Below are positions 1 through 64,000 of a DNA stretch of 64,000 nucleotides, one piece after another; within the stretch, counting starts at the first letter, position 1, and the number at the start of each line of letters is the position of its first letter. Position numbers and translations under genes: made by a program. This stretch comes from an uncultured Verrucomicrobiae bacterium (GTDB taxonomy: Bacteria; Verrucomicrobiota; Verrucomicrobiia; Chthoniobacterales; JAFAMB01), in NCBI GenBank assembly GCA_963813025.1, contig CAWEXO010000004.1, positions 32,001-96,000 on the forward strand, written 5' to 3'. The notes below the pieces were generated by a model that saw only the letters and a program-made list of their open reading frames with translations, was not told the origin of the DNA and ran no database searches.

Positions 1-2742
1 TTCGCGGGGCGGGCGATTGATCCAAAGCGACAGCCGCGGGCTGAAAGCCCAAAGCAGGAGAATGGGAGAGGCGATAAGGAAAGAATGCGGATAGAGCCAG
101 GCAAGTAGCAGTCCGATAAAGATAGAGACGGCCGGCACTACACTGAGATAGCGATCTACGGCGGTAATTTTGTGGCCGGCTTCGGCTTCGGCTGCGGTCT
201 CCCATTCCAGCAGGCGTTTGCGTGTGACAAAACTGCGGACCAGCGTGCGGACAATTGCGTCGATCGAAAGCAAGGCCTGCTGCGGGAGGAAAGCCAACGT
301 GAGCAAGCCTATGGCCTGACTGGAATAGAACCTTTCAAGTCCGTCTACGAGGACGGCACTTCTCGACGCGGCAAATGCGGCTCGAATGAGCGAGAACAGT
401 AACTGGACATAGCTCGGCAGGAAGAGAAGTACCAACGTGGCCAGCGTCCAGAATACCGGACCGCGCGGCAGGCCAAACCAACCGGCTAGAAAGAGGGCAA
501 ACGTTGCCGGCTCAACCAGGCTGCGGCGCAGATTGTCGAGTATTTTCCATCGCGAGGCAGTGGAGATCGGGTTAGAGACGAGATGACCCGACTCGTCTGG
601 TACTCGCCCAAACAGCCACCGTACAATTTGCCAATCGCCGCGCACCCAGCGATGCTTGCGGCGACTGTAGGCGCTGACGTGCGAAGGATAATCATCAATC
701 ACTTGGACATCGGTCACCAGCCCGGCGCGGGCATAGAAGCCTTCGATCAGGTCGTGGCTGAGCAGGAAATTGCGCGGGAAACGTCGGTCGAGCACCTGAT
801 GCAATACATCGACTTCGTAGAGACCTTTGCCGGTAAAAATCCCTTCACCGTATAGATCCTGGTAAACATCAGAGACAGCGTTCGAGTAGACATCAAGCCC
901 GGTCTGCCCGGAATACAAGTTGGCCAACCGTGAGCGGGAGGCAGATTGGACGCTTACGCCCACGCGCGGCTGGAGAATGCCATAACCGGCACGAACGATA
1001 CGGCGAACAGGGTCAATGATGGCGCGATTCAGAGGGTGACAAATTGTGCCGACCAACTGCGCAGCGACGCCGGGCGGTAATTGAGTATCCGAATCGAGTG
1101 TCAGGACGTACTTTACTTTTGGCAGTATCGATAGATCGCCTACTCGGACGGGAAAACTATCATTGTGGCCTCGCAGCAGCTTGTCTAGATCAAGCAGCTT
1201 GCCGCGTTTGCGCTCCCAGCCCATCCACACTCCTTGCTTCGGATTGAAAATGCGATGCCGGTGCAGCAAAAGAAATGATCCGGAATCCGGGTACTTACGA
1301 TTCAGATCGAGAATGAGCTGTGCAGCAAGCTCGACCAGGGGATGCGCATCGGGCTCGCGCGGCTCTTCAACCGAATCAGGCAGATCGGTCAAAAGCGCAA
1401 AGTGGAGATTGTTGTCACGATTCCCCAGGTAGCGGACCTCGATATCGTTGACCAGCTTCCGCGTCTGCTTTTCGTTGAGCAGCAGTGCCGGAACCGCAAC
1501 AAGAGTTGTGGCCCCAAGAGGTAGGCCGTCGCTGTAGTCGAGCTTCGGCAGCGGCACCGCGTTAAAGAGCGCGGTCACGAGATGGTTAACGAGCTCGACA
1601 GCGCCTTGCGAAGCCGGGATCAGAGTGAACAGAAACGCCAGCCCAAGCCCGAGCACCGGATAGTCATCGGCCAAGCCCGGGACCAGGATGATCCCGATGA
1701 AAACGATCGAGACCACTAAAATGGCGCCGATGAAGAAGCCGTCGGCGTGCCCTTTTACGAGACCGCGAATCCAATCGATCCACGAGGGATAGTATCCAAC
1801 GCGAGCGAACAGTGCTTCGCGGCCCTCGGCGATCAAGTAATAGCCGACATGCGCTCGGCGCGCGTGAGTGCGGTCCTGGGTGATTGGTTCGGCTTTTGCC
1901 TTTGTGGCGAGATCCGCTGCTGTTGCTGCAATATCGGCCTCGGAGAGTTCGGAACGCTGGGCAATTTCGGCGACTGCGCGACGATACTCTTCACGACTGG
2001 CATAGTCCATCCGGCGATAGACAGCGTCCTTGCGGAGGATCTGGTCGATTACAATCAGAGGCTCGAGCAGGTCGCGCCAGCCGGTAATCGAGAGAGCCTG
2101 CAGGCTGCGCATCAGGCAAGGGATGCGCACAATCTGTTCATCAGTGGCCTTGCCTTGAATCAGCGCGTTAGCCGCTGGCACAAGCTTTTCGAGAATGGCT
2201 TGCTTTAAAGCCGGCGGAAACACGAACAGCTCCCGCAATGCGAGCGGTTGCAGCTTCTGGAATTCTTCGATGTAGGCGGTGAATCCGGGTTCCGACCACT
2301 GGTCATGGAGTGCTCCGAGCAAGTTACGGGAGAGAGCTACGACACGGGGATGCTCCCGAGCGCCAGTGCGCACGCAGGGGACGCGATTCAATTCTCGTTC
2401 TGAGCCGGTTATTTCCAGCATGGCTCCACGTAAAAGGCCAGGATTTTCCTTTAACCAAAGCCCGGCGATGGTTAATTTATCCGCTTGGCTATTTTCCTTG
2501 GCCGGCTGGCCTGCAGCCCCCTGTTCCAGATCGCTCAATAGCTGAACTATCATCGCTTGCGTTCTGGCCCACTCTGACTTCCAGGACTCTGGATTTTGTG
2601 GTTGGCGAAGCGCCTGACAGGTGTTCGCGGCCTTGGAGGCTTTCTGCCGCACATCGATTTCATTAATCTGAAGCTGCGCTTCAGATTTCTTTTCGGCTCG
2701 CGCGGCGGCCGGACGCCCAACATCGAATGTAGAGTTAATCAT
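1..2742 (-). CDS. ndvB: Cyclic beta-1,2-glucan synthetase (Cgs/NdvB/ChvB family), N-terminal ~914 aa; runs off the window
   Basis: Absent from the ORF track because its stop lies outside the window. Manual minus-strand translation from ATG 2742 gives WMGWERKRGK (~1200-1227), RRKHRWVRGDWQI (~625-663) and LLEWETAA (~190-213), all in one frame. Start codon is approximate. Confidence 0.88.
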   Translation of the reverse strand, partial: MINSTFDVGRPAAARAEKKSEAQLQINEIDVRQKASKAANTCQALRQPQNPESWKSEWARTQAMIVQLLSDLEQGAAGQPAKENSQADKLTIAGLWLKENPGLLRGAMLEITGSERELNRVPCVRTGAREHPRVVALSRNLLGALHDQWSEPGFTAYIEEFQKLQPLALRELFVFPPALKQAILEKLVPAANALIQGKATDEQIVRIPCLMRSLQALSITGWRDLLEPLIVIDQILRKDAVYRRMDYASREEYRRAVAEIAQRSELSEADIAATAADLATKAKAEPITQDRTHARRAHVGYYLIAEGREALFARVGYYPSWIDWIRGLVKGHADGFFIGAILVVSIVFIGIILVPGLADDYPVLGLGLAFLFTLIPASQGAVELVNHLVTALFNAVPLPKLDYSDGLPLGATTLVAVPALLLNEKQTRKLVNDIEVRYLGNRDNNLHFALLTDLPDSVEEPREPDAHPLVELAAQLILDLNRKYPDSGSFLLLHRHRIFNPKQGVWMGWERKRGKLLDLDKLLRGHNDSFPVRVGDLSILPKVKYVLTLDSDTQLPPGVAAQLVGTICHPLNRAIIDPVRRIVRAGYGILQPRVGVSVQSASRSRLANLYSGQTGLDVYSNAVSDVYQDLYGEGIFTGKGLYEVDVLHQVLDRRFPRNFLLSHDLIEGFYARAGLVTDVQVIDDYPSHVSAYSRRKHRWVRGDWQIVRWLFGRVPDESGHLVSNPISTASRWKILDNLRRSLVEPATFALFLAGWFGLPRGPVFWTLATLVLLFLPSYVQLLFSLIRAAFAASRSAVLVDGLERFYSSQAIGLLTLAFLPQQALLSIDAIVRTLVRSFVTRKRLLEWETAAEAEAGHKITAVDRYLSVVPAVSIFIGLLLAWLYPHSFLIASPILLLWAFSPRLSLWINRPPRE

Positions 2743-2770
2743 TGCGTTTGATCGTGACGGAGCGGCCGTC

Positions 2771-4606
2771 TTATCGATAACTTGCCGCCTGCATTTCAAA
2801 CATGGTGGCGTATCGTCCGCCGCTAGCTAGGAGTTGCGCATGTGTTCCTTCTTCCACGAGTTTTCCACCTTCGAGTACGACTATTCGATCCGCCATGCGC
2901 ACTGTTGAAAAACGATGTGAGATCAGAAGCGCCATCTTACCAGCGGTGAGTTCTGCAAAACGCTCGAAGACTTGAAGTTCGCTTTTGGCATCGAGTGCTG
3001 CTGTGGGCTCATCCAGAATCAGAAGCTGCGCGTCCCGGAGATAGGCTCGCGCCAGCGCCAGGCGTTGCCATTCGCCCGCAGAGAGATCGACGCCGCCTTC
3101 AAACCGTCGGCCCAACATCTGGTCGTAGCGTTCCGGAAGCTTCCGAATCACCTGCGAGGCCTGGCTTTTTCGGGCAGCTTCCTCGATGGATGCAAACCGG
3201 ATGGACTCAAGGGATGCGTTGCCGTCCACACGTCCGACGACAATGTTTTCTCGCGCTGTCATCTCGTACCGCATGAAGTCCTGAAATATCACGCCAATTT
3301 CGTGATGCAGATCCTCGATGGAATAATCGCGCAAATCGACACCGTCGAGCAGGATTTGACCCTCGGTGACATCGTAGAGGCGGGTAATGAGCTTGACGAC
3401 CGTGGTCTTTCCCTCCCCATTCTCTCCGATCAGCGCAATCCGCTCACCCGGCGCGAAGACAAAGTTGAAATTCCTTAGTATATAGCGATCGGTTCCTGGA
3501 TAGGTAAATGAGACATTGCGAAACTCAAAGCCTGCCCGAATCGGACGAGGTGCCGGAAGTGCGTCCGGCTTGGATCGCAACGTCGGCTTCATTTCGAAAA
3601 AGGCGATCAAATCGGTCAGAAACAATGCCTGGTCGGCGATGCCTGAAGCGGTGGAGAATGCCTGCTGCAAATTCGAACTGGCTTGCTGAATTGCCGTGGT
3701 CAAAAGGGTGAAGATGCCGATGTTATAGTCACCATGCAACGCCCGCCAGATCACGAAGGCGTATGAGCCGTAGTAACCCAAAGTGCCCACCAGGGCGAGC
3801 GAGCCTCCCCAAAAGAGCTTGCGCCGGGAAAGCGCGACATTTTCTTCACAAATCCTTTGGGAGATCTCACGGAAGCGTCCTGTCAGGAAGCCGCTCAGAC
3901 CAAACACCTTGAGTTCTTTCGCTCCTTCGCGGCTGCCAGCAACCTGCCGCAGGTAGTCCATCTGTCGCTTGGATGGTGTCTGACGGAAATTCTTGGCATA
4001 GCCAAGGAAGGCATAATGGGTTTCGCCGAGAAAGGATGGAAGGACGCCCGCTGCCATCAGCAGTAAGAGCCACGGCGAGGATCGCAGTAGCAAGCCAGTA
4101 AAGGCCAGAGTAGTGACCGATTGCTGCAACAGGCGGCCCATCTGCTGGATCATCGCCAGCCTGTCGGTGGCTTGCACGCGGGCGCGCTCCAGGCGGTCAT
4201 AAAAAATGGGGTCCTCGTAGGTAGTCAGATCGAGCTTCGAGGCCTGATCCATGACCCGGATGCTGACATAGTGCGTGTAGCGATCCGCAAGCACGGAATC
4301 GAGATAGTCGATGATGCGCAGTAAGGCTGCCATGGTCACAGCTAGAACCACTTCCAGCGCTACCATCCACCAGAAATGCGGGCGGAGTTCCTGACCCATA
4401 ATGCGACCTTGCACGCCGTTGACGATCCAGGCAGCAACCGCGGCGATTCCCAGGGGCGCAAAAGCCACGATGATGCGAAGAAGAATGCCCCAGGTAACGA
4501 CTGAGGGACCGGAGTCCCACAAGATTCGTAGGAGGGGAGGAAGATTGCGCAAGGCGCGCACGCGATCTCCCCATGCACTGCTGACTTTTTGTTTGGCTTC
4601 AGGCAT
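2771..4606 (-). CDS. ABC exporter, fused permease/ATPase (611 aa)
   Basis: N-terminal TM helices; Walker A GENGEGKTT, signature-like LSAGEWQR, Walker B LLILDEPT, H-loop SHRFST. Confidence 0.93.
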   Translation of the reverse strand: MPEAKQKVSSAWGDRVRALRNLPPLLRILWDSGPSVVTWGILLRIIVAFAPLGIAAVAAWIVNGVQGRIMGQELRPHFWWMVALEVVLAVTMAALLRIIDYLDSVLADRYTHYVSIRVMDQASKLDLTTYEDPIFYDRLERARVQATDRLAMIQQMGRLLQQSVTTLAFTGLLLRSSPWLLLLMAAGVLPSFLGETHYAFLGYAKNFRQTPSKRQMDYLRQVAGSREGAKELKVFGLSGFLTGRFREISQRICEENVALSRRKLFWGGSLALVGTLGYYGSYAFVIWRALHGDYNIGIFTLLTTAIQQASSNLQQAFSTASGIADQALFLTDLIAFFEMKPTLRSKPDALPAPRPIRAGFEFRNVSFTYPGTDRYILRNFNFVFAPGERIALIGENGEGKTTVVKLITRLYDVTEGQILLDGVDLRDYSIEDLHHEIGVIFQDFMRYEMTARENIVVGRVDGNASLESIRFASIEEAARKSQASQVIRKLPERYDQMLGRRFEGGVDLSAGEWQRLALARAYLRDAQLLILDEPTAALDAKSELQVFERFAELTAGKMALLISHRFSTVRMADRIVVLEGGKLVEEGTHAQLLASGGRYATMFEMQAASYR

Positions 4607-5356
4607 TAAAATCTATGATGCTGTACGCTCGGCCAGGGCCGCGCCCGATTGGTTTCAGATCACCTGCGCCTCTTCCATCCATGCGCAGCGGTAGATGACA
4701 GGATATTCGAGATTAGGCCGGATCCGACGGCGGCCGGAGCGCGCCTTTTACAAGGTCGATGGCGCGCAGCATCTCTGCGAGGATCTCGGCGATGCTCGCT
4801 CTTTTGACAATGTGTGTTTGAGCCAAGCTGCGGATGCGAGCATTGGACGAAAGGTGGACTAGGCTGTTTGTTTCTAAGCTGACCCGATTGTTGCCTCAAG
4901 TTGCTGAGGCGACACCGGCTTTACCAGATGGACCCGGAACTCGGTGGCATGGCTGCGTCCGACAGCTTCCTGCAGCCTGACCGAAAAATTACGGGACTTA
5001 AACGCGGCAAGCGCATTCAACACAATGTCCATCGTATCGGCGTCGCAGGGGAAATCTAGTGGAAATCCTAGTAAAAGGTGCCTGATACCTCGATCAGGGA
5101 TCCACCCGATCTCATTTGATGATGACGCCCTATTAACACAGCCCCGAATCAGGCTGCAAAATTGATGTGAGGAGCGCCTGCCTGAACTATTCCTCGCTAG
5201 TGCTCAGAGACGGCATCGACCGAATTATTCTCAAGGATTTCTCTTCTTTGTGATCTTTGCGCGCTTCTGTTAGATCTCTTCGGTGTTCTCGATTCCTGCC
5301 GTGATCTTCGTATCCTTCTGTGCAAGGTCCGTTTTGATGTTGCCTGCGGGCCCAGA

Positions 5357-5420
5357 CGCGCGACGCGCAACTCGGGACACACAACACGCAACGCGCAACG
5401 CGGGACACGCAACTCGCGAC
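5357..5420. repeat. Degenerate heptamer tandem repeat (ACGCGCA/ACACGCA-like)
   Basis: cgacgcgcaactcgggacacacaacacgcaacgcgcaacgcgggacacgcaactcgcgac directly upstream of hddA. Confidence 0.6.
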
Positions 5421-5424
5421 TAGT

Positions 5425-6408
5425 ATGATCATCACCCGTTCCCCGTTACGGATTTCTCTCGGAGGCGGAGGTACTGACCTGCCTTCCTACTACGAAGAGT
5501 ACTCCGGATTTTTGATTGCCGCCGCGATCGACAAGTACGTCTACATCACGCTGCATCGTACGTTCGTCCAGGAACTGATTATCAAGTACTCGAAGATGGA
5601 ACGGGTCAAAACAGTGGAGGAAGTCGAACACCCAATCATCCGCGAAGCGCTCAAGGTGGTTGGCGTTTCCGCGCCTTTTCTGGAGGTTTCCTCTTTGGCC
5701 GATATCCCAGCCGGGACCGGGCTCGGTTCTTCCGGAAGTTTTACCACGGCGCTGCTGAAAGCGCTGCACGCTTGGAAAATGAACCTGGTTCATCCGGCCG
5801 CGCTCGCTGAACAGGCCTGCGATATTGAGATCAATCGGTTAGGCGAACCAGTTGGAAAACAGGACCAGTACATTGCGGCTTATGGCGGGATTACGTGCTT
5901 TACGTTTATGCCGGATGGACGCGTTGACGCCTGGCCGCTCAAGATAGACCAGGAAACGCTTTACAATTTAGAGGACAATCTGCTCCTTTTTTTTACCGGC
6001 TACTCACGGGCTGCTGCCACCATCCTGAAAGAGCAGAAACAAAAGTCCTTAGCCTCGGAAAAGGCGATGATTGAAAACCTGCATTTCGTCAAGGATCTGG
6101 GGAAACAGAGCCAGCGAGCGCTCGAGGCCGGTAACTTGGAAGAGTTTGCCCGGTTGATGGATGTGCATTGGCAGCGCAAGAAAGAGCGTTCCAATGACAT
6201 GTCCAATCAGCAGATTAACGAATGGTACGACCACGCGATGGCCAGCGGAGCGCTCGGGGGAAAGCTGATCGGTGCCGGGGGAGGTGGATTTCTCATGTTT
6301 TATGCTGCGGACAAAACAAAGCTCCGGCGCGCGATGCGCGAAAAAGGTCTGACTGAGGTCCGTTTTCGTTTCGATTTCGAGGGTACCAAGGTCGTGATTC
6401 AATCCTGA
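5425..6408 (+). CDS. hddA: GHMP kinase, D-glycero-alpha-D-manno-heptose-7-phosphate kinase
   Basis: PLRISLGGGGTD, PAGTGLGSS, GKQDQY and GAGGGGF motifs; heptose pathway neighbours. Confidence 0.85.
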   Translation: MIITRSPLRISLGGGGTDLPSYYEEYSGFLIAAAIDKYVYITLHRTFVQELIIKYSKMERVKTVEEVEHPIIREALKVVGVSAPFLEVSSLADIPAGTGLGSSGSFTTALLKALHAWKMNLVHPAALAEQACDIEINRLGEPVGKQDQYIAAYGGITCFTFMPDGRVDAWPLKIDQETLYNLEDNLLLFFTGYSRAAATILKEQKQKSLASEKAMIENLHFVKDLGKQSQRALEAGNLEEFARLMDVHWQRKKERSNDMSNQQINEWYDHAMASGALGGKLIGAGGGGFLMFYAADKTKLRRAMREKGLTEVRFRFDFEGTKVVIQS

Positions 6409-6420
6409 TTTTTCCCGAAA

Positions 6421-6667
6421 CCGCGAGAGCTAGAGATCGTCTCAGAATGCCCCACTGTCCTGTGGCGGTAGGGCGAAAATTTATTCGAGCCTTAGCGAGA
6501 ACTTGTTTGAGCCGGACGCTTGGGTGAGCCACCCCTCCAGATGGCTCAAACACAAGTTTTCGCCCTACCGGCGCACGGCCAAAGACGCCTTGGGACATCC
6601 CTCGAACCCTCCCTTCCGAACCATGGCTCGATTGCGCGCTACAGATTGCCCAAGGTCCGATAGACCC
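6421..6667. repeat. Composite REP-doublet/MITE-like repeat (family A), uninterrupted copy
   Basis: CGGTAGGGCGAAAATTTATTCGAGCC (6466) with inverted arm GGCTCAAACACAAGTTTTCGCCCTACCGG (~6543-6571); homologous to the copies at 9824, 12026-15195, 17801, 22216, 22500 and 63560. Confidence 0.9.
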
Positions 6668-6758
6668 GAGAACGCCCGTGACTCCGCATGCTGCCGGTCA
6701 GCCCTGGCGCCGAGGCGGCTTGCAACATGGGAGACTGTATGGGAGGTGCTCTCTTGGA

Positions 6759-7499
6759 ATGATTGAACCGGAGCCGCTGCCAGAGCCAGAGTCGCTGACA
6801 GCGGTCATTCTCGCCGGGGGATACGCTACCCGATTGCGTCCGAAAACCGAAAAAGTCCCGAAAGCTCTCATTGAGGTTGCCGGAAAGCCGTTTCTTGAAC
6901 ATCAGCTTGAGATGCTCCGGCGACAGGGCATCCGGCGCGTTGTCCTCTGTGTCGGTTATCTAGGCGAGATGATTCAGGATAAATATGGTTCAGGAGCCGC
7001 GATCGGGGTGGACCTGCTGTACTCCTATGATGGGGACCAGTTGCTCGGAACTGGCGGAGCGATTAAAAAAGCGATCCCTCTTTTGCCGGAGAGCTTTTTT
7101 GTGCTTTACGGCGACTCTTATCTGCCGATCGATTATCAAGCGGTCGCTAACGCGTTTTACGTTTCGGAAAAGTCCGCTCTCATGACTGTTTTCCAGAACC
7201 GCGACAGCTGGGAAGCAAGTAATGTCTGGTTCGCCGATTCCCGCGTGCGTCTTTACAGCAAGGAACGGCGGATGCCCCAAATGCAATACATCGATTATGG
7301 ATTAAGTGTTTGCCGTCGGGAAATTTTCGAGGACTACCCGTCCTCAAGTGCTTTCGATCTCGCCTCGATCCTGGAGTCACTGTCGGAACAGGGCGAGCTT
7401 GCCGGACATGAAGTTTTTCACCGGTTCTATGAAATCGGCTCTCTCTCTGGATTAGCCGAGCTCGACGAGCTTCTCCGCGATCGCAGGATCTCCACCTGA
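6759..7499 (+). CDS. hddC: Nucleotidyltransferase, heptose-1-phosphate guanylyltransferase-like
   Basis: ILAGGYATRL, PKAL, LGTGGA and YGDSY motifs; start chosen at ATG 6759 after GGAGG. Confidence 0.8.
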   Translation: MIEPEPLPEPESLTAVILAGGYATRLRPKTEKVPKALIEVAGKPFLEHQLEMLRRQGIRRVVLCVGYLGEMIQDKYGSGAAIGVDLLYSYDGDQLLGTGGAIKKAIPLLPESFFVLYGDSYLPIDYQAVANAFYVSEKSALMTVFQNRDSWEASNVWFADSRVRLYSKERRMPQMQYIDYGLSVCRREIFEDYPSSSAFDLASILESLSEQGELAGHEVFHRFYEIGSLSGLAELDELLRDRRIST

Positions 7500-7525
7500 T
7501 CCAACTTTCGGCCGCAAATCCTGAA

Positions 7526-8179
7526 ATGTCCTATTCCGCTCAACATTTGGCCGAGGCCGGCGACATCATCGTCCGGCTCGATCCGGCCACTCTCGAAAAG
7601 ATGGTCGAGCACCTTTTACGGATCCGGGACCAGGGTGGGCGCCTCTTCTTTCTCGGTGTCGGAGGGAGTGCGGCGAATGCATCGCACGCCGTTAATGATT
7701 TCCGCAAGATCGCTGGCTTTGAAGCCTATGCTCCGACTGACAATGTCTCGGAGCTGACCGCGCGGACAAATGACGAAGGATGGCAGTCCGTGTTTGTCGA
7801 ATGGCTCCGAGGCAGTCGCTTAAGAAGAGAAGATGGCCTGTTCGTCTTTTCCGTTGGCGGCGGCAGCCTGGAAAAGAACGTTAGCCCCAATCTGGTCTCC
7901 GCCCTGGAGTTTGCTAAGGAAGTCGGTGCTACCGTTTTCGGCATTGTCGGCCGGGACGGTGGCTACACCGCGAAAGTCGCCGATGTTTGTTGCATTGTTC
8001 CGACGGTGAATCCCCAAAATGTCACGCCTCACGCGGAGGCGTTTCAGGCGGTGATCTGGCATTTGCTGGTCTCTCATCCGAAACTCAAGCTGCAACAAAC
8101 CAAATGGGAAAGGGCGGAAAGCGGAGGGAGCTGTGGGAGCGCGGAAAGCGGCGGGAGCGGCCTCAGCGGAGGGAGGTAG
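7526..8179 (+). CDS. gmhA: SIS-domain phosphoheptose isomerase
   Basis: GVGGSAANASH, TARTND and PHAEAFQ motifs; low-complexity tail derived from a repeat. Confidence 0.85.
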   Translation: MSYSAQHLAEAGDIIVRLDPATLEKMVEHLLRIRDQGGRLFFLGVGGSAANASHAVNDFRKIAGFEAYAPTDNVSELTARTNDEGWQSVFVEWLRGSRLRREDGLFVFSVGGGSLEKNVSPNLVSALEFAKEVGATVFGIVGRDGGYTAKVADVCCIVPTVNPQNVTPHAEAFQAVIWHLLVSHPKLKLQQTKWERAESGGSCGSAESGGSGLSGGR

Positions 8180-8397
8180 CTGGAGAGTGCGCAGCTGATA
8201 GGATGCAGAAAGCAAAGATGCGCGAACCTCCTCAATCACCTGCGAACGAGAGAGATATGATCAGCGAGGCCGCGCCTCAGCATGACGAGATTTACAGGAA
8301 AAAGGCGCGTTGGAGATATGGCCTAACACTTGGTCAGCGGCCCTCGCTGTACAGAGTCCTTGAAAGGCGAAGAATAGAATAAGGGGAAAAGATCCGC

Positions 8398-9003
8398 GTG
8401 AAGAAACGTGATTCATCTACGCCGAACTTCAGTGTCAAGGACTCTAGATCGAGAACTGAGCGGAGAGCGGTTTTCCTGGATCGCGATGGCGTGATCAACC
8501 GACCGATCGTGCGCGAAGGAAAGCCATATCCTCCTACGACGGTGGAGCAGTTTGAGATCTTGCCAGGGGTGCCGGAAGGCTGCCAGAGATTGCACGATGC
8601 AGGCTTTTTGTTGATCGTTGCGACCAACCAGCCGGATGTTGGACGAGGCAACTTGGAGCGTTCAAGGGTGGAGGAGATCCATGCGGCGATGCTCAAGTCG
8701 GTACCGATCGATCAGGTGCTCGTATGCTATCACGCAGGCGAAGCTTTCGGGGAGAGCTGCAATTGTCGCAAACCGAAACCCGGTATGCTCTTGAGCGCGG
8801 CCAAAGCATTTGGGATTGACCTCGCGCAATCTTTCATGATTGGTGATCGATGGCGCGATATGGAGTGCGGACGTCGCGCCGGCTGCCGAACCATTTTCGT
8901 AGACTGGGATTATCGGGAGGTCTGCGCTGAGGAGCCGAATTATCGAGTGTCAAATCTGATGGAAGCGGCAGAGATCGTCGTTTCGAACTCGGCCCAACAG
9001 TGA
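8398..9003 (+). CDS. gmhB: HAD-IIIA heptose-1,7-bisphosphate phosphatase
   Basis: FLDRDGVIN, ATNQ, CNCRKPKPGM and MIGDRWRD motifs. Confidence 0.9.
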   Translation: MKKRDSSTPNFSVKDSRSRTERRAVFLDRDGVINRPIVREGKPYPPTTVEQFEILPGVPEGCQRLHDAGFLLIVATNQPDVGRGNLERSRVEEIHAAMLKSVPIDQVLVCYHAGEAFGESCNCRKPKPGMLLSAAKAFGIDLAQSFMIGDRWRDMECGRRAGCRTIFVDWDYREVCAEEPNYRVSNLMEAAEIVVSNSAQQ

Positions 9004-9719
9004 AAACGATTGAAAATCTCGCGGTAAAGATCTTTGCGGACGGCGCGGATCGAGCTGGAATGATCAGCCTCTATCGCAATCCGTTGATCAAAGGTCTGAC
9101 AACTAATCCTACCTTGATGCGCAAGGCAGGCGTTCAGGATTTTGAGCGGTTTGCCCGACAAATTCTCGAGACTGTTCGGGACAAACCGATTTCCTTTGAG
9201 GTCTTTTCGGATGACTTCGCGGAGATGAAGAGGCAGGCGCTGAAGATTCGGGATTGGCAACGGAATGTTTTCGTAAAGATCCCGGTGACGAATTCCCACG
9301 GCGATTCCTCCATTCCGCTGATCCAAGAGTTGGCGCGGGAAGGTGTGCAACTGAATATCACGGCAATCCTGACTTTGCGCCAGGTGAAGGAGGTAACCAC
9401 CGTCCTCGCTTCCGAGGTAGCAGCGGTGGTGTCGGTCTTCGCAGGTCGCGTCGCTGATACCGGACGCGACCCGGCTCCAATCATGCGGGCGAGCAAGGCG
9501 CTGCTCGCAGACTTGCCGCGGGCCGAGCTTCTTTGGGCGAGCGTGCGCGAAGTTTTGAACATCGTGCAGGCCGACGAGTGCGGCAGTGACATTGTCACGG
9601 TTCCACACGATATTTTGAACAAGGCACAAAAGCTGATTGGACAAGACTTGGACGCGCTCTCTGTTGACACCGTCCGGATGTTCGCGCGAGACGCTCGCGA
9701 GGCCGGTTTTATCTTGTAA
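9000..9719 (+). CDS. tal: Transaldolase (FSA/TalC-type)
   Basis: GLTTNPTL, VKIP, LNITAI and SVFAGR motifs; GTGA overlap with gmhB. Confidence 0.9.
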   Translation: MKTIENLAVKIFADGADRAGMISLYRNPLIKGLTTNPTLMRKAGVQDFERFARQILETVRDKPISFEVFSDDFAEMKRQALKIRDWQRNVFVKIPVTNSHGDSSIPLIQELAREGVQLNITAILTLRQVKEVTTVLASEVAAVVSVFAGRVADTGRDPAPIMRASKALLADLPRAELLWASVREVLNIVQADECGSDIVTVPHDILNKAQKLIGQDLDALSVDTVRMFARDAREAGFIL

Positions 9720-9823
9720 GCGTTTTCACGTTTCCGGTTTCGCGTTTGTGACGGGAGAAGGGTTTTCCTGTGATTAATCTACGAGGAGCTGAACAGTTTG
9801 ATTTGAAGATTCACTGGCAGAGT

Positions 9824-9955
9824 GGGCGTGTCGGACATTGGAAATCTGTAGTACGCCATCAAGCGATTGATCGCGCGAGAGTTAGAGACCGTCTCAGAAC
9901 GCCGCTCTGCCCTACCGGCGCAGGACCAAGGACGCGTTGGGACCTCCCTCTAACG
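9824..9955. repeat. Internally deleted family A repeat
   Basis: GGGCGTGTCGGACATTGGAAATCTG...GTTAGAGACCGTCTCAGAA...CCCTACCGGCGCA; matches the reverse complement of ~15100-15195. Confidence 0.75.
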
Positions 9956-9988
9956 TGTCAAGCGTTGCAAGACATTTTCCAGGAAATC

Positions 9989-11590
9989 TTACAGTTCAAC
10001 GATGTCCAAGAGCACGACTCCGGATCGACTGATTGTATGCAATGTATGCCCCCAGTCAGGCTCCGTCTGCTGTCTTTGACGGCGTAAGCTTAAATAGATT
10101 CTTGGCGCTTCTCCTGCTATCGCCCGCCGCAATCTCACGGCCGGCTGGGGTGGTGCCAACATGAAATAATCGGTTAGCTCTGGCAACGCATTCGAAGAAT
10201 AAATGATTTCCGACACTCCGGAGGGTCGGTAATATTCGCGCACCCAGATTGCTGCCTCGCGAAAGGCAGTACCCCAATATTCCAGCTCAAATTGTCTATT
10301 TGCTTGTGCTAATCCTCCTGCAACCAGCCGATTGAAGTAAATATACTCATAAGGATGCAGCGCGCGCATATCCATTATCGTTACTAGGACCAGAAACAGA
10401 TAGAGCCCCAACGTTACCGTCTGAACTGTCCTGTTCCTAACCACTTCCAAAAACGTGCATAGACCAAACGCCGCAAGGATTATTAGTGGGGGAATCGTGA
10501 AAAGCACATGTCTGAAATTGTCGTAGAGCGGCACATGCTTTAAGACGATAACCATCAGCGGACCGGCAGCTGCCGCCAAAATTATGCTTACCGCGAGGGA
10601 GTGGCGGTCAAGCACAACCCGCCTTGACAGGACTGCGCGCAGCCCTGAGACCAGGCCCAATAGCCAACTTAGCAGAATGAACTCGGGAAGGCAATTGGTT
10701 AACAGTACTGGCAAATAACCGTAGGGAAGTTGTGTCCACTTAATTAAATGACCTCCAAAAAAGACCGTGCTGTTCCACGGAAAGCTGGAAAACTCCTTTA
10801 GCGCGACAAAGGGAGCGCCGATAAACGGGAGTCCGAAGAATGGTGCTGTGAGATGCCGCTTCCAAGCAAAGGGCCAGCAGAATAGCATAACTAACCACGC
10901 CAGAAAGATGATCGCGACCACATGCGTCGCACCCGCTGTTACGAGATACCTAGCCAACACTCGGCGATCCTTGCTTTTAATATTCCAGAGCACGGAACAA
11001 AAAAGGCTGCCAATTAGAACAGGAAATAACGCGAGAGCAGCAACGCGCATTCCTAGCGCGGCACCCAGAAACACACCAGTTTTGGTCGTATGGCTCCATT
11101 TCAACTCGGGAAAATCGATCGCGATTCGAACAATGTGGCAAAGGCTTAGGACGTAAAGCGCGGCAAATGGGATATCTTTTGGGTTAATGAATTCGTGGCC
11201 GTAGTAGACAGGTGTCAGCGTCAGAAACAGTGCGGAAATAAGCCCAACCATCGGACCGAAAGCTAGTGTTCCGAGCTGAAATGTTGCCCAGACGCCGAGC
11301 AATCCGAAGAGAGCACTTGTTAGATTGCGGCCTTCGAGCCAACCCAGGTGTGTTAAGCGTGTCACGGCTGCCGACAGAAGTTCGAACAAACCTCCGTAAA
11401 GCCGAAGTTCGTGCGTTCGCGCAGCCGCGTTGCGGCCAAGGCTCTCATAGAAATCCAGAACCGCTTTACCGTACTCATGTTGAACCGGTTGGTCCCAGCT
11501 CATGCCGTAATCACCAAAGCTGAGCAAAATCACGACGAGATGGCATGTTAACAAAAGGGCAAATGCCTGATAGATGCGTTTGCTCGACAT
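9989..11590 (-). CDS. Polytopic membrane glycosyltransferase, GT-C fold (ArnT/PMT/GT39-like)
   Basis: DYGMSWDQ first-loop acidic motif, YYGHEFINPKDIP, many TM segments, YIYFN...EYWG. Confidence 0.75.
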   Translation of the reverse strand: MSSKRIYQAFALLLTCHLVVILLSFGDYGMSWDQPVQHEYGKAVLDFYESLGRNAAARTHELRLYGGLFELLSAAVTRLTHLGWLEGRNLTSALFGLLGVWATFQLGTLAFGPMVGLISALFLTLTPVYYGHEFINPKDIPFAALYVLSLCHIVRIAIDFPELKWSHTTKTGVFLGAALGMRVAALALFPVLIGSLFCSVLWNIKSKDRRVLARYLVTAGATHVVAIIFLAWLVMLFCWPFAWKRHLTAPFFGLPFIGAPFVALKEFSSFPWNSTVFFGGHLIKWTQLPYGYLPVLLTNCLPEFILLSWLLGLVSGLRAVLSRRVVLDRHSLAVSIILAAAAGPLMVIVLKHVPLYDNFRHVLFTIPPLIILAAFGLCTFLEVVRNRTVQTVTLGLYLFLVLVTIMDMRALHPYEYIYFNRLVAGGLAQANRQFELEYWGTAFREAAIWVREYYRPSGVSEIIYSSNALPELTDYFMLAPPQPAVRLRRAIAGEAPRIYLSLRRQRQQTEPDWGHTLHTISRSGVVLLDIVEL

Positions 11591-12143
11591 GGCTCATTTC
11601 GGGTCAAAGTAGCCCTTAATCTTGTTGTTACCGCCGGCTTTGGTCGAGAAGATTATCAGCGCTGCCAGTGCTAGTGCCAGTGTGAGTTGAAGACTCTTTG
11701 CGTCCGGTTTCGCGTTTGTGCGGGAGAAGGGTGGCGGACTAGGTCGCGTGTCTTAGCGATTTCTTTGCGCACAGAGGTAACGGAGCACACAGAGGGCGCC
11801 TTAGCCGTTGATCGGGCTTTGATGCCACTCGTAAGCTGCGCTTTCGCCAAAATAAGAAGATAAGAGAGGCGTTAGAGGAGCGCCGCGAATTCTGGCGAAC
11901 CGCTCGTCCTTCGCTAAAGCTTTCGAATCGGTGAAAATCTGTGTTAATCGGTAGTTCACCTTTCTGGTTCGCGTTGTGCGGGTAGGACAAGCTTCCAGGT
12001 TGTCAGGTTTCAGGACCGGCAGGATGGATCTGCCAGACTTTTGAGTTATCTGTGGCCCACGCGCTGGAGCTATGGTTCGGAAGGGAGGTTAGAGACTTGT
12101 CCCAACACGTCTTTGATTCTGTGCCGGTAGATACGGTCTTGGA

Positions 12144-12149
12144 TGTCAA
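12144..12149 (-). promoter_or_regulatory. -35 box (TTGACA) of the IS110 circle-junction promoter; partner -10 TACCTT at 13443-13448
   Basis: Joining the ends gives TTGACA-TCCAAGACCGTATCTTG-TACCTT, a 17-bp spacer. Confidence 0.8.
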
Positions 12150-13156
12150 GGGCATTGCTTTAAGGAATGGCGGGCCAGATTAGGGTTGTAGGGTTGTTGG
12201 TGAGAGAGAACACCGAAGGCGATGTGCAGGAGTTTTCGCATGACGGCACCGCGGATAGCCAGGGAGTGGAGCTTGCGTGACTCGAGACCTGCGGCCCATT
12301 GCTGGATGGGTTTACACCAGCGGCGAGCAACGGCGGCCGGCAAATAGAGTGCTTTGCGCAGGAAAGGGTTGCCGATTTTGCACAGGGTGGTTTTGCCGTA
12401 GAGCGAGACACCGGAACGGAATTCAGAAGGAGTCAGCCCAGCATAGGCCGCCAACTGCCGAGCCGATTGGAACTCTTTACCGGCCAGCTCGGCCAGCAGC
12501 TTGGCGGCCGTGAGCTGGGCAATGCCGGGAATAGAGCACAGCAGTTGGCTTTGGCGGCTTAAAGCCTGATCAGCCGCGACTAAGCCGAAGATGGCCGACT
12601 CCAGCTGAGCGATTTCTTTCTTGAGCTGGGCGAGTCGTTGGCCACGCTGTTGGCTGACAAGCTCGGGCAGCGCAATTGGGTAAGGGTCTTTTTTCACCCG
12701 GTTCTGTTCCCGGATGAGCTCGCCAACCCGGCTTTCGCGCTCCCGCACCAGCAGTTTGAATTCTTCCTCAAGGGGGCGCAGCGGCCGAGTGGCCAGTGGT
12801 TTTCGCTCCAGACAAAACTGGGCAATGATGGCCGCATCAACCCGATCATTTTTGGTGCGGCGCAGGACCGAGAAAGCAAAGTATTTGACTTGGGCGGGAT
12901 TGAGCACGCTGACCGCCAAGCCTGCTTGGTGCAGAGCGGCGATCAATCTCTTCCCGTAGACCCCGGTGGCTTCCAGGGCGAAGTGGATCTGGGAGAGCGG
13001 CCAAGAGCGGGCCTGGAGTTGGGCTAAAAATGCTCCAATGCCGGTCGCATCATTGCTGAACTTTCCCCGCCACAGGCGAGTGCCATTCTTGGAGAGCAGG
13101 CAAAAGTCAAAGCTTGCTTTTGCCATATCAATACCCATGCAGTAGCGTTTTTTCAT
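12146..13156 (-). CDS. IS110 family DEDD recombinase (336 aa)
   Basis: GIDMAK (D), LEATG (E), KNDRVDA (D,D) and AGLTPSEFRSG (catalytic Ser); ATG at 13156. Confidence 0.96.
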   Translation of the reverse strand: MKKRYCMGIDMAKASFDFCLLSKNGTRLWRGKFSNDATGIGAFLAQLQARSWPLSQIHFALEATGVYGKRLIAALHQAGLAVSVLNPAQVKYFAFSVLRRTKNDRVDAAIIAQFCLERKPLATRPLRPLEEEFKLLVRERESRVGELIREQNRVKKDPYPIALPELVSQQRGQRLAQLKKEIAQLESAIFGLVAADQALSRQSQLLCSIPGIAQLTAAKLLAELAGKEFQSARQLAAYAGLTPSEFRSGVSLYGKTTLCKIGNPFLRKALYLPAAVARRWCKPIQQWAAGLESRKLHSLAIRGAVMRKLLHIAFGVLSHQQPYNPNLARHSLKQCP

Positions 13157-13214
13157 CAGACAGGAATTCGCGTTGAATTGGTTCTTTGTTTGATGAAGCG
13201 CTTGGGCGCGCGCC

Positions 13215-13436
13215 TGCTGACAGAGCCTTGTGAACACGGCTTATGTTCCAACCCTGTTTGGAACGGCCTAAGATACGGTACGGTCTTATGCAGGTGCGGC
13301 ACGAGGAAGGGTGGACTAATCTACCGGACAGGTTCTACCGACCTTTGGGCGAGGCAGTTTCCCACCCTCCTCGGCCAAGTTCTTCACCTCCAGAGTTCCG
13401 CCCTTGCGGGCGGCTTTAAAAGGGAAAAAAATTTGG
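13215..13436 (-). ncRNA. IS110 bridge RNA (boundaries approximate)
   Basis: 5' hairpin at 13398-13413. Target loop has CCTCGCCCA (13354-13346) and CCGGTAG (13327-13321). Donor loop has ACCGTATCTT (13279-13270) and ACAAG (13231-13227). Each guide pair is separated by a small hairpin. Confidence 0.85.
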
Positions 13437-13490
13437 TGGGGCAAGGTACAAGGGCGAAAACTTGTTTGAGCCGTCTGGAGCGGGTGGCTC

Positions 13491-15034
13491 GGTAGTGTCC
13501 GCTTTTTTGTGTGCGGGTCGATTGGTGCTTTGCTGTTTAACTCCGGGCAAGTTGTTCTGAGGACGTCAGCTCGAGCCGGCGAGACCGCCCTCCAGGCGGT
13601 CGGTCCAGCGCCGGGCGAGCAGTGAGCAACACGCCTTGGTGTTGTTCAAGTCCTCGGCAACAACTTGCCACTTTTCTCTTTTCTTTCTCCATCACAGGCC
13701 GGCTTCCGTTGCCAGAAAGCGCTCGCCAAATTGGATGGCAAACTGGGTGGCCGCCAATTTCCAGGTGATCGGCGGATTTTTCCATTTTTTAGTGATGTTG
13801 CGTAGGGCGAAATAAATCAACTTAGTGGCAGCTTCATCATTGGGAAAATGACCTCTGGTTTTGAGCACCTTGCGCAATTGCATGTGCAAACTTTCGAATC
13901 GCGTTGGTCGTGTAAATGATCCGGCGAATTTCCGTTGGATAAGCAAAAAAGGAACGACTTGGTCCCATACTCTTCGCCAGCCCTGGACCACAGCTGGTAG
14001 TTTTTTACCCAACTCGCTTGCGCAAATTCCTCCAACCGTTTGGCGGCTAGCTCCGCCGTCTCGGCGTTGTAAATCGCTTCAGTTCCCGAGCCACGGGCTG
14101 ATGCTGTTTCCAGTTGCAGAAGGATAGTGAGTTGCGAATCAGATGCACAATACAGGTCTGGATTTGGGTCTCGGAAAAACCGCGGTAATGGCTTCCGGAA
14201 AACCTTTAAGCCCATCGATGACCGCGACCAAAATATCCTCCACCCCGCGATGTTGAAGTTCGTTCATGACCGCTAGCCAGAACTTGGCTCCCTCGGTTTG
14301 CTGGATCCACAGACCCAGCACCTCTTTGGTCCCGTCCCGCTGGATACCCAAGGCGAGGTAAACCGCTTTGTTTTTCACCGTTCCTTCGTCGCGGATTTTG
14401 ACCCTAAAGCGTCAAAGAAGATCACCGGATACATCGTCTCCAGGGGCCGGTTCTGCCACTCCAGCACATCCTCCAGGACCGAATCAGTTACCGTGCTGAT
14501 CAGATCGGCCGAGACCTCCACTTTGTATTGCTCTTCCAGAAGCGCCTTGATCTCCCGCACCGTCATACCTTGGGCGTACATCGCGATGATCTTGGAATCG
14601 CAGCCACCAAAGCGCTTCTGCCCTTTGCGGATGAACTGCGGTTCAAACCTCCGAGAGCCGATCCCGCGATACTCAATCTCTAGCTTTCCATCCTCACTGA
14701 GCAGAGTCTTTTTGCTGGTTCCGTTCCGATGGTTTTCCCGCAGCTGGTCGGCTTCCCGCTTGGGGGCTTGGCCCTTCCCATAACCCAGATAATGGGTCAG
14801 TCTCGGCTCCAAGCACCCGTTCGTACAGGCGCTTGGTAAGTTGCTTCCATGATCCCTCCCGGACCGGTCAAATCTTCCGGCCGCTCGTAGCCCTTCATCA
14901 GCTCTTCAATGATCGCCGGATCGATCTCCGGCTTCCTGCTTTGCTTTCCCTGCTCTGCTTGCTCTTTTTTCTTGGTCACTTCCATCTTCTTATCTCAAGT
15001 TGTGTGACCCACACACAAAATTTAAGACACCCTC
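13491..15034 (-). mobile_element. IS256-family element (1544 bp) with imperfect terminal IRs and 8-bp TSD GGTGGCTC
   Basis: Ends GGTAGTGTCCGCTTTTTTGTGTGCGGGTC and GAGGGTGTCTTAAATTTTGTGTGTGGGTC; GGTGGCTC at 13483-13490 and 15035-15042. Confidence 0.9.
13692..14985 (-). pseudogene. IS256 transposase, multiply frameshifted
   Basis: Consecutive ORF fragments carry [47 protein letters not shown] and RGHFPNDEAATKLIY. Confidence 0.9.
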
Positions 15035-15195
15035 GGTGGCTCACCCAGCGTCCGGCTCAAACAAGTTCTCGCTAATGCTCGAATAAATTTTCGCCCTGCC
15101 GGCACAGGGCAGTGCGGCATTCTGAGACGATCTCTAACTTTCACGCGGCCAATCGCTCGATGGCGTACCGCAGATTCCCAAAGTCCGACACGCTC
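15035..15195. repeat. Distal part of the family A repeat split by IS110 and IS256 (other parts at 12026-12128 and 13453-13490)
   Basis: The joined pieces align to the reverse complement of 6421-6667. Confidence 0.88.
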
Positions 15196-15263
15196 AGGAT
15201 TCCGGTGTTACTTGAGAGCCACTGGCACTAGCACTCACACTGCCACTGGCACTAATAGTGGCA

Positions 15264-17285
15264 CTAACTCCCCTCCGGCACCTTCAACACCGTTATTCCC
15301 CGATCCACCACTGCCGGCCAGCCCAGTTGCTCCAGAGCAACGCGGAGCGGCGCGGGCGTACCCGGACCGATCAGAATAGCGGTCACTCGATGGGTCGCGC
15401 AAAACGACCGGAGGTTTTCCGCGAAGTTCGGGCTGGGCTGTCCATGGAAGAAGTCTTGAACGCTCGGTAGACCTGCCTCGGCCTCCGGCACTGTCCCGAG
15501 GTAACCACCGGACTGGGTGAATCGCATCCGCGCTTGCAGTTGCCATAGCATGCTGGGCCCGGTCCACCCGTACGGGAGCATGACGACATTCGCGTTCTTT
15601 TTTTCTAGGACGGAATCGATGTGCGCCGGTTCGAAGAAAGGCTCCAGTGGAAGCATTGTCCAGCGGGTCAGGTCGCGATTGGGAAACAGGAAAACACAGG
15701 CCACGACGGCCACTCCCAATCGGAGCCAACCGAGAGCTTCACCTCCTGATTCCCGATTCCTGATTCCTGACTCCTGACTCCTTGCTCCTGGAGTTTCGAG
15801 CCAGATCGCAACCGCGATGGAGGCAAACAAAGCGACATGGAGTGAAAGTCTTATCGGTAAAGCTTGATGAATGAACGGCACCGGAAGGACAAGTCTCCAT
15901 GGCAACCACCAGCCGAGATCGACCCCAGCGACATGCAGCGCCGGCCCCAAACTCAGCACGACGACAATACCCAGGGTAGTGATCAACGCCCGGACCGCCG
16001 GCCGGTCTTTTGCCTGCCAGAACTGGACCGCCAAAAGGAGAATCAGCGGGAAGCCCAGGTAAGAGCCTTGCTCAAGCAAGTTGGCGGTGAACCTGGCCGT
16101 AATGGAAGTTGACTCTCGGTGTCCAAGCTGCGTAACCGAAGTGGGCACAAAGTAGTTCAGCAGATCCGCAGAATAGAACTCCGGATCGTTTAGTTGCAGC
16201 TTGATGTCGGAAAGATCTCGCAAAACGTAAAACAAAAGTGGAGCGGCCAATACCAGCATCACAAACAGGGCCAGACCGATTTCCCAGGCAAGAGCCCGGA
16301 GCTGCCGCCGCGCTGGCGCATCGCCGAACCCGTAAAAGACCAGCCAGGTCAGGGCGCCAATCAGGCAAGTCGTCGCCAGAATTTCGGTAGCGAGCCCGAA
16401 CTGCAACGCCAGTCCCAACCCCAGCAAGAGAATGAATGTCCAGCGCGAAAGCTTTCCCTCGTAGCGTTTGACGACAAGCAGCGAAAAGAGCGGGAGCAGA
16501 AAAACCAGAACTAGATTCAGGTGCCCGAGCAAATGGGCCAGCTCATAGGATGAAAACCCGAATAAATAGCCAGCGATCAAAGACGCCAGGAAACGGCGGA
16601 GCGTTTCACGTTTCACGTTTCGCGTTTCGCGGAGGTTAACCGGCAGGATGCCGGTGCCATTGGCCATTGGCGATCGTCCATCGGCTATTGCGAACGCAAG
16701 AAGATAGGCGGTCCAGGCGGACAACGCCGGCGCGACGAGCGCCAGCAGATTAAAGGCGACCCCCGGTCCCGCCGACAGCGTAATGGGGGTCAACGCGAGC
16801 GCGGCGACGGGCATCGAGGCTGCCCACATCATATTGAATCCGTGCGGATACCAGACGTAATAGCTGATGAACGGGTTCAGGTGATGCTGAATCGCCCAGG
16901 GCCACCAGTGGAGGAACCAGATATATGCCGTCGGATCCGTGCCCTGGCCGAAGTACGCGCGATCGAGAGGGACAGGTCCGAGAAAAAACCAGAAGGAAAG
17001 TCCGAGATAGATAAGGAATGCTGCGGCGTTGAGCAACCCGCGTTTCCGAAAAAGGGGAATCGCGCGAAGCGCGGCAGGTGTCGCAGCAGTGTCAGTTGTT
17101 TGCGATCTGCGATCTGCGATTTCGAACCGACACTGGCACCGGCACCTGACACACCAGGCCACAAAGGTCTCAAAGATATGGTTCACTCTACACCAACATT
17201 GTTTTCTCTTCTTCGTACTGCGGCCGATCAAAATCTTGTTTTTCCGGCAGGATTTTTGTTCATTCGCTCGCGAGAGCGAGAACAA
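15264..17285 (-). CDS. Polytopic membrane protein, probable GT-C glycosyltransferase (YfhO-like); true start probably downstream
   Basis: GTDPTAYIWFLHWW, FGFSSYELAHLLGHLN and SADLLNYFVP motifs; many TM helices; in-frame repeat-derived inserts. Confidence 0.7.
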   Translation of the reverse strand: MFSLSRANEQKSCRKNKILIGRSTKKRKQCWCRVNHIFETFVAWCVRCRCQCRFEIADRRSQTTDTAATPAALRAIPLFRKRGLLNAAAFLIYLGLSFWFFLGPVPLDRAYFGQGTDPTAYIWFLHWWPWAIQHHLNPFISYYVWYPHGFNMMWAASMPVAALALTPITLSAGPGVAFNLLALVAPALSAWTAYLLAFAIADGRSPMANGTGILPVNLRETRNVKRETLRRFLASLIAGYLFGFSSYELAHLLGHLNLVLVFLLPLFSLLVVKRYEGKLSRWTFILLLGLGLALQFGLATEILATTCLIGALTWLVFYGFGDAPARRQLRALAWEIGLALFVMLVLAAPLLFYVLRDLSDIKLQLNDPEFYSADLLNYFVPTSVTQLGHRESTSITARFTANLLEQGSYLGFPLILLLAVQFWQAKDRPAVRALITTLGIVVVLSLGPALHVAGVDLGWWLPWRLVLPVPFIHQALPIRLSLHVALFASIAVAIWLETPGARSQESGIRNRESGGEALGWLRLGVAVVACVFLFPNRDLTRWTMLPLEPFFEPAHIDSVLEKKNANVVMLPYGWTGPSMLWQLQARMRFTQSGGYLGTVPEAEAGLPSVQDFFHGQPSPNFAENLRSFCATHRVTAILIGPGTPAPLRVALEQLGWPAVVDRGITVLKVPEGS

Positions 17286-17696
17286 CGCCCCTCTCTGCGA
17301 CCTTTGGGCGCTTCTGTTAAATGTCTTTGGTAGTCTTATTTTCCTGCCGAGAAATTCGAAGATTTAAAGATCGCCGATGTCACAGCGCGGCGCAGCTGGA
17401 ACCAAAGCGGCCGCGCAGACTCCAGTGACAGGCTGGAAGCCTGTGCCACTTTTCCACGGCTGGGATCTCTGCAGCCTTTTTTACAGAGGCTTTCCGCTTG
17501 CCCTTCGAAGCCGGAATCGATACAGCTTGTTTCCGGGTCAAGGGTCGATCTTCTGTAACAGCTGCGCGGCACGCTTTTCGGCGGCGAGTTTGCCACCTAT
17601 TCCGCGACGGCTTCAATTCAGAACTCGGGTCTGATCACGGGCACGAATGCGCTGCAAATCAGGTTGGGCGCCGTAGCCTTGCGGAGGCGGCCTGCT

Positions 17697-17789
17697 CGGT
17701 AGGGATGAGCTCCTTGGGCAAGCTCCGGCTTGACCGCAGCGCGGTGGGGCCACCTCTCGATCTGGACGAGCCGGAGCTCATCCCTACCG
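17697..17789. repeat. GTAG-type REP doublet (family B)
   Basis: Perfect 16-bp IR CGGTAGGGATGAGCTC / GAGCTCATCCCTACCG. Confidence 0.8.
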
Positions 17790-17800
17790 CAGATAGCTTT

Positions 17801-17925
17801 TGCCCTGCACCGGTAGGGCGAAAATTTATTTGAGTCGGACCCTTGGGTGAGCCACCCGCTCCAGATCGCTCAAACAAGTCCTCGCCTACCGCTCGAATAA
17901 ATTCTCGCCACTACCGGCGCACGGT
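17801..17925. repeat. Family A REP doublet
   Basis: CCGGTAGGGCGAAAATTTATTTGAG...GCTCGAATAAATTCTCGCCACTACCGGCGC. Confidence 0.85.
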
Positions 17926-17930
17926 CCAGT

Positions 17931-18761
17931 CTAACCTTTGACCCGGCCCACTAACTGTGCGGGGTTGACCAAACGCAGTGCAAACAGCAGGCAAACCAGA
18001 CTCGTGACCATATAGATCACCGCCATTGCATCTACCGATTGTCCGGCCCGCACCCCCGCCGCAAAAACCGTATAGTAGAGCGCGACAACCAAGGTCTGAC
18101 TATCCGACCCGGCGGTCAGAAAAGTGAGCTCAAACATCGCCATCGTTCGGATTAGCACCAAAAGCCCGGCAGTTAGCATTCCAGGCGTCAGAAGCGGTAG
18201 CAGTACATGGACGAAGAGACGAAAAGTGTTTGCGCCAAAAACGCGAGCGGCCGCCTCCAGCCGAGGATCGATTTGCTCAACAAAAGGAGTCATGACTAAC
18301 ACGACAAAAGGCACGGAAGGCACCAGGTTCGCCAGGATAACTCCGAAGATTGTTCCAGCAAGATGTAATTGGTAAAGGACGGTGGCGAGCGGGATGCCGT
18401 AAGTCATCGGCGGAACAAGCAGCGGCAAGAGAAACAAGAAAAGCAGCGCTCGTCGCAGCCGAAAATTTCGGCGCGCTAAAGCGTAAGCGGCCGGCACACC
18501 CAGGAGTAAGGAAATAGCAACGACCGCAGCCACTACCTGAACTGTGACCAACAGGACAGAGTCGAGCTGGAACTCACTCCAGGCGGAAGCGTACCACCGA
18601 AAGGTAAAGCCGGCAGGCAGCCAGGTCCCCAGCCAGCGCGTCGCGAATGAATTAACCGCGACGGCGGAGATCAGCGCAAAAATGTTAAGAACAAAAAAGC
18701 CGGCTACCAGCCAAACCAGACCAACGCCAAAAGCGGCCAAACTCGGGACACGCGGTTTCAT
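17931..18761 (-). CDS. ABC importer permease (PotC-like)
   Basis: EAA loop DPRLEAAARVFGAN; six TM segments. Confidence 0.9.
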   Translation of the reverse strand: MKPRVPSLAAFGVGLVWLVAGFFVLNIFALISAVAVNSFATRWLGTWLPAGFTFRWYASAWSEFQLDSVLLVTVQVVAAVVAISLLLGVPAAYALARRNFRLRRALLFLFLLPLLVPPMTYGIPLATVLYQLHLAGTIFGVILANLVPSVPFVVLVMTPFVEQIDPRLEAAARVFGANTFRLFVHVLLPLLTPGMLTAGLLVLIRTMAMFELTFLTAGSDSQTLVVALYYTVFAAGVRAGQSVDAMAVIYMVTSLVCLLFALRLVNPAQLVGRVKG

Positions 18762-19648
18762 TTGTCCGCGCCCATCGGGCCGCGATAAAGAAAGAGGCGA
18801 CTGGTGAGGATCAAGGCAACAATCAGGAACTGCACAGTGGCCATGATCATGGCGATCGCCGATGCCATCGGGTAATTGTAATCTTCAAAAGCCGCCTGGT
18901 AAGCCGCGATGGATATGACCCGGGTCGGGCCGGCCGGCGCTCCGAGCAGGACTGCCGAAGGGAACACGGAAAACGCCTGAACAAACGACAGGCAAAAAGC
19001 AATCAACAGTCCGGGGAGCATGAGAGGTAGATAAATGTGCGTGAATTGCTGCCCACTATCCGCACCGAGCGTAGCCGCGGCCTGCGCCAGGGTTGGGTCG
19101 ATCCCAGTGAGGTAGCTGAGGAGCAGGAGATAAGCGAATGGGAAACCGCTGACGACCAGAGACAGGAAAACACCCCAGAAATTATGCGTTAAATGGACCG
19201 GGCCGGACACTAAATGCATCGCCAACAATGCTCGATTGAACCAACCTTGAGGCCCCAGGTAGTTCAGCATGCCTTCCGCGATTAACACCGTGCCGAGGCT
19301 GATCGGAATTACCAGAATCGCTGCCAAAAGCCGTTGGCAACGATGGCGGCGAGTCACAAAAGCGATCGGTAAGGCGAGGCCGATATTCACCAAAGTAGCC
19401 GGAACGGAAATCCAGAGCGTGGTGGCGATTGTTCTGCTCAGAAAGGGTGTCGAGAAAAATTTGAGATAATTACCTGGTCCGAATCCCGTCTGGCTAGAAA
19501 ACGAAAGCAAAAATCCGTACAAACAAGGATAGACAAAGAGGAACACTACCACCAGCGCTCCTGGAACAGCCAACAGGGGTATCTGCATCCTTCTCTGTCG
19601 ATCGGAAATACCGACGAGGCCGTCGGCGCTACGGTCGGTCTTATTCAC
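18758..19648 (-). CDS. ABC importer permease (PotB-like)
   Basis: DPTLAQAAATLGAD loop; TM helices; overlaps neighbouring genes. Confidence 0.9.
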   Translation of the reverse strand: MNKTDRSADGLVGISDRQRRMQIPLLAVPGALVVVFLFVYPCLYGFLLSFSSQTGFGPGNYLKFFSTPFLSRTIATTLWISVPATLVNIGLALPIAFVTRRHRCQRLLAAILVIPISLGTVLIAEGMLNYLGPQGWFNRALLAMHLVSGPVHLTHNFWGVFLSLVVSGFPFAYLLLLSYLTGIDPTLAQAAATLGADSGQQFTHIYLPLMLPGLLIAFCLSFVQAFSVFPSAVLLGAPAGPTRVISIAAYQAAFEDYNYPMASAIAMIMATVQFLIVALILTSRLFLYRGPMGADK

Positions 19649-20773
19649 GTGGAAAAGACCAGGACTCTAGACGGATCAACGAACAGGGTTAATTGATCCC
19701 CTGGGGTGAATCGTTTGCTTGTCCGGGCCTGCAAGACCAGGTCCGGTTCAGCCAAAACCGTGACCAGATAATCGCGGCCGCAGTACTCGACCAGCCCGAC
19801 CCGGGCGGGAAGAACATTGGCCGGGCACGATGAGGCCGGTCGATCCGCGGCTTCCTGCACACGAATATCGTCCGGACGAATCGCCACAATTACTTTTCGG
19901 GAGGATAACGTTTCCCGAGCGACGCCTTCCAGGCGAAGGCCCGTGCGAAACAAGGAAACGCGACTGCCATCTTGCCGCTCCAGATCGAACTCAACAACGT
20001 TGCGAAAACCCATAAAACGAGCCACGCGCAGGTTTGCCGGACTTTGATACAAAGCTTCCGGCTCCCCGATCTGTTGAATACATCCGTCATGAAGCACAAC
20101 GATCCGATCGGCCAGGGACAGGGCCTCATCCTGGTCGTGGGTAACGTAGACGGTTGTGCGCCGAAGATCTCTATGGATGCGCTTGATTTCCGAACGCATC
20201 TCGATGCGCAGTTTTGCGTCGAGATTGGAGAGCGGCTCATCCATGAGAATTAACGGCGGTTCTATCACGATCGCCCGCGCGATTGCGACACGCTGCTGCT
20301 GCCCACCCGAGAGCCGCGCCGGCAGTTTATCGCCGTGCGCTCGCAATTGAACCAACTCGAGCGCGGCCTCCACGCGTCGATGTATCTCCTTTCGGGCCGA
20401 CTCCGCGCATCGCCAAGCCGAAGCCGATATTTCTCCGCACGTTCAGGTGTGGAAAAAGCGCATAGCTCTGGAAAACCATCCCGAAGCCACGCCGCTCCGG
20501 AGGCAGATGGTCGATTCTGCGTTCGTCCAGCCAAATGCTTCCTTCGGATAAGGGGAGAAGTCCTGCTAAGCAGTTCAGGGCGGTCGACTTTCCGCAGCCG
20601 GACGGTCCAAGGAAAGCAATAAATTCTCCCGCGGAAATCGTCAGATTCAGTTGCCTCACCGCGGTTGTCTTCCCAAAACGTCGCGTTACCCCATCGAGAC
20701 GCAGTTGCTGAAAGACCTGACCCGCTTCACCGCAGCGCATCCGCCTCGGGCTGGCCGGCAAGGAAGAGTTCAC
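19645..20773 (-). CDS. ABC importer ATPase (PotA-like, TOBE domain), split by a +1 frameshift at ~20390-20392
   Basis: GPSGCGKST in the 5' frame, LSGGQQQR and MDEPLSNLD in the 3' frame. Deleting one A restores [12 protein letters not shown] (~375 aa). Confidence 0.88.
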
Positions 20774-22008
20774 CTCAGCTTGGCTGCTCCGATTTCCTCA
20801 TCCCACCGATGGAAAGCCGTAACCATCGCCTTTGGTTCGAGCGGTGTTTCTGTCGGGTTTTCGGCGATGAGCTTCTCATATTGAGGCCGGCCGAAATCTC
20901 TGATTGCTTGCTGGCTCGGTTCCGGCGCCATCGACAGCGGGACATCCTTGATCGCCGGTCCCGGATAGAAATATCCTTCATCGTAGATATTGGCTTGCTG
21001 TTCCGGCCGCAACAGAAATGGCATCAGGTCGAGGAGGACAGCCACTTTGTCCGGTGCCGCTCCTTTCGGAATCGCCATGTAATGCGCATCGGTAACCCAA
21101 TGAAATCCCTTCAGGATGGAGATCTCCGCCGACTTTGGCACAATTCCTAAAACCCGCGGGTTGATGTCCCAGCCTGTCGTTGTGACAATCAAGTCCCGTG
21201 AGCCCTCCCCGAGTTCCTTCATCGTGGCGGTGGTACCCGACGGATAGTATTCGATGGAGCCGTCCAGCTCTTTGAGGTACGCCCAGGTTTTTGTCCAGCC
21301 CTCGACCGGATCCTTCGGGTTGGGATCGCCCAAGAGATAAGGCAATCCCATCAGGAACGTACGACCCGGCCCTGAATTAGCCGGTCGCGCATACATAAAG
21401 CGGTTAGGGTGGGCTTTTGCCCAGGCCAACAACTCAGCAGTGCTGGTAGGCGGATCTTTAACCCGCTCGGGCGCGTACTCGAGCAGTGGTCCGGAAGGAT
21501 AATAGGTAACGGTAATTCCGTAGCCGCTTCCCAGTTCGTACATCTTCAGGGCCGGAGGCAAGTAATTTGTTTTCAGGCCCGGAAATTTTTCCTCGTAGTC
21601 CGGAATGAGTTTCAGCCAAAGGTCCTGATCGATTCCCGCGGCAAGTCCGTCGAGGCCGGTCAGCACCAAGTCGATATCCAAGCGCCCGGCGTTTTGCTGG
21701 GCTTTGATTTTGCTGGGCAGCTCCGGAGCCGGAGCCTGGGTGAAATGAATTCGATCGACCAGCTTGGGGTTCTGTTTGCGGTAGTTCTCGATGCTCTGCT
21801 GGGTCAGCCGCAGGTTACCTGCGACGTCATAGATATTTAGCGAAACCGGCGATTTTGGTAGGGGTGGCGCGCTAGCCAGAGCCCGGCTAAGGCCGCTACG
21901 CCAGAAAACTGCGGCGGTTGCTCCGACCGAAAGCCCTGTGATAAAGCGCCGCCGGGAAATTCCCGCTTCAGGCCGGGAAGCTGAGACCTGGTGAGAAAAA
22001 GAAAGCAT
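20770..22008 (-). CDS. ABC importer substrate-binding protein with Tat signal
   Basis: ISRRRFITG twin-arginine motif, YARPANSGPGRTFL; operon context; start uncertain. Confidence 0.85.
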   Translation of the reverse strand: MLSFSHQVSASRPEAGISRRRFITGLSVGATAAVFWRSGLSRALASAPPLPKSPVSLNIYDVAGNLRLTQQSIENYRKQNPKLVDRIHFTQAPAPELPSKIKAQQNAGRLDIDLVLTGLDGLAAGIDQDLWLKLIPDYEEKFPGLKTNYLPPALKMYELGSGYGITVTYYPSGPLLEYAPERVKDPPTSTAELLAWAKAHPNRFMYARPANSGPGRTFLMGLPYLLGDPNPKDPVEGWTKTWAYLKELDGSIEYYPSGTTATMKELGEGSRDLIVTTTGWDINPRVLGIVPKSAEISILKGFHWVTDAHYMAIPKGAAPDKVAVLLDLMPFLLRPEQQANIYDEGYFYPGPAIKDVPLSMAPEPSQQAIRDFGRPQYEKLIAENPTETPLEPKAMVTAFHRWDEEIGAAKLR

Positions 22009-22215
22009 GGAGTTCGCAATCGGGTAAGGGGGGAGAACCAGAGTGGTATCGTCTCCGCGTCCTGTTAGCAAGGCCGATCCGACCAGCTCTGACCGTGCCG
22101 AGTACATCAGGTTCCGCCAAGCAAGTCAATGTCCGCAGAACACGCAGGCGGAGGTTTAGCGAAGGAGCAGCCTTCGGCGAAGACTCGTTCGAGCCGGTCG
22201 ATCGAGTTGCCATAG

Positions 22216-22640
22216 CCAAGACGGCTCAAACAAGTTCTCGCTGACGCTCGAATGAATTTTCGCCCTAACGAAGCAGGCACAAGGCCGTGTTGCGAGACAA
22301 TCTCTAATTTTCGCCGAACCGGCACAGGGCAGATGCTGAAGCAGCGGAAGCTTCCAGTACCTGCGTCCGGAGGAACAATAGGCGAGCCTCGTCGGCGATT
22401 CACCTGCATGGCCTTCCGTACGTTCAAGCCGTTCAGAGTACGGTCGAGGCCGTCCGCACTACGCCATGCGCTCAAGCCGTTCAAAGTACGGACGACGCCG
22501 GGTCTGTCGGACTTTGGTCAATCTGTAGCTCGCGCAATCGAGCTAAGGTTCGAGACATGTCCCAAAGCGTCTTTGGCCCTGCGCCGGTAGGGCGAAAATT
22601 TATTCGAGCCTTAGCGAGAACTTGTTTGAGCCGTCTTCAG
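22216..22640. repeat. Cluster of family A repeat pieces (22216-22330 and 22500-22636)
   Basis: GACGGCTCAAACAAGTTCTCGC...TTTTCGCCCTA, and GGTCTGTCGGACTTTG...CCGGTAGGGCGAAAATTTATTCGAGCC. Confidence 0.8.
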
Positions 22641-22919
22641 TGTGACCCGGTCCAAAAGCTTCCACTCTGGCGTAGCAAGCCGTGCAAAACGACAATCACC
22701 ATCGACGTTCTTGCTCGAAATGCTTTGCAAGAAGGCTCGAGTCTTGACGCGGGAAACCGTGTAGCGCACCCAAACTAGAGCTTTAGCGTGGTTTATTTTC
22801 CGTTTCGTGCGCGCATGGTGATGCCGGAATGAAGGGGACTATCCCCAGGCGCTCCAGTCTTTACTCGCCGCGCTCGACCACGCCGAGACTTTCATCGAAT
22901 AGGCAACTCGTACCCCCGG

Positions 22920-23035
22920 CCTGATTCGCGCGCGGGTCTGCGCGCGATTGATCGAGCGAGCGTCACGCTCGATCCCTACGACCTCTCCTGAGGGACCAAC
23001 GAGACCTCGGCCTCGGCGGCCGGCCAAGCGCACGC
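22920..23035 (-). pseudogene. Class I SAM methyltransferase remnant
   Basis: LVGPSGEVVGIERDARSINRAQTR resembles the region after motif I; no intact gene. Confidence 0.45.
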
Positions 23036-23091
23036 TTATTCCGGTTTCGTGCGCTAAGGCCTGACCTCAGCGCTCGACCCCTGCAGCACTT

Positions 23092-24939
23092 TCAGAACAC
23101 GTAGGAACTGTCACCCGCCGTCCCCGCTTCGCTTTCCCGGATGGCCCGTCGAACCACGTCAAATTTGGCATCCATTTGAGCAAGGATTGTCTGGAACTCC
23201 ATGTCATCGCGGAAGACGTGAAGCATTGGATCCTTCAACCCGAGCGGCAAGTGTAACAAGGTTCGATTAGCCAGATAACGCTGCAGATAACGATAGGCTT
23301 CCACGCTGTTCTTGAGGCAGCGGTAGCCCCAGGCGACGCATATCGGAATATCCCACGGAACGTCCGGCTGTCCTGGGCGTTCCAGCCGTGCCGCGCCAGC
23401 CTGCACAATTTCTCTCGCCAATTCGCGCGCCTCGGTCTGCCGGCCGCTTTCGCGCATCGCGATCGCCAAATAGGTTCTTGTCCAAACGTTCTCAGAATGC
23501 GGCCGAACGTTACATTGCTTGATGACCGCCGCCCATTTTCGGTGCCGATCGCACAGAAAAACAGCCCGTCCTGGACAGAATAGTCGTAGTTTTTCAGGTC
23601 CGCTGGCAACTGCGCAAAGCCCGCCGCCGCGACCTCGAACTGCCCGCGCCACATCGCGCGGTAGCACTCCAACATGTGATGACGTTGCGGATTACTTTCC
23701 CGATCGAGCGCTTGCTCGATCCAGCGGTCCGCCACGTCTTTGAGATCTGCGCCAAAGAGGATCTTTGCCGCATAATAGACAAATCTTGGCTCGCTATCCG
23801 TAGAGCAAGCTTTGCGGAAAAATTGGTAAGCCTCGCCAAACTCGTGCTTCGCCACTTGACGCATGGCGGCAAGCGCGTTGGCCCGGCCGTCATGGGGGCC
23901 TAGCTCCAGCGCTTTTTGTAACGCCTTGTCACATTGAGCATACCAGCCTTTGGCATAATAAACGCGGCCAAGCTGCTCGTACCCACGGACCTCGGTCGGA
24001 TCGAGGGCGTGGGAGACGGGCGATGGGCAAAGAAGCATGCTGGTGCTGGTGCATGATTTCGGCCGGAGTACCCAGGAAAGGCGGTTGTCCGCTCAACATC
24101 TTCCAGAGGGTTACCCCGAGAGAATAAAGATCAGATCTTATGTCGACCCCGACTCCGGCGAACTGCTCCGGGCTGGCGTAGGCCGGCGTCCCGGCGAAAA
24201 CACCCGGCACGGAAATGTCGCCGGCCAACGACTCGTCCGTAGCGGCTTTAGCCAAACCCAGATCAATGATCTTCGCGTTTGCGGCGCCCTCGTCGTCGAC
24301 CCCAACCATCACGTTGCTTGGCTTAATGTCGCGGTGCACCAAGTGCTGCCGGTGAATGGCAGCCAGACCGGCCGCAATCTGCCCGGCGATCTCCAAGGCC
24401 TCTCGCGGTTCCAGGTGGCCGGTGCGCAGGATCAAATTTTCCAGTGTCTCACCTTCGACAAATTCCATGGCATAGAAGATGTCGCGCCCCCGGAAACCGA
24501 GATGATAGACCGAAGCGACGTTCGGATGGCGGACACTCGCGGCCGCCCGAGCCTCGCGGAAAAATCGGCGACGAGCGGCTTCTTCCTGAAACAATCGTAA
24601 ATTGAGTACCTTTAGGGCAATCGGAATCCGCAAGTTCAGGTCGACGGCTTTGAAAGTGATGCCCATCGCGCCGTGCCCCAGCTCATAAAGATGACCATCC
24701 GCCCGGCGCAGAATTTCGTAATGCGCGAATCGGCGCGGATCAGTTTCCGGCAGTGGGGCCGTGGCCTCGTCGCGGATTCGATTTTCCGCGTTTTCCGGAT
24801 CAAGATCGGTGCGTAGAAGGCAGACTGAACAAAGGCCCGGCGGATCGTCCGCTGCCAATGTGGCCCCGCAAAGGGAACACACCGAGGCGGTCGAGCGCAC
24901 CCGGTCTTCCGCGCGCGTTTTATGTTCCGATTCATTCAT
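23092..24939 (-). pseudogene. Hanks-type Ser/Thr kinase-TPR gene with internal deletion and frameshift
   Basis: LGHGAMG, ALK, HRDIKPSN, DLGLA, YASPE and DLYSLG motifs. The kinase breaks off before subdomain XI (~24010); TPR-like helices continue in two other frames. Confidence 0.8.
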
Positions 24940-25075
24940 GGGCGGCGGCAATCTGGGGTGGCAAAAGAGGATAATGACAAGCGCGAGAATTTCACTGCTT
25001 TTCTCGACCCTTGATAGTCTTCTCGGACTTCAACAGTGCCGATGTCAGTCTCAGTTACTTGCACTTGCACTGGCA

Positions 25076-26572
25076 CTAGGCACTTTCCTGGAACCAACTT
25101 TTCAGCCGGGGGTACAGGTCAAGAAATCGGTGATAATGGGATTCGTAGAGCGAGCTTTGCTTCATCTCGGGCGCGCTCACCTCGGAAAACGTTGGAGCAA
25201 ATCGCCGGGCGTCCTCGTAGTCTTTCAACAATCCAGCTCCAATACCCCCAATCAAAGCGGCCCCGACACTAGCGCGTTCAGTAGCATGTTTGTCCTTGCC
25301 CTGGTAAAGGGACCTACCCAGAACGTCCGTAAGAATCTGCCGCCACACCGGGCTGCTCAATCCGTTTCCGGACGCAACCAGGTAGTCCGGAGCCGCCCCG
25401 CAACTCACCATGACTTCAACGATTTGGCGCAGGGCGCACGCTACACCTTCGAGAAGAGCGCGAACCAGATGCCCCGGGCCGTGTCTTAAGGTCATTCCAA
25501 CAAATCCACCTTTCGCCCGCGGATCCATTAGCGGCGACCTTTCGCCGACGAGGTAAGGCAAGAAAAACAACCCCTCCGAGCCGGGTTCGACACTCGAAGC
25601 GAGCCGGTCCAGTTCCGCGTAGGAGCATTTTTCGATTCCCAAAGTTGCGCGCAACCAGCGCAGAGCCATTCCGGCCGACAACATCGCACCCAGCAAATAC
25701 CATCTCGTTTCAGGTGCATGACAAAATGTGTGCAGCCGGAGCTGCGCATCGAAAACTGGTTTGCTCAGCGGGACAAAGACCTGACCGCCGGTACCGATGG
25801 TTACCGAACCAAGCGGGGGATCAATCAGGCCGTTTCCGACGGCCTGCGCGGGCTGGTCGGCGCATCCTGCCGCTACGGGGATTCCCGCGGTTAGCCCAAG
25901 CTCCTCGGCAGGTTTCCGACTCAGTCCGCCAACGATCTCGGCCGATGAATGTACCGGCGGAAAAATCGCCCGGGGAAACTTCAGTCGGCTAATCGTTTCA
26001 TCGGACCAAACGCGTCTGCCGACATCAAAAACTCCCGTGGCGGCGGCATCACTTTGATCGGTGCCAAATTGGTCAGTCAGTTTGAAACGCAAATAGTCCT
26101 TGGGCATCAAGAGGATCTCTGCTTGCTCAATCGTTGCCGGTTCATATTCCTGGAGCCAGAACAGGGTGGAAACTAAAAACCCCGCGGCCGGAGCGGTTCC
26201 GCAGGTGCTCGCCAGCAGCTCCGGTCCGACCAGTTCTCGGATTTGCGGCAACAAAGGAGCGCTTCGCTGATCCGCCCAGATGATCGCCGGACGGAGCGGT
26301 CTGCGGTTTGACCCCATGGCGACAAACCCGTGCATCTGACCGCTGAGACCGATTGCTCGTATCTCCACGGTGCCTGCCTTCTGCATGGCTTCTCTCCCGG
26401 CGGCAATCGTGGCTTTCCACCAATCGTCCGGTTCCTGTTCCGCCTGACCCGCAAGAGGTGTTAAGATGGGATACTCGGTGGTCCCGGTGCCAAGAATGGT
26501 CCCGTCGTCGCTCGAACAGACCGCGACTTTTACGCTCGATGTGCCGAGGTCAATGCCAAGAAGCGCGCTCAC
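25076..26572 (-). CDS. xylB: Xylulokinase (FGGY family)
   Basis: GIDLGTSSVK, GLSGQMHG, WADQRS and FLPYLVGERSP motifs. Confidence 0.9.
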   Translation of the reverse strand: MSALLGIDLGTSSVKVAVCSSDDGTILGTGTTEYPILTPLAGQAEQEPDDWWKATIAAGREAMQKAGTVEIRAIGLSGQMHGFVAMGSNRRPLRPAIIWADQRSAPLLPQIRELVGPELLASTCGTAPAAGFLVSTLFWLQEYEPATIEQAEILLMPKDYLRFKLTDQFGTDQSDAAATGVFDVGRRVWSDETISRLKFPRAIFPPVHSSAEIVGGLSRKPAEELGLTAGIPVAAGCADQPAQAVGNGLIDPPLGSVTIGTGGQVFVPLSKPVFDAQLRLHTFCHAPETRWYLLGAMLSAGMALRWLRATLGIEKCSYAELDRLASSVEPGSEGLFFLPYLVGERSPLMDPRAKGGFVGMTLRHGPGHLVRALLEGVACALRQIVEVMVSCGAAPDYLVASGNGLSSPVWRQILTDVLGRSLYQGKDKHATERASVGAALIGGIGAGLLKDYEDARRFAPTFSEVSAPEMKQSSLYESHYHRFLDLYPRLKSWFQESA

Positions 26573-26760
26573 CGTGGAAGCTTAGGCCGGTTAGACATTT
26601 GCCAGACGGTTTCCCACTGCGTTTCTAACTTTGTAATCCGGTGGTCATGCGATCGAAGCTCTTCGGCGAGCTTTTCCAGCCTTTCTCCGGCTTTCTTCAC
26701 ATCTTCGGTAATATTGAGGACTTGCCGGAGAGCGGCAACCGCATCGGTGAGATTGCTCAC
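26569..26760 (-). CDS. Small coiled-coil hypothetical protein (63 aa)
   Basis: GTGA overlaps with both neighbours; heptad-like amphipathic sequence. Confidence 0.7.
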   Translation of the reverse strand: MSNLTDAVAALRQVLNITEDVKKAGERLEKLAEELRSHDHRITKLETQWETVWQMSNRPKLPR

Positions 26761-27047
26761 GATTGACGTACGGCTAGTTTTCGATCTGTCCGCGAACGTT
26801 TCGCCTGCAGTTCGGCCAGCACCTCGTCTGCCTTTCGGATGCCTCTCTGGAGAGTGGATCGCGCTTCAGCAATCGACTTGGCGACCTCGGCCGTAAGCGC
26901 AGCGAGAACGGCCTCGTCCGGGGCCGGTTTCTCGTCGCAGCGGCTGCGAATCAATTGTGATACACTCACTCCGTTGCGCCGAGCCTCACGATGGAGCTGC
27001 GCCTTGAACTCTCTAGTCACCAGCAGAGTGACACGTTCTGTCTGCAT
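26757..27047 (-). CDS. Ribbon-helix-helix (CopG-like) protein with C-terminal coiled coil (96 aa)
   Basis: ERVTLLV strand, then helix, then GVSVSQLIR, typical of an RHH fold. Confidence 0.72.
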   Translation of the reverse strand: MQTERVTLLVTREFKAQLHREARRNGVSVSQLIRSRCDEKPAPDEAVLAALTAEVAKSIAEARSTLQRGIRKADEVLAELQAKRSRTDRKLAVRQS

Positions 27048-27081
27048 ATTAACATGTTAATGCACATGACAATAACGTCAA
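27048..27081 (-). promoter_or_regulatory. Putative leaderless sigma70 promoter overlapped by a 14-bp palindrome
   Basis: TTGACG (27081-27076), 16 bp, TAACAT (27059-27054), 6 bp, ATG; palindrome ATTAACATGTTAAT at 27048-27061. Confidence 0.6.
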
Positions 27082-27188
27082 ATTCTGTTCTTGGATTGAG
27101 TGAACAGCCTGTGTCACTCGCAAAAATCGCTGACGGACTTTGCAAGCGATGCAGGCTATGGCTTTCTCAAAAACTGATGCAAAATACG

Positions 27189-28238
27189 ATGCGCTACCAA
27201 CTTCTCGGCCGCAGTGGTCTGCGGGTTTCACAGGCCTGTCTGGGCACCATGACCTTTGGCGAAGACTGGGGCTGGGGTGCCTCCAAGGACGAAGCGCGCC
27301 GCCTCTACGACACTTTTCGCGAGGCGGGAGGCAACTTCGTGGACACGGCCAATGTCTATACTGGTGGGACGAGTGAAAAGTTCCTCGGCGAGTTCATGGT
27401 GGGCCACCGCGACGAGGTCGTTTTGGCGACTAAATACACCAACGCCATGCCGGGAAAGGATCCCAACGCCGCCGGTAACCATCGCAAGAGTATGGTTCAG
27501 GCGGTGGAAGCCAGTCTCGAACGATTGCAAACCGATCGTCTGGATCTTCTCTGGATGCACATCTGGGACCGGATCACCCCGGTGGAGGAGATCATGCGAG
27601 CGCTGGACGATCTCGTGCGCCAAGGCAAGGTGCTGTATGTCGGAGTCTCCGACGCGGCAGCCTGGTGGATAGCGCGGGCCAACACATTGGCTCATTTCCG
27701 AGGCTGGACGCCCTTTGTCGGCCTGCAGATCGAGTACAACCTTCTGGAGCGCACACCGGAAAGAGAGCTGGTGCCGATGGCCGACGCCCTCGGGTTGACG
27801 ATCACCGCGTGGAGTCCCCTGGGCAGCGGGCTGCTCTCGGGCAAATACCGCGTAACAGAGGAAGGGGTGCAGAGCGAGGACGGCCATAGCCGGTTGGACA
27901 GCCCCGAGATGCAGCAATTCGTCGGGAACCGGGAGCGGGTCAATCGAGTCATTGATGCCCTGAAAAAAGTCGCCGCCGAGTCAGGCCATTCTCCGGCCCA
28001 AGTCGCTCTGGCGTGGCTGCGGCACCGGGCGCATCCCGTCATCCCTATTGTGGGCGCGCGCAAGCTCGAACAACTCCAAACCAACCTGGCCGCCACGGAA
28101 TTGCAGCTCGACGCCGAACATCTCAGGCGGCTTGAGGAGGCCAGTGCGATTGAACTGGGGTTCCCCCACGATTTCCTGGACAAGCCGATGGTGCAGGGGT
28201 TCACTTTCGGCGGCACCCGCGAGTTGATCGATCCATGA
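27189..28238 (+). CDS. Aldo/keto reductase
   Basis: LGRSGLRVS, LGTMTFG, DTANVY, LATKY and WSPLGSG motifs; ATG at 27189. Confidence 0.93.
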   Translation: MRYQLLGRSGLRVSQACLGTMTFGEDWGWGASKDEARRLYDTFREAGGNFVDTANVYTGGTSEKFLGEFMVGHRDEVVLATKYTNAMPGKDPNAAGNHRKSMVQAVEASLERLQTDRLDLLWMHIWDRITPVEEIMRALDDLVRQGKVLYVGVSDAAAWWIARANTLAHFRGWTPFVGLQIEYNLLERTPERELVPMADALGLTITAWSPLGSGLLSGKYRVTEEGVQSEDGHSRLDSPEMQQFVGNRERVNRVIDALKKVAAESGHSPAQVALAWLRHRAHPVIPIVGARKLEQLQTNLAATELQLDAEHLRRLEEASAIELGFPHDFLDKPMVQGFTFGGTRELIDP

Positions 28239-28296
28239 TGTGCAAGCAGGTCGGGAAGACCAGGAAATGAACGCAGACTGACCAATAGGAGGCACG

Positions 28297-28677
28297 TTGA
28301 ATATTCGTCCCGCTCAAAACGGGGATCGCGACGCCATTTGGTCCATTCTCGAACCTGTAATTCGGGCCGCCGACACATACGCCTTGCCGAAAGACTGGAA
28401 CAAAGAGCACGCGCTTTCCTACTGGTTTTCAGAAGATCATCTAGTCTTTGTCGCCGAAGAAGAAGGTGCGGTCTTAGGCTCTTACTACATACTAGCAAAC
28501 CAGCTCGGAGGAGGCTCCCATGTGGCGAACTGTGGATATATGACATCCACCGCGGCGACGGGGCGCGGAGTAGGGCGCGCCATGTGTGCGCATTCTCTGG
28601 AATATGCGCGCACCCGCGCTTTTAAGGCGATGCAGTTTAATTTCGTCGTGAGCACGAATCAGCGGGCAATCCGCTGA
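28297..28677 (+). pseudogene. GNAT acetyltransferase, apparently C-terminally truncated
   Basis: GGGSHVANCGY, GRGVGRAM and MQFNFVVSTN motifs; stops at NQRAIR before the usual final helix and strand. Confidence 0.7.
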
Positions 28678-28813
28678 ATTCTGCCGTTTTCTTCGGGACA
28701 AACGCTCCGAACCGAGTGTGCTCCTTTTGAGAAAATCGAGAGCGTATCTTAACGCATGGGAGTAGTTCCCTTCCGTAGGAGAATATCCGATAGCGACAAA
28801 CGTCGCCGCCTAC

Positions 28814-31800
28814 TCAGAAACTGAAGCTCAAGGTGCCGGTCACGCCATTGGAATAAAAATGGTCGCGCCCGAGTTGGCCCTGGTAGCCAATGTAGGTCGA
28901 AATCCTCTGCGTCCACTGCACCCCAACGCCGCTGTTGAGAATCGCGCTATCATGCCCTACGCGCGGGCCAAAGAGGGTTGTGGTTGCTCCACCAAAGTTC
29001 GGCGCCGTAACCGTGATCGGCAGCGCGGTATACTTATACTCGTGTTCCCACGCGGCGCTGATTGTCGGATAGAAGGTAAAATGCCCCAGCTTGACCGTGT
29101 GGGTAAGTTGCAGCCCTAAGTCGCTGCGTAGGGATTCTTCCGAATCTTCGTGAATCTGGAGCGGTATCAGGGAGCCTCGCTCCGTATACCCCCGGATGTT
29201 GACATTGGTGTATTGCACCGAGGCCAGCGGGCCGAAGGTAATAGCCCCCCAATGGAAGTTATATCCGGTGGACGCAAATAAACTGTATTGCTCCCCGTCC
29301 GAAGATCCGCTCGCATCACCCAGAATCGCCTGTCTGCGCGTGTCGTAGGAGTTATAGCCCCCAGTCGCCCCGAACCCGAAATAGAAATTTCGGTCAAAAT
29401 AGATTCCATACAAGCCGCCAAAGCCGCTGTCGACATCGGCGTGCCCGGTTGGATTCAGGTGGGTCCAAGTATGCGCATAGCCGCCTACCACCCCAAGAGC
29501 GAAATGCTCGGTGATTCGGTAGTCGAGTCCGACGGTCACGCTGCCCGTGGTAAAATTATAGCCGCGGGCAAAAACCGCTGCGTCGTCCTCGACCGTAGCG
29601 AAGGTTCCACCGCCGTTGACCCAGACACCCCAGCGATTCTCCGGGGTTGGCTGCAGTATAGGTTGGACCGCTTCTTTTCCCCCCTTGCCTTCGCTGATCA
29701 CATTCTTCCCGCTGGGCGCGATCGGAGCCTGATTGTAAGTGACGTTTGAGGTGAATCCAGTAGCACCCTGCTGGATCGCGGCGAAGCGATCGAACAGATT
29801 AAACCTCTGCACGTTCGCCCCTGTAAAACTGATCTCGTAGAGAGAAGTTAATTGCGTCACGGTCGGATCGAGGATCGCAATCAGCCCGGAAAATGGTTTT
29901 TCCGGATCAATGGGCGGAAGAGGCTCAGGAGTTATGATATCGATCGGTGGTTTCGGAGGTGGAGTCGGGCTTGGCTGCGGAGTTGGGCTCGGCTGTGGAG
30001 TCGGGCTCGGCTGTGGAGTCGGGCTCGGCTGTGGAGTCGGGCTCGGACTGGGCTGGACGGTCGGTCCGACGTAAGCCAGAACCACGGCGTTCGGCGCATA
30101 GATATTCACCCGGGTGAGTTCCGGGTTATTATTAAGCGTATCATTCACCCGGGCGAATGTGCCGCTGCGATCGTTGCGATCACTGTGGATGATCTCGAAG
30201 GCGTTGCCACTGACCGGCCGGAAGCCGCCCAGTGAACCCACATTCAAGTTCCCGTTGACAGCAACGCTGCCGTGCACATTGAGGTGATCGAACTGTTCTC
30301 CGTTGAGCCCGCCGATGAGCAACGAGAGTATTGCATGAGGGCCTTGCGTGTAGTTGCCCCCGATGTTGACGGCGAGCGGAATGCCGGTCTCAAGGCTGGT
30401 GGTACGAAGGACGGCGCTGTTGTTGAGAAAGACATTGCTTGTTCCAAACGCGAACGAGGTCTGGTCCGACTCAGCCGATTCGGAACCGCTGCCCGGCGGC
30501 ACATTTGTTCCGGCGATAAAGGTCCCTTCGTTGATAAAGGTACTGCCGCTGTAACTATTATGCGCCAGGACAGTGAGCGCGCCGGCCCCGAGTTTGGTGA
30601 CGTTCCCGGTTCCGCTGATATTGCCGGCAAAAGTGCCGTCATTCGCCTGATTAAAAACCAGCGATGCGTTGTCGATGATGTTACCCCGAAGGCTGGTAGT
30701 ATTACCGGCAAGGGCCCCTTGCTCGATGAGCGTGCCACCGCTGTAGGTGTTCGCTCCTGACAGATTCAAAACGCCATTGCCGGTTTTTGTGAGCGAACCA
30801 GGGCCGGTAATTGCGCCCATAGCCGTTGAGTCGAACCCGTTCGTATCGATCGTGCCGCCCAGCGGGTTCAGCAGAATCGGGCGATTCGTGGTGATAGAAC
30901 CAAGCGTCTGTAGGGTGCCTCCGTTAAAAGCTAATCGGGCGCCGCTCGCACCCAGGTTCTGATCCGAATCGATGGCAAGGGTTCCGCCGTCGATGTTTGT
31001 CCCCCCACTGTAGGTGTTGTCGCCGGTGAGGGTTGTGGTGCCGGAACCGACTTGAGTCAGGCTGCCGGCGCCCGAGATTACTCCGGGCAGGGTAATTTCG
31101 TTGCTGCGGTCGACCACTAGGGCTGTGTTGTCTATGACATTGCCGACAATGCCGCCGGTCGTGCCGCCGTTGCCCAACCGGAGTATGCCGGCCGAGATGG
31201 TTGTGTTACCGGTATAGGTATTATCGCCCGTGAGAGTCGTCGTTCCGGGACCGACTTGAGCCAGGGTGCCGGTGCCCGAGATTACTCCGGCCAGGGTGAC
31301 CGCGTCGCTGCGATTGACCACTAAGGCGGCATCATCGGTAATGTCCCCGACAATGCTGCCGGTGGTGCCCCCATTTCCCAACTGGAGCGTACCATGCGAG
31401 ATGGTTGTGCCACCGGTGTAGGTGTTATCGGCAGTAAAGATTGTGGTGCCGGACCCAATCTGAGTTACGGCGCCATTACCTGAAATCACGCCGGGGAAGA
31501 TCACCTCATCGCTGCGATCAAAACTCAAGGTCCCATCGTCGGTGACGTTGCCGACAATGCTGCCGGTCGTGCCGCCGGCGCCCAATTGAAGCGTGCCGGC
31601 CGAGATGGTTGTGCCACCACTGTAGGTGTTGGCATTAGTAAAGATTGTGGTGCCAGTCCCAGTCTGGGTTACCGCCCCAGTACCTGAAATCACGCCTGGG
31701 AAGGTCACCAGATCGCTGTGGTCAAAACTCAAGGTCCCAGTGTCGGTGACATTGCCGACAATGCTGCCGGTCGTCCCCCCATTGCCCAATTGGAGCGTGC

Positions 31801-34762
31801 CGGCTAAGATGGTCGTGCCGCCGGTGTAGGTGTTATTGCCCGTGAGGGTCGTTGTGCCGGTCCCGGCTTGAGTCAGGCTGCCGGTGCCCGAGATTACTCC
31901 AGGCAGAGTGACTGCATTGCTGCGATCGACCACTAAGGCGGCGTTATCGGTGACATTGCCGATAATGCTCCCGGAAGTACCGCCGTTGCCTAATTGAAGC
32001 GTGCCGGCCGAGATAGTTGTGCCACCGGCGTAGGTGCTATCGCCGGTGAGGGTTGTCGTGCCGGATCCGATCTGAGCCAGGGTGCCGGTGCCCGAGATTA
32101 CTCCGGGCAGGGTGATGGCGTTGTTGCGATCGACCACCAAAGCGGCGTTGTCGATAATGGGACCGACAATGCTGCCGGTCGCGCCGGCGTTGCCCAACTG
32201 AAGCGTGCCGGCCGAGATGGTCGTGCCACCGCCGTAGGTGTTGTCATCTGTCAAAATTGTGGTGCCGGTCCCAGTCTTGGTTGCGGAACCAATCCCTGAA
32301 ATCAAGCCGGGGAACGTCACCACATCGCTGCGATTAAAACTCAGGTTTCCATTGTCAATTACGTTGCCGACAATGCTGCCGGTCGTGCCGCCGGCGCCCA
32401 ATTGAAGCGTGCCGGCCGAGATGGTCGTGCCACCGCCATAGGTGTTGGCGTTAGTAAAGATTGTGGTGCCGGTTCCAGTCTGGGTTACCGCGCCAGTACC
32501 TGAAATCACGCCTGGGAAGGTCACCGAATCGCTGCGATTAAAGCTCAAGTTCTCGTTGTCTATGACATTGCCAACAATGCTGCCGGTTGCGCCCCCGTTG
32601 CCCAATTGCAGCGTGCCGGCCGAGATGGTCGTGCCGCCGGCGTAGGTGTTAGCTCCCGTGAGGACTGTGGTGCCGGTCCCGACTTGGGTGAGGCTGCCGG
32701 TGCCCGAGATTACTCCAGGCAGGGTGACCGCGTTGCTGTGGTTGACCACCAAAGCGGCGTTGTCGGTAATGTTGCCCACAATGCTGCCGGTCGTGCCCCC
32801 GTTGCCCAATTGCAGCGTGCCGGCCGAGATGGTTGTGCTACCGGTGTAGGTGTTATCGCCCGTAAGGGTTGTGATGCCGGTCCCGATTTGAGCCAGGGTG
32901 CCGGTGCCCGAGATTACTCCGGGCAGGGTGATGGCGTTGCTGCGATTGACCACTAAAGCGGCGTTGTCGACAATGTTACTCACAATGCTGCCGGTCGTGC
33001 CCCCGTTGCCCAGCTCAAGCGTGCCGGCCGAGATGGTTGTGCCACCGGTGTAGGTGTTATCGTTAGTAAAGATTGTCGTGCCGGTACCAGCCTGGGTTAC
33101 AGCGCCGGTACCTGAAATCAGGCCGGGGAAGGTCACCGGATTGCTGTGATTAAAACTCAAGGTTCCATTGTCGGTGACATTGCCTACAATGCTGCCGGTC
33201 GTGCCGCCGGCGCCCAACTGAAGCGTGCCAGCCAAGATGGTCGTGCCACCGGCATAGGTGTTGGTCCCGGTAAGCGTAAGAATTCCAGTCCCGGCTTTCG
33301 TCAACCCTCCGGCGCCGCCGATCGCTTGGCTGATCGTAGTTTGAAAGCCGTTTGTGTCGATTGTTCCGCCGCCCGCAAACGAACCGTTCGGGCCGTTGAG
33401 CGTGATGGGACGCGTGCTCGTCAGGTTGAAACTGCTGAGCAACTGTAGCGTCCCGCCATTGAAGGTGAGACCGCCGGCTGCCGCGCCAAGGGCGGTGTTC
33501 GCACTAACCGCGACAGTGCCTTCGTTGAGAAACGTGCCCCCGGAATAGGTGTTCACGCCAGTGAGCGTCAGGGTAGTTCCGAGGCCGTCCTTTATGACAA
33601 GACCTGAACCCGTGATGATACCTGCGTAGGTTCCGTTGTCCGGCGTCTGCGCGAAGAGGACGGTGCCATTGTCAGTGATGGCCGGAGGCAGACTTTGCGC
33701 CCGCGCTTCCAGGATCCCCCCCGAATCGACTAGAAGGCTGCCATTGAAGCTGGTATTGTTTCCGGTCAAAGCCAACGTGCCGGCTTGAACTGTCACGGCC
33801 AGAGGCGAGGTGCTACTGTTCGCACCGATTGAGCCGGTTAGTGTCCATGTCCCGGCACCAGTTTTCGTGAGAGTCGAAAAATTGGTGACATTCCCGGAAA
33901 GCGAGTCAGAAGACCCGCCCACAGCGTTAAGGGTCAGTGTGTTAGTTCCGCCGCCACCGTCAAACGATCCAGTGATCATCGAGTTCGGATCAAGCGTTAC
34001 GTTGTCATCACCTCCTTGAAAATCGAGGTTGCCCTCGACACTGGCACCGGTCTCATTAGTAAAATTGATACCTACGTTCCCAAAGCTGCCGATGGCCTCG
34101 CCGATCAACCCTGGATTCCCCGTTCCACTGGGCGCAAGAATCTCGCCAAAATTGTCCACCACGTTCCGTGGACTGCCTGCGGTTGTGTTAACGTTTTCAA
34201 AGAAAATCGCCGAGCTGGGGCCGCCTTCTATCAGCCCATGATTCGTGATCGTGTTCCCCGCCTCGATCGGGTTTACGGCTTCCGAAGAATGCCCGACTCC
34301 AGATGCGATGACCGATGCGCCCGCTGCGATTTGGAGGGTGTTGCCGGCATTGAATTCGATCGTGTTATCGCCTTTACCATACTGCCCCAAGCCGCCATCT
34401 TGAATGGTGGTCGTGGTTTCGATGATCGAGCCTGCATTGATGTTAATCGTGTTATTGTCGTGAAGAGAAATAGAGTTGTCGTTGGTAACCCTTATGCTGG
34501 CGCCGTTAGAAACGTTCAGCGTGGTGTTGTCGGTTAGTGGCGGGTGCGGGCCGGTGCCGACGCGAGCGGTCTGATTCGTGGTGATGTTAATTTGGCTCGA
34601 CGCTGTTCCGCACGACAGCGCCAGTAGAACCAGCCCGAGCCAAGACGCGCGGTCAAACAAGGTGAGTGCCAGGCGGAGCTTACACGGGCGCTCGTTTAAA
34701 CGCTCGGATTTGACAGCTTTGCCAGGGACGCAATCAATCTCTATAGCAGGGGAATTCGCCAT
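28814..34762 (-). CDS. Type Va autotransporter with PATR repeats, Pro-rich linker and beta-barrel (1982 aa)
   Basis: Signal-like N-terminus, repeated NTYxGGTTIxxGTLQLG, (PSPTPQ)n linker, barrel ending TLSFSF. Confidence 0.93.
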   Translation of the reverse strand: MANSPAIEIDCVPGKAVKSERLNERPCKLRLALTLFDRASWLGLVLLALSCGTASSQINITTNQTARVGTGPHPPLTDNTTLNVSNGASIRVTNDNSISLHDNNTININAGSIIETTTTIQDGGLGQYGKGDNTIEFNAGNTLQIAAGASVIASGVGHSSEAVNPIEAGNTITNHGLIEGGPSSAIFFENVNTTAGSPRNVVDNFGEILAPSGTGNPGLIGEAIGSFGNVGINFTNETGASVEGNLDFQGGDDNVTLDPNSMITGSFDGGGGTNTLTLNAVGGSSDSLSGNVTNFSTLTKTGAGTWTLTGSIGANSSTSPLAVTVQAGTLALTGNNTSFNGSLLVDSGGILEARAQSLPPAITDNGTVLFAQTPDNGTYAGIITGSGLVIKDGLGTTLTLTGVNTYSGGTFLNEGTVAVSANTALGAAAGGLTFNGGTLQLLSSFNLTSTRPITLNGPNGSFAGGGTIDTNGFQTTISQAIGGAGGLTKAGTGILTLTGTNTYAGGTTILAGTLQLGAGGTTGSIVGNVTDNGTLSFNHSNPVTFPGLISGTGAVTQAGTGTTIFTNDNTYTGGTTISAGTLELGNGGTTGSIVSNIVDNAALVVNRSNAITLPGVISGTGTLAQIGTGITTLTGDNTYTGSTTISAGTLQLGNGGTTGSIVGNITDNAALVVNHSNAVTLPGVISGTGSLTQVGTGTTVLTGANTYAGGTTISAGTLQLGNGGATGSIVGNVIDNENLSFNRSDSVTFPGVISGTGAVTQTGTGTTIFTNANTYGGGTTISAGTLQLGAGGTTGSIVGNVIDNGNLSFNRSDVVTFPGLISGIGSATKTGTGTTILTDDNTYGGGTTISAGTLQLGNAGATGSIVGPIIDNAALVVDRNNAITLPGVISGTGTLAQIGSGTTTLTGDSTYAGGTTISAGTLQLGNGGTSGSIIGNVTDNAALVVDRSNAVTLPGVISGTGSLTQAGTGTTTLTGNNTYTGGTTILAGTLQLGNGGTTGSIVGNVTDTGTLSFDHSDLVTFPGVISGTGAVTQTGTGTTIFTNANTYSGGTTISAGTLQLGAGGTTGSIVGNVTDDGTLSFDRSDEVIFPGVISGNGAVTQIGSGTTIFTADNTYTGGTTISHGTLQLGNGGTTGSIVGDITDDAALVVNRSDAVTLAGVISGTGTLAQVGPGTTTLTGDNTYTGNTTISAGILRLGNGGTTGGIVGNVIDNTALVVDRSNEITLPGVISGAGSLTQVGSGTTTLTGDNTYSGGTNIDGGTLAIDSDQNLGASGARLAFNGGTLQTLGSITTNRPILLNPLGGTIDTNGFDSTAMGAITGPGSLTKTGNGVLNLSGANTYSGGTLIEQGALAGNTTSLRGNIIDNASLVFNQANDGTFAGNISGTGNVTKLGAGALTVLAHNSYSGSTFINEGTFIAGTNVPPGSGSESAESDQTSFAFGTSNVFLNNSAVLRTTSLETGIPLAVNIGGNYTQGPHAILSLLIGGLNGEQFDHLNVHGSVAVNGNLNVGSLGGFRPVSGNAFEIIHSDRNDRSGTFARVNDTLNNNPELTRVNIYAPNAVVLAYVGPTVQPSPSPTPQPSPTPQPSPTPQPSPTPQPSPTPPPKPPIDIITPEPLPPIDPEKPFSGLIAILDPTVTQLTSLYEISFTGANVQRFNLFDRFAAIQQGATGFTSNVTYNQAPIAPSGKNVISEGKGGKEAVQPILQPTPENRWGVWVNGGGTFATVEDDAAVFARGYNFTTGSVTVGLDYRITEHFALGVVGGYAHTWTHLNPTGHADVDSGFGGLYGIYFDRNFYFGFGATGGYNSYDTRRQAILGDASGSSDGEQYSLFASTGYNFHWGAITFGPLASVQYTNVNIRGYTERGSLIPLQIHEDSEESLRSDLGLQLTHTVKLGHFTFYPTISAAWEHEYKYTALPITVTAPNFGGATTTLFGPRVGHDSAILNSGVGVQWTQRISTYIGYQGQLGRDHFYSNGVTGTLSFSF
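29955..30060. repeat. 18-bp tandem repeat encoding (PSPTPQ)n
   Basis: GGCTGTGGAGTCGGGCTC, three exact copies plus degenerate ones. Confidence 0.85.
31010..33300. repeat. Eleven 204-bp (68-aa) intragenic repeats
   Basis: Eleven TGSIV-type units; near-identical antisense ORFs offset by 204 and 816 bp. Confidence 0.88.
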
Positions 34763-35173
34763 ACAGAGCGGGAGTTCGAATAGTGTCTTGGTGACGGTCT
34801 GTGTGCAAGTCCGTTTTCTTATGGAGTCAGAAACCTAAATAAAAGCGCCGTTTTTTGGAGCCTGATTTGGGACGTTCGGCACCTTCGGCACCTTCTTGGA
34901 ATGACCCGACACGCAAATATCTGAACGCCCACATCGAAGAGGTCACCTTGGTGACGGCGGGGTCCCGCTCCCGGTTGTGTAACTGCCGACTATTTTGACT
35001 TTGATCGAAATTGAGTAGCAAGCCGTCACCACCATTTCTCATTGCTAGCGCGGCCATTTGCCAATCGCGGGCAGCGCCTTGGGCCACCCGGCCTCGACGG
35101 GGCGCCAGCTCGAGTGTGAAGGGGAAGAATGACCCAAAGCGGACTGACGAGGCGCGGCGGAGCGTCATTTTCT

Positions 35174-35980
35174 TCAAGAACGAAGCTTATCGAGGAAAGC
35201 AAGCATTACGCTGTTGAATTGCTCCGGCCTTTGCAGCGGCGCGAAATGACTCACGCCGGGCAGAAGGATGAATTCCGCCCCGGGAATATTCCGAGCGAGA
35301 TACTCGGCATGTTCCGGTTTGATAAACTCGTCATGCTCGCTTTGGACGATCGCGACAGGCACATGGATCCCAGCCAGATCGCGCGCCGAATAGCTGGGTT
35401 GCGTCCGCATCATCTGGCCGACTGCTTCGGCAAATGCCTCGAATTGGTCCGGCGTCGCCGACAGCTGAGCATAGTCCTTGCTGTGCCGGCTCAAACACCG
35501 GTCGAGGAGCGGACTCGGCTGGATTTCCTTGGTGCCGCTGGGATCCATGTTGCAGCCAAAGAAAAACACACCGGCAATGCGCTCCGGGGCTTGCCTGGCG
35601 AGGATCAAACCGATGCACGCTCCGTCGCTCCAGCCGACAACGGCCGCTTTTTCCAGGAGCAATTTGTCCATCACGGCAAGAACATCGGATGCCATCAACT
35701 CATACATAAAGGGCCGCGCATCGCGCGTACTATGGCCATGGCCGCGACTGTCAATCAGGACGGCGCCATAACCAGAGTCGATCAGCGTTGGAACTTGATA
35801 TCCCCAATTACCACTATGGCCGAGGCCGCCGTGCAGCAGGATCACGGGAGAGCCGGACCCGTATTTCGCGTACCAGATTCGCGCGCCATCGTGGTCCACG
35901 TATCCTTGATTGCTTGTTACCGGCAGCGGCGGGGCACCATGCGCTTCGAAATTCTTAAGATCGTCGTCGTGTGCTTCCAT
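35174..35980 (-). CDS. Alpha/beta hydrolase
   Basis: LLHGG, DSRGHG, nucleophile elbow GWSDG and HFAP; ATG at 35980. Confidence 0.9.
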   Translation of the reverse strand: MEAHDDDLKNFEAHGAPPLPVTSNQGYVDHDGARIWYAKYGSGSPVILLHGGLGHSGNWGYQVPTLIDSGYGAVLIDSRGHGHSTRDARPFMYELMASDVLAVMDKLLLEKAAVVGWSDGACIGLILARQAPERIAGVFFFGCNMDPSGTKEIQPSPLLDRCLSRHSKDYAQLSATPDQFEAFAEAVGQMMRTQPSYSARDLAGIHVPVAIVQSEHDEFIKPEHAEYLARNIPGAEFILLPGVSHFAPLQRPEQFNSVMLAFLDKLRS

Positions 35981-36324
35981 AATAATCTGGCTCAAAATAC
36001 ACCTGGACGCTTTATAAGGGGCCAGCGAATATTCGTGCCGTGGGGTGCGCGGCGCCCAGCTCAATCCATGCGCTCGCTGATGGTAGTATTGCTCATCTCT
36101 CCACACATACGACCGAGCTTCGCACCGCCTTGCTTAAGCTTCGAGTAATGCCATCGCTTGCACCTTCAAACCGAAGTTAAGCGTTTGCCAAAAAGCGCCT
36201 GCTCACTGCTTGGCAAAAATTAACCTTACCTCGGCTGTCAAAACACGGTCTCTTATCGAATTGGCTGCGTCAGAGGTTATAAAACACTGGTCTTCCACCG
36301 GAGTTCTGCAGGATCTCATGCCGC

Positions 36325-36573
36325 TTACTCTTGCACGGCCAACGGGTCGTTCGTTCTGTGATCTTTAATTTGAAAGCGGAGGAATCTGTGAATGGCTCTG
36401 AGAGCTTCAGGGTTCTTCGTCGTTATTCGCACCTGGGCGCCACGTGGTGTATCTTCAGCATGGTAAGTGATCTCGGTTTTCAACCGTTTCATCGTTTCGA
36501 TACCGGGCGGCGTGGTGGCATGGATGAACATCGGTAAAGAGAAATCACCCTGAGAAAACAGGCCAGCGATCAT
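36325..36573 (-). pseudogene. C-terminal fragment of a conserved hypothetical protein
   Basis: FSQGDFSLPMFIH...VRITT...AIHRFLRFQIKDH; 5' part replaced by IS256-derived sequence. Confidence 0.5.
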
Positions 36574-36574
36574 T

Positions 36575-36710
36575 GCCGTTCCTTGGTTCGATGTGTTCGC
36601 AGCCGGACGGTGGCGAAGGTTGATTCGATCGGATTCGTGGTCCGCAGATGTGGCCAATGTTGGGCCGGAAAGTCGTAAAAGGTGAATAGCCATTCTTTGT
36701 CTTTTTCCGG
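36575..36710 (-). pseudogene. IS256 transposase fragment (different subfamily from the 13.5-15 kb element)
   Basis: KDKEWLFTFYDFPAQHWPHLRTTNPIESTFATVRLRT. Confidence 0.85.
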
Positions 36711-36787
36711 GCAGCCCGTTGCGGTGGATACTTGGCTTGCGAAACGTCCTCGGCTTCCGGCGGAGCGGAATTTAGGGGAGTGACAGT

Positions 36788-36970
36788 TTACGGGAGCCAA
36801 CGCTTCGTGAGTCTCGCAACGAGAATCTGCGGGTCCTGCGTGAGCAGGGGCAAGCCAAGGGATCTCGCGGTCGCGACGATGATCCGGTCAGCCGGATCGC
36901 GATGAAATTCGGGCGGCAGGCGAGCGTGTTCCATCACGACCGTGCCGCTAATCGGCAGGATCCGCACGCG
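36788..36970 (-). pseudogene. PIN/VapC toxin C-terminal fragment
   Basis: Manual translation RVRILPISGTVVMEHARLPPEFHRDPADRIIVATARSLGLPLLTQD...*. Confidence 0.8.
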
Positions 36971-37584
36971 CTACAATCCGAAAGGTGCCGCTCCAGATAA
37001 GGGACAATCCGGGATGCGACTTCCGCCAGATCGATCTCACCATCCAACTCACGGCTCATCGAAGTCATTGCCACTCCGGACAACCCGCAGGGGGTGATCG
37101 AATCGAAACCGATCAGATTGCTCGAAACGTTGAGTGCGAATCCGTGCATCGTGATCCATTTTCGCACCCCTACGCCGATCGACGCGATTTTCCGGTCGCC
37201 AACCCAAACTCCCGTTTTGCCAGCTATCCGCGATGCGGCAATTCCGAAATCGTACAGTAGCTCGATCAGGACAGCTTCCAGCGAGCGCAGGTAGCAGTGC
37301 AGGTCGCGTCGCCGCCTCCGCAAATCCAGGATCGGGTATCCGACCAGTTGACCTGGCCCGTGAAAGGTAGCCTTCCCCCCTCGGTTGATCTCGAATAGTG
37401 GATAGGCGAGTTGGGCTATATTTCCGAGGCTGGTTCGATCAGAGGTTCGTCCGATCGTGTAAACCGGATCATGCTCCAACAAAAGAATCGTCTCTTCACC
37501 CAGCGCGACACAATGCTCCAGGCTCTCTTCCTGAAGCCGCAGGCCTTCGGCAAAAGGAATTCGGTCCAACCATCGGATGATCAT
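36934..37584 (-). CDS. lipB: Lipoyl(octanoyl) transferase
   Basis: EHDPVYTIG, RGGKATFHGPGQ, KIASIG, HGFALN and PCG motifs. Confidence 0.95.
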   Translation of the reverse strand: MIIRWLDRIPFAEGLRLQEESLEHCVALGEETILLLEHDPVYTIGRTSDRTSLGNIAQLAYPLFEINRGGKATFHGPGQLVGYPILDLRRRRRDLHCYLRSLEAVLIELLYDFGIAASRIAGKTGVWVGDRKIASIGVGVRKWITMHGFALNVSSNLIGFDSITPCGLSGVAMTSMSRELDGEIDLAEVASRIVPYLERHLSDCSACGSCRLAARS

Positions 37585-38084
37585 AACGCACGGAACAGCT
37601 GCACTGTTGGTACCGAGGAATCTTGCATCTGGAAATGAGTGAGTCCAATTGCCAGGGCGTCAGCAGCATCCGGAGAGGGAGTCTCGTCCAAACCGAGAAT
37701 GACTCGGACCATGAAACCGACCTGCGCTTTTTGCGCGCTGCCGCGCCCAACAATGGCCTGTTTGACCCGTTTTGGTGGATATTCAAAGATGGCAAGTCCG
37801 TGCTGGGCGGCGGCCAGTATAGCGGAGCCGCGGGCCGCCCCCAGGACAATCGCGGTCCGTGTATTCTGTGCGTAAATAATGCTTTCCACCGCGCAAACCT
37901 GCGGCTGATGCTGCCGGATCAGGTCAGTGATCTGCTGATGAATCTCGACGAGACATCCCGTCATCGAGAGCTTCGGATTGTTCCGGATCACCCCGTAACA
38001 CCGCGTGACAATCTTCGAACCATTCTTCTCCAGCAGAGCGTACCCCGAAGTCCTGAGCGCAGGATCAAGGGCGAGAAGAAGCAT
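37581..38084 (-). CDS. ruvC: Holliday junction resolvase
   Basis: LALDPA, AVE, VKQAIVGRGSAQK and DAADALAI motifs. Confidence 0.95.
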   Translation of the reverse strand: MLLLALDPALRTSGYALLEKNGSKIVTRCYGVIRNNPKLSMTGCLVEIHQQITDLIRQHQPQVCAVESIIYAQNTRTAIVLGAARGSAILAAAQHGLAIFEYPPKRVKQAIVGRGSAQKAQVGFMVRVILGLDETPSPDAADALAIGLTHFQMQDSSVPTVQLFRAL

Positions 38085-38109
38085 GGATGATTGTAGGGGA
38101 GGCGGGGAG

Positions 38110-38365
38110 AGAAGTTCAAGGAGTTCAAAGGAGTTCAAAGGAGTTCAAGGAGTTCAAGGAGTTCAGGAGTCAGAACTCAGCACTCGGCAATGGCGGTGCG
38201 GCAGAAAGTGTTTCGACGTATCTTGAGTGTTGTCGAGGAGCAGTCGCTGACCGCTAGGAATACTCGAGCCCAGCTCTCCGACGACGTTTTCGAACTCCTG
38301 CAACTCCTTGAACTCCTTGGACTCCTTGGACTCCTGTCTTCCGGACTCCTGCCCTCTTGAACTCA
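38110..38365. repeat. Inverted pair of (GGAGTTCAA)n tandem arrays
   Basis: 38110-38170 forward and 38290-38365 reverse complement. Confidence 0.85.
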
Positions 38366-38411
38366 GAGTAAATCTCCCGATCTTATTATTTCGCACTGAA
38401 TCGGCCGGCCT

Positions 38412-39443
38412 ATGCAGACAATGAAAGCACTCCTGAAGAAAGAACGCGCTCCCGGACTTTGGCTGGAAGAGGTGCCGGTGCCGGACGTGGGCGAGTTCGA
38501 TGTGCTCATCCGCATTTTGCGCGCTTCGATCTGCGGGACCGACGTCCATATTTACGAATGGGATGCGTGGGCTCAGAAGACCATTCCGACCCCAATGGTC
38601 ATCGGGCATGAATTTGCCGGCGTGATTGAGGCCGTCGGAAATCACGTCCACGATTTCGCACCGGGCATGCTGGTAACCGGGGAGGGTCATCTGGTCTGCG
38701 GCCGGTGCCGCAATTGTCTGGCCGGGCGGCGGCATCTTTGCAATCGCACCAGCGGAGTCGGCGTGAATCGGCCAGGCGCGTTTGCCGAGTTTCTCGCCAT
38801 CCCGGAAACAAACGTTTGGCTGGCCGATCCGAAGATCCCGCTCGACGTTCTTTCCTGCTTCGATCCGCTGGGCAACGCGGTTCACACGGCCCTCTCTTTC
38901 GATGTTCTTGGTGAAGACGTGCTCATCACCGGCGCGGGTCCGATTGGCATTATGTCCACGGCGATCGCTCGCCATGCAGGGGCGCGGTACGTTGTCGTTA
39001 CCGATGTCAATCCGTATCGCTTGGCATTAGCCCGAAAAATGGGCGCGACGCTTGCTGTGGATGTACGCTCCCGGAGTTTAGTGGTTGTGCAGCGTGAACT
39101 GGGGATGAAAGAAGGTTTTGATGTCGGGCTGGAGATGTCCGGCAACGCTCAGGCGCTCAACGACATGCTCGACGCGATGTGCCACGGGGGAAAAATTGCT
39201 TTGCTCGGAATCCAAGCGAAGACAGCGCCGATTAATTGGGATTTGGTCGTCTTCAACGGGCTCACCATCAAAGGGATTTACGGACGCGAGATGTACGAGA
39301 CGTGGTACAAAATGACATCGATGATACAGTCGGGCTTGGATATCGCCCCGGTGATCACCGATCATTTCGTGTTTGCCGAGTATGAGAAAGCTTTCGCGCT
39401 CATGCGTAGCGGTGAATCAGGCAAGGTAGTCTTGCGCTGGTAG
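38412..39443 (+). CDS. tdh: L-threonine 3-dehydrogenase
   Basis: [13 protein letters not shown]-x2-C-x2-C zinc site, [20 protein letters not shown]. Confidence 0.96.
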
Positions 39444-39444
39444 A

Positions 39445-39572
39445 TAAATGCCACAAGTCAAAAAATGCCACAAATGCTATAATAAAGGATTGTTCCTTCG
39501 AACCCGTGGGCCGCAGGAAGCACGACTTAATCATTTGTGGCATTTGTGGCATTTTTTGATTTGTGGCATTTA
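39445..39572. repeat. 128-bp palindromic element (family C)
   Basis: 32-bp IR TAAATGCCACAA(G/A)TCAAAAAATGCCACAAATG with one mismatch; second copy at 54574-54693. Confidence 0.88.
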
Positions 39573-39577
39573 CAACC

Positions 39578-40765
39578 GTGAATACCGCGTTTGCCGATCA
39601 CCTCGAACAGCAACTCAACGGAATCAGGCAACAGGGTCTCTTCAAATCGGAGCGGGTCATCGACACGCCGCAAAGCGCACACATCAAGACAACCGGCGGG
39701 CGAGCCGTACTCAATCTGTGTGCCAACAATTACCTGGGTTTAGCAGATCACCCCGAGGTTATCGCCGCAGCGCGCGAGGCGCTTGAACGCTGGGGATTCG
39801 GACTTGCTTCCGTGCGGTTCATCTGTGGCACGCAGAAAATACACAAGCAGTTGGAGGATGCGCTGGCGCAATTCCACCGCACTGACGACACGATCCTTTA
39901 CAGCAGCTGTTTCGACGCGAACGGCGGCCTTTTTGAGACGCTGCTTGGGCCGGAAGATGCGGTTATCAGCGACGAACTTAACCATGCTTCAATCATCGAC
40001 GGCATCCGCCTTTGTAAAGCCGCTCGCTACCGCTTCCGGCATAGCGATATGAATGATCTGGAAGCAAAGCTGAAAGCGGCTTCCCAAGCGCGCTTCCGCG
40101 TGATCGCTACGGATGGTGTTTTTTCGATGGATGGCACGATCGCCGATCTCCGCTCGATCTGCGATCTGGGCGATCGCCATGGAGCCCTTGTCATGGTGGA
40201 TGAATGCCATGCGGCCGGCTTTCTTGGCCCGACCGGACGGGGTACTCCAGAACTGTGCCGGGTGATGGATCGGATCGATATCATTACCGGCACTCTGGGA
40301 AAAGCATTAGGCGGCGGCACTGGCGGCTATACGACTGGACGCAAAAAGATCGTTGAGCTGCTTCGGCAGCGGTCCCGGCCGTATCTCTTCTCGAACGGCT
40401 TGACCCCGAGCATCGCGGCGGCTTCACTGAAGGCGCTTGAAATCGCCACCCGCTCGACCGAACTGCGCGACCGTCTGGAGAGTCAGACAAAGTTTTTTCG
40501 CGAAGGACTCGCTCATGCGGGACTCACGATAAAACCCGGCGTCCACCCGATTGTACCCGTGATGATCGGAAATGCCGCCCTCTCTCAGCAGGTAGCCGAT
40601 TACCTGCTTGAAGAAGGCCTCTACGTGATCGGCTTTTTCTTTCCCGTCGTCCCGCAAGGCTCGGCCCGGATCCGGACCCAGGTCTCGGCGGCACACACAC
40701 GAGAGGATTTGCAATTCGCCATCGATCGATTTAGCGAGGCGCGGACAAAATTCCTGACGAGATGA
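39578..40765 (+). CDS. kbl: Glycine C-acetyltransferase (2-amino-3-ketobutyrate CoA ligase)
   Basis: [24 protein letters not shown] and TLGKA motifs; follows tdh. Confidence 0.96.
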
Positions 40766-40878
40766 GGAAAGCGGCGGGAGCGGGTTCAGCAGCGGGAGCT
40801 AGCGGTGAACTGAAAAGATTTCAGCTACCGCCCGCCGCTGAACCCGCTCCCTCCGCTTTCCTCCCGCTCCCTCCGCTT
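40766..40878. repeat. Inverted pair of GCGGAGGGAGCGGG-type repeat (family D) between convergent genes
   Basis: GGAAAGCGGCGGGAGCGGGTTCAGC...GCTGAACCCGCTCCCTCCGCTTTCC; related to 8113-8186 and 49630-49656. Confidence 0.75.
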
Positions 40879-40879
40879 C

Positions 40880-41461
40880 TTAAAGCTCAATCCTGGTGCC
40901 CAGAAGCTTCAAGAATTGGGCAACGAATGCCGGGTGCGCCGGCCAAGCAGGTCCCGTAACAAGATTTCCGTCAGTGTATGCATCCGTGACCGGAATCTCT
41001 ACGTATTCTCCGCCGGACAATCCCACCTCCGGTCCGCAGGCCGGATAAGCCGAACAGGTGCGGCCTTTGAGCACGCCCGCCGCCGCCAGGATTTGCGGCC
41101 CATGGCAGAGCGCGGCCACCGGTTTCTGGTGCTCAAAAAAATGACGAACGATGTTCAAAACGCCTTTATCCAAGCGCAGATATTCCGGCGCGCGGCCACC
41201 CGGAATCAATAGGGCATCGTAGTCCTCCGGACGCACCTCCGAAAAGGTCGCGTTCAAGGAAAAATTGTGTCCGGGTTTTTCAGTATAAGTCTGGTCGCCC
41301 TCGAAGTCGTGGATCGCAGTGCGCACCTTATCGCCAACCTTCTTTCCCGGACATACCGTGTCTACCCGGTGTCCGACCGCCAGTAAGGCCTGGAACGGCA
41401 CCATTACTTCGTAGTCCTCAACGAAGTCTCCCACTAAACAGAGGATTTTTTTTGCTGCCAT
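40880..41461 (-). CDS. DJ-1/PfpI family protein
   Basis: [14 protein letters not shown] and LCHG motifs. Confidence 0.93.
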
Positions 41462-41615
41462 AATAGAAGATGGCACGAACTCGAGGCGGTACAAGCTCAG
41501 CGGCTTCCTCCGCGGAATCCTGTTAGACAAATTTTGCTCTTTGTCCTGCTGCTCGTGAAAATATTGTTTTCTTGCGAAGAATTCGGAGGAGAATTTGAAA
41601 CGATTTTGGGCATCG

Positions 41616-42626
41616 ATGAAAGCTTACGTGATACGCGCCTACAACGATTCCGAGGGTCTTCAGCTGGTCGATCGCCCTGAGCCAAGGCCGCGAGAAAATC
41701 AAGTGCAGGTGCGCATCCGGGCCGCTTCCCTCAACTACCGTGATCTGGTTGTTTTAAGTGGAAGCTATGAACAAAACCCGGTGCCGGGACGGGTCCCGCT
41801 TTCCGATGGAGCCGGTGAGGTGGTGGCGGTTGGCTCCGGAGTCAGCCAGTTTAAGGTTGGCGACCGAGTTGCGGGTTGTTTTTTTCAGGGGTGGGCCGGT
41901 GGGAGGTTCGATGCCGGCATGCACCGGACCGCGCTGGGCGGAGCAATCGACGGCGTGCTCGCGGAACAGGTTGTCTTTTCCGAAAACGGACTAGTGCATT
42001 TTCCGGATCATCTTTCCTTCGAAGAAGCCTCGACGCTGCCGTGCGCCGCCCTGACTGCCTGGCAGAGCTTGATGACTCGGGGCAAGCTGAGGGAAGGGGA
42101 GATCGTGCTTTTGCTCGGCACAGGCGGCGTTTCCATCTTTGGCCTGCAGTTTGCGAAGAACGTGGGCGCGCGGGTAGTCATCACCTCCAGCGGCGATGAC
42201 AAGTTGGCTAAGGCACAGGCTTTGGGTGCGGTTGAAACGATAAATTATCGGAAAACGCCGGAATGGGGCAAAGCGGTTAACCAGCTCACTGATGGCGGAG
42301 TCGATCATGTCGTCGAAGTCGGCGGTGGGGGAACTTTCCCGCAATCCGTGCGCGCCTGCCGCCCGGAAGCGAAGATTGGCCTAATCGGAATCTTGTCGGG
42401 TCGAGAAGCCCAGGCGGATATTTTTCAGATAGTGCCAAAACTACTGACTGTTTTCGGCGTTTACGTCGGGAACCGGGAGATGTTTCTGGAAATGAACCGC
42501 GCGATCGGGCAGGCCCGCCTGCATCCAGTCATCGATCGAGTTTTTCCGTTTGGAGAAGCCCGCGCGGCCTACGATCATCTGCGCGCGGGCAAGCACTTTG
42601 GAAAGGTTGTGATCCGCGTAGAGTAG
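41616..42626 (+). CDS. MDR-family NAD(P)-dependent alcohol dehydrogenase/quinone reductase
   Basis: ASLNYRD, PLSDGAG, GTGGVS and HFGKVVI motifs. Confidence 0.92.
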
Positions 42627-42696
42627 CCGGCGATGGGACTCGAACCCATGACCGCTCGATTACGAATCGAGTGCTCTACCACTGAGCTACGCCGGC
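42625..42696 (-). tRNA. tRNA-Thr(CGT)
   Basis: GCCGGCGTAGCTCAGTGGTAGAGCACTCGATT-CGT-AATCGAGCGGTCATGGGTTCGAGTCCCATCGCCGGCT folds as a cloverleaf; no encoded CCA. Confidence 0.96.
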
Positions 42697-42859
42697 GAAG
42701 AGGGAAGCCGGGAACTATCCTCGGAATGCTTCGGCCGTCAAGGTTTGAGGCGCTCCATGTAGTCTGCATCGTCCGCAAATCTTTAAAGATTTTTGGATGA
42801 CGCAGACGCTTCAAAAAGAACCTTTTCAAACTCCTTCTGGAAGATAGCGTTGGCACAAA

Positions 42860-43150
42860 ATGAAACGGTGTTTGTCTCTCAGTTCCATCCTGCTCCTGTT
42901 CTGCGCCTTGTTCCTGGAGGGGTGTAACAAGAGCCCGGTCTCCAAACTGAACCGTTCAAACTACGATCAAATTCATGAGGGCATGTCCAAGGAGCAAGTC
43001 CAAGCGATCCTCGGACCGCCAACCGCGATCAAGACTGAGGATAAAATAATTTATAAGCGAACCGTTTGGCGTTATACCGAAGGTGACAGGTATATCAATA
43101 TCACCTTTAAGAACGACGAGCTGGACAGTAAAGATACCAACCTGTCCTAA
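42860..43150 (+). CDS. Small lipoprotein, SmpA/OmlA/BamE-like domain
   Basis: Lipobox LEGC; GMSKEQVQAILGPP...WRY. Confidence 0.75.
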   Translation: MKRCLSLSSILLLFCALFLEGCNKSPVSKLNRSNYDQIHEGMSKEQVQAILGPPTAIKTEDKIIYKRTVWRYTEGDRYINITFKNDELDSKDTNLS

Positions 43151-43177
43151 GCCTCTTTAGGAGCTTTCTAGCAAGCA

Positions 43178-44209
43178 ATGGAGCAATCAGCGGAACCGCC
43201 TGAGCAGCTCGCACCCGGAAACGCGAGCCGAACCTCGGAAATCAGTCCGGTGGACCCGGCGATTTCGCCGGACTCTTCCTGGTTGCGCATGGATCCCGAG
43301 CTTACTCGCGCGGTCCTGGCCAAAACCGAAGAGGAGTTGCTCGGTGGCTTGGCCGCGCTGATGCGAAATCGTGTCGAAACCGAGAAAGCGGGGCGCAGAC
43401 TTGCCCAGCTCTTGCTCGACATTGAGGAGGCGCGAAAGGAGCTGCAGAGCGTAAAAAATCAGGTTCGTTCGGCGGAAAACGAACTGGCGAACCGGCTTGC
43501 CGAGCAAGAGCGCATCCGGGAGGCAACAGCGGGAATCGAGCAACCCCAATCACACCAGCAGGAGTTTGAGAAATTGTCCGTGGCTCATCGCGCCTTGCGA
43601 GACGAACATACTGGTCTGCTGAACGAGCGCGACTGGCTGCTCGGCGAGATTAGTCAGCTCAACGAGGAAAAGAAAAAACTTCAGACGGAAGGCAAAGAGA
43701 AAGCAGTTTGCGTTGAGAATCCGCAGCCCAGTCAAATGGGACCGCCGGAGGCTGACGAGATCGTACCATTGCTACTGAACCATCCGTTGCCCAAGGTAAC
43801 CGCAGGCTGGGACTCTTACCCATTGGAGAGTGAGCTTTTCACTGACGACCCGCTCGATGCTCCGCGAATCGCGGATCTGGTGAAAAACCTGCCCGGTTTG
43901 ACGGGCTCATTGATCGTCAGAAATTATGGACCGGTCCTTGCCAGTGCGTTGCCGGAACGTTTCTATGATCACTTGAAAGTACCGCACGGAAATTACAACC
44001 TGCTCTTTGAACGGCTACCTGAGCGTGTAGAGGAGAGCTGCCGAGCCTCCGCCCGACTGGCGACGTTTCGGATCGGGGCGGAGCATCTCACTGTCACTCA
44101 GGCAAATCATGCCTTCCTGATTGTCAGTCATGAGAAGCCGAAGCTGATAAGCGGCGTTCCGGAAAAGCTGGTTGCGATCACGACAGAACTGTCGAGGATG
44201 TATGGGTAA
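43178..44209 (+). CDS. Hypothetical coiled-coil protein with possible C-terminal roadblock-like domain
   Basis: Long heptad region; LVKNLPGLTGSLIV...GPVLAS pattern. Confidence 0.6.
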   Translation: MEQSAEPPEQLAPGNASRTSEISPVDPAISPDSSWLRMDPELTRAVLAKTEEELLGGLAALMRNRVETEKAGRRLAQLLLDIEEARKELQSVKNQVRSAENELANRLAEQERIREATAGIEQPQSHQQEFEKLSVAHRALRDEHTGLLNERDWLLGEISQLNEEKKKLQTEGKEKAVCVENPQPSQMGPPEADEIVPLLLNHPLPKVTAGWDSYPLESELFTDDPLDAPRIADLVKNLPGLTGSLIVRNYGPVLASALPERFYDHLKVPHGNYNLLFERLPERVEESCRASARLATFRIGAEHLTVTQANHAFLIVSHEKPKLISGVPEKLVAITTELSRMYG

Positions 44210-44286
44210 GACACACGGCCTCGGGCGTCACCTCCTCCAAATGCAGACAAGTTCCGCGCTACATCGTAGCCGTGCGGCTCGCGCGC

Positions 44287-46194
44287 TTAGCGCGCAACGG
44301 CACTGGTCACGGTGCGTTTGGTGAGCTGGTTGCCCCGGCTGCGTGGACCGCGCATCCCGAATTGGGCGGGATCAAAGCTCTGCCCGTCGATGCGCGCGCC
44401 TTTAATATGGCGGTACTTCAGACGCACCTCGTTCACTGGACGATCTGTCAGCAACTTAATCTTGCCTCCTTCCGGCACGCAGGAGTAATCCCGGTTCATG
44501 ATCGCTCCGCCAATGGCGAAACGCTTGATAAAGCCCCCGCGTGCGGTGGAATAGATCATCGTCAAACAGAGATCTCTCCGGTAAATCCCGTGATAAACCA
44601 AGTTACGATCAACGAAAAGCCGCTCTGGCGGAGGCATGACTTGATACCGTCCGTTTTCCCAGATGATCAGGAGGCGGTCGAGCGGCGAACAGCGAAAAGC
44701 TGCTTCGCCCTTTACGGTCGAGCCGATGAGTCCCCGGTCCTGATCATAAACGATCGCCAGCTCGTCGGCGGTGAGTTCGCGGACATCGATCTCCTCGGCC
44801 GTGGTGAGCTGAGTTTTCCTCCGATGCTTCTTTCCATGAGTCTCGATAAACCTTTTCAAATAATCGATCGTATAAGCGGTGAGGCGCTTCAGATTTGTCT
44901 CGACTAACTTGATCTCGCCTAATAGCTGAGCAAGTTCCTTCTCGTTCTTGGCGCGATCAAAGCGCGAGATGCGTTTGATCGGTAAATCAAGGAGCAGATC
45001 AACATCCTCGTTGGTGATTTCGCGCGGCAATCGGCGGACGAATGGTCGCAGGCCGCGGAATACGCTCTCCTGAACTTCCTGGGCGGTAACGCTATTTTCA
45101 ATCTTCAGGTAAACCCGATTTTCGATAAAGATCTGGATCAGGGTCTTCCGAAAATGCTCCGCCTGTAATGCAGCCCGTTTCAACTCAAGCTCGCGCCGAA
45201 GAAGGGTGGTGAGCTGCTCGGTATTAAAGCGAATTACCTCATCGACATCCATCTGGACCGGGCGCTCGCCGCGAATGACAACGAGATTCGCCTGAACGGC
45301 CAATTCGCATTGCGAGAAATGATAGAGAGCAGCCATCGCCTTTTCGGGATCCTCACCGGGAGCCAAGGTAATAACGACTTCAACCTGAGCCGCCGTGAAA
45401 TCGTTGATCGAACGAACACGCAGTTTGCGTTTGCGAACGGCTTCTTCAATAGAAGCGATCACCGACTCTGTCGTAGTCCCCGCCGGAATCTCGCGGATCA
45501 CCAGCCGGCCCTGCTGCTGCTCAATCTTCGCGCGCAGCCTGACTTTGCCATTGCCACGATTGTAGTCAGAGGCATCCAACAGACCGCCTTGAGGAAAATC
45601 CGGGACGAGTTTAAATCGACGCCCTTCGAGAACAGCGATCTGGGCCTTTAAGAGTTCCGTAAAGTTATGCGGCAAAATCCTGGTAGAGAGTCCCACTGCG
45701 ATTCCTTCAGCCCCGAGCATCAAGAGAATAGGTAGTTTGCTTGGCAGGACGACCGGTTCACGGTTGCGACCATCATAGCTCGGCACATACTCAGTCAGGG
45801 CGGGATTAAACAACTCGTTGCGGGCCAGCTCAGTTAAACGGCACTCGATGTAGCGAGAAGCCGCTGCCGGATCGCCCGTGAAGATATTGCCAAAGTTACC
45901 TTGGCCCTCAATCAGATAGGATTTATTAACCAGATTGACCAACGCGTCTTCAATCGAGACGTCGCCGTGGGGATGATACTGCATGCAATGTCCCACGATG
46001 TTGGCGACCTTATTGAAACGTCCATCGTCCTTTTCGTAGAGCGCGTGAAGAATGCGCCGTTGGACCGGCTTCAGACCATCCTCGAGCTGGGGAATTGCTC
46101 GATCCCGGATGACATACGACGCATACTGTATGAAATTGTCGTTGATAAGATCGCGGAGGGGATCCTCAGGCAGATGAAGCGAAGCTGACGGCAT
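44287..46194 (-). CDS. parC: DNA topoisomerase IV subunit A (short type)
   Basis: DGLKPVQRR, HPHGD, GQGNFG and catalytic AASRYIE. Confidence 0.9.
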   Translation of the reverse strand: MPSASLHLPEDPLRDLINDNFIQYASYVIRDRAIPQLEDGLKPVQRRILHALYEKDDGRFNKVANIVGHCMQYHPHGDVSIEDALVNLVNKSYLIEGQGNFGNIFTGDPAAASRYIECRLTELARNELFNPALTEYVPSYDGRNREPVVLPSKLPILLMLGAEGIAVGLSTRILPHNFTELLKAQIAVLEGRRFKLVPDFPQGGLLDASDYNRGNGKVRLRAKIEQQQGRLVIREIPAGTTTESVIASIEEAVRKRKLRVRSINDFTAAQVEVVITLAPGEDPEKAMAALYHFSQCELAVQANLVVIRGERPVQMDVDEVIRFNTEQLTTLLRRELELKRAALQAEHFRKTLIQIFIENRVYLKIENSVTAQEVQESVFRGLRPFVRRLPREITNEDVDLLLDLPIKRISRFDRAKNEKELAQLLGEIKLVETNLKRLTAYTIDYLKRFIETHGKKHRRKTQLTTAEEIDVRELTADELAIVYDQDRGLIGSTVKGEAAFRCSPLDRLLIIWENGRYQVMPPPERLFVDRNLVYHGIYRRDLCLTMIYSTARGGFIKRFAIGGAIMNRDYSCVPEGGKIKLLTDRPVNEVRLKYRHIKGARIDGQSFDPAQFGMRGPRSRGNQLTKRTVTSAVAR

Positions 46195-46209
46195 CGCACA
46201 GTATGTTCG

Positions 46210-46397
46210 GGGAGTTCCAGGAAGTTCAAGGAAGTTCAAGGAAGTTCAAGGAAGTTCAGGGAAGTTCGAGGAAGGAAAGTTTGTGCGTCTCGGGAATGAC
46301 AAGCCTATCCGAGATCGATCGGCGATGGTGTAAAATTTATCGACTATGAGGTTTCTTGAAGTTCCTCGAACTTCCCTGAACTTCCTTGAACTCCTTC
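46210..46397. repeat. Inverted pair of (GGAAGTTCAA)n tandem arrays
   Basis: 46210-46275 forward and 46355-46397 reverse complement. Confidence 0.85.
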
Positions 46398-46402
46398 TTC
46401 CG

Positions 46403-46702
46403 ATGGCCAAGCAAAACTACTTTTTTAAACTTCTCCCGCCTCGAGTCACTTTCATCGAGGATATGACACAGCAAGAGGAAAAGTTGATGCACGAGCATGC
46501 GCATTATGTGGGTGAACAGATGAAGGACGGGAAGGTTCTTCTCTTTGGGCCGGTGAGAGATCCGGCCGGAGCCTTTGGGCTTGCTATCCTGGAGGTGGAC
46601 AATGAAGCGGAAGCGCGAACCCTCGGCGAGAACGACCCCACCGTGAGAGCTGGGCTCTGCCGGTTCGAGTGCTATCCAATGCGCGTTGTGAAGCCGGGTT
46701 AA
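46403..46702 (+). CDS. YciI family protein
   Basis: EHAHY, FGPVRDP and NDP motifs. Confidence 0.8.
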   Translation: MAKQNYFFKLLPPRVTFIEDMTQQEEKLMHEHAHYVGEQMKDGKVLLFGPVRDPAGAFGLAILEVDNEAEARTLGENDPTVRAGLCRFECYPMRVVKPG

Positions 46703-46846
46703 AGCGAGGGGGGGAAGGGGCGTAAGCCTCAGAGGAACGCCATTGCCGGCGGCGATATAGACCGCATCTTTGCTGATATCATTCGATTAGTTGTTAATCA
46801 GTATCCGGGGCGCTGTAAAAGAGCTTCTCCAACATCCATCGAGGCG

Positions 46847-48978
46847 TTAAGTTGGCGCATCCGATTTCTCTTCTGGCGGAGGCGTCACCTGTTGCGCGAG
46901 CAAGCTCAGGAATAGCCCGACATCCGTGACCACTCCGATACTTTCCACGGAACCGCGGTCCGCCAGTTTGGTAACAACCGCCGGATTGATATCGACACAA
47001 ACAAGTTTGACGCCGGCCGGAGTCATATTACCGACTCCAATGCTATGGAGCATCGAGCTGAGCATCAGGATCATCTCCGCTCCCGCGATGAGCCGGGCGT
47101 AATCCTTTTGCGCTTCCAGTATGTCGGTAAAAACCTCCGGCAAGGGTCCGTCGTCGCGGATCGAGGCCGCCAAAGAGAACGCCACGCTGGCCTTTACGCA
47201 TTCGTAGAAAACGCCCTTGGTCAGGATGCCTTGTTTCACGGCGGCGGCGATACTGCCGGCTCGCCGGATGGCGTTAATGGCGCGCAAATGGTGACGATGC
47301 CCGCCCTGGACCGGCGCCCCGCGATTTAAATCCACACCGAGTGAGGTGCCGAGCAATGCCTGCTCGATATCATGGACCGCGATCGCGTTGCCGCCTAACA
47401 GGACCTGCACATATCCTGCACGAATCAACCTGGCGAGATGTTCTCCGCCCCCGGTGTGGATTACTACCGGCCCGGCGACAACGACAACTTTGCCGCCGCG
47501 TTCCCGAATCCGCTCGAGTTCCCACGCAATCTGACGAACGACCAGTTCCACCTTGCGTTCGCTGCTGACGCCTGCGGCCATAAAGGAGAACTCTCCCTCG
47601 GCTGTGCCTCCCGCGACCGTGCGATCGTTCCGGGCTTCCGGCTTACGAGAGGTTTGAATGCCGTCAACGCCAACGACGACCCGATCGCCGCGCCGCAACT
47701 CACGCAATAGACGAATGGCCGCGCGGGGCGGTGTTGTCTGATTATCTACGACGATACAGCCGTCCATCCGTTGACCGCTAACGCGTACCCACTCACTATT
47801 GAGGCGCACTTCGGTGGGATAGATCGTGGAAACGTAAAAGTCCTCGGGAGCAACACCCTCGGTCGTCACCGCTTCAAGCCGCACGTCATCGGTTGCTTCC
47901 GAAGGCGGCGTAGCAGCGCCGAGATCGATGAGGTGCCCCAGCAAATCAGTGAGCACCTCGGAGGACGGCGCCGAGATCTGAATCTCCGCTCGCGAAGTGC
48001 TCTGACGCTGTTTACCGAGTTGGAAACTGCGTATCCGAAAACTTCCGCCGCCTTGTACCGTCAGCTCTAAAGCTTTTTCGAGCAAGCCGCTGTCTAGCAG
48101 GTGCCCTTCCAGGATCAAGACGCGGCTCGCAATGCCGCTGAGCGCCTTGGCTCCGGGACGCACGTCTTCGTTCAAGCGCAGCGTCAGACATTTTGCCGCC
48201 CCGCCGGATTTCATAAACTCAGAAAGAGCTATCTCGACAACCCGAAAACGATGCTTCGCGAGACGCGTTTTCAGTGAGTCGCTGCAGCGGTTGAGCACAA
48301 CGAGATCTCCGACATTGATCGCATTGGCGGCAAAGAGCACGGCATCGGCCTCATCCAGGACGATGCGTTTTTCCGTAGGCACCCGCTTTTCGATTTGCCG
48401 GTTGGAAAACGCGTCAAATGCGGCCGGATAATACAGCAGAAAGCCTGGCGCAGGGGACACAGGCACGTGTCAAGATGATAAAACCGCTTGTCGATCAGAC
48501 ACAGGCTTAATACCTCGACGTCGAGCCACTCCGCGATTTGCCGATGGGCGTCCAGTTCAGTGCGGAAACCGTATCCGGCGTACAGCAGCAAGTGTTCACG
48601 ATCGAACAGCGCGTCGCCGGCGCCTTCAAACGGCAGGTCTCTTGGCAGCTCGCGGACGCGAAAGCCGTTGGCCTCGAAGAAAACGCGAAAATATGCTTCT
48701 TCGGGCTGTCGTTCCCGGTGAAAAAAGGAGCTGAGTACCACCTCCTGGCCGAGCACCAGGCCGGCGTTAGCGGTAAACACCATATCCGGGGCCCCCGGTC
48801 GTGGAGGGATCAGATCCACCTCGGCCTCCTGACTGAGAAGAGCATGGAGCCGGTGCCATTGCTCGGAGGCCAGGCGGGGGTTCGCCCGATCCAGGTTCCC
48901 TTCCATCCACGGATTGATGACGTACTCGATCTGGAACTGATCGGGCGGACACATGAGAATGCGGTCGGATTGATCCAT
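46847..48978 (-). CDS. argZ: ArgZ/AgrE-like arginine dihydrolase/ornithine cyclodeaminase (TIGR00300 type), split by a -1 frameshift at ~48451
   Basis: DMVFTANAG, FEGAGD, FYHLDT, GGAAKCLT, GHLLDSG, SSERKVE, SIRDDGPLP and MLHSIGVGN motifs; one added G gives ~710 aa. Confidence 0.85.
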
Positions 48979-49127
48979 AAGAAGCCTGGGTAAACGCTAG
49001 CCTGGCCGCAGTCTTGGCCAAGCATTAACTCCGGAATGGAGAGCGCCGCAGGATTTGTCGCGCGCACTCTCCATGACACGATGCCCTCGCACTGGTGCTC
49101 TGTCTGCCGTTTCGGTATTCTCGAACT

Positions 49128-49577
49128 ATGCGCTTTGTGCCGGTCCTCGCTATGGTATTCGCTGGATTTCTCATCTCTTTACAAGGGCCGATTAATGCCC
49201 GCTTGCGTCTGGCGGTTGAATCACCGGTCCTGAGCGCGGCCATATCGTTTCTTTCCGGAGGTCTTCTGCTCCTCCTGCTCATGGTCGTCGGCGCTTTCGG
49301 CGGTGCCGGAGCCGGTATCCGCGGCATGTTGAACGCGCCAGCCTGGTCTTATCTCGGCGGCGCGCTCGGGACCACTTTTGTTCTCGGTGCGATCATCGCG
49401 ATCCCGCAGGCCGGCGCCGTTGTTGTCATCTGCGCCGCTATTCTCGGCCAAATGATTGGATCTTATCTGATAGACACTTACGGATGGCTCGGAGTCACAA
49501 AGGTGCCCTTCGACCCAATCAGGCTTGCCGGAATCGGGTTCGTGATTCTAGGGGTGTTTTTGGTCCAAAGGAAATGA
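49128..49577 (+). CDS. DMT family transporter (YdcZ/DUF606-like)
   Basis: QGPINARL, WSYLGG and GQMIGSYLID motifs; about five TM segments. Confidence 0.85.
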   Translation: MRFVPVLAMVFAGFLISLQGPINARLRLAVESPVLSAAISFLSGGLLLLLLMVVGAFGGAGAGIRGMLNAPAWSYLGGALGTTFVLGAIIAIPQAGAVVVICAAILGQMIGSYLIDTYGWLGVTKVPFDPIRLAGIGFVILGVFLVQRK

Positions 49578-49756
49578 AAGGAGCGAGCAACGAACAGGTA
49601 GCCAGTCAATCGAGCGGAGGAATCGATGGAAGCGGGTTCAGCGGAGGGAGGTAGTTTCACAAGTTATGGCGATTGGCAGCCAGGCAAAAACTGCTGTTTC
49701 CGGTGGACGAATAGGTCGCATTGGGCCGATCGTGCCAGAAAAGGAGGCACCCTACT

Positions 49757-50765
49757 ATGAGAGATCTACCTTACAGAGAGCTTGGTCATTGCGATATCGG
49801 AGTTTCCCGCTCTTGGCTTGGGCTGCATGGGCATGTCCTTTGCCTATGGACCAACGGATGAGCAGGAGTCGTTGCGTGTCCTGCAGCGTTACCTGGATCT
49901 CGGCGGAAATTTTTTCGATACGGCCGAGACCTATGGTCCATACAAGAACGAGGAACTGCTCGGACGATTTCTCGCCCGAGTTCCCCGGGAACGCGTGGTT
50001 GTGGCCACGAAGTTTGGGTTTCGTTTCGCCGCGGACGGAACCAGACTGGAAGGGACGGACGGTTCGCCGGCCAATGTTCGGCGAGCGTGCGAGGGGAGTC
50101 TGCGCCGGCTCGGGATTGAGGTAATCGATCTTTTTTATCAGCATCGCGTTGATCAGGCAGTCCCAATCGAAGAGACAGTCGGCGCGATGGCGAAGCTGGT
50201 CGAAGAAGGCAAGGTGCGCACGTTAGGCCTTTCGGAAGCAGGTCCAAGCACCTTGCGAAGAGCGAGCACCGTTCATCCGATTGCTGCGCTGCAAAGTGAA
50301 TATTCCTTGTGGTCGCGCGAGGTGGAAAGTAACGGAGTACTGGAGACGTGCCGAGAACTTGGAATTGCCTTTGTCCCCTATAGCCCATTGGGTCGCGGCT
50401 TCTTGACGGGCGCGATTCAGAAACTCTCGGATCTTGATCCCAGTGACTGGCGGCGCACCAATCCTCGATTTGGCGAAGAAGCGTTGCGGCAGAATTTGAG
50501 GCTGGCGGATGTCGTCAAAGAGTTGGCCGGGAAGAAGGGCTGTACGCCCGCGCAGTTAGCCTTGGCCTGGGTGTTGGCTCAAGGGGATGATGTTGTTCCG
50601 ATTCCTGGGACAAAACGTGTCCGCTATCTGGAAGACAATATGGGTGCGCTGAACGTGAAACTCAGCGCAAGCGACCTCGAAGAAATCGATCGGCGCGTCA
50701 AAGGACTCGCGATTGTTGGCGAACGATATGCGCCCGATATGATGGACCTGATCGATCGACAGTGA
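49757..50765 (+). CDS. Aldo/keto reductase, with a +1 frameshift at ~49806-49808
   Basis: AAGGAGG RBS at 49741, then [10 protein letters not shown]. Removing one C joins it to [18 protein letters not shown] and YSPLGRG. Confidence 0.9.
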
Positions 50766-50831
50766 TCTGGGCCGTAGGGTAGGGGTTCACGCGGTTGGAA
50801 AGGCCCTCACTCCCGCCGATGCGTCAAGGCC

Positions 50832-52649
50832 TTATCGCGCCGCGGTTTCGTCCACCACCAGATGCCCCATGATATACTCGCGTCGTTGGGGTGTGTTCTT
50901 GCCCATATAAAACTGGAGCAGCGGTTGAATCGCGTGGCCATCGTCAACCGTCACCCGCGTCAGACGCATGTCCGGTCCGACGAAATGTTTGAATTCGCCG
51001 GGCGAAATCTCGCCCAGGCCTTTGAAGCGCGTAACCTCCGGATTCCGCAGACCTTCCATGGCGCGGTTCCGCTCATCCTCCGAGTAGCAGTAGACAGTGG
51101 TTTTCTTGTCGCGCACACGAAAGAGTGGTGTCTCGAGAATATAAACGTATCCGGCGGTCACGAATCCAGGAAAGAAACGAAGAAAACAAGTGATTAAAAG
51201 GTTGCGGATGTGCAAGCCGTCGACATCAGCGTCCGTCGCGATGATTACCTTTCCGTAGCGCAGCTTTTGCACATCCTCCTCGACATTTAGCGTGCGCATC
51301 AAGTTGAAGATCTCATCGTTCTTGTAAACAATGGTCCGGTTGAGATCCCAGACATTGAGCGGTTTTCCTTTTAACGTGAAAACCGCCTGGACGTTCGGGT
51401 CCCGGCAACTCGTGATTGAGCCCGCCGCCGATTGACCTTCGGTAATGAAAATCATGGACTCAGCTCCAGTTCCTTTGGCGAGATTGAGATGGAGCTTGCA
51501 GTCCTTGAGCTGCGGGATCCGCAACGAGATCGCGGCGGTACGTTCCCGCGCCAGCTTGCGGACATCCTGGAGTTCCTTGCGCAGCCGTTGGGTCTCTTGA
51601 ATTTTCGTCACCAGCCTCTCGGCGGCATCCCGATTGCGATGGAGCAGACCGGCCACGGCTTCGCGCACACGATTCACCAGTCCCGAACGAATCTCCGTGT
51701 TGCCCAGCTTATTTTTTGTCTGTGACTCGAACACGGGCTCCCTGAGCCGGATCGCAATTGCCCCGACCAGACCCTCGCGAACATCGTCGCCTTCGAACTT
51801 TGCTTTGGCATGATCATTCACCGCCTTCAAAACGCCTTCTCGAAAAGCGCTGAGATGGGATCCGCCATCCGGAGTGTATTGACCGTTTACGAATGAGTAA
51901 TTGTCTTCTGCCAGGCGGTTGGTGTGGCTGAAAGCGATTTCCAGCGTCTTCTCCCGATGATGAAGGATGGGATAAATCGGTTCCTCGCCCATCTCGTCGA
52001 CCAGCAAATCTTTGAGCCCCTCGTCGGAGCTGTAGACCACGTCATTGAACCGGATCTTCAGTCCGGCATTCAGATAGGTGTAAAGACGCAGTCTTCGAAC
52101 CAGGTGTTCTTGCCGAAAATCAAAATCCCCAAAAATGCTGGGATCCGGCTCAAACTCGATTTCTGTGCCGTTGGGCGCGGCTTGCCGGCCTGTTTTCCGA
52201 GACTTGAGTTCTCCCCGTTGAAATTCCGCCCGGAAAAAGTCGCGCTCGCGAAAGCTGGTCACCACGAAGCGGTTGGAGAGCGCGTTCACGGCCTTGGTAC
52301 CCACGCCGTTCAAGCCTACGCTGAACTGGAAAACGTCATCGTTGTACTTCGCACCGGTGTTGATGCGGGACACACATTCGATCACCTTGCCGAGAGGAAT
52401 GCCCCGGCCGTAATCGCGGACTCTGACCCGGCTTCCTGTGACGCTGACCTCGATTTCGCGGCCATAGCCCATGATGAATTCGTCAACCGCATTATCGATG
52501 ATCTCCTTGACCAGCACATAGATTCCGTCGTCGTAATGCGCGCCGTCTCCAATTCGGCCGATGTACATTCCGGTGCGCAACCGGATGTGTTCCAGGGAAG
52601 AGAGCGTCTTGATCTTGCTCTCGTCATAGTCGTGCTTGCGGGCGGGCAT
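50832..52649 (-). CDS. parE: DNA topoisomerase IV subunit B
   Basis: EIIDNAVDE, DYGRGIP, GLNGVG, TEGQSA, TDADVDG and RFKGLGE motifs. Confidence 0.92.
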   Translation of the reverse strand: MPARKHDYDESKIKTLSSLEHIRLRTGMYIGRIGDGAHYDDGIYVLVKEIIDNAVDEFIMGYGREIEVSVTGSRVRVRDYGRGIPLGKVIECVSRINTGAKYNDDVFQFSVGLNGVGTKAVNALSNRFVVTSFRERDFFRAEFQRGELKSRKTGRQAAPNGTEIEFEPDPSIFGDFDFRQEHLVRRLRLYTYLNAGLKIRFNDVVYSSDEGLKDLLVDEMGEEPIYPILHHREKTLEIAFSHTNRLAEDNYSFVNGQYTPDGGSHLSAFREGVLKAVNDHAKAKFEGDDVREGLVGAIAIRLREPVFESQTKNKLGNTEIRSGLVNRVREAVAGLLHRNRDAAERLVTKIQETQRLRKELQDVRKLARERTAAISLRIPQLKDCKLHLNLAKGTGAESMIFITEGQSAAGSITSCRDPNVQAVFTLKGKPLNVWDLNRTIVYKNDEIFNLMRTLNVEEDVQKLRYGKVIIATDADVDGLHIRNLLITCFLRFFPGFVTAGYVYILETPLFRVRDKKTTVYCYSEDERNRAMEGLRNPEVTRFKGLGEISPGEFKHFVGPDMRLTRVTVDDGHAIQPLLQFYMGKNTPQRREYIMGHLVVDETAAR

Positions 52650-52962
52650 AAGGACGATCGGTAAGATCAGTGAACGTCAACAGACGTCAATAAGGCAAGG
52701 GTCGGCTGCGTTTTCTCGCGACTCGGCCGAAGAAGGTTCTGCAAGAAACGAGTTGTTTGCCAAGCCCGCGCCGAAAGGTGCAAGCTCATAGAGATGCCGG
52801 AACTGCCGGATATCATCTCCTATATAACAGCGTTGGAATCGCGTATAGTCGGTCAGCGACTCGTTCGAGTTCGAGTTGCGAGTACTTTCCTCCTTCGATA
52901 ACCTGCACGGTTTCTCTTCATCATGATTTTCAGAACGCCCTCTTGAACTCAACCTTAGGGAG

Positions 52963-53112
52963 TCTGGATCCACACCTGGCAAGCTGATCACCCGCTGGAA
53001 CGCACCATAGGAGCGTTCAGTCCGATAATGACCATTGTGTTCGCTCTAGTGCTCTTCCTTCTTTTCGCCTTTGATCGTCAAGGTTTCGCCTGAGACTCGC
53101 TCGATCCCGCCG
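52963..53112 (-). pseudogene. Hsp20/alpha-crystallin fragment with in-frame stop
   Basis: ETLTIKGEKKEEH*SEHNGHYRTERSYGAFQRVISLP. Confidence 0.8.
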
Positions 53113-53117
53113 AGAGG

Positions 53118-53396
53118 CTAGTGCACCGTCTCTCATATAATGGCGTCATCGTTGCGTTCAAAATGGGCCGCCGGCAAGGCACGAGGAGGGCGCATCTCTA
53201 AATCGATACGTAACCGACGAGCAACGCAGCCGCCGGCCCATTTTCAACGCAACCCTTTGGGCCGCGGCCAGTTGGCTGTTTTTCAGCGTTGCTCGCTCGA
53301 CCCGTATGATTCAGATATGGGCGCTTCGCTCGCGCCTTGAAAAACAGCCAACTGACCTGCGGCGATGGCATCATTATATGAGAGACGGTGCACTAG
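53118..53396. mobile_element. MITE of ~275 bp, IS630/Tc1-mariner-like ends
   Basis: Perfect 25-bp IR CTAGTGCACCGTCTCTCATATAATG including CTAG at both ends (consistent with TA duplication); no transposase. Confidence 0.85.
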
Positions 53397-54550
53397 ACCT
53401 TCCGTTGGATCAACGCAGTCAGTTCCTCGATCTGCTCAGAGGTATGGTCGGCCGTCATCGTCAAGCGGAGGCGGGCGGAACCCCTGCCAACCGTTGGATA
53501 CCGAATAGCCGGGGCGAGGAAGCCGGCGTCTTTGAGCCGGCGTGCGGCTTCCAGAGCCCTCTCGTCGGAGCCGAGAATGATGGGTACAATATGTTGTGGG
53601 CGACGGGGGCGAGATGCTTCCGGCAAGCGGCGGAATAGTTGTTCGGTGTTTGTCTGCAATTTTCGACGAAGCTGGTCACCTGTGTCTGACTGCAGCAGCT
53701 GGAGCGAGGTCAACGCTGCCGCCGCGACGGCAGGTGGGGGAGCAGTCGAAAAGATAAAACTCCTGGCTCGATTGATCAGGACCTGGATCAGAGAGCGGCG
53801 GCCCACGACAAATCCGCCGCTGACACCCAACGCCTTACTGAGGGTACCTAGATGGACATCAACCGCATCGGTCAGTCCAGTCGCGGCCGACAAACCTCGT
53901 CCGCCGGGTCCGACAACGCCGGTGGCGTGGGCTTCATCGAGTAAAAGGCGCGCACCGACCCGGCTTTTCAAGCGAACAATCTCGGCGAGATCGGGAATGT
54001 CGCCGTCCATGCTGAAGACCGACTCAGTGACCACAAGCACGCGAGCACGGGGCTGCTTTCGTTCGGCCCACTCGAGCAGAGCGGCCAAGCGGTCCAAATT
54101 ATTATGCGGATAGATCCGGAGAAGGGCGCCGGAAAGCTTGGCGGCGTCAACCAGGCAAGCATGGGCCAGTTTGTCCAGAACGACGATATCACCGCGCCCG
54201 ACCAGGGCCGTAATCACGCCGAGCGCCGTGGCAAAACCGCTGCTGAAAACCAGGGCGGCCTCAGTGCCTTTGTAGCCAGCCAGCGTCTCCTCCAGCGCGC
54301 GGTGCGGCGCCAGCGAGCCAGTCACCAACCGGGACGCTCCGGCGCCCACACCAAATCGATCGATCGCGGCTTTGGCACTTTGAACAATCGCGGGATGTTG
54401 CGACAGACCGAGATAATCGTTCGAAGCGAAATTTACGAAATGCCGACCGCCTCGCGTCAGAATGCATCCGTGCGCTTCGTCGCTTGTCTCGAGCTGGCGG
54501 AGGAGAGACTGCCGCTCGAGCTCACTTACGATCGATTCGTACTCATCCAT
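53393..54550 (-). CDS. bioF: 8-amino-7-oxononanoate synthase
   Basis: FASNDYLGL, GAGASRLV, ESVFSMDGD, DEAH and GTLSKA motifs. Confidence 0.92.
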   Translation of the reverse strand: MDEYESIVSELERQSLLRQLETSDEAHGCILTRGGRHFVNFASNDYLGLSQHPAIVQSAKAAIDRFGVGAGASRLVTGSLAPHRALEETLAGYKGTEAALVFSSGFATALGVITALVGRGDIVVLDKLAHACLVDAAKLSGALLRIYPHNNLDRLAALLEWAERKQPRARVLVVTESVFSMDGDIPDLAEIVRLKSRVGARLLLDEAHATGVVGPGGRGLSAATGLTDAVDVHLGTLSKALGVSGGFVVGRRSLIQVLINRARSFIFSTAPPPAVAAAALTSLQLLQSDTGDQLRRKLQTNTEQLFRRLPEASRPRRPQHIVPIILGSDERALEAARRLKDAGFLAPAIRYPTVGRGSARLRLTMTADHTSEQIEELTALIQRKV

Positions 54551-54716
54551 AGCCTGCATGGCGGGCGGATTTCTAAATGCCACAAATCAACAAATGCCAT
54601 AAATGATGAGGTCGTGCTTCGGGACTGCCCGGAGGTCCGACGGCACAGTCCCTTATTTATGGCATTTGTGGCATTTTTTGATTTGGGCATTTAGAAATCC
54701 GCCCGCAATGCAGGCT
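54551..54716. repeat. Second family C palindromic element with extended IR
   Basis: AGCCTGCATGGCGGGCGGATTTCTAAATGCC...GGCATTTAGAAATCCGCCCGCAATGCAGGCT. Confidence 0.85.
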
Positions 54717-54734
54717 GTCGCTTCGGTTTGCGTG

Positions 54735-55433
54735 TTAATTCGGATGGCTCAGCGCCTTCTCCAGTTCCGGGTCGGGCACAGCTCCCAAGCGCAAAGCCCG
54801 ATAGTAATGACGGCGGGCGAGTTCGATGGAAGGCGGGTGCTCTTCCAGGTAAAGAACGGCGAGGTTGTAATGCGCTTCCGCATAATTCTCGTCGAGCTCG
54901 ACGGCTTTGCGCAATTCGTCCTCAGCGGCGTCAAGCCAACCGCGCTTGCGCACGAGCACGCCGAGATAAAGGTGGGCCGGAGCGTTATGAGGATCGTGGT
55001 AGACTGCCTCACTGAGTGCGGCCAGGCCGGCGTCGAGATCATTTCTCTGATAATCGAGGATCCCCAAGGTGAGCCATGCTTGGGCGGCGGTAGGATCGAG
55101 TTGGACCGCTTTTTTCAGATGCTCTTCCGCTAGCTGCATCTGTCCGAGGCGAAACTCGGCCGAACCTAGATTGGCCCAACCCATCGGATGGGTCGGCGCA
55201 AGCTGCGTCATTTTCTCAAATTCCTTTTTGGCTTCGGCAAACTGTTCGCCGCGAAACAGGATCAAGCCGCGTTCCGCCGCTTGCTTAGCATCGGCGGTCA
55301 GCGTTGGCAGAGACGGTTGGTCGGCGGCAGAGACAACACGGGCGACTGTCAGAAGAAAAATGAGAGCAAGAGCAGAGAGGCGCGACAAGCTCCGCGCTAC
55401 AGGAGGCGGCGCTGGAGATTGGCATCGCCGCAT
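54735..55433 (-). CDS. Exported TPR protein
   Basis: Signal-like segment ending VVSA; about five TPRs (WANLG, AWLTLG, AHLYLG, AHYNLA). Confidence 0.85.
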   Translation of the reverse strand: MRRCQSPAPPPVARSLSRLSALALIFLLTVARVVSAADQPSLPTLTADAKQAAERGLILFRGEQFAEAKKEFEKMTQLAPTHPMGWANLGSAEFRLGQMQLAEEHLKKAVQLDPTAAQAWLTLGILDYQRNDLDAGLAALSEAVYHDPHNAPAHLYLGVLVRKRGWLDAAEDELRKAVELDENYAEAHYNLAVLYLEEHPPSIELARRHYYRALRLGAVPDPELEKALSHPN

Positions 55434-55435
55434 CT

Positions 55436-56236
55436 TCAACCCCTGCCGAGTTCCTGGGCGCGTTCGGTTGCCGCGCGGACCGCAGACATCACAGTATAGC
55501 GGAATCCCTTGGCTTCGAGCGTTTCCAGCGCGGCCATGGTTGTCCCGCCGGGGCTGGCAACCATCTCACGGAGTTCCGCCGGATGGAGATTGGTTTCCCG
55601 GATCATCTGACCGGAGCCGATGACAGTCTGGACGGCGAGGTCTAAGGCAATGTCACGGGGGAGGCCCATCGTGACACCACCATCGGCGAGCGCCTCAATG
55701 AAAGTAAAAACATATGCCGGCCCGCTCCCACTCAGTCCGGTCACGGCGTCCAAGCCGGCTTCCTTCACGCGATAAACAATACCAACGGCCGAAAATATCT
55801 GCTCCGTCACCTGAGCGTCCTGCGGCGTGGCATGGTCTCCCAGCGCGTAGGCTGTTGCCCCTTTTCGAATCAAGGAAGGAGTGTTCGGCATCGCGCGAAC
55901 GATGCGAGTTCGGTGTCCGGCCGCGTCCTGCAACCTCTCAAGATTGATTCCTGCCGCGAGAGAGATCAGCAGTTTACTATCGAAATACTGGCGCACCTCT
56001 CGCAAAGCGAAGAGGGCATCGGCTGGTTTGGTAGCGAGAATGACCGTGTCGGATTGTTCGACGAGCACCTTTGCCGAAGGGGCGGGGCGTACCCCGGCTT
56101 TCTGAATGGATTTCTCCAGATTGTCCGGGTGCCGGTTCACCACCAGAACTTGCTCTGGCTGGCAACAGTTTCCCTGAATCATGCCCTCAACCAGGGCAGA
56201 AGCCATTTTCCCAAATCCGAGAAATCCAAACGTCAT
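55436..56236 (-). CDS. proC: Pyrroline-5-carboxylate reductase
   Basis: GFGKMA, RAMPNTP, GLSGSGPAY and SPGGTT motifs. Confidence 0.96.
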   Translation of the reverse strand: MTFGFLGFGKMASALVEGMIQGNCCQPEQVLVVNRHPDNLEKSIQKAGVRPAPSAKVLVEQSDTVILATKPADALFALREVRQYFDSKLLISLAAGINLERLQDAAGHRTRIVRAMPNTPSLIRKGATAYALGDHATPQDAQVTEQIFSAVGIVYRVKEAGLDAVTGLSGSGPAYVFTFIEALADGGVTMGLPRDIALDLAVQTVIGSGQMIRETNLHPAELREMVASPGGTTMAALETLEAKGFRYTVMSAVRAATERAQELGRG

Positions 56237-56574
56237 CGCACTATGGTAGGGTTTGGCTCTTTCGCGATTAGGACAGGACACGGCGCGTGACGAAGCACTG
56301 CTTCCGGGTCCGAGCCATGAAGAATCCGGTCCAGAATTGTCTGGGTCCTGACCTGACGCCACTCGTTCCTTTCCTCCTCTTTGGCCTCCATATGGGAATG
56401 GTTCACTGGAGTTGCCTAAAAAGCGAGTTGAAGCTTGAGAGAAGGAGGCGACCGAGGAACGATGCAAGCGGGCAATCCCGGATTTCGCTAAATTTTTTGC
56501 TAATTGCGAGTATTTTCGAATGAAAGACTGGTGTATCCATCCGGGCGACCCCGGCGTCGTCGGCTAGAACTCTT

Positions 56575-57885
56575 ATGCATCAACAGGTCGCGTTACCGAA
56601 AACCGCGAGACGAAAGAAGCGGCCCTGGCGGCGGTGGACTGTTCTTGGGTTGACCTTGATCGCGGTCGGCGCCGGAGTGCTGATCAGCCGACAACAGAAC
56701 AAGTCCATTTTGGTGACCACGGAGCGTGCGGCAGTGCGGGACATTGCGCAGCTCGTCTCTGCTACCGGCAAAATCCGGCCGGAAGTGGAAGTGAAGATTT
56801 CTCCTGAAGTCGCCGGAGAAATCATCGAGCTCCCGGTGATCGATGGCCAGCATGTCCGTAAAGGAGATCTGCTGGTTAAGATCAAACCGGACAATTACAT
56901 CGCTCAAGTCAAACAAGCTCAGGCGGCTCTGAGCGCCGCGCAGGCCGATAGCCTGCAACGAAAGGCTCAGATGTTGAACGACGAGCTGGACAAGCATCGC
57001 AGTGAGGAGCTCTTCAGCAAGAAGCTGATCGCGGAGAGCGAGCTGAAAGGCGCGCAGACCAAGTCGGAGGTCTCCGAAGCTTCATACGAGTCTTCGCTGC
57101 ACCAGATCGATGTGGCCCGCAGCTCGCTCGATCAAGCCCAGGATTTGCTGAACAAATGTGTTATTTATTCGCCGGTCGACGGCACCATCAGCGCGCTGAA
57201 CAGCGAGCTGGGAGAACGGGTTGTTGCCACGGGGAGCTTTGCCGGCACCGAGGTCATGCGGGTGGCGAATCTCGATTCGATGGAGGCCCGGGTGGACGTC
57301 AACGAGAACGATGTGGTCAATGTCAAACTCAATGATCCGGTTCATGTCCTGATCGACTCCTACCCTGGCCGCGAACTGGCCGGGCGGGTGAAACAGATTG
57401 CCAGCACCGCGACGGTCAAGAACGAAGGCACACAGCAGGAAGTGACGAACTTTGAGGTGCGCATCCTGATTGTGAAGCCGGAGGTGCAGCTTCGCCCGGG
57501 AATGAGCGTAAGCGTCGATATCGAGACACAAAGGGTCCAGCAGGTCGTTTCCGTGCCGGTGCAGGCGGTCACCGTGCGGATGAAGGACACAGGAAAAACT
57601 GCTGAACAGGTGCAGGAAGAACGCCGAAAAGATCAAGGCGGCGTGGCATCGCCGGACGCCGACAAAGCCGACCGCAAAAAACAAGAGCGCGTGGTCTTTT
57701 TGAAACAAGGAAATATCGCTAAAATGGTGCCGGCGCGGACCGGTATTTCCGACGATTCCTATCTGCAGATTGTATCGGGCGTTTCTCCGGGAGACGAGCT
57801 GATCAGCGGTCCGTACAACGCTATCAGCAAAGATCTGAAAGACGGAGCGCAGATCCGGATCGAACCGCCGAAGAATGCGAAGTGA
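56575..57885 (+). CDS. Efflux periplasmic adaptor (MacA-like)
   Basis: N-terminal anchor, lipoyl half-motifs, coiled hairpin, LRPGMS. Confidence 0.92.
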
Positions 57886-58624
57886 GTTGTCATCGCTGGA
57901 TTTACGGCAGGTTCGGCCAAAAGGTGCGGTGGTCATCCGAATCCAGGGGATCACTAAGGAGTACGCGATGGGAGACGCAATCATCCACGCGCTGCGGGGC
58001 ATCGATCTGATGATTCGACGAAACGAGTACCTGGCCATCATGGGTCCCTCCGGCAGCGGCAAATCAACTTTGATGAACATGCTGGGTTGCCTCGATACGC
58101 CGAGCAGCGGTCACTACGAGTTCAGTGGCAAAGACGTCGCGGTGATGGAGGACGATGAATTGGCCGAGATCCGGAATCGGGAGATCGGCTTTGTTTTTCA
58201 GACATTTAACCTTCTCCCGCGGTCGACCAGTTTGCAAAACGTCGAGTTGCCCTTGATCTACGCTGGGGTAGAACCGGAAAGCAGACGGGAACGGGCTGCG
58301 GCAGCCTTGGTTGAGGTCGGGCTATCGGACCGGTTGCATCACAAGCCGAACGAACTTTCCGGGGGCCAGCGGCAGAGAGTGGCCATTGCCCGTGCCTTGG
58401 TGACAAGACCTTCGATTATCCTGGCAGACGAACCGACCGGGAATCTGGATTCGCGAACAGGCGAGGAAATACTGGCTTTGTTCGAGAACCTCTACGAGCT
58501 GGGGAACACGATCGTCGTGGTAACTCACGAAGAGAACGTGGCGGAACATGCTCGGCGGATCGTGCGGCTCCGGGACGGTTTGATCGAAAGCGATTTGGAA
58601 TGCGACGCCTCTGGTTCGAGCTAG
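57875..58624 (+). CDS. ABC ATPase (MacB/LolD-type)
   Basis: [17 protein letters not shown] and ADEPTGNLD motifs. Confidence 0.94.
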
Positions 58625-59853
58625 TCGAAAGCTGCCGGATTGCCGGACAACAGATCGACGCGAATCGTACCCGATCATTCCTGACGGCTCTCGGAGTGGT
58701 GATCGGAGTGATTGCGGTGACGCTGATGGGCACGGCCATCAAAGGGATCGATATCGGATTCGATCGCAGCATGTCGCTACTCGGTGATGACGTGCTTTAC
58801 GTCGAGCAATGGCCCTGGACACCCGTCGACGATTTTTCCACCTATCGAAACCGTCCCGATATCAGGCCGGTCATGGCGGACCGACTGAACCGGATTATTC
58901 AGGAAACCCCGAACTCTCATTTGGTTTTGGCCGTGGCCGCCCCTTCCACGATGCAGACCGTCACGTATGGCAAGCGGCAGGTCACTGAGGTTTACACGAT
59001 GGGCACAACCAGCGACTATTCCTTGATCGGATCGACCAACTGCAAGGAAGGTCGCTTTATCACTTCAGAAGAAAGCCGCGGCGGTTGGAATGTGTGCGTG
59101 GTTGGTCTGGATATCGCCCAATCTTTGTTCGGTCCGGAAGATCCTCTCGATAAAGTTCTGCGGATTGACGAACAGCAGTACCGCGTGGTCGGAGTTTTTG
59201 AGAGGCAGGGCTCTTTCCTTGGACTCTTTAGCTGGGACTCCCAGGTCGTGATTCCGCTGGCGTCCTACCTCAAATACTTCAAGGCCGGCGCGGAGAACGC
59301 CTCCATCCGAGTCAAAGTAAAAGACAAGGCACAGTTGGAACAGGCCAAAGAGGAGTTGCGTGGCACGTTCCGCCGCATCCGAGGATTGATGCCGGAACAA
59401 GCCGACAATTTTTCGATCAACGAGCAGCAGGCATTTCGTTCGACTCTGGGTCCGATCAAAGCCGGCTTGGCGGTGGCTGGGCTTTTCATTACCGGGCTGG
59501 CGCTGTTCGTCGGCGCGATCGGCATCATGAACGTCACGTTTGTAAGTGTCAAAGAGCGCACCCGCGAGATCGGAACCCGCAAAGCACTCGGCGCGCGGCG
59601 GCGGACGATCCTGCTGCAGTTCCTGGTGGAATCCGTATCGATCTGCCTGGTCGGCGGAGCGATTGGGCTGACTCTAGCCTACTCACTTTTTGCTTTGATC
59701 GCCTTCGCTGCTCCCACGTTTCCTATCCAGTTTTCGCCGGCGCTCGTGATTTTAGCGATCGCTACTTCTGTATTGACCGGAATCGTTTCTGGATTCGCAC
59801 CAGCTTGGCAAGCGGCACGATTAGATCCAGTAGAAGCGCTGCGCTATGAATGA
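58600..59853 (+). CDS. MacB/FtsX-type ABC permease
   Basis: [12 protein letters not shown]...[10 protein letters not shown] and [10 protein letters not shown] motifs. Confidence 0.93.
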
Positions 59854-59910
59854 GCAATTGCACTGGCACCAACACTGGCACAGGCACAGGCACTGGCACT
59901 AAGCAGACCC

Positions 59911-61137
59911 ATGTTAGTTTTTGAGATCATTCGGATGGCTTGGCAGTCGCTTGGGGCGAACAAACTGCGCTCCGCGTTGACGCTCTCGGGGATCAGCATC
60001 GGCATCTTCTCCGTCATCAGCGTCATGACCACCATTTCTGCTCTCCAATCTTCCATTGAAACGGGTTTAACCTTTCTCGGTTCGAACACCTTCCAATTTT
60101 CGAAGTACCCGAGCGGGTTCAACTTCAGCGACGATAAATTTAAGAATCGACCGAACATAAGCTATCGGACCTACCTCGAGTTTTCCCGTTTGATGGGTGA
60201 TACCGCGGAGCAGATTTGTCCAAAGATCTGGGATGTCGGTGTCCAAGCCGTTTATGAGAATCGGAAGACTAACCCGAATCTGGTGATCTGCGGAACCAAT
60301 CGGGCTTTTGTTACCGTAAACCAATTCGCGATCGGTGAAGGACGAAATCTGTCAGCCGAGGATGTGGCGCTCGCACGCAGTGTTTGTGTCATCGGTCAAC
60401 AAATCAAAGAGCGGTTATTCCCTCGCGGAGACGCGATCGGCCGAACGATTAAACTGGACGCAAAAACCTATGAGGTGGTCGGCCTTTTCGCTGAAAAAGG
60501 GGGCGCTTTCGGCCAAAATGATGACAACTTTGTGATCATTCCGATCACGAAATTCTTCGAGAACTACGGCAGCAAGGGGCGCAGCATCGGCCTGGCGGTC
60601 ACGGCGAAGAACCAGATGGTCTACGATCGCACGTTTGCCTTTGCCGTCGGGGCATTCCGCAATGTGCGCGACCTTAAGCCCGAGGATCCGAATGATTTCG
60701 AGATTTTCGCCAACGATTCCCTTGCCTCAGCGTTCCGGAGCATTGCGGCATCGGTTCGGGTGGGTGCGTTTGTGATCAGTACGATCGCTTTGATCGCGGC
60801 CGGTGTTGGTATTATGAACATCATGCTGGTCAGTGTGACTGAGAGGACCAGGGAGATCGGCGTGCGTAAGTCCTTAGGGGCGAGGAAGAAAGACATCCGG
60901 CTCCAGTTCTTGTTGGAGGCGCTCTTTCTTTGCCTGATCGGCGCAGTTTTCGGAATCGCCTCGGGCGTGGCGGTCGGAAACGGAGTCGCCGCCTGGCTCC
61001 GGGCCGGTCTGGTCTTCCCCTGGTTGTGGGCTCTTGCCGGGGTTCTGGTTTGCTCCTTCATCGGACTCGCCTTTGGTCTGTATCCAGCTCAAAAGGCGGC
61101 GTCGCTCGATCCAATCGAAGCGCTGCGATATGAGTGA
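59911..61137 (+). CDS. MacB/FtsX-type ABC permease (paralog)
   Basis: KLRSALT, GIMNIMLVSVTERTREIG and LDPIEALRYE motifs. Confidence 0.93.
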   Translation: MLVFEIIRMAWQSLGANKLRSALTLSGISIGIFSVISVMTTISALQSSIETGLTFLGSNTFQFSKYPSGFNFSDDKFKNRPNISYRTYLEFSRLMGDTAEQICPKIWDVGVQAVYENRKTNPNLVICGTNRAFVTVNQFAIGEGRNLSAEDVALARSVCVIGQQIKERLFPRGDAIGRTIKLDAKTYEVVGLFAEKGGAFGQNDDNFVIIPITKFFENYGSKGRSIGLAVTAKNQMVYDRTFAFAVGAFRNVRDLKPEDPNDFEIFANDSLASAFRSIAASVRVGAFVISTIALIAAGVGIMNIMLVSVTERTREIGVRKSLGARKKDIRLQFLLEALFLCLIGAVFGIASGVAVGNGVAAWLRAGLVFPWLWALAGVLVCSFIGLAFGLYPAQKAASLDPIEALRYE

Positions 61138-61381
61138 GTGTTAGTGTCAGTGCTAGTGCTCGTGCCAGCGCTGGCGCTTGACTGGCAATTCATCCGGCCG
61201 CTTGCGCCGTAACGCGGTCCAAATCGATGATGCTAATACCGACAATAAATTGCCGGCCTATTCTCCATCATCCCTCGGGACAGCAAGAAATCAGCGCAAC
61301 GTTGGCGAGCTAATGGACGCGTTGATGTATGCTACCTTTGCACTCACTAGCACTAGCACTGACACTAGCACTGCCACGGCC

Positions 61382-61906
61382 CTAAAGTCGTGCGAGCAAA
61401 TCGCGTCGGAAATCCGGCAACCGCCCGAATACTTCGAGCAAATGTTGAGCAGAGCTAGATCGATCTTCCGCTGCGACTCCCAGAATCCGGCAAAGCTCAA
61501 ACTCAAAGAAGGTCAGGCCGCGCAGGTCGAGCGAATGATTCCGGAGATACCGAAAGGAGCGGAGCAAGAGTTCATAAATCTCGGGCACCGGATGCTCGGG
61601 TTCGGTCACTTCTTCGACCAAAGCGGCAAAATAGGATGCAGCTAATGTTTTGACGTATTCGGTCCGGATCTCGTTGAAGGCCTCAAGCAGAGCCGCTTCC
61701 CGCAAAGTGTGCAAATCGGACCGACGCGCCCAAGCGACTGTCAAATCGCAATGAAAGAAAAGATCGAGTTTGCCCGCCAAAGGGCTGGCTGACCGGAGCG
61801 CGCCCTTGGCGATGGTCTTCAGCTTTCCATGTCGATCGCTGAACCAGGTCACGATAAGGCTTGTGTCAGAGAAACGGGTTCGGCGGAGAACGACCGCGCT
61901 GATCAT
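61382..61906 (-). CDS. recO: DNA repair protein RecO
   Basis: AVVLRR, SDTSLIV, GKLKTIAKGA and LDLF motifs. Confidence 0.9.
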   Translation of the reverse strand: MISAVVLRRTRFSDTSLIVTWFSDRHGKLKTIAKGALRSASPLAGKLDLFFHCDLTVAWARRSDLHTLREAALLEAFNEIRTEYVKTLAASYFAALVEEVTEPEHPVPEIYELLLRSFRYLRNHSLDLRGLTFFEFELCRILGVAAEDRSSSAQHLLEVFGRLPDFRRDLLARL

Positions 61907-61934
61907 GTTTCCGTTGCGATCCTCGCGGCCGCGG

Positions 61935-63371
61935 CTACTCGGTGACGCGCGCTTTGCCGGCCTCTTTCGGCGGAATGGAGAACGCCTTATTATCGACCGC
62001 CAAAGCCGCCTCTTTCACCGCCTCGCTCATCGTGGGGTGCGCATGAATCGTCCGACCGATATCTTCGGCGCTTCCGCCGAATTCCATGACCGAGACGATT
62101 TCCGGAATAAGCTCCGAGGCACCTGCGCCAATAATCTGTGCGCCCAGCAGACGGTCGGTGCGCGCGTCGGCGATGATCTTCACAAATCCAGTCGCTAAAT
62201 CGTTGGCGAGGGCGCGGCCATTGGCGACAAACGGGAACTTGCCAATCTTCACTGCTAATCCCGTCTTCTTCGCGTCTATTTCAGTAAGGCCAACGCCGGC
62301 GACCTCCGGATCAGTGTAGATCACGTTGGGGACGATGTCGTAGTTCACGTGACCGGCTTTACCGGCGATGAGTTCGACACAAGCGACGCCGTCCTCCTCG
62401 CCTTTGTGAGCGAGCATGGGACCGTCGATGATATCCCCGATCGCGTAGAGGCCCGGAACACTGGTTCGAAATCGTTCGTCCACCGCGACGCGACCCCGAT
62501 CAGTCAATTTAAGGCCGAGATCCTTGGCCAACGCGCCCTCGAGATAAGGAATTCTCCCGATCGCGACCAGTACCTTATCAGCAGAAAATTGAAGGTTTTC
62601 CTGCCTTTTGTTTCTGGCCTGCACCGTCGCGCGACCATCAGCCACTTTGATCTGGGTTACCTGGTTCTCGACATGAAAAGTCAGTCCTTCGCTCTCCAGA
62701 GATTTCTGCAGCGTTTGCGTCACGTCCGGATCGAAAAAGGCGGCGATTCTGGGGAGGAATTCCAGTACCGTGACCTTTGCTCCCAACCGGTTCCAAACGG
62801 AACCGAGTTCCAGGCCGATGGCACCGGCGCCCACCACGAGAAACTCGGCGGGAACAGTATCAAAGGAGAGCGCTTCGTCGCTGGTGACAACCACTTGCCG
62901 GTCGAGAGCGATGTCCGGGAGACTCGCCGATACGCTGCCAGTCGCGAGAATAATGTGAGGCGCCAGAAGCTCTGCCTGACTGTTATCTGGCTTGGTTACC
63001 ACGACCTTGCCCGGAGAGACGAGCTGGCCTGTCCCCCGTACCCAGGTGATCTGATTCTTCTTCATCAAGAATTCGAGCCCTTGGGTCAGTTGCCGAACCA
63101 CCTTCTCCTTCCGCTTCATCATCTTACCCAAATCAAAGCTTACTCCTTGAAAACTGATCCCATGGTGTTCGGCTTGGTGACGGGCAAACAAGACGTGATC
63201 CGATGACATCAACAAAGCCTTGCTCGGGATACATCCAATGTTGAGACAAGTCCCTCCCAGCGCCTCGCGCTTATCGATAATCGCGGTTTTCAGTTCGAGC
63301 TGAGCGGCGCGCAACGCGGCTGTATATCCGGCCGGTCCTCCGCCCAGAATGATCAGATCAAGAGACTCCAT
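61935..63371 (-). CDS. lpdA: Dihydrolipoyl dehydrogenase
   Basis: GGGPAG, GGTCLNIGCIPSK, GAGAIG and HAHPTMSE motifs. Confidence 0.96.
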   Translation of the reverse strand: MESLDLIILGGGPAGYTAALRAAQLELKTAIIDKREALGGTCLNIGCIPSKALLMSSDHVLFARHQAEHHGISFQGVSFDLGKMMKRKEKVVRQLTQGLEFLMKKNQITWVRGTGQLVSPGKVVVTKPDNSQAELLAPHIILATGSVSASLPDIALDRQVVVTSDEALSFDTVPAEFLVVGAGAIGLELGSVWNRLGAKVTVLEFLPRIAAFFDPDVTQTLQKSLESEGLTFHVENQVTQIKVADGRATVQARNKRQENLQFSADKVLVAIGRIPYLEGALAKDLGLKLTDRGRVAVDERFRTSVPGLYAIGDIIDGPMLAHKGEEDGVACVELIAGKAGHVNYDIVPNVIYTDPEVAGVGLTEIDAKKTGLAVKIGKFPFVANGRALANDLATGFVKIIADARTDRLLGAQIIGAGASELIPEIVSVMEFGGSAEDIGRTIHAHPTMSEAVKEAALAVDNKAFSIPPKEAGKARVTE

Positions 63372-63559
63372 GGCAGCTAGACTCGTCGCGAGCGAAACCG
63401 GCGTCAACGCGGAGCCCGGACAGGGAGGACCTCAGGACCGGGCCCGCGGTTTTTTTTAACCCCGACGAAACCGTCACGCGGCGGGCTGTCCTTCAGCGTG
63501 GGCCTCTAAAAACGCTAGTGGTAATTGGTCGGACGACAATTCTGAAATTGTCTCGCAAC

Positions 63560-63840
63560 GTCCCCCTTTCCACGACCGGTAGGGCGAAAATTTATTTGAG
63601 CCGGACGGAGAGATTGCCACATCCCAAGACGGCTCGAATAAATTCTCGCCCTACCGCGCAGGGCCGAGGCCATGTTGCGAGGCAGCCTCTAAATTCTCGG
63701 GGTACGGGCCCAGGGCCAAAGCTGGGAGACGCTTTTTTCATCCGGGTAGGCGCGTTCAAGACGGCTCCTCCGTCGCTAAAGCTATGGCGGAGACGGCTCA
63801 AACAAGTTTTCGCCCTACCGGCACAGGCTACCGGCACAGG
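63560..63840. repeat. Cluster of family A REP doublets, including an empty IS110 target
   Basis: CCGGTAGGGCGAAAA (63576), TCTCGCCCTACCG (63644), AGACGGCTCAAACAAGTTTTCGCCCTACCGGCACAG (63791-63826). Confidence 0.9.
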
Positions 63841-64000
63841 CTGAAGCCGCGTTCCGAGACGCTCTGTTCAGCTGACGCCCTTGCAGAGTCGCCCGAAACG
63901 GAAGCGTTTCCCCCGAATTAAAAATCGGCAGGCTGAGTCCTTAGGCCCCTTCGGGACTACTGATGTCCATCGATCGCCGGCTGATCTGTCTCCGAGTCTG

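Follow-up and report, generated by a model that had tools for sequence, protein, structure and literature searches.

An IS110 element interrupts one copy of a repeat in the 64-kb window (the whole 64,000-nt stretch of DNA that was analyzed), and other copies of the repeat lie empty around it, which raises the question of how both came to be there. Our preferred reading, to which we give a probability of roughly 0.88, is that an IS621-type IS110 occupies a single, unvarying CT within the GTAG foot of an intergenic REP, that a predicted bridge RNA matching the foot likely guided it to this site, and that the REP was likely spread by the RAYT genes that it flanks. Direct support comes from the shared junctions of 12 copies, the identity and covariation of guides and targets, the anatomy of the REP, and REP-flanked RAYT genes in two genomes.

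A sequence-only reading of the window had named seven empty copies of TCGCCCTACCG, at 6466(-), 6560(+), 17811(-), 22585(-), 63577(-), 63646(+), and 63810(+); all were exact, compared with 0.03 expected, and none of 100 shuffles reached seven. The units consist of GTAG followed by GGCGARAAYTYRTTYGAGCC, confirming the proposed GTAG plus imperfect hairpin, and the proposed REPIN-like inverted doublets were present at 6466-6570, 17811-17912, and 63577-63656, with tandem 22-nt second units besides. When 63771-63850 was compared with the rejoined pre-insertion site, the longest identity was, as claimed, 36 bp and spanned 63791-63826. Five of the seven empty copies match the full 7-nt right guide described below; 6466 and 63646 do not, because these continue ACCGC, not ACCGG. 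The REP features of the window are as follows.

6466..6570, unstranded: empty REP cluster with a GTAG unit (6468-6491), a tandem second unit, and an inverted unit; full guide match at 6560, not at 6466
13453..13472, + strand: hairpin half of the REP interrupted by the IS110
15053..15102, - strand: REP pair with a decayed foot (GCAG for GTAG)
17811..17912, unstranded: empty REP cluster; the 17811 site is a full guide match and the right-hand foot is decayed
22177..22270, unstranded: REP cluster with a decayed foot (TTAG)
22585..22633, + strand: empty GTAG unit with a tandem second unit, matching the guide in full
63577..63656, unstranded: empty inverted doublet; full guide match at the 63577 site, not at 63646
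63791..63826, - strand: empty REP sharing 36 identical bp with the pre-insertion site and matching the guide in full

Counted genome-wide, there were 180 empty motifs, so the motif is not rare outside the window. Hairpin units numbered 496 in the genome versus 9 in one shuffled genome; 178 of the 496 were GTAG-footed, and most others were tandem second units. The suggested intergenic location was borne out in a crude ORF set, with 7 of the 178 GTAG-footed units falling in ORFs of at least 250 aa versus 62% of random positions. Among 197 REP clusters, GTAG pointed outward in 110 and inward in 0. The hairpin has low stability (-3.3 kcal/mol when folded as DNA, with second-unit variants showing no fold), and the units sit inside longer composite modules of 100-300 bp. 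Judged by its GTAG feet, intergenic location, and outward orientation, together with the RAYT genes described below, the repeat is a real GTAG REP.

The inserted element has the following parts.

12129..13452, - strand: IS110 element, 1320 bp between two CT cores, with the cores within the coordinates; junctions identical in 12/12 complete copies
12146..13156, - strand: IS110 recombinase, 336 aa, with DEDD residues (D10, E62, D104, D107) and S248
12144..12149, - strand: TTGACA, predicted -35, with TACCTT at 13443-13448 and a 17-bp spacer; a promoter would form at the circle junction

As had been proposed, the cut lies at the CTAC/GTAG foot, the REP being interrupted at TTTTCGCC-CT-ACCGG. The CT core is present at both ends of the element (AG at 12129-12130 and 13451-13452 on the + strand) and at both junctions of all 12 copies, and the element has no terminal inverted repeats (ends CTTGTACC and CCGTATCT). 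A profile search found PF01548 and PF02371 in the recombinase, which scored 208.8 bits against NF033542 (cut-off 140) and matched the IS621 structure 8wt6 with an E value of 3e-46. E62, D104, D107, and S248 were invariant across aligned relatives, and D10 aligned with the catalytic Asp of IS621. By these sequence comparisons the element is of the IS621 bridge recombinase type.

When all copies in the genome were mapped, each of the 12 complete ones lay in the foot of the repeat, at TCGCY-CT-ACCGG, with no unrelated flanks; the left junction of a 13th copy also matched. ACCGG was present at 12/12 occupied sites versus 100/302 empty sites (Fisher p 3e-6), and versus 85/194 of the empty sites bearing a hairpin (p 8e-5). 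The predicted 7-nt right guide selects a subset of REPs, about a third of the empty feet. REPs beside RAYT genes were not significantly preferred by the IS (2/12 occupied versus 5/112 guide-perfect sites, p=0.09). A search for joints in DNA run X1 (contigs, 0.41 of words) gave none, and that run was uninformative.

These sites also bear on whether insertion requires, in addition to pairing with the guides, the REP hairpin immediately 5' of the core, as reported for ISPpu10 (preprint 10.64898/2026.03.19.712850 describes that precedent). A recognizable hairpin unit overlapped the left target at 11/12 occupied sites, but it did so at 85/100 empty guide-perfect sites too, so that there was no enrichment among occupied sites (p=1, no power). 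Moreover, three occupied sites (C13:237817, C11:733729, and C12:154615) lacked any fold in the DNA model, and several copies in the related genome G015 lie in TTTCGCC-CT-ACCT without the REP hairpin. We consider a combined sequence and structure requirement doubtful.

Placement by guide matching, as preferred here, calls for a bridge RNA whose loops fit target and donor. The following elements were predicted.

13205..13388, - strand: predicted bridge RNA, target-binding then donor-binding loop; approximate ends
13347..13354, - strand: left target guide CCTCGCCC, which fits the left target plus core C and, in relatives, changes together with the left flank
13321..13327, - strand: right target guide CCGGTAG, complementary to CT-ACCGG; the adjacent AT is the predicted handshake guide
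13271..13279, - strand: left donor guide ACCGTATCT, same sequence as the IS right end (12129-12137)
13227..13231, - strand: right donor guide ACAAG, complementary to CTTGT at the left end

The region of the predicted bridge RNA (13215-13452) gave a fold z of -1.98. In a consensus fold of 18 relatives the target loop folded as expected, with 0/45 compensatory pairs, the sequences being too alike. There is no pairing between the left guide and core T; in older IS copies this guide reads TTCGCCC. Handshake covariation was not seen in the donor loop, where the base stays G with target position 7 as C (23) or G (9).

By analogy with IS621 (PMC11208158 describes the promoter), the IS110 would excise as a circle whose junction creates the promoter TTGACA-17-TACCTT, from which the bridge RNA may be expressed, and the donor CCGTAT-CT-TGTAC would then recombine with the target TTTCGCC-CT-ACCGG.

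We compared guides and targets at 46 related loci with at least 68% identity. Right flanks started with AC in 33 of 36 and right guides ended in GTAG in 34 of 39. At the outer three guide bases, 30/39 positions matched the flank over 13 distinct guide-target pairs (permutation 17.8, 0/20000), counts that are not independent because the elements are related; 5 of the 13 pairs carried 1-3 mismatches, such as TAGCTAG versus CTACCTG. The left guide also varied with the left flank (TCGCCG, CGCGCC, TCGCCC). Overall, the target guides covaried with their targets, and the donor guides matched and barely varied. Elements at 48-54% identity had other guides matching other targets (CACAAAG/CT-TTGTG, CCCGGAG/CT-CCGGG), and close relatives kept the GTAG guide in nearly all cases while switching REP family. 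REP feet may serve as stable, harmless landing sites, because this IS group retains a CT core and RAYTs depend on GTAG (CTAC on the other strand) for their activity.

A second IS110, ~23% identical to the first, lies in the same REP in 10/10 copies, offset by 3 bp; the two have different cores (CT versus G) and different preferred REP variants.

The sequence-only reading had also raised rearrangements between REP copies, and we weighed whether the IS or the repeats drive inversions and deletions. Compared with the related genome G001, the window shows synteny changes at the clusters near 17.8 and 22.6 kb as well as beside the IS/REP region, and a test of 683 gene pairs, covering 2.32 of about 4.2 Mb of G001 (55%), found breaks in 11/60 REP-containing intervals versus 43/623 others before gap-length correction. 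Amplifications of >100 kb marked by ISPpu10 are described in the preprint cited above. However, once breaks were binned by gap length, the excess was 2.4 (p=0.33, low power), and both testable IS copies (C8:82854 and C14:356945) had collinear flanks in G001. According to PMC11208158, IS621 did not recombine one target with another, either in vitro or in E. coli. The suggestion was therefore not upheld, and we regard such activity as unlikely.

A RAYT gene flanked by these REPs, which would link the repeat to its spread, was found in three near-identical copies in the genome (G000), with REP on both sides.

C14:454609-455073: RAYT gene flanked by REP
C15:124761-125225: RAYT gene flanked by REP
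C11:605018-605458: RAYT gene flanked by REP

Two copies are intact and one is frameshifted. The 154-aa protein has an invariant HUH motif (H67-L-H69) and an invariant Y124, and it scored 68.2 bits (E 7e-19) against NF047646, below the cut-off of 80, which lowers membership in the NF047646 equivalog but not in the wider RAYT group. The best-scoring RAYT relative from 40 family genomes, located in G010 (53%), carries the same REP 24-mer on either side, and a GTAGGG-headed sequence stands on both sides at 23/30 loci of the RAYT group. The matching gene was missed by PF01797 and came to light with NF047646 and by scanning the stretches between REP clusters for ORFs; three RAYT-like genes detected by PF01797 in G000 were rejected as partners, none being flanked by this REP, and a PF01797 search of five relatives, in which 30 loci out of 35 matches were inspected, found no RAYT flanked by it. 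That the repeat is passive or MITE-like and its RAYT neighborhood incidental, as the composite modules, weak hairpin, and sub-cut-off score might suggest, is very improbable given the flanking of all three copies on both sides, the recurrence of the pairing in G010, the GTAGGG-headed flanks, and the different GTAG repeat that flanks the other RAYTs of G000.

Insertion of IS110 elements into REPs, including two IS110s in one REP, is already published for E. coli and Pseudomonas. Like IS621 of E. coli (PMC11208160, PMC11208158), the present element combines a DEDD plus Ser recombinase, a left-end bridge RNA with four guides (predicted here), and a CT core; it has a near-identical donor (ACAGTAT-CT-TGTAT in the IS621 locus L185 versus CCGTAT-CT-TGTAC here), inserts at CT-AC of a GTAG REP foot, and may use a 7-nt right guide. 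It differs in protein sequence (~35% identity) and left target (ATCAGGC versus TTTCGCC here), its host is of Verrucomicrobiota type, and it falls in a separate clade in a quick tree of IS621-like elements that has long outgroup branches and omits 15 near-duplicate rows and loci with <250 aligned residues. The proposal of parallel use of an unrelated REP stood insofar as the hairpin does not resemble that of the REP into which IS621 is inserted in E. coli (L185); parallel use itself is only plausible, since distant IS621-like elements (Kovacikia and Xanthomonas records) also lie at CT-AC and sister elements use non-GTAG targets, so that convergence and inheritance are inseparable. ISPpu9 and ISPpu10 of Pseudomonas putida (PMC1525189, PMC12288879) likewise have all copies in REPs (7/7 each) and one REP family common to two IS110s, but both cut the same base and are 57.8% similar, whereas the two elements here are ~23% identical, with cores 3 bp apart.

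The repeat and its RAYT resemble REPtrons (PMC2817692, PMC8266576, PMC3733652) in having an HUH plus Tyr protein flanked by inverted GTAG-headed imperfect palindromes, genome-wide intergenic doublets, and an irregular stem like that of group 2 REPs; the same sources already describe GTAG repeats from Verrucomicrobia (Opitutus terrae). They differ in the short 20-nt hairpin, a proposed tandem G.A mismatch, the tandem 22-nt second units, and the presence of three near-identical RAYT copies within one genome, under the NF047646 cut-off.

The locus leaves the known mechanism unchanged. What it adds is a likely Verrucomicrobiota (likely soil) host for REP-targeting bridge recombinases, with the REP, its matching RAYT, and two IS110 lineages in one genome. 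The naturally occurring guide variants of the clade, among them 7-nt right guides and tolerated mismatches, can serve studies of bridge RNA retargeting and the mining of genome-editing tools. Literature searches turned up nothing on this IS110 element or clade, nor on IS110 in Chthoniobacterales; the orthologue target motifs in Supplementary Data 2 of PMC11208160 may include such elements.

A broader and rather improbable scenario is that a Verrucomicrobiota IS110 clade has specialized on RAYT-maintained GTAG feet, its GTAG guide part fixed and its outer bases rewritten to follow an expanded REP family, possibly by recombination of REP DNA into guide-coding DNA (which the relic at C4:5894 of G000 would show), with two unrelated IS110s then partitioning one REP population. 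In locus L009 a REP foot lies directly against a truncated bridge gene, but out of register, and this joint was read as a plain deletion. At the C4:5894 relic itself, a REP arm is joined in register to the left guide.

The sequence-only reading proposed that the IS110 element of the window cuts at the CTAC/GTAG foot of a GTAG-type REP with many empty landing sites.

12129-13452, minus strand: IS110 element, 1320 bp between two CT cores
12146-13156, minus strand: IS110 recombinase, 336 aa, PF01548 and PF02371

The recombinase scored above the NF033542 threshold and matched IS621 (8wt6; E 3e-46) with catalytic residues in register, and the element has the sequence features of the IS110 family. 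The genome holding the window (G000; 4.42 Mb, 80% complete) contained seven full-length copies, 99-100% identical, and, once each, a copy with an internal deletion, an interrupted copy, a copy without its right end and a relic; three older copies also had internal deletions. All 12 copies with both ends lay in the repeat, not in unrelated sequence, and their TCGCY-CT...CT-ACCGG junctions place the cut at the proposed foot; the left junction of a 13th copy agreed. Rejoining the flanks gave a pre-insertion site identical to 63791-63826 over exactly 36 bp, as had been claimed. In the relic (G000:C4:5754-5900), a REP arm (..GTCTTCGCCC) is fused in register with the part of the bridge gene that encodes the left guide; deletion at a microhomology of 7-8 bp accounts for this product, which shows that recombination between guide DNA and target DNA is possible. 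A frameshifted IS256/Mutator-type element (window 13500-15035) adjoins the left end of the IS110 and terminates by a decayed REP pair.

TCGCCCTACCG was present at all seven window positions named (0.03 expected), and far from being rare elsewhere it occurred unoccupied 180 times in G000. A 20-nt unit pattern with at most two mismatches was found 496 times, compared with 9 in one shuffled genome, and these units formed 197 clusters. GTAG directly preceded 178 of the 496 units on the 5' side and faced outward at both ends of 110 clusters and inward in none, in agreement with the imperfect hairpins in inverted doublets read earlier (for the terms BIME and REPIN we follow PMC2817692, PMC8266576 and PMC3733652). 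Intergenic placement also held, since 7/178 GTAG-footed units fell inside ORFs of a crude set (at least 250 aa), versus 62% of random positions. Paired symmetrically, the unit has a stem of three G-C pairs, a tandem G.A mismatch and four upper pairs under a 2-nt loop; the fold computed for the DNA was weak and slightly unlike it. At the pair that closes the loop, 250 units have CG and 208 have TA, perhaps through a single event dividing two subtypes. The strict 24-mer was found in 6 of 61 genomes searched, and the 12-nt foot was present at least 40 times in 11 of the 41 family genomes, against 0-7 for controls. The repeat has every feature of a REP that is open to sequence testing. Because the 2.32 Mb examined of the same-genus genome G001 held only 31 hairpin units, 10 feet and no match to the first IS110, with orthologous intervals often lacking the REP, expansion of the REP looks lineage-specific.

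A RAYT gene flanked by these REPs was located by the NF047646 profile and a scan between REP clusters; a PF01797 profile search of G000 missed the matching genes.

G000:C14:454609-455073: RAYT gene, 154 aa, REP on both sides
G000:C15:124761-125225: RAYT gene, 154 aa, REP on both sides
G000:C11:605018-605458: frameshifted RAYT copy, REP on both sides

HUH and Tyr are present, and among the features tested the RAYT falls short only in its curated NF047646 score (68.2 bits; cut-off 80). In 40 family genomes the relative with the highest score, that of G010 (53%), is likewise flanked on both sides by the 24-mer, and by our count GTAGGG-headed sequence lies on both sides in 23 of 30 loci of the RAYT group. 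The RAYT-REP layout and GTAG dependence are described in PMC2817692 and PMC8266576, and GTAG repeats in Verrucomicrobia in PMC3733652, as far as their available text goes. REPs directly downstream of RAYT genes hold two IS110 copies (G000:C15:124630 and C11:604808; enrichment p=0.09). Since other RAYT genes (L002 and L003, at G000:C5:185k and C14:330k; L001; G000:C13:20967-21416) sit with different repeats, there are several REP/RAYT pairs in G000. Those repeats are GTAGCGCCGACGG-type (91 copies) and CCGGCA..TGCCGG-type (50, both strands included), and a GTAGGGAY-type repeat adjoins the RAYT at C13:21k.

Predicted guides lie in the left end of the element: CCTCGCCC equals the left target plus core C, CCGGTAG complements CT-ACCGG, and ACCGTATCT and ACAAG match the element's own ends, a layout shared with IS621 at its E. 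coli REP (PMC11208160, available part; L185). Because ACCGG follows the core at all 12 occupied sites and a minority of empty ones (100/302 TCGCY-CT-AC sites, p 3e-6; 85/194 hairpin-bearing sites, p 8e-5), the right guide would operate across 7 nt. All seven empty landing sites exist, but only five match the full right guide. In a set of 46 loci, the window copy among them, with identities of at least 68%, the outer three guide bases matched the flank at 30/39 positions in 13 distinct pairs (permutation, 17.8), eight perfect and five with 1-3 mismatches; the loci are related and the p-value overstates. The left guide tracked the left flank in relatives, and elements at 48-54% identity with different guides were inserted in correspondingly different sequences. 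These three tests support the predicted guides. Against them, a consensus fold of the bridge region showed no compensatory pairs, the left guide leaves core T unpaired, and handshake covariation was absent in relatives. The element would work like IS621, and excision, a circle promoter and recombination are envisaged by analogy with that element (PMC11208158; PMC13626964; available parts). REP targeting by IS110 is known from IS621 and, in the available text, a 2006 survey (PMC1525189); a literature search on IS110 with REP and bridge RNA, RAYT/GTAG and Chthoniobacterales, supplements excluded, found no mention of the clade. The observation is real and well explained. A 49%-identical relative in G012 (L010, L013, L016, L019, L022, L025) targets a non-GTAG repeat, CTCTGYGC..CT-TTGTGG, and one copy has its left junction repeated in tandem.

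A second IS110 (1686 bp) has a 424-aa recombinase that showed 22-24% identity to that of the first in two local alignments.

G000:C8:159952-161637, and nine more on C1, C4, C5, C11, C13, C14 and C16: second IS110 copies

All 10 full copies lay in the same REP as the first element, at ATTTTC-G-CCCTAC, the single-G core being 3 bp from the CT core of the first, and the left end carries ATTTTCG and TAGGGC. The ATTT variant was favoured (10/10 versus 130/249, p 0.002). Two IS110s sharing one REP have a precedent in ISPpu9 and ISPpu10 (PMC1525189, PMC12288879; available text). Three copies, one partial, follow directly on a short duplication of the bases with which the element starts. A third IS110 (463 aa) had varied insertion sites, only a few within these REPs.

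The sequence-only reading suggested parallel use of an unrelated REP. In the close clade, AC starts the right flank in 33 of 36 loci and GTAG ends the right guide in 34 of 39; since this right side is largely constant and the left targets differ (TCGCC, TCGCCG, CGCGCC), the clade appears to shift among CTAC-footed targets, likely different REP families. The sister group targets TTGTG, CCGGG and, once, ACGGG (L149). CT-AC in REP-like doublets is also used by IS621 (~35% identity) and by Kovacikia (L186) and Xanthomonas (L187) elements, and not at loci L188 and L190. By sequence comparison the CT-AC habit is recurrent; a quick tree did not separate convergence from inheritance. We infer that a fixed CT core would turn every GTAG REP, on its CTAC strand, into a ready target.

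Rearrangement between copies was not borne out. The REARRANGEMENT comparison covered G000 and 2.32 Mb of G001, with 762 genes as orthologues and a median identity of 87%: synteny breaks affected 11/60 REP-containing intervals and 43/623 others, an excess within gap-length bins of 2.4 (p=0.33, low power). The flanks of the two testable IS copies were collinear in G001, and according to PMC11208158 IS621 does not carry out target-target recombination. The window copy sits at a synteny break beside the IS256-type remnant, a location that is no proof of cause.

Other repeats in the window include 15 PATR repeats with a 204-nt period in an autotransporter (1982 aa; 28814-34762, minus strand). Intergenic repeats at 38101-38336, 46202-46392, 39445-39575 and 54551-54716 comprise 9-10-nt tandem GAGTTCAAG arrays, which are paired in inverted orientation, and inverted repeats of the ATTTGTGGC type.

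What the first reader, a model, noticed from the sequence alone, without database searches (positions are those of the whole stretch)
12129..13452. Complete IS110 bridge-recombinase system with readable bridge RNA guides
Seen, all on the minus strand: an intact DEDD+Ser recombinase. The junctions TTTTCGCC-CT-TGTA and ACCGTAT-CT-ACCGGCAC define target TTTCGCC-CT-ACCGG and donor ACCGTAT-CT-TGTA. The non-coding left end has a 5' hairpin and a stem (13303-13314 with 13361-13372) enclosing CCTCGCCCA (6 of 9 match to the target left half), an AGGT/ACCT hairpin and CCGGTAG (exact reverse complement of CTACCGG). A second loop has ACCGTATCTT (10-nt donor match), a GTTCCAA/TTGGAAC hairpin and ACAAG (reverse complement of CTTGT). 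Known: this is the LTG-RTG-LDG-RDG layout of the IS621 bridge RNA. Inference: a potentially active, reprogrammable ortholog whose target and donor differ from those of IS621.
Basis: partly seen in the sequence, partly recalled or inferred. Interest (0 to 1): 0.9.

Follow-up and report, generated by a model that had tools for sequence, protein, structure and literature searches.

The report
IS621-like jumping gene with guide RNA

Summary
Window 12129-13452 (minus strand) is a 1,324-bp IS110-group insertion sequence. It has a 336-aa DEDD+Ser recombinase (IS621 transposase, E 3e-46), a 294-nt left end, a 15-nt right end and a shared CT core.

The genome holds 7 full-length copies at 98-100% identity. 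They sit in a REP-like repeat whose uninterrupted form, TTTTCGCCCTACCGG, occurs 71 times.

The left end encodes an IS621-type bridge RNA: a 5' hairpin, a target loop and a donor loop.
- RTG matches 7/7, LDG 9/9 and RDG 9-on-7 with a 2-nt bulge, as in IS621. LTG matches only 6/9.
- In eight lineages the RTG tracks its own right target (34/40 non-core positions; 1 of 40,320 permutations does as well).
- Stems show compensatory changes.
- A covariance model built from this family finds the IS621 bridge RNA at its known place (18 bits, E about 1e-5 to 1e-4).

No RNA or circle-junction data were available, so activity is inferred.

Verdict: a new member of a known kind, of modest interest. It differs from IS621 in a longer RTG, and core position 9 is matched by LDG rather than LTG. 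The scan had already noted other IS110/bridge-RNA elements elsewhere in this genome, but none matching this sequence.

The parts
12129..13452 (-). Whole IS110-group element including both copies of the CT core (1,320 bp between the cores)
   Evidence: Junctions compared with empty sites; 7 full-length copies at 98-100% identity
13451..13452 (-). Left copy of the CT core dinucleotide
   Evidence: Shared by the empty site, the left junction and the right junction. The bases on either side differ between target and donor, so the core is exactly 2 nt
12129..12130 (-). Right copy of the CT core dinucleotide
13453..13459 (-). Left target half-site (LT) TTTCGCC in the flanking REP-like repeat
12124..12128 (-). 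Right target half-site (RT) ACCGG in the flank
   Evidence: Conserved at 9 of 9 right junctions
12146..13156 (-). Recombinase gene, 336 aa plus stop: RuvC-like DEDD domain (D10, E62, D104, D107) and Tnp domain (S248, G249)
   Evidence: 5 of 5 scored genome copies have no internal stop
13157..13450 (-). Non-coding left end (294 nt) that carries the bridge RNA gene
12131..12145 (-). Right end, only 15 nt after the stop codon; its last 7 nt are the left donor half-site (LD) ACCGTAT (12131-12137)
13446..13450 (-). Right donor half-site (RD) TGTAC
12144..12149 (-). TTGACA, the -35 box of the promoter that would form on the circle junction; it overlaps the stop codon
   Evidence: Computed junction TTGACA-17 nt-TACCTT. 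Same geometry as IS621 (TTGCAG-17-TATTAT, read). Junction promoter described for IS621 in PMC11208158
13443..13448 (-). TACCTT, a weak -10 box (3/6, with A2 and T6) at LE nt 3-8
   Evidence: no promoter-like site in the linear, integrated state
12138..12140 (-). AAG, forming a 3-bp sub-terminal inverted repeat with CTT at 13443-13445
   Evidence: Read. It parallels the ATA/TAT of IS621 and the short STIR in PMC11208160
13398..13413 (-). 5' hairpin CCGCCC-GCAA-GGGCGG
   Evidence: stem invariant in all 10 aligned sequences
13297..13377 (-). Target-binding loop with its closing stem (5' arm about 13361-13377, 3' arm about 13297-13314)
   Evidence: 16 pairs, 5 with changes on both sides, 96% of cells paired
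13346..13354 (-). LTG CCTCGCCCA: 6/9 to TTTCGCC-CT and 7/9 to the variant TCTCGCC-CT; the last base A is opposite core T
   Evidence: identical in 9 of 9 copies of this subfamily
13330..13344 (-). Inner hairpin of the target loop (AGGTC...GAACCT)
   Evidence: the AACCUGU motif aligns with IS621
13321..13327 (-). RTG CCGGTAG, the exact complement of CT-ACCGG
13319..13320 (-). Handshake guide AU of the target loop, complementary to donor T7 and A6
   Evidence: Read against the definition in PMC11208158; same bases as wild-type IS621
13211..13296 (-). Donor-binding loop with its closing stem (CCTGC 13290-13294 with GCAGG 13213-13217)
   Evidence: 3 of 7 outer pairs change on both sides
13271..13279 (-). 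LDG ACCGTATCT: 9/9 to LD plus core, and T13270 extends the match to 10
13245..13264 (-). Inner hairpin of the donor loop (GTTCCAA-ACAGGG-TTGGAAC)
   Evidence: 4 of its 7 pairs, helices 5 and 6, change on both sides
13227..13235 (-). RDG GT-TC-ACAAG: 9 nt pairing with the 7 nt CTTGTAC around a 2-nt bulge
   Evidence: the same 9-on-7 scheme is stated for IS621 (PMC11208160; PMC11208158)
13225..13226 (-). Handshake guide GC of the donor loop; G is complementary to target C7, C does not fit C6
   Evidence: Read against PMC11208158

Best explanation
Window 12129-13452 (minus strand) is an intact IS110-group insertion sequence of the IS621 type.

Proposed mechanism (inferred from IS621):
1. The element excises as a circle. 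Joining the right end to the left end brings a -35 box (TTGACA, in the right end) 17 nt from a -10 box (TACCTT, left-end nt 3-8).
2. Transcription from about 13436 yields a bridge RNA of about 225 nt, ending near 13208, and probably also the recombinase mRNA.
3. The RNA has a 5' hairpin and two internal loops. The first loop (LTG CCTCGCCCA, RTG CCGGTAG) pairs with the two strands of the target TTTCGCC-CT-ACCGG, which lies in an abundant REP-like repeat. The second loop (LDG ACCGTATCT, RDG GT..ACAAG) pairs with the circle junction ACCGTAT-CT-TGTAC.
4. A tetramer of the DEDD+Ser recombinase (D10, E62, D104, D107, S248) cuts after the CT core. It exchanges top and then bottom strands through a Holliday junction, helped by the handshake bases AU and G, and inserts the element with CT on each side.

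Shown here: the anatomy, the copy number, the empty sites, homology of protein and RNA to IS621, and guide/target covariation. Inferred from IS621: expression, circle formation, the chemistry, and that the element is still active.
For: - Protein: both Pfam domains; IS621 transposase 8wt6 at E 3e-46 and ISCro4 9t56 at E 4.5e-44, with all five catalytic residues aligned.
- Mobility: 7 full-length copies at 98-100% identity, plus deletion derivatives. 9 LE and 9 RE junctions share the same CT-flanked ends. There are 71 uninterrupted TTTTCGCCCTACCGG sites, including two with this copy's own flanks.
- RNA structure: the 5' hairpin and target-loop stem appear in the single-sequence fold (z -2.3). 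In the 10-sequence alignment, 40 pairs are 95.7% paired. 12 pairs change on both sides, against 5.7 +/- 1.6 in shuffles (0 of 500 reach it). Partners slid by 1-3 columns are only 43-50% paired.
- Guides: RTG 7/7, LDG 9/9 and RDG 7/7 with the IS621-type 2-nt bulge. The handshake AU fits donor T7/A6.
- Covariation: across 8 lineages, cognate RTG/RT pairs match 34 of 40 non-core positions, against a mean of 2.07 of 5 for non-cognate pairs. Only 1 of 40,320 permutations does as well. RT differs between lineages: CTACCGG, CTACCGT, CTCCGGG, CTTTGTG, CTCCAGG. LTG changes with LT in families E, F and L044.
- Homology of the RNA: model R1, built only from the Verrucomicrobial family, finds the IS621 left end at L049:316-491. 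The hit is on the right strand and full length (18.3 bits, E 1.7e-5 alone, 1.8e-4 among 7 loci). It aligns RTG, LDG and RDG.
- Promoter: the junction geometry is the same as in IS621.
Against: - LTG fits the commonest occupied target at only 6 of 9 positions (mismatches at positions 1, 2 and core T), and a better chance match (7/9) lies elsewhere in the LE. For IS621, perfect matches were strongly preferred and double mismatches poorly tolerated (PMC11208160).
- The -10 box matches only 3/6, and the consensus scan finds no promoter in the integrated state.
- No RNA run holds the sequence, and the metagenome contigs that do show neither a circle junction nor an excised site, so expression and excision are untested.
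- Family B's RTG fits its RT at only 3 of 5 non-core positions. Family D's left junction (CATTAAC-CG-TGTGT) fits neither its LTG nor its RDG.
- The IS621 hit of R1 scores only 18 bits, and the model's E-values are rough.
- The structure counted came from RNAalifold on the same alignment, and its 10 rows represent about six lineages, four of them from one genome.
Confidence: 0.9

Rival explanations
1. It is a genuine bridge-RNA IS110 element, but this lineage no longer moves. The LTG has drifted away from its target and the junction promoter is weak, so the copies are recent relics.
For: LTG fits 6/9 where IS621 tolerates mismatches poorly (PMC11208160). The -10 box fits 3/6. No RNA or circle evidence is available.
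Against: There are 7 full-length copies at 98-100% identity, and 5 of 5 scored ORFs are intact. All 9 copies of the subfamily carry the same LTG, yet they sit in four LT variants, so that LTG was in place while the copies spread. A deletion derivative is present at two different loci.
Confidence: 0.2
2. The recombinase finds the REP-like repeat by protein-DNA or DNA-structure recognition. The matches in the left end are protein-binding copies of the end sequences, not RNA guides.
For: The target lies in a structured, abundant repeat. A 2026 preprint on ISPpu10 (10.64898/2026.03.19.712850) reports a further layer of recognition beyond base pairing; I saw only its listing and the start of its abstract.
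Against: RTG changes with RT in lineages whose targets are unrelated sequences. The matches lie in loops framed by stems with compensatory changes. The RNA aligns with the experimentally proven IS621 bridge RNA.
Confidence: 0.04
3. It belongs to the IS1111 group, with the guide RNA in the right end.
For: None found. Considered only because both groups share the recombinase domains.
Against: The right end is 15 nt and the left end 294 nt. The sub-terminal repeat is 3 bp, not 7-17 bp (definition in PMC11208160). The RNA model hits the left end.
Confidence: 0.01

Closest known systems
IS621 of Escherichia coli and its 177-nt bridge RNA (Durrant et al. 2024, PMC11208160; Hiraizumi et al. 2024, PMC11208158)
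   Same: - Recombinase with two domains and all five catalytic residues.
- CT core, long left end and short right end, and a 3-bp sub-terminal repeat.
- A -35 box in the right end and a -10 box at left-end nt 3-8, 17 nt apart on the circle.
- RNA order: 5' hairpin, target loop, donor loop.
- AACCUGU motif before RTG, AU handshake after it, and 9-on-7 RDG pairing with a 2-nt bulge.
- REP-type target.
- The RNA is found by a model built from this family.
   Different: - About 35-38% protein identity.
- Left end 294 nt, against 191 nt in IS621.
- RTG of 7 nt (core plus 5), where IS621 pairs 4 nt (G77-G80).
- Target TTTCGCC-CT-ACCGG, against ATCAGGC-CT-ACG.
- Donor differs at 2 of 14 positions.
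- Core position 9 is matched by LDG (U) and not by LTG (A). In IS621, LTG pairs through U58, LDG stops at C130, and A131 pairs with the bulged U159.
- The LTG carries two further 5' mismatches.
ISCro4 transposase (PDB 9t56)
   Same: Second solved relative, E 4.5e-44 over residues 5-325.
   Different: Known to me only as a PDB entry name. I did not examine its RNA or its target.
ISPpu9 and ISPpu10 of Pseudomonas putida, REP-targeting IS110 elements (PMC12288879; 10.64898/2026.03.19.712850; search listing and start of abstracts only)
   Same: Multi-copy IS110-family elements inserted at one position of repetitive extragenic sequences.
   Different: Different host phylum. I made no sequence comparison here.
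Relatives in Verrucomicrobiae and Chthoniobacterales metagenome-assembled genomes (L021-L035, L039, L041)
   Same: 48-77% protein identity, the same RNA architecture and the same donor left half ACCGTAT-CT.
   Different: Different RTG/RT pairs (CTACCT, CTACCGT, CTCCGGG, CTTTGTG) and different LTG/LT. Family E keeps the IS621 arrangement at core position 9.

Membership tests
IS110 family insertion sequence | N-terminal RuvC-like DEDD domain with all four acidic residues | tested here: met
   PF01548 at 9e-32; D10, E62, D104 and D107 align with IS621 D11, E60, D102 and D105
IS110 family insertion sequence | C-terminal Tnp domain with the catalytic serine followed by glycine | tested here: met
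   PF02371 at 5e-22; S248-G249 align with IS621 S241-G242
IS110 family insertion sequence | Site-specific insertion with a shared core dinucleotide, without long terminal inverted repeats | tested here: met
   CT lies on both sides of 9 LE and 9 RE junctions and once in 71 empty sites. I saw no terminal inverted repeat beyond the 3-bp AAG/CTT (read; the repeat finder was not run)
IS110 group (as opposed to the IS1111 group) | Long left end, short right end, 2-3-bp sub-terminal repeat, RNA in the left end | tested here: met
   LE 294 nt, RE 15 nt; AAG/CTT; the RNA model hits the left end; definition from PMC11208160
IS621-type bridge RNA | 5' hairpin followed by two stem-closed internal loops, supported by covariation | tested here: met
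   12 of 40 pairs change on both sides (0 of 500 shuffles reach this); slid controls are 43-50% paired
IS621-type bridge RNA | First loop: the 5' side equals the top strand of the left target plus core; the 3' side complements the core plus right target | tested here: met
   RTG 7/7. LTG is weak at 6/9 (7/9 on the TCTCGCC variant), against 0-2 mismatches in most natural cases (PMC11208160).
IS621-type bridge RNA | Second loop: LDG equals the left donor plus core; RDG complements the core plus right donor discontiguously (9 nt on 7) | tested here: met
   LDG 9/9; RDG GT-TC-ACAAG on CTTGTAC (scheme)
IS621-type bridge RNA | Guides covary with target and donor across orthologues | tested here: met
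   RTG/RT match at 34 of 40 positions, 1 of 40,320 permutations does as well. The distal RDG pair is GT with AC here and AT with AT in family E
IS621-type bridge RNA | Sequence-and-structure homology to the IS621 RNA itself | tested here: met
   R1 hits L049:316-491 at 18.3 bits, E 1.7e-5 to 1.8e-4 (rough), with guides aligned. Rfam 15 gave no bridge-RNA match up to E 10
IS621-type bridge RNA | Handshake guides 3' of RTG and RDG complementary to position 7 of donor and target | tested here: met
   The A after RTG faces donor T7 and the G after RDG faces target C7 (definition). These bases are invariant in my set, so this is not a covariation test
IS621-type bridge RNA | Sigma-70 promoter rebuilt on the RE-LE circle junction | tested here: inconclusive
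   TTGACA-17-TACCTT in the same positions as IS621, but the -10 box fits only 3/6
IS621-type bridge RNA | The RNA is expressed, binds the recombinase and directs recombination | not testable with these tools
   No RNA holder was listed, and only fragmentary metagenome contigs were available

The most novel reading that the evidence does not exclude
This Verrucomicrobial clade uses a rearranged division of labour within the bridge RNA.

- The donor guide LDG pairs through core position 9, while the target guide LTG does not. This is the reverse of IS621, family E, family F and L044.
- Only six LTG bases (TCGCC-C) plus a 7-nt RTG specify the target.
- This relaxed left guide would let one RNA use several sequence variants of the REP-like repeat: four LT variants are occupied among 9 copies.
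- It could also explain how deletion derivatives lacking the catalytic D104/D107 region were mobilised in trans.

If true, it shows that only one of the two bottom-strand guides needs to read core position 9, and it offers a natural template for bridge RNAs with a short LTG and a long RTG.
Probability: 0.3. Interest if true: 0.45.

Novelty: new member of a known kind. Interest (0 to 1): 0.3.

Why it matters
Bridge recombinases are being developed as programmable tools for inserting DNA. This is a naturally multi-copy orthologue from a phylum for which I found no paper mentioning bridge RNAs: a full-text search for 'bridge RNA' with 'Verrucomicrobi' gave 0 papers.

It would add one more enzyme/RNA pair with its own target and a natural 7-nt RTG. 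In IS621, an extended RTG improved specificity (PMC11208160).

For genome biology, it explains part of the repeat-associated IS load of this genome, which has 40 matches to the IS110 DEDD domain.

It opens no new question, because the mechanism and the family are already established.

Tried and rejected
- Rfam 15 scan of 11500-14000 at E up to 10: only chance matches (mir-657, PVT1_2) and no bridge-RNA family.
- blastn of the element against E. coli genomes: no match. I reached IS621 through a tblastn of plasmid records instead.
- Sequencing runs: no RNA holder was listed. Three DNA holders are kept as contigs only. Laying them gave short fragments and no informative joint, so nothing can be said about a circle, excision or expression.
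- Promoter and terminator scan of the linear locus: no promoter-like site, and no terminator behind the RNA.
- A phylum-wide sample found the protein at E <= 1e-40 in only 2 of 401 genomes, one of them this genome, so it added one locus (L044).
- Family D (L029): I could not reconcile its left junction with its LTG or RDG. It was kept in the RTG test and left out of LTG conclusions.
- L042 (Deinococcus) lacks the target loop in the model alignment, and L040 lacks a right end. Neither was used for guide counts.
- LT variant usage: the better-fitting TCTCGCC variant is occupied 3 times against 4 for TTTCGCC, while the empty sites number 11 against 71. The odds ratio is 4.8 and Fisher p is 0.075, a hint only.
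- One script crashed on a regular expression and was corrected. The regular expressions missed the LTG of one copy, which I read directly.
- An earlier-findings look-up by sequence found nothing for this element.
Full report
**What is there**

On the minus strand of window 12129-13452 lies a 1,324-bp element.
- An ORF at 12146-13156 encodes 336 aa. It carries the two Pfam domains of IS110-family recombinases: DEDD_Tnp_IS110 (9.3e-32) and Transposase_20 (5.1e-22).
- Against solved structures its best matches are the IS621 transposase (8wt6, E 3.2e-46, residues 5-325) and the ISCro4 transposase (9t56, E 4.5e-44).
- In that alignment D10, E62, D104, D107 and S248-G249 stand opposite IS621 D11, E60, D102, D105 and S241-G242. 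These are the residues that Hiraizumi et al. show to form the composite active site (PMC11208158, passages).
- The left end is 294 nt of non-coding DNA. The right end is 15 nt.

**Ends, target and mobility**

The window's own genome (16 contigs, 4.42 Mb, completeness 80%) holds 7 full-length copies at 98-100% identity, plus deleted and fragmentary ones.
- At 9 left and 9 right junctions the sequence reads ...TTTTCGCC-CT-TGTACC... and ...ACCGTAT-CT-ACCGG..., with variable sequence beyond.
- The uninterrupted form TTTTCGCCCTACCGG occurs 71 times. There are 260 sites with up to two mismatches, inside an abundant REP-like repeat.
- Two empty sites (C11:693979-693863 and C1:139171-139053) carry the same flanks as the window copy.
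- The target is therefore TTTCGCC-CT-ACCGG and the donor (circle junction) is ACCGTAT-CT-TGTAC. The shared core is exactly CT, because the neighbouring bases differ between target and donor.
- A 3-bp inverted repeat (AAG at 12138-12140, CTT at 13443-13445) flanks the 14-bp donor. IS621 has ATA/TAT in the same place. Durrant et al. describe such a short repeat for the IS110 group (PMC11208160, passages).

**The RNA**

Folding 13205-13425(-) gives -85.9 kcal/mol (z -2.3; 6 of 200 shuffles fold as well). It recovers the 5' hairpin and a long stem closing the first loop.

Relatives of the protein came from Verrucomicrobiae and Chthoniobacterales MAGs at 48-77% identity, and from Rhodanobacter at about 35%. 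One more came from a phylum sample in which only 2 of 401 genomes, this one included, had a match at E <= 1e-40.

I aligned ten left ends, four from this genome and six from four other genomes. RNAalifold returned a 5' hairpin, two stem-closed loops and an inner hairpin in each loop.

I kept 40 of its 47 pairs, dropping those that lay inside the guide segments. On these:
- 95.7% of cells pair.
- 12 pairs change on both sides, against 5.7 +/- 1.6 in shuffles (0 of 500 reach it).
- Partners slid by 1-3 columns pair in only 43-50% of cells.

Caveats: the structure was derived from the same alignment, and the rows are kin.

**The guides**

Durrant et al. define LTG and LDG as equal to the top strand of the left half-sites plus core. 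RTG and RDG complement the core plus the right half-sites. RDG pairs 9 nt on 7 discontiguously.

Here:

| Guide | Sequence | Position | Match |
|---|---|---|---|
| RTG | CCGGTAG | 13321-13327 | CT-ACCGG, 7/7 |
| LDG | ACCGTATCT | 13271-13279 | 9/9 (10 with the next T) |
| RDG | GT-TC-ACAAG | 13227-13235 | CTTGTAC, 7/7 around a 2-nt bulge |
| LTG | CCTCGCCCA | 13346-13354 | TTTCGCC-CT, 6/9 |

The LTG match alone is not above chance, because a 7/9 match lies elsewhere in the left end. Its position is nevertheless homologous to LTGs that fit 8/9 in family B and 7-8/9 in family E. The LTGs of family F (8-9/9) and of L044 (8/9) also fit well; they were located by best match rather than by alignment.

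The two bases after RTG (AU) complement donor T7 and A6. The G after RDG complements target C7. This matches the handshake guides of Hiraizumi et al.. These bases do not vary in my set.

The right target differs between lineages, and the RTG follows it:

| Lineage | Right target (RT) | RTG |
|---|---|---|
| this element | CTACCGG | CCGGTAG |
| L025 | CTACCGT | ACGGTAG |
| L029 | CTCCGGG | CCCGGAG |
| family E | CTTTGTG | CACAAAG |
| L044 | CTCCAGG | CCTGGAG |

- Family B, family F and IS621 fit at 3 of 5 non-core positions.
- Over eight lineages the cognate pairs match 34 of 40 non-core positions, against a non-cognate mean of 2.07 of 5. Only the true assignment, 1 of 40,320 permutations, reaches 34.
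- The distal RDG pair also follows the donor: GT with ...AC here, AT with ...AT in family E.

**Direct comparison with IS621**

I fetched an annotated IS621 copy from an E. coli plasmid record. Its junctions are ATCAGGC-CT-TGTAT and ACAGTAT-CT-ACG.

I built covariance model R1 only from the ten Verrucomicrobial sequences.
- It finds the IS621 left end at L049:316-491. The hit is on the coding strand and full length, at 18.3 bits, with E 1.7e-5 alone and 1.8e-4 among seven loci.
- It aligns AACCUGU-RTG-AGAU, the LDG and the RDG column for column.
- The score is modest and the model's E-values are rough.
- The model also finds the left ends of L044, L036, L037 and L040.
- Rfam 15 gave no bridge-RNA match for this region.

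**Promoter**

On the circle, TTGACA (12144-12149, overlapping the stop codon) would lie 17 nt from TACCTT (13443-13448). IS621 has TTGCAG-17-TATTAT at the same positions relative to the core. This is the junction promoter described for it. The -10 box here fits only 3/6, and no promoter-like site exists in the integrated state.

**What is not shown**

No RNA run holds the sequence. The three DNA holders are soil-metagenome contigs that give only fragments. Expression, circle formation and present activity are therefore inferred from copy number, copy identity, intact ORFs (5 of 5 scored) and the spread of a deletion derivative.

The LTG mismatches argue for caution. In IS621, perfect matches were strongly preferred. 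Yet all 9 copies of this subfamily carry the same LTG while sitting in four LT variants: TTTCGCC 4, TCTCGCC 3, GTTCGCC 1 and TTTCGCT 1.

**Differences from IS621**

- The RTG is 7 nt rather than 4.
- The left end is about 100 nt longer.
- Core position 9 is matched by LDG (U) and not by LTG (A). In IS621, LTG pairs through U58, LDG ends at C130, and A131 pairs with the bulged U159.
- Families E and F and L044 keep the IS621 arrangement. The window element, its sister subfamily and families B and C have the reverse. These are few lineages and partly kin, so I record this as a lead.

**Verdict**

The element is a new member of a known kind, an IS110-group, IS621-type bridge-RNA insertion sequence. 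Durrant et al. had already predicted thousands of such RNAs.

I found no paper that mentions both bridge RNA and Verrucomicrobia (0 papers). I did not open the supplements of PMC11208160, which may list this orthologue.

Papers:
- PMC11208160: passages.
- PMC11208158: passages and section 8.
- PMC13626964: abstract and outline only.
- All others: search listing only.

Noticed in passing
window 13692-14985 (minus strand): A Mutator/IS256-family transposase gene split over at least three ORFs in different frames (Pfam Transposase_mut positions 48-169, 179-247 and 302-378). It is a broken IS lying about 240 bp from the left flank of the IS110 copy.
   Followed up: partly
window about 6557, 17824, 22598, 63590 and 63807, and genome-wide: An abundant REP-like repeat contains the target. 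TTTTCGCCCTACCGG occurs 71 times exactly, and 180 sites fit NNNTCGCCCTACCGN, with several flank families. Variants ending CCGA (30 and 18 sites) would fit the RTG TCGGTAG of the decayed copy at C14:421123.
   Followed up: partly
G000:C15:123547-124653 (L010) and G000:C9:218135-219180 (L011): A sister subfamily (LTG CTTCGCCCA, 80-90% identity) is 1,008 bp long. It carries the same in-frame internal deletion at two different loci, removing roughly residues 83-185 including D104 and D107. This is a non-autonomous derivative that kept its bridge RNA and ends and was probably moved in trans. The C9 copy has a mutated RTG (CCGCTAG). C12:154605-155257 has a different, larger deletion.
   Followed up: partly
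G000:C4:5754-5894 (L019), outside the window: A fragment runs from the LTG to the end of the donor loop. It is fused exactly at the LTG-coding bases (CTTCGCC) to a REP-like repeat that ends in the same 7 bases. This could be a deletion by microhomology, or recombination at the LTG-coding DNA acting as a pseudo-target.
   Followed up: no
whole genome G000: There are 40 matches to the IS110 DEDD domain, falling into at least four score classes besides this element (for example about ten copies at 76 bits and about ten at 75 bits). The genome is heavily colonised by several IS110 lineages. Earlier notes of this scan describe some of them.
   Followed up: no
L035:1-110 (uncultured Verrucomicrobiae MAG, family E): The first 11 bases at the left junction (core plus right donor half-site and -10 box, CTTGTATCTTC) are present three times in tandem in this copy only.
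   Followed up: no
window 13346 and 13271, with relatives: Core position 9 (T) is matched by only one of the two bottom-strand guides. It is LDG in this element, its sister subfamily and families B and C. It is LTG in IS621, family E, family F and L044. The decayed copy at C14:421123 matches with neither.
   Followed up: partly
window 9989-11590 (minus strand): A 533-aa membrane protein with a weak PMT_2 (glycosyltransferase family 39-like) match, E 1.1e-6.
   Followed up: no
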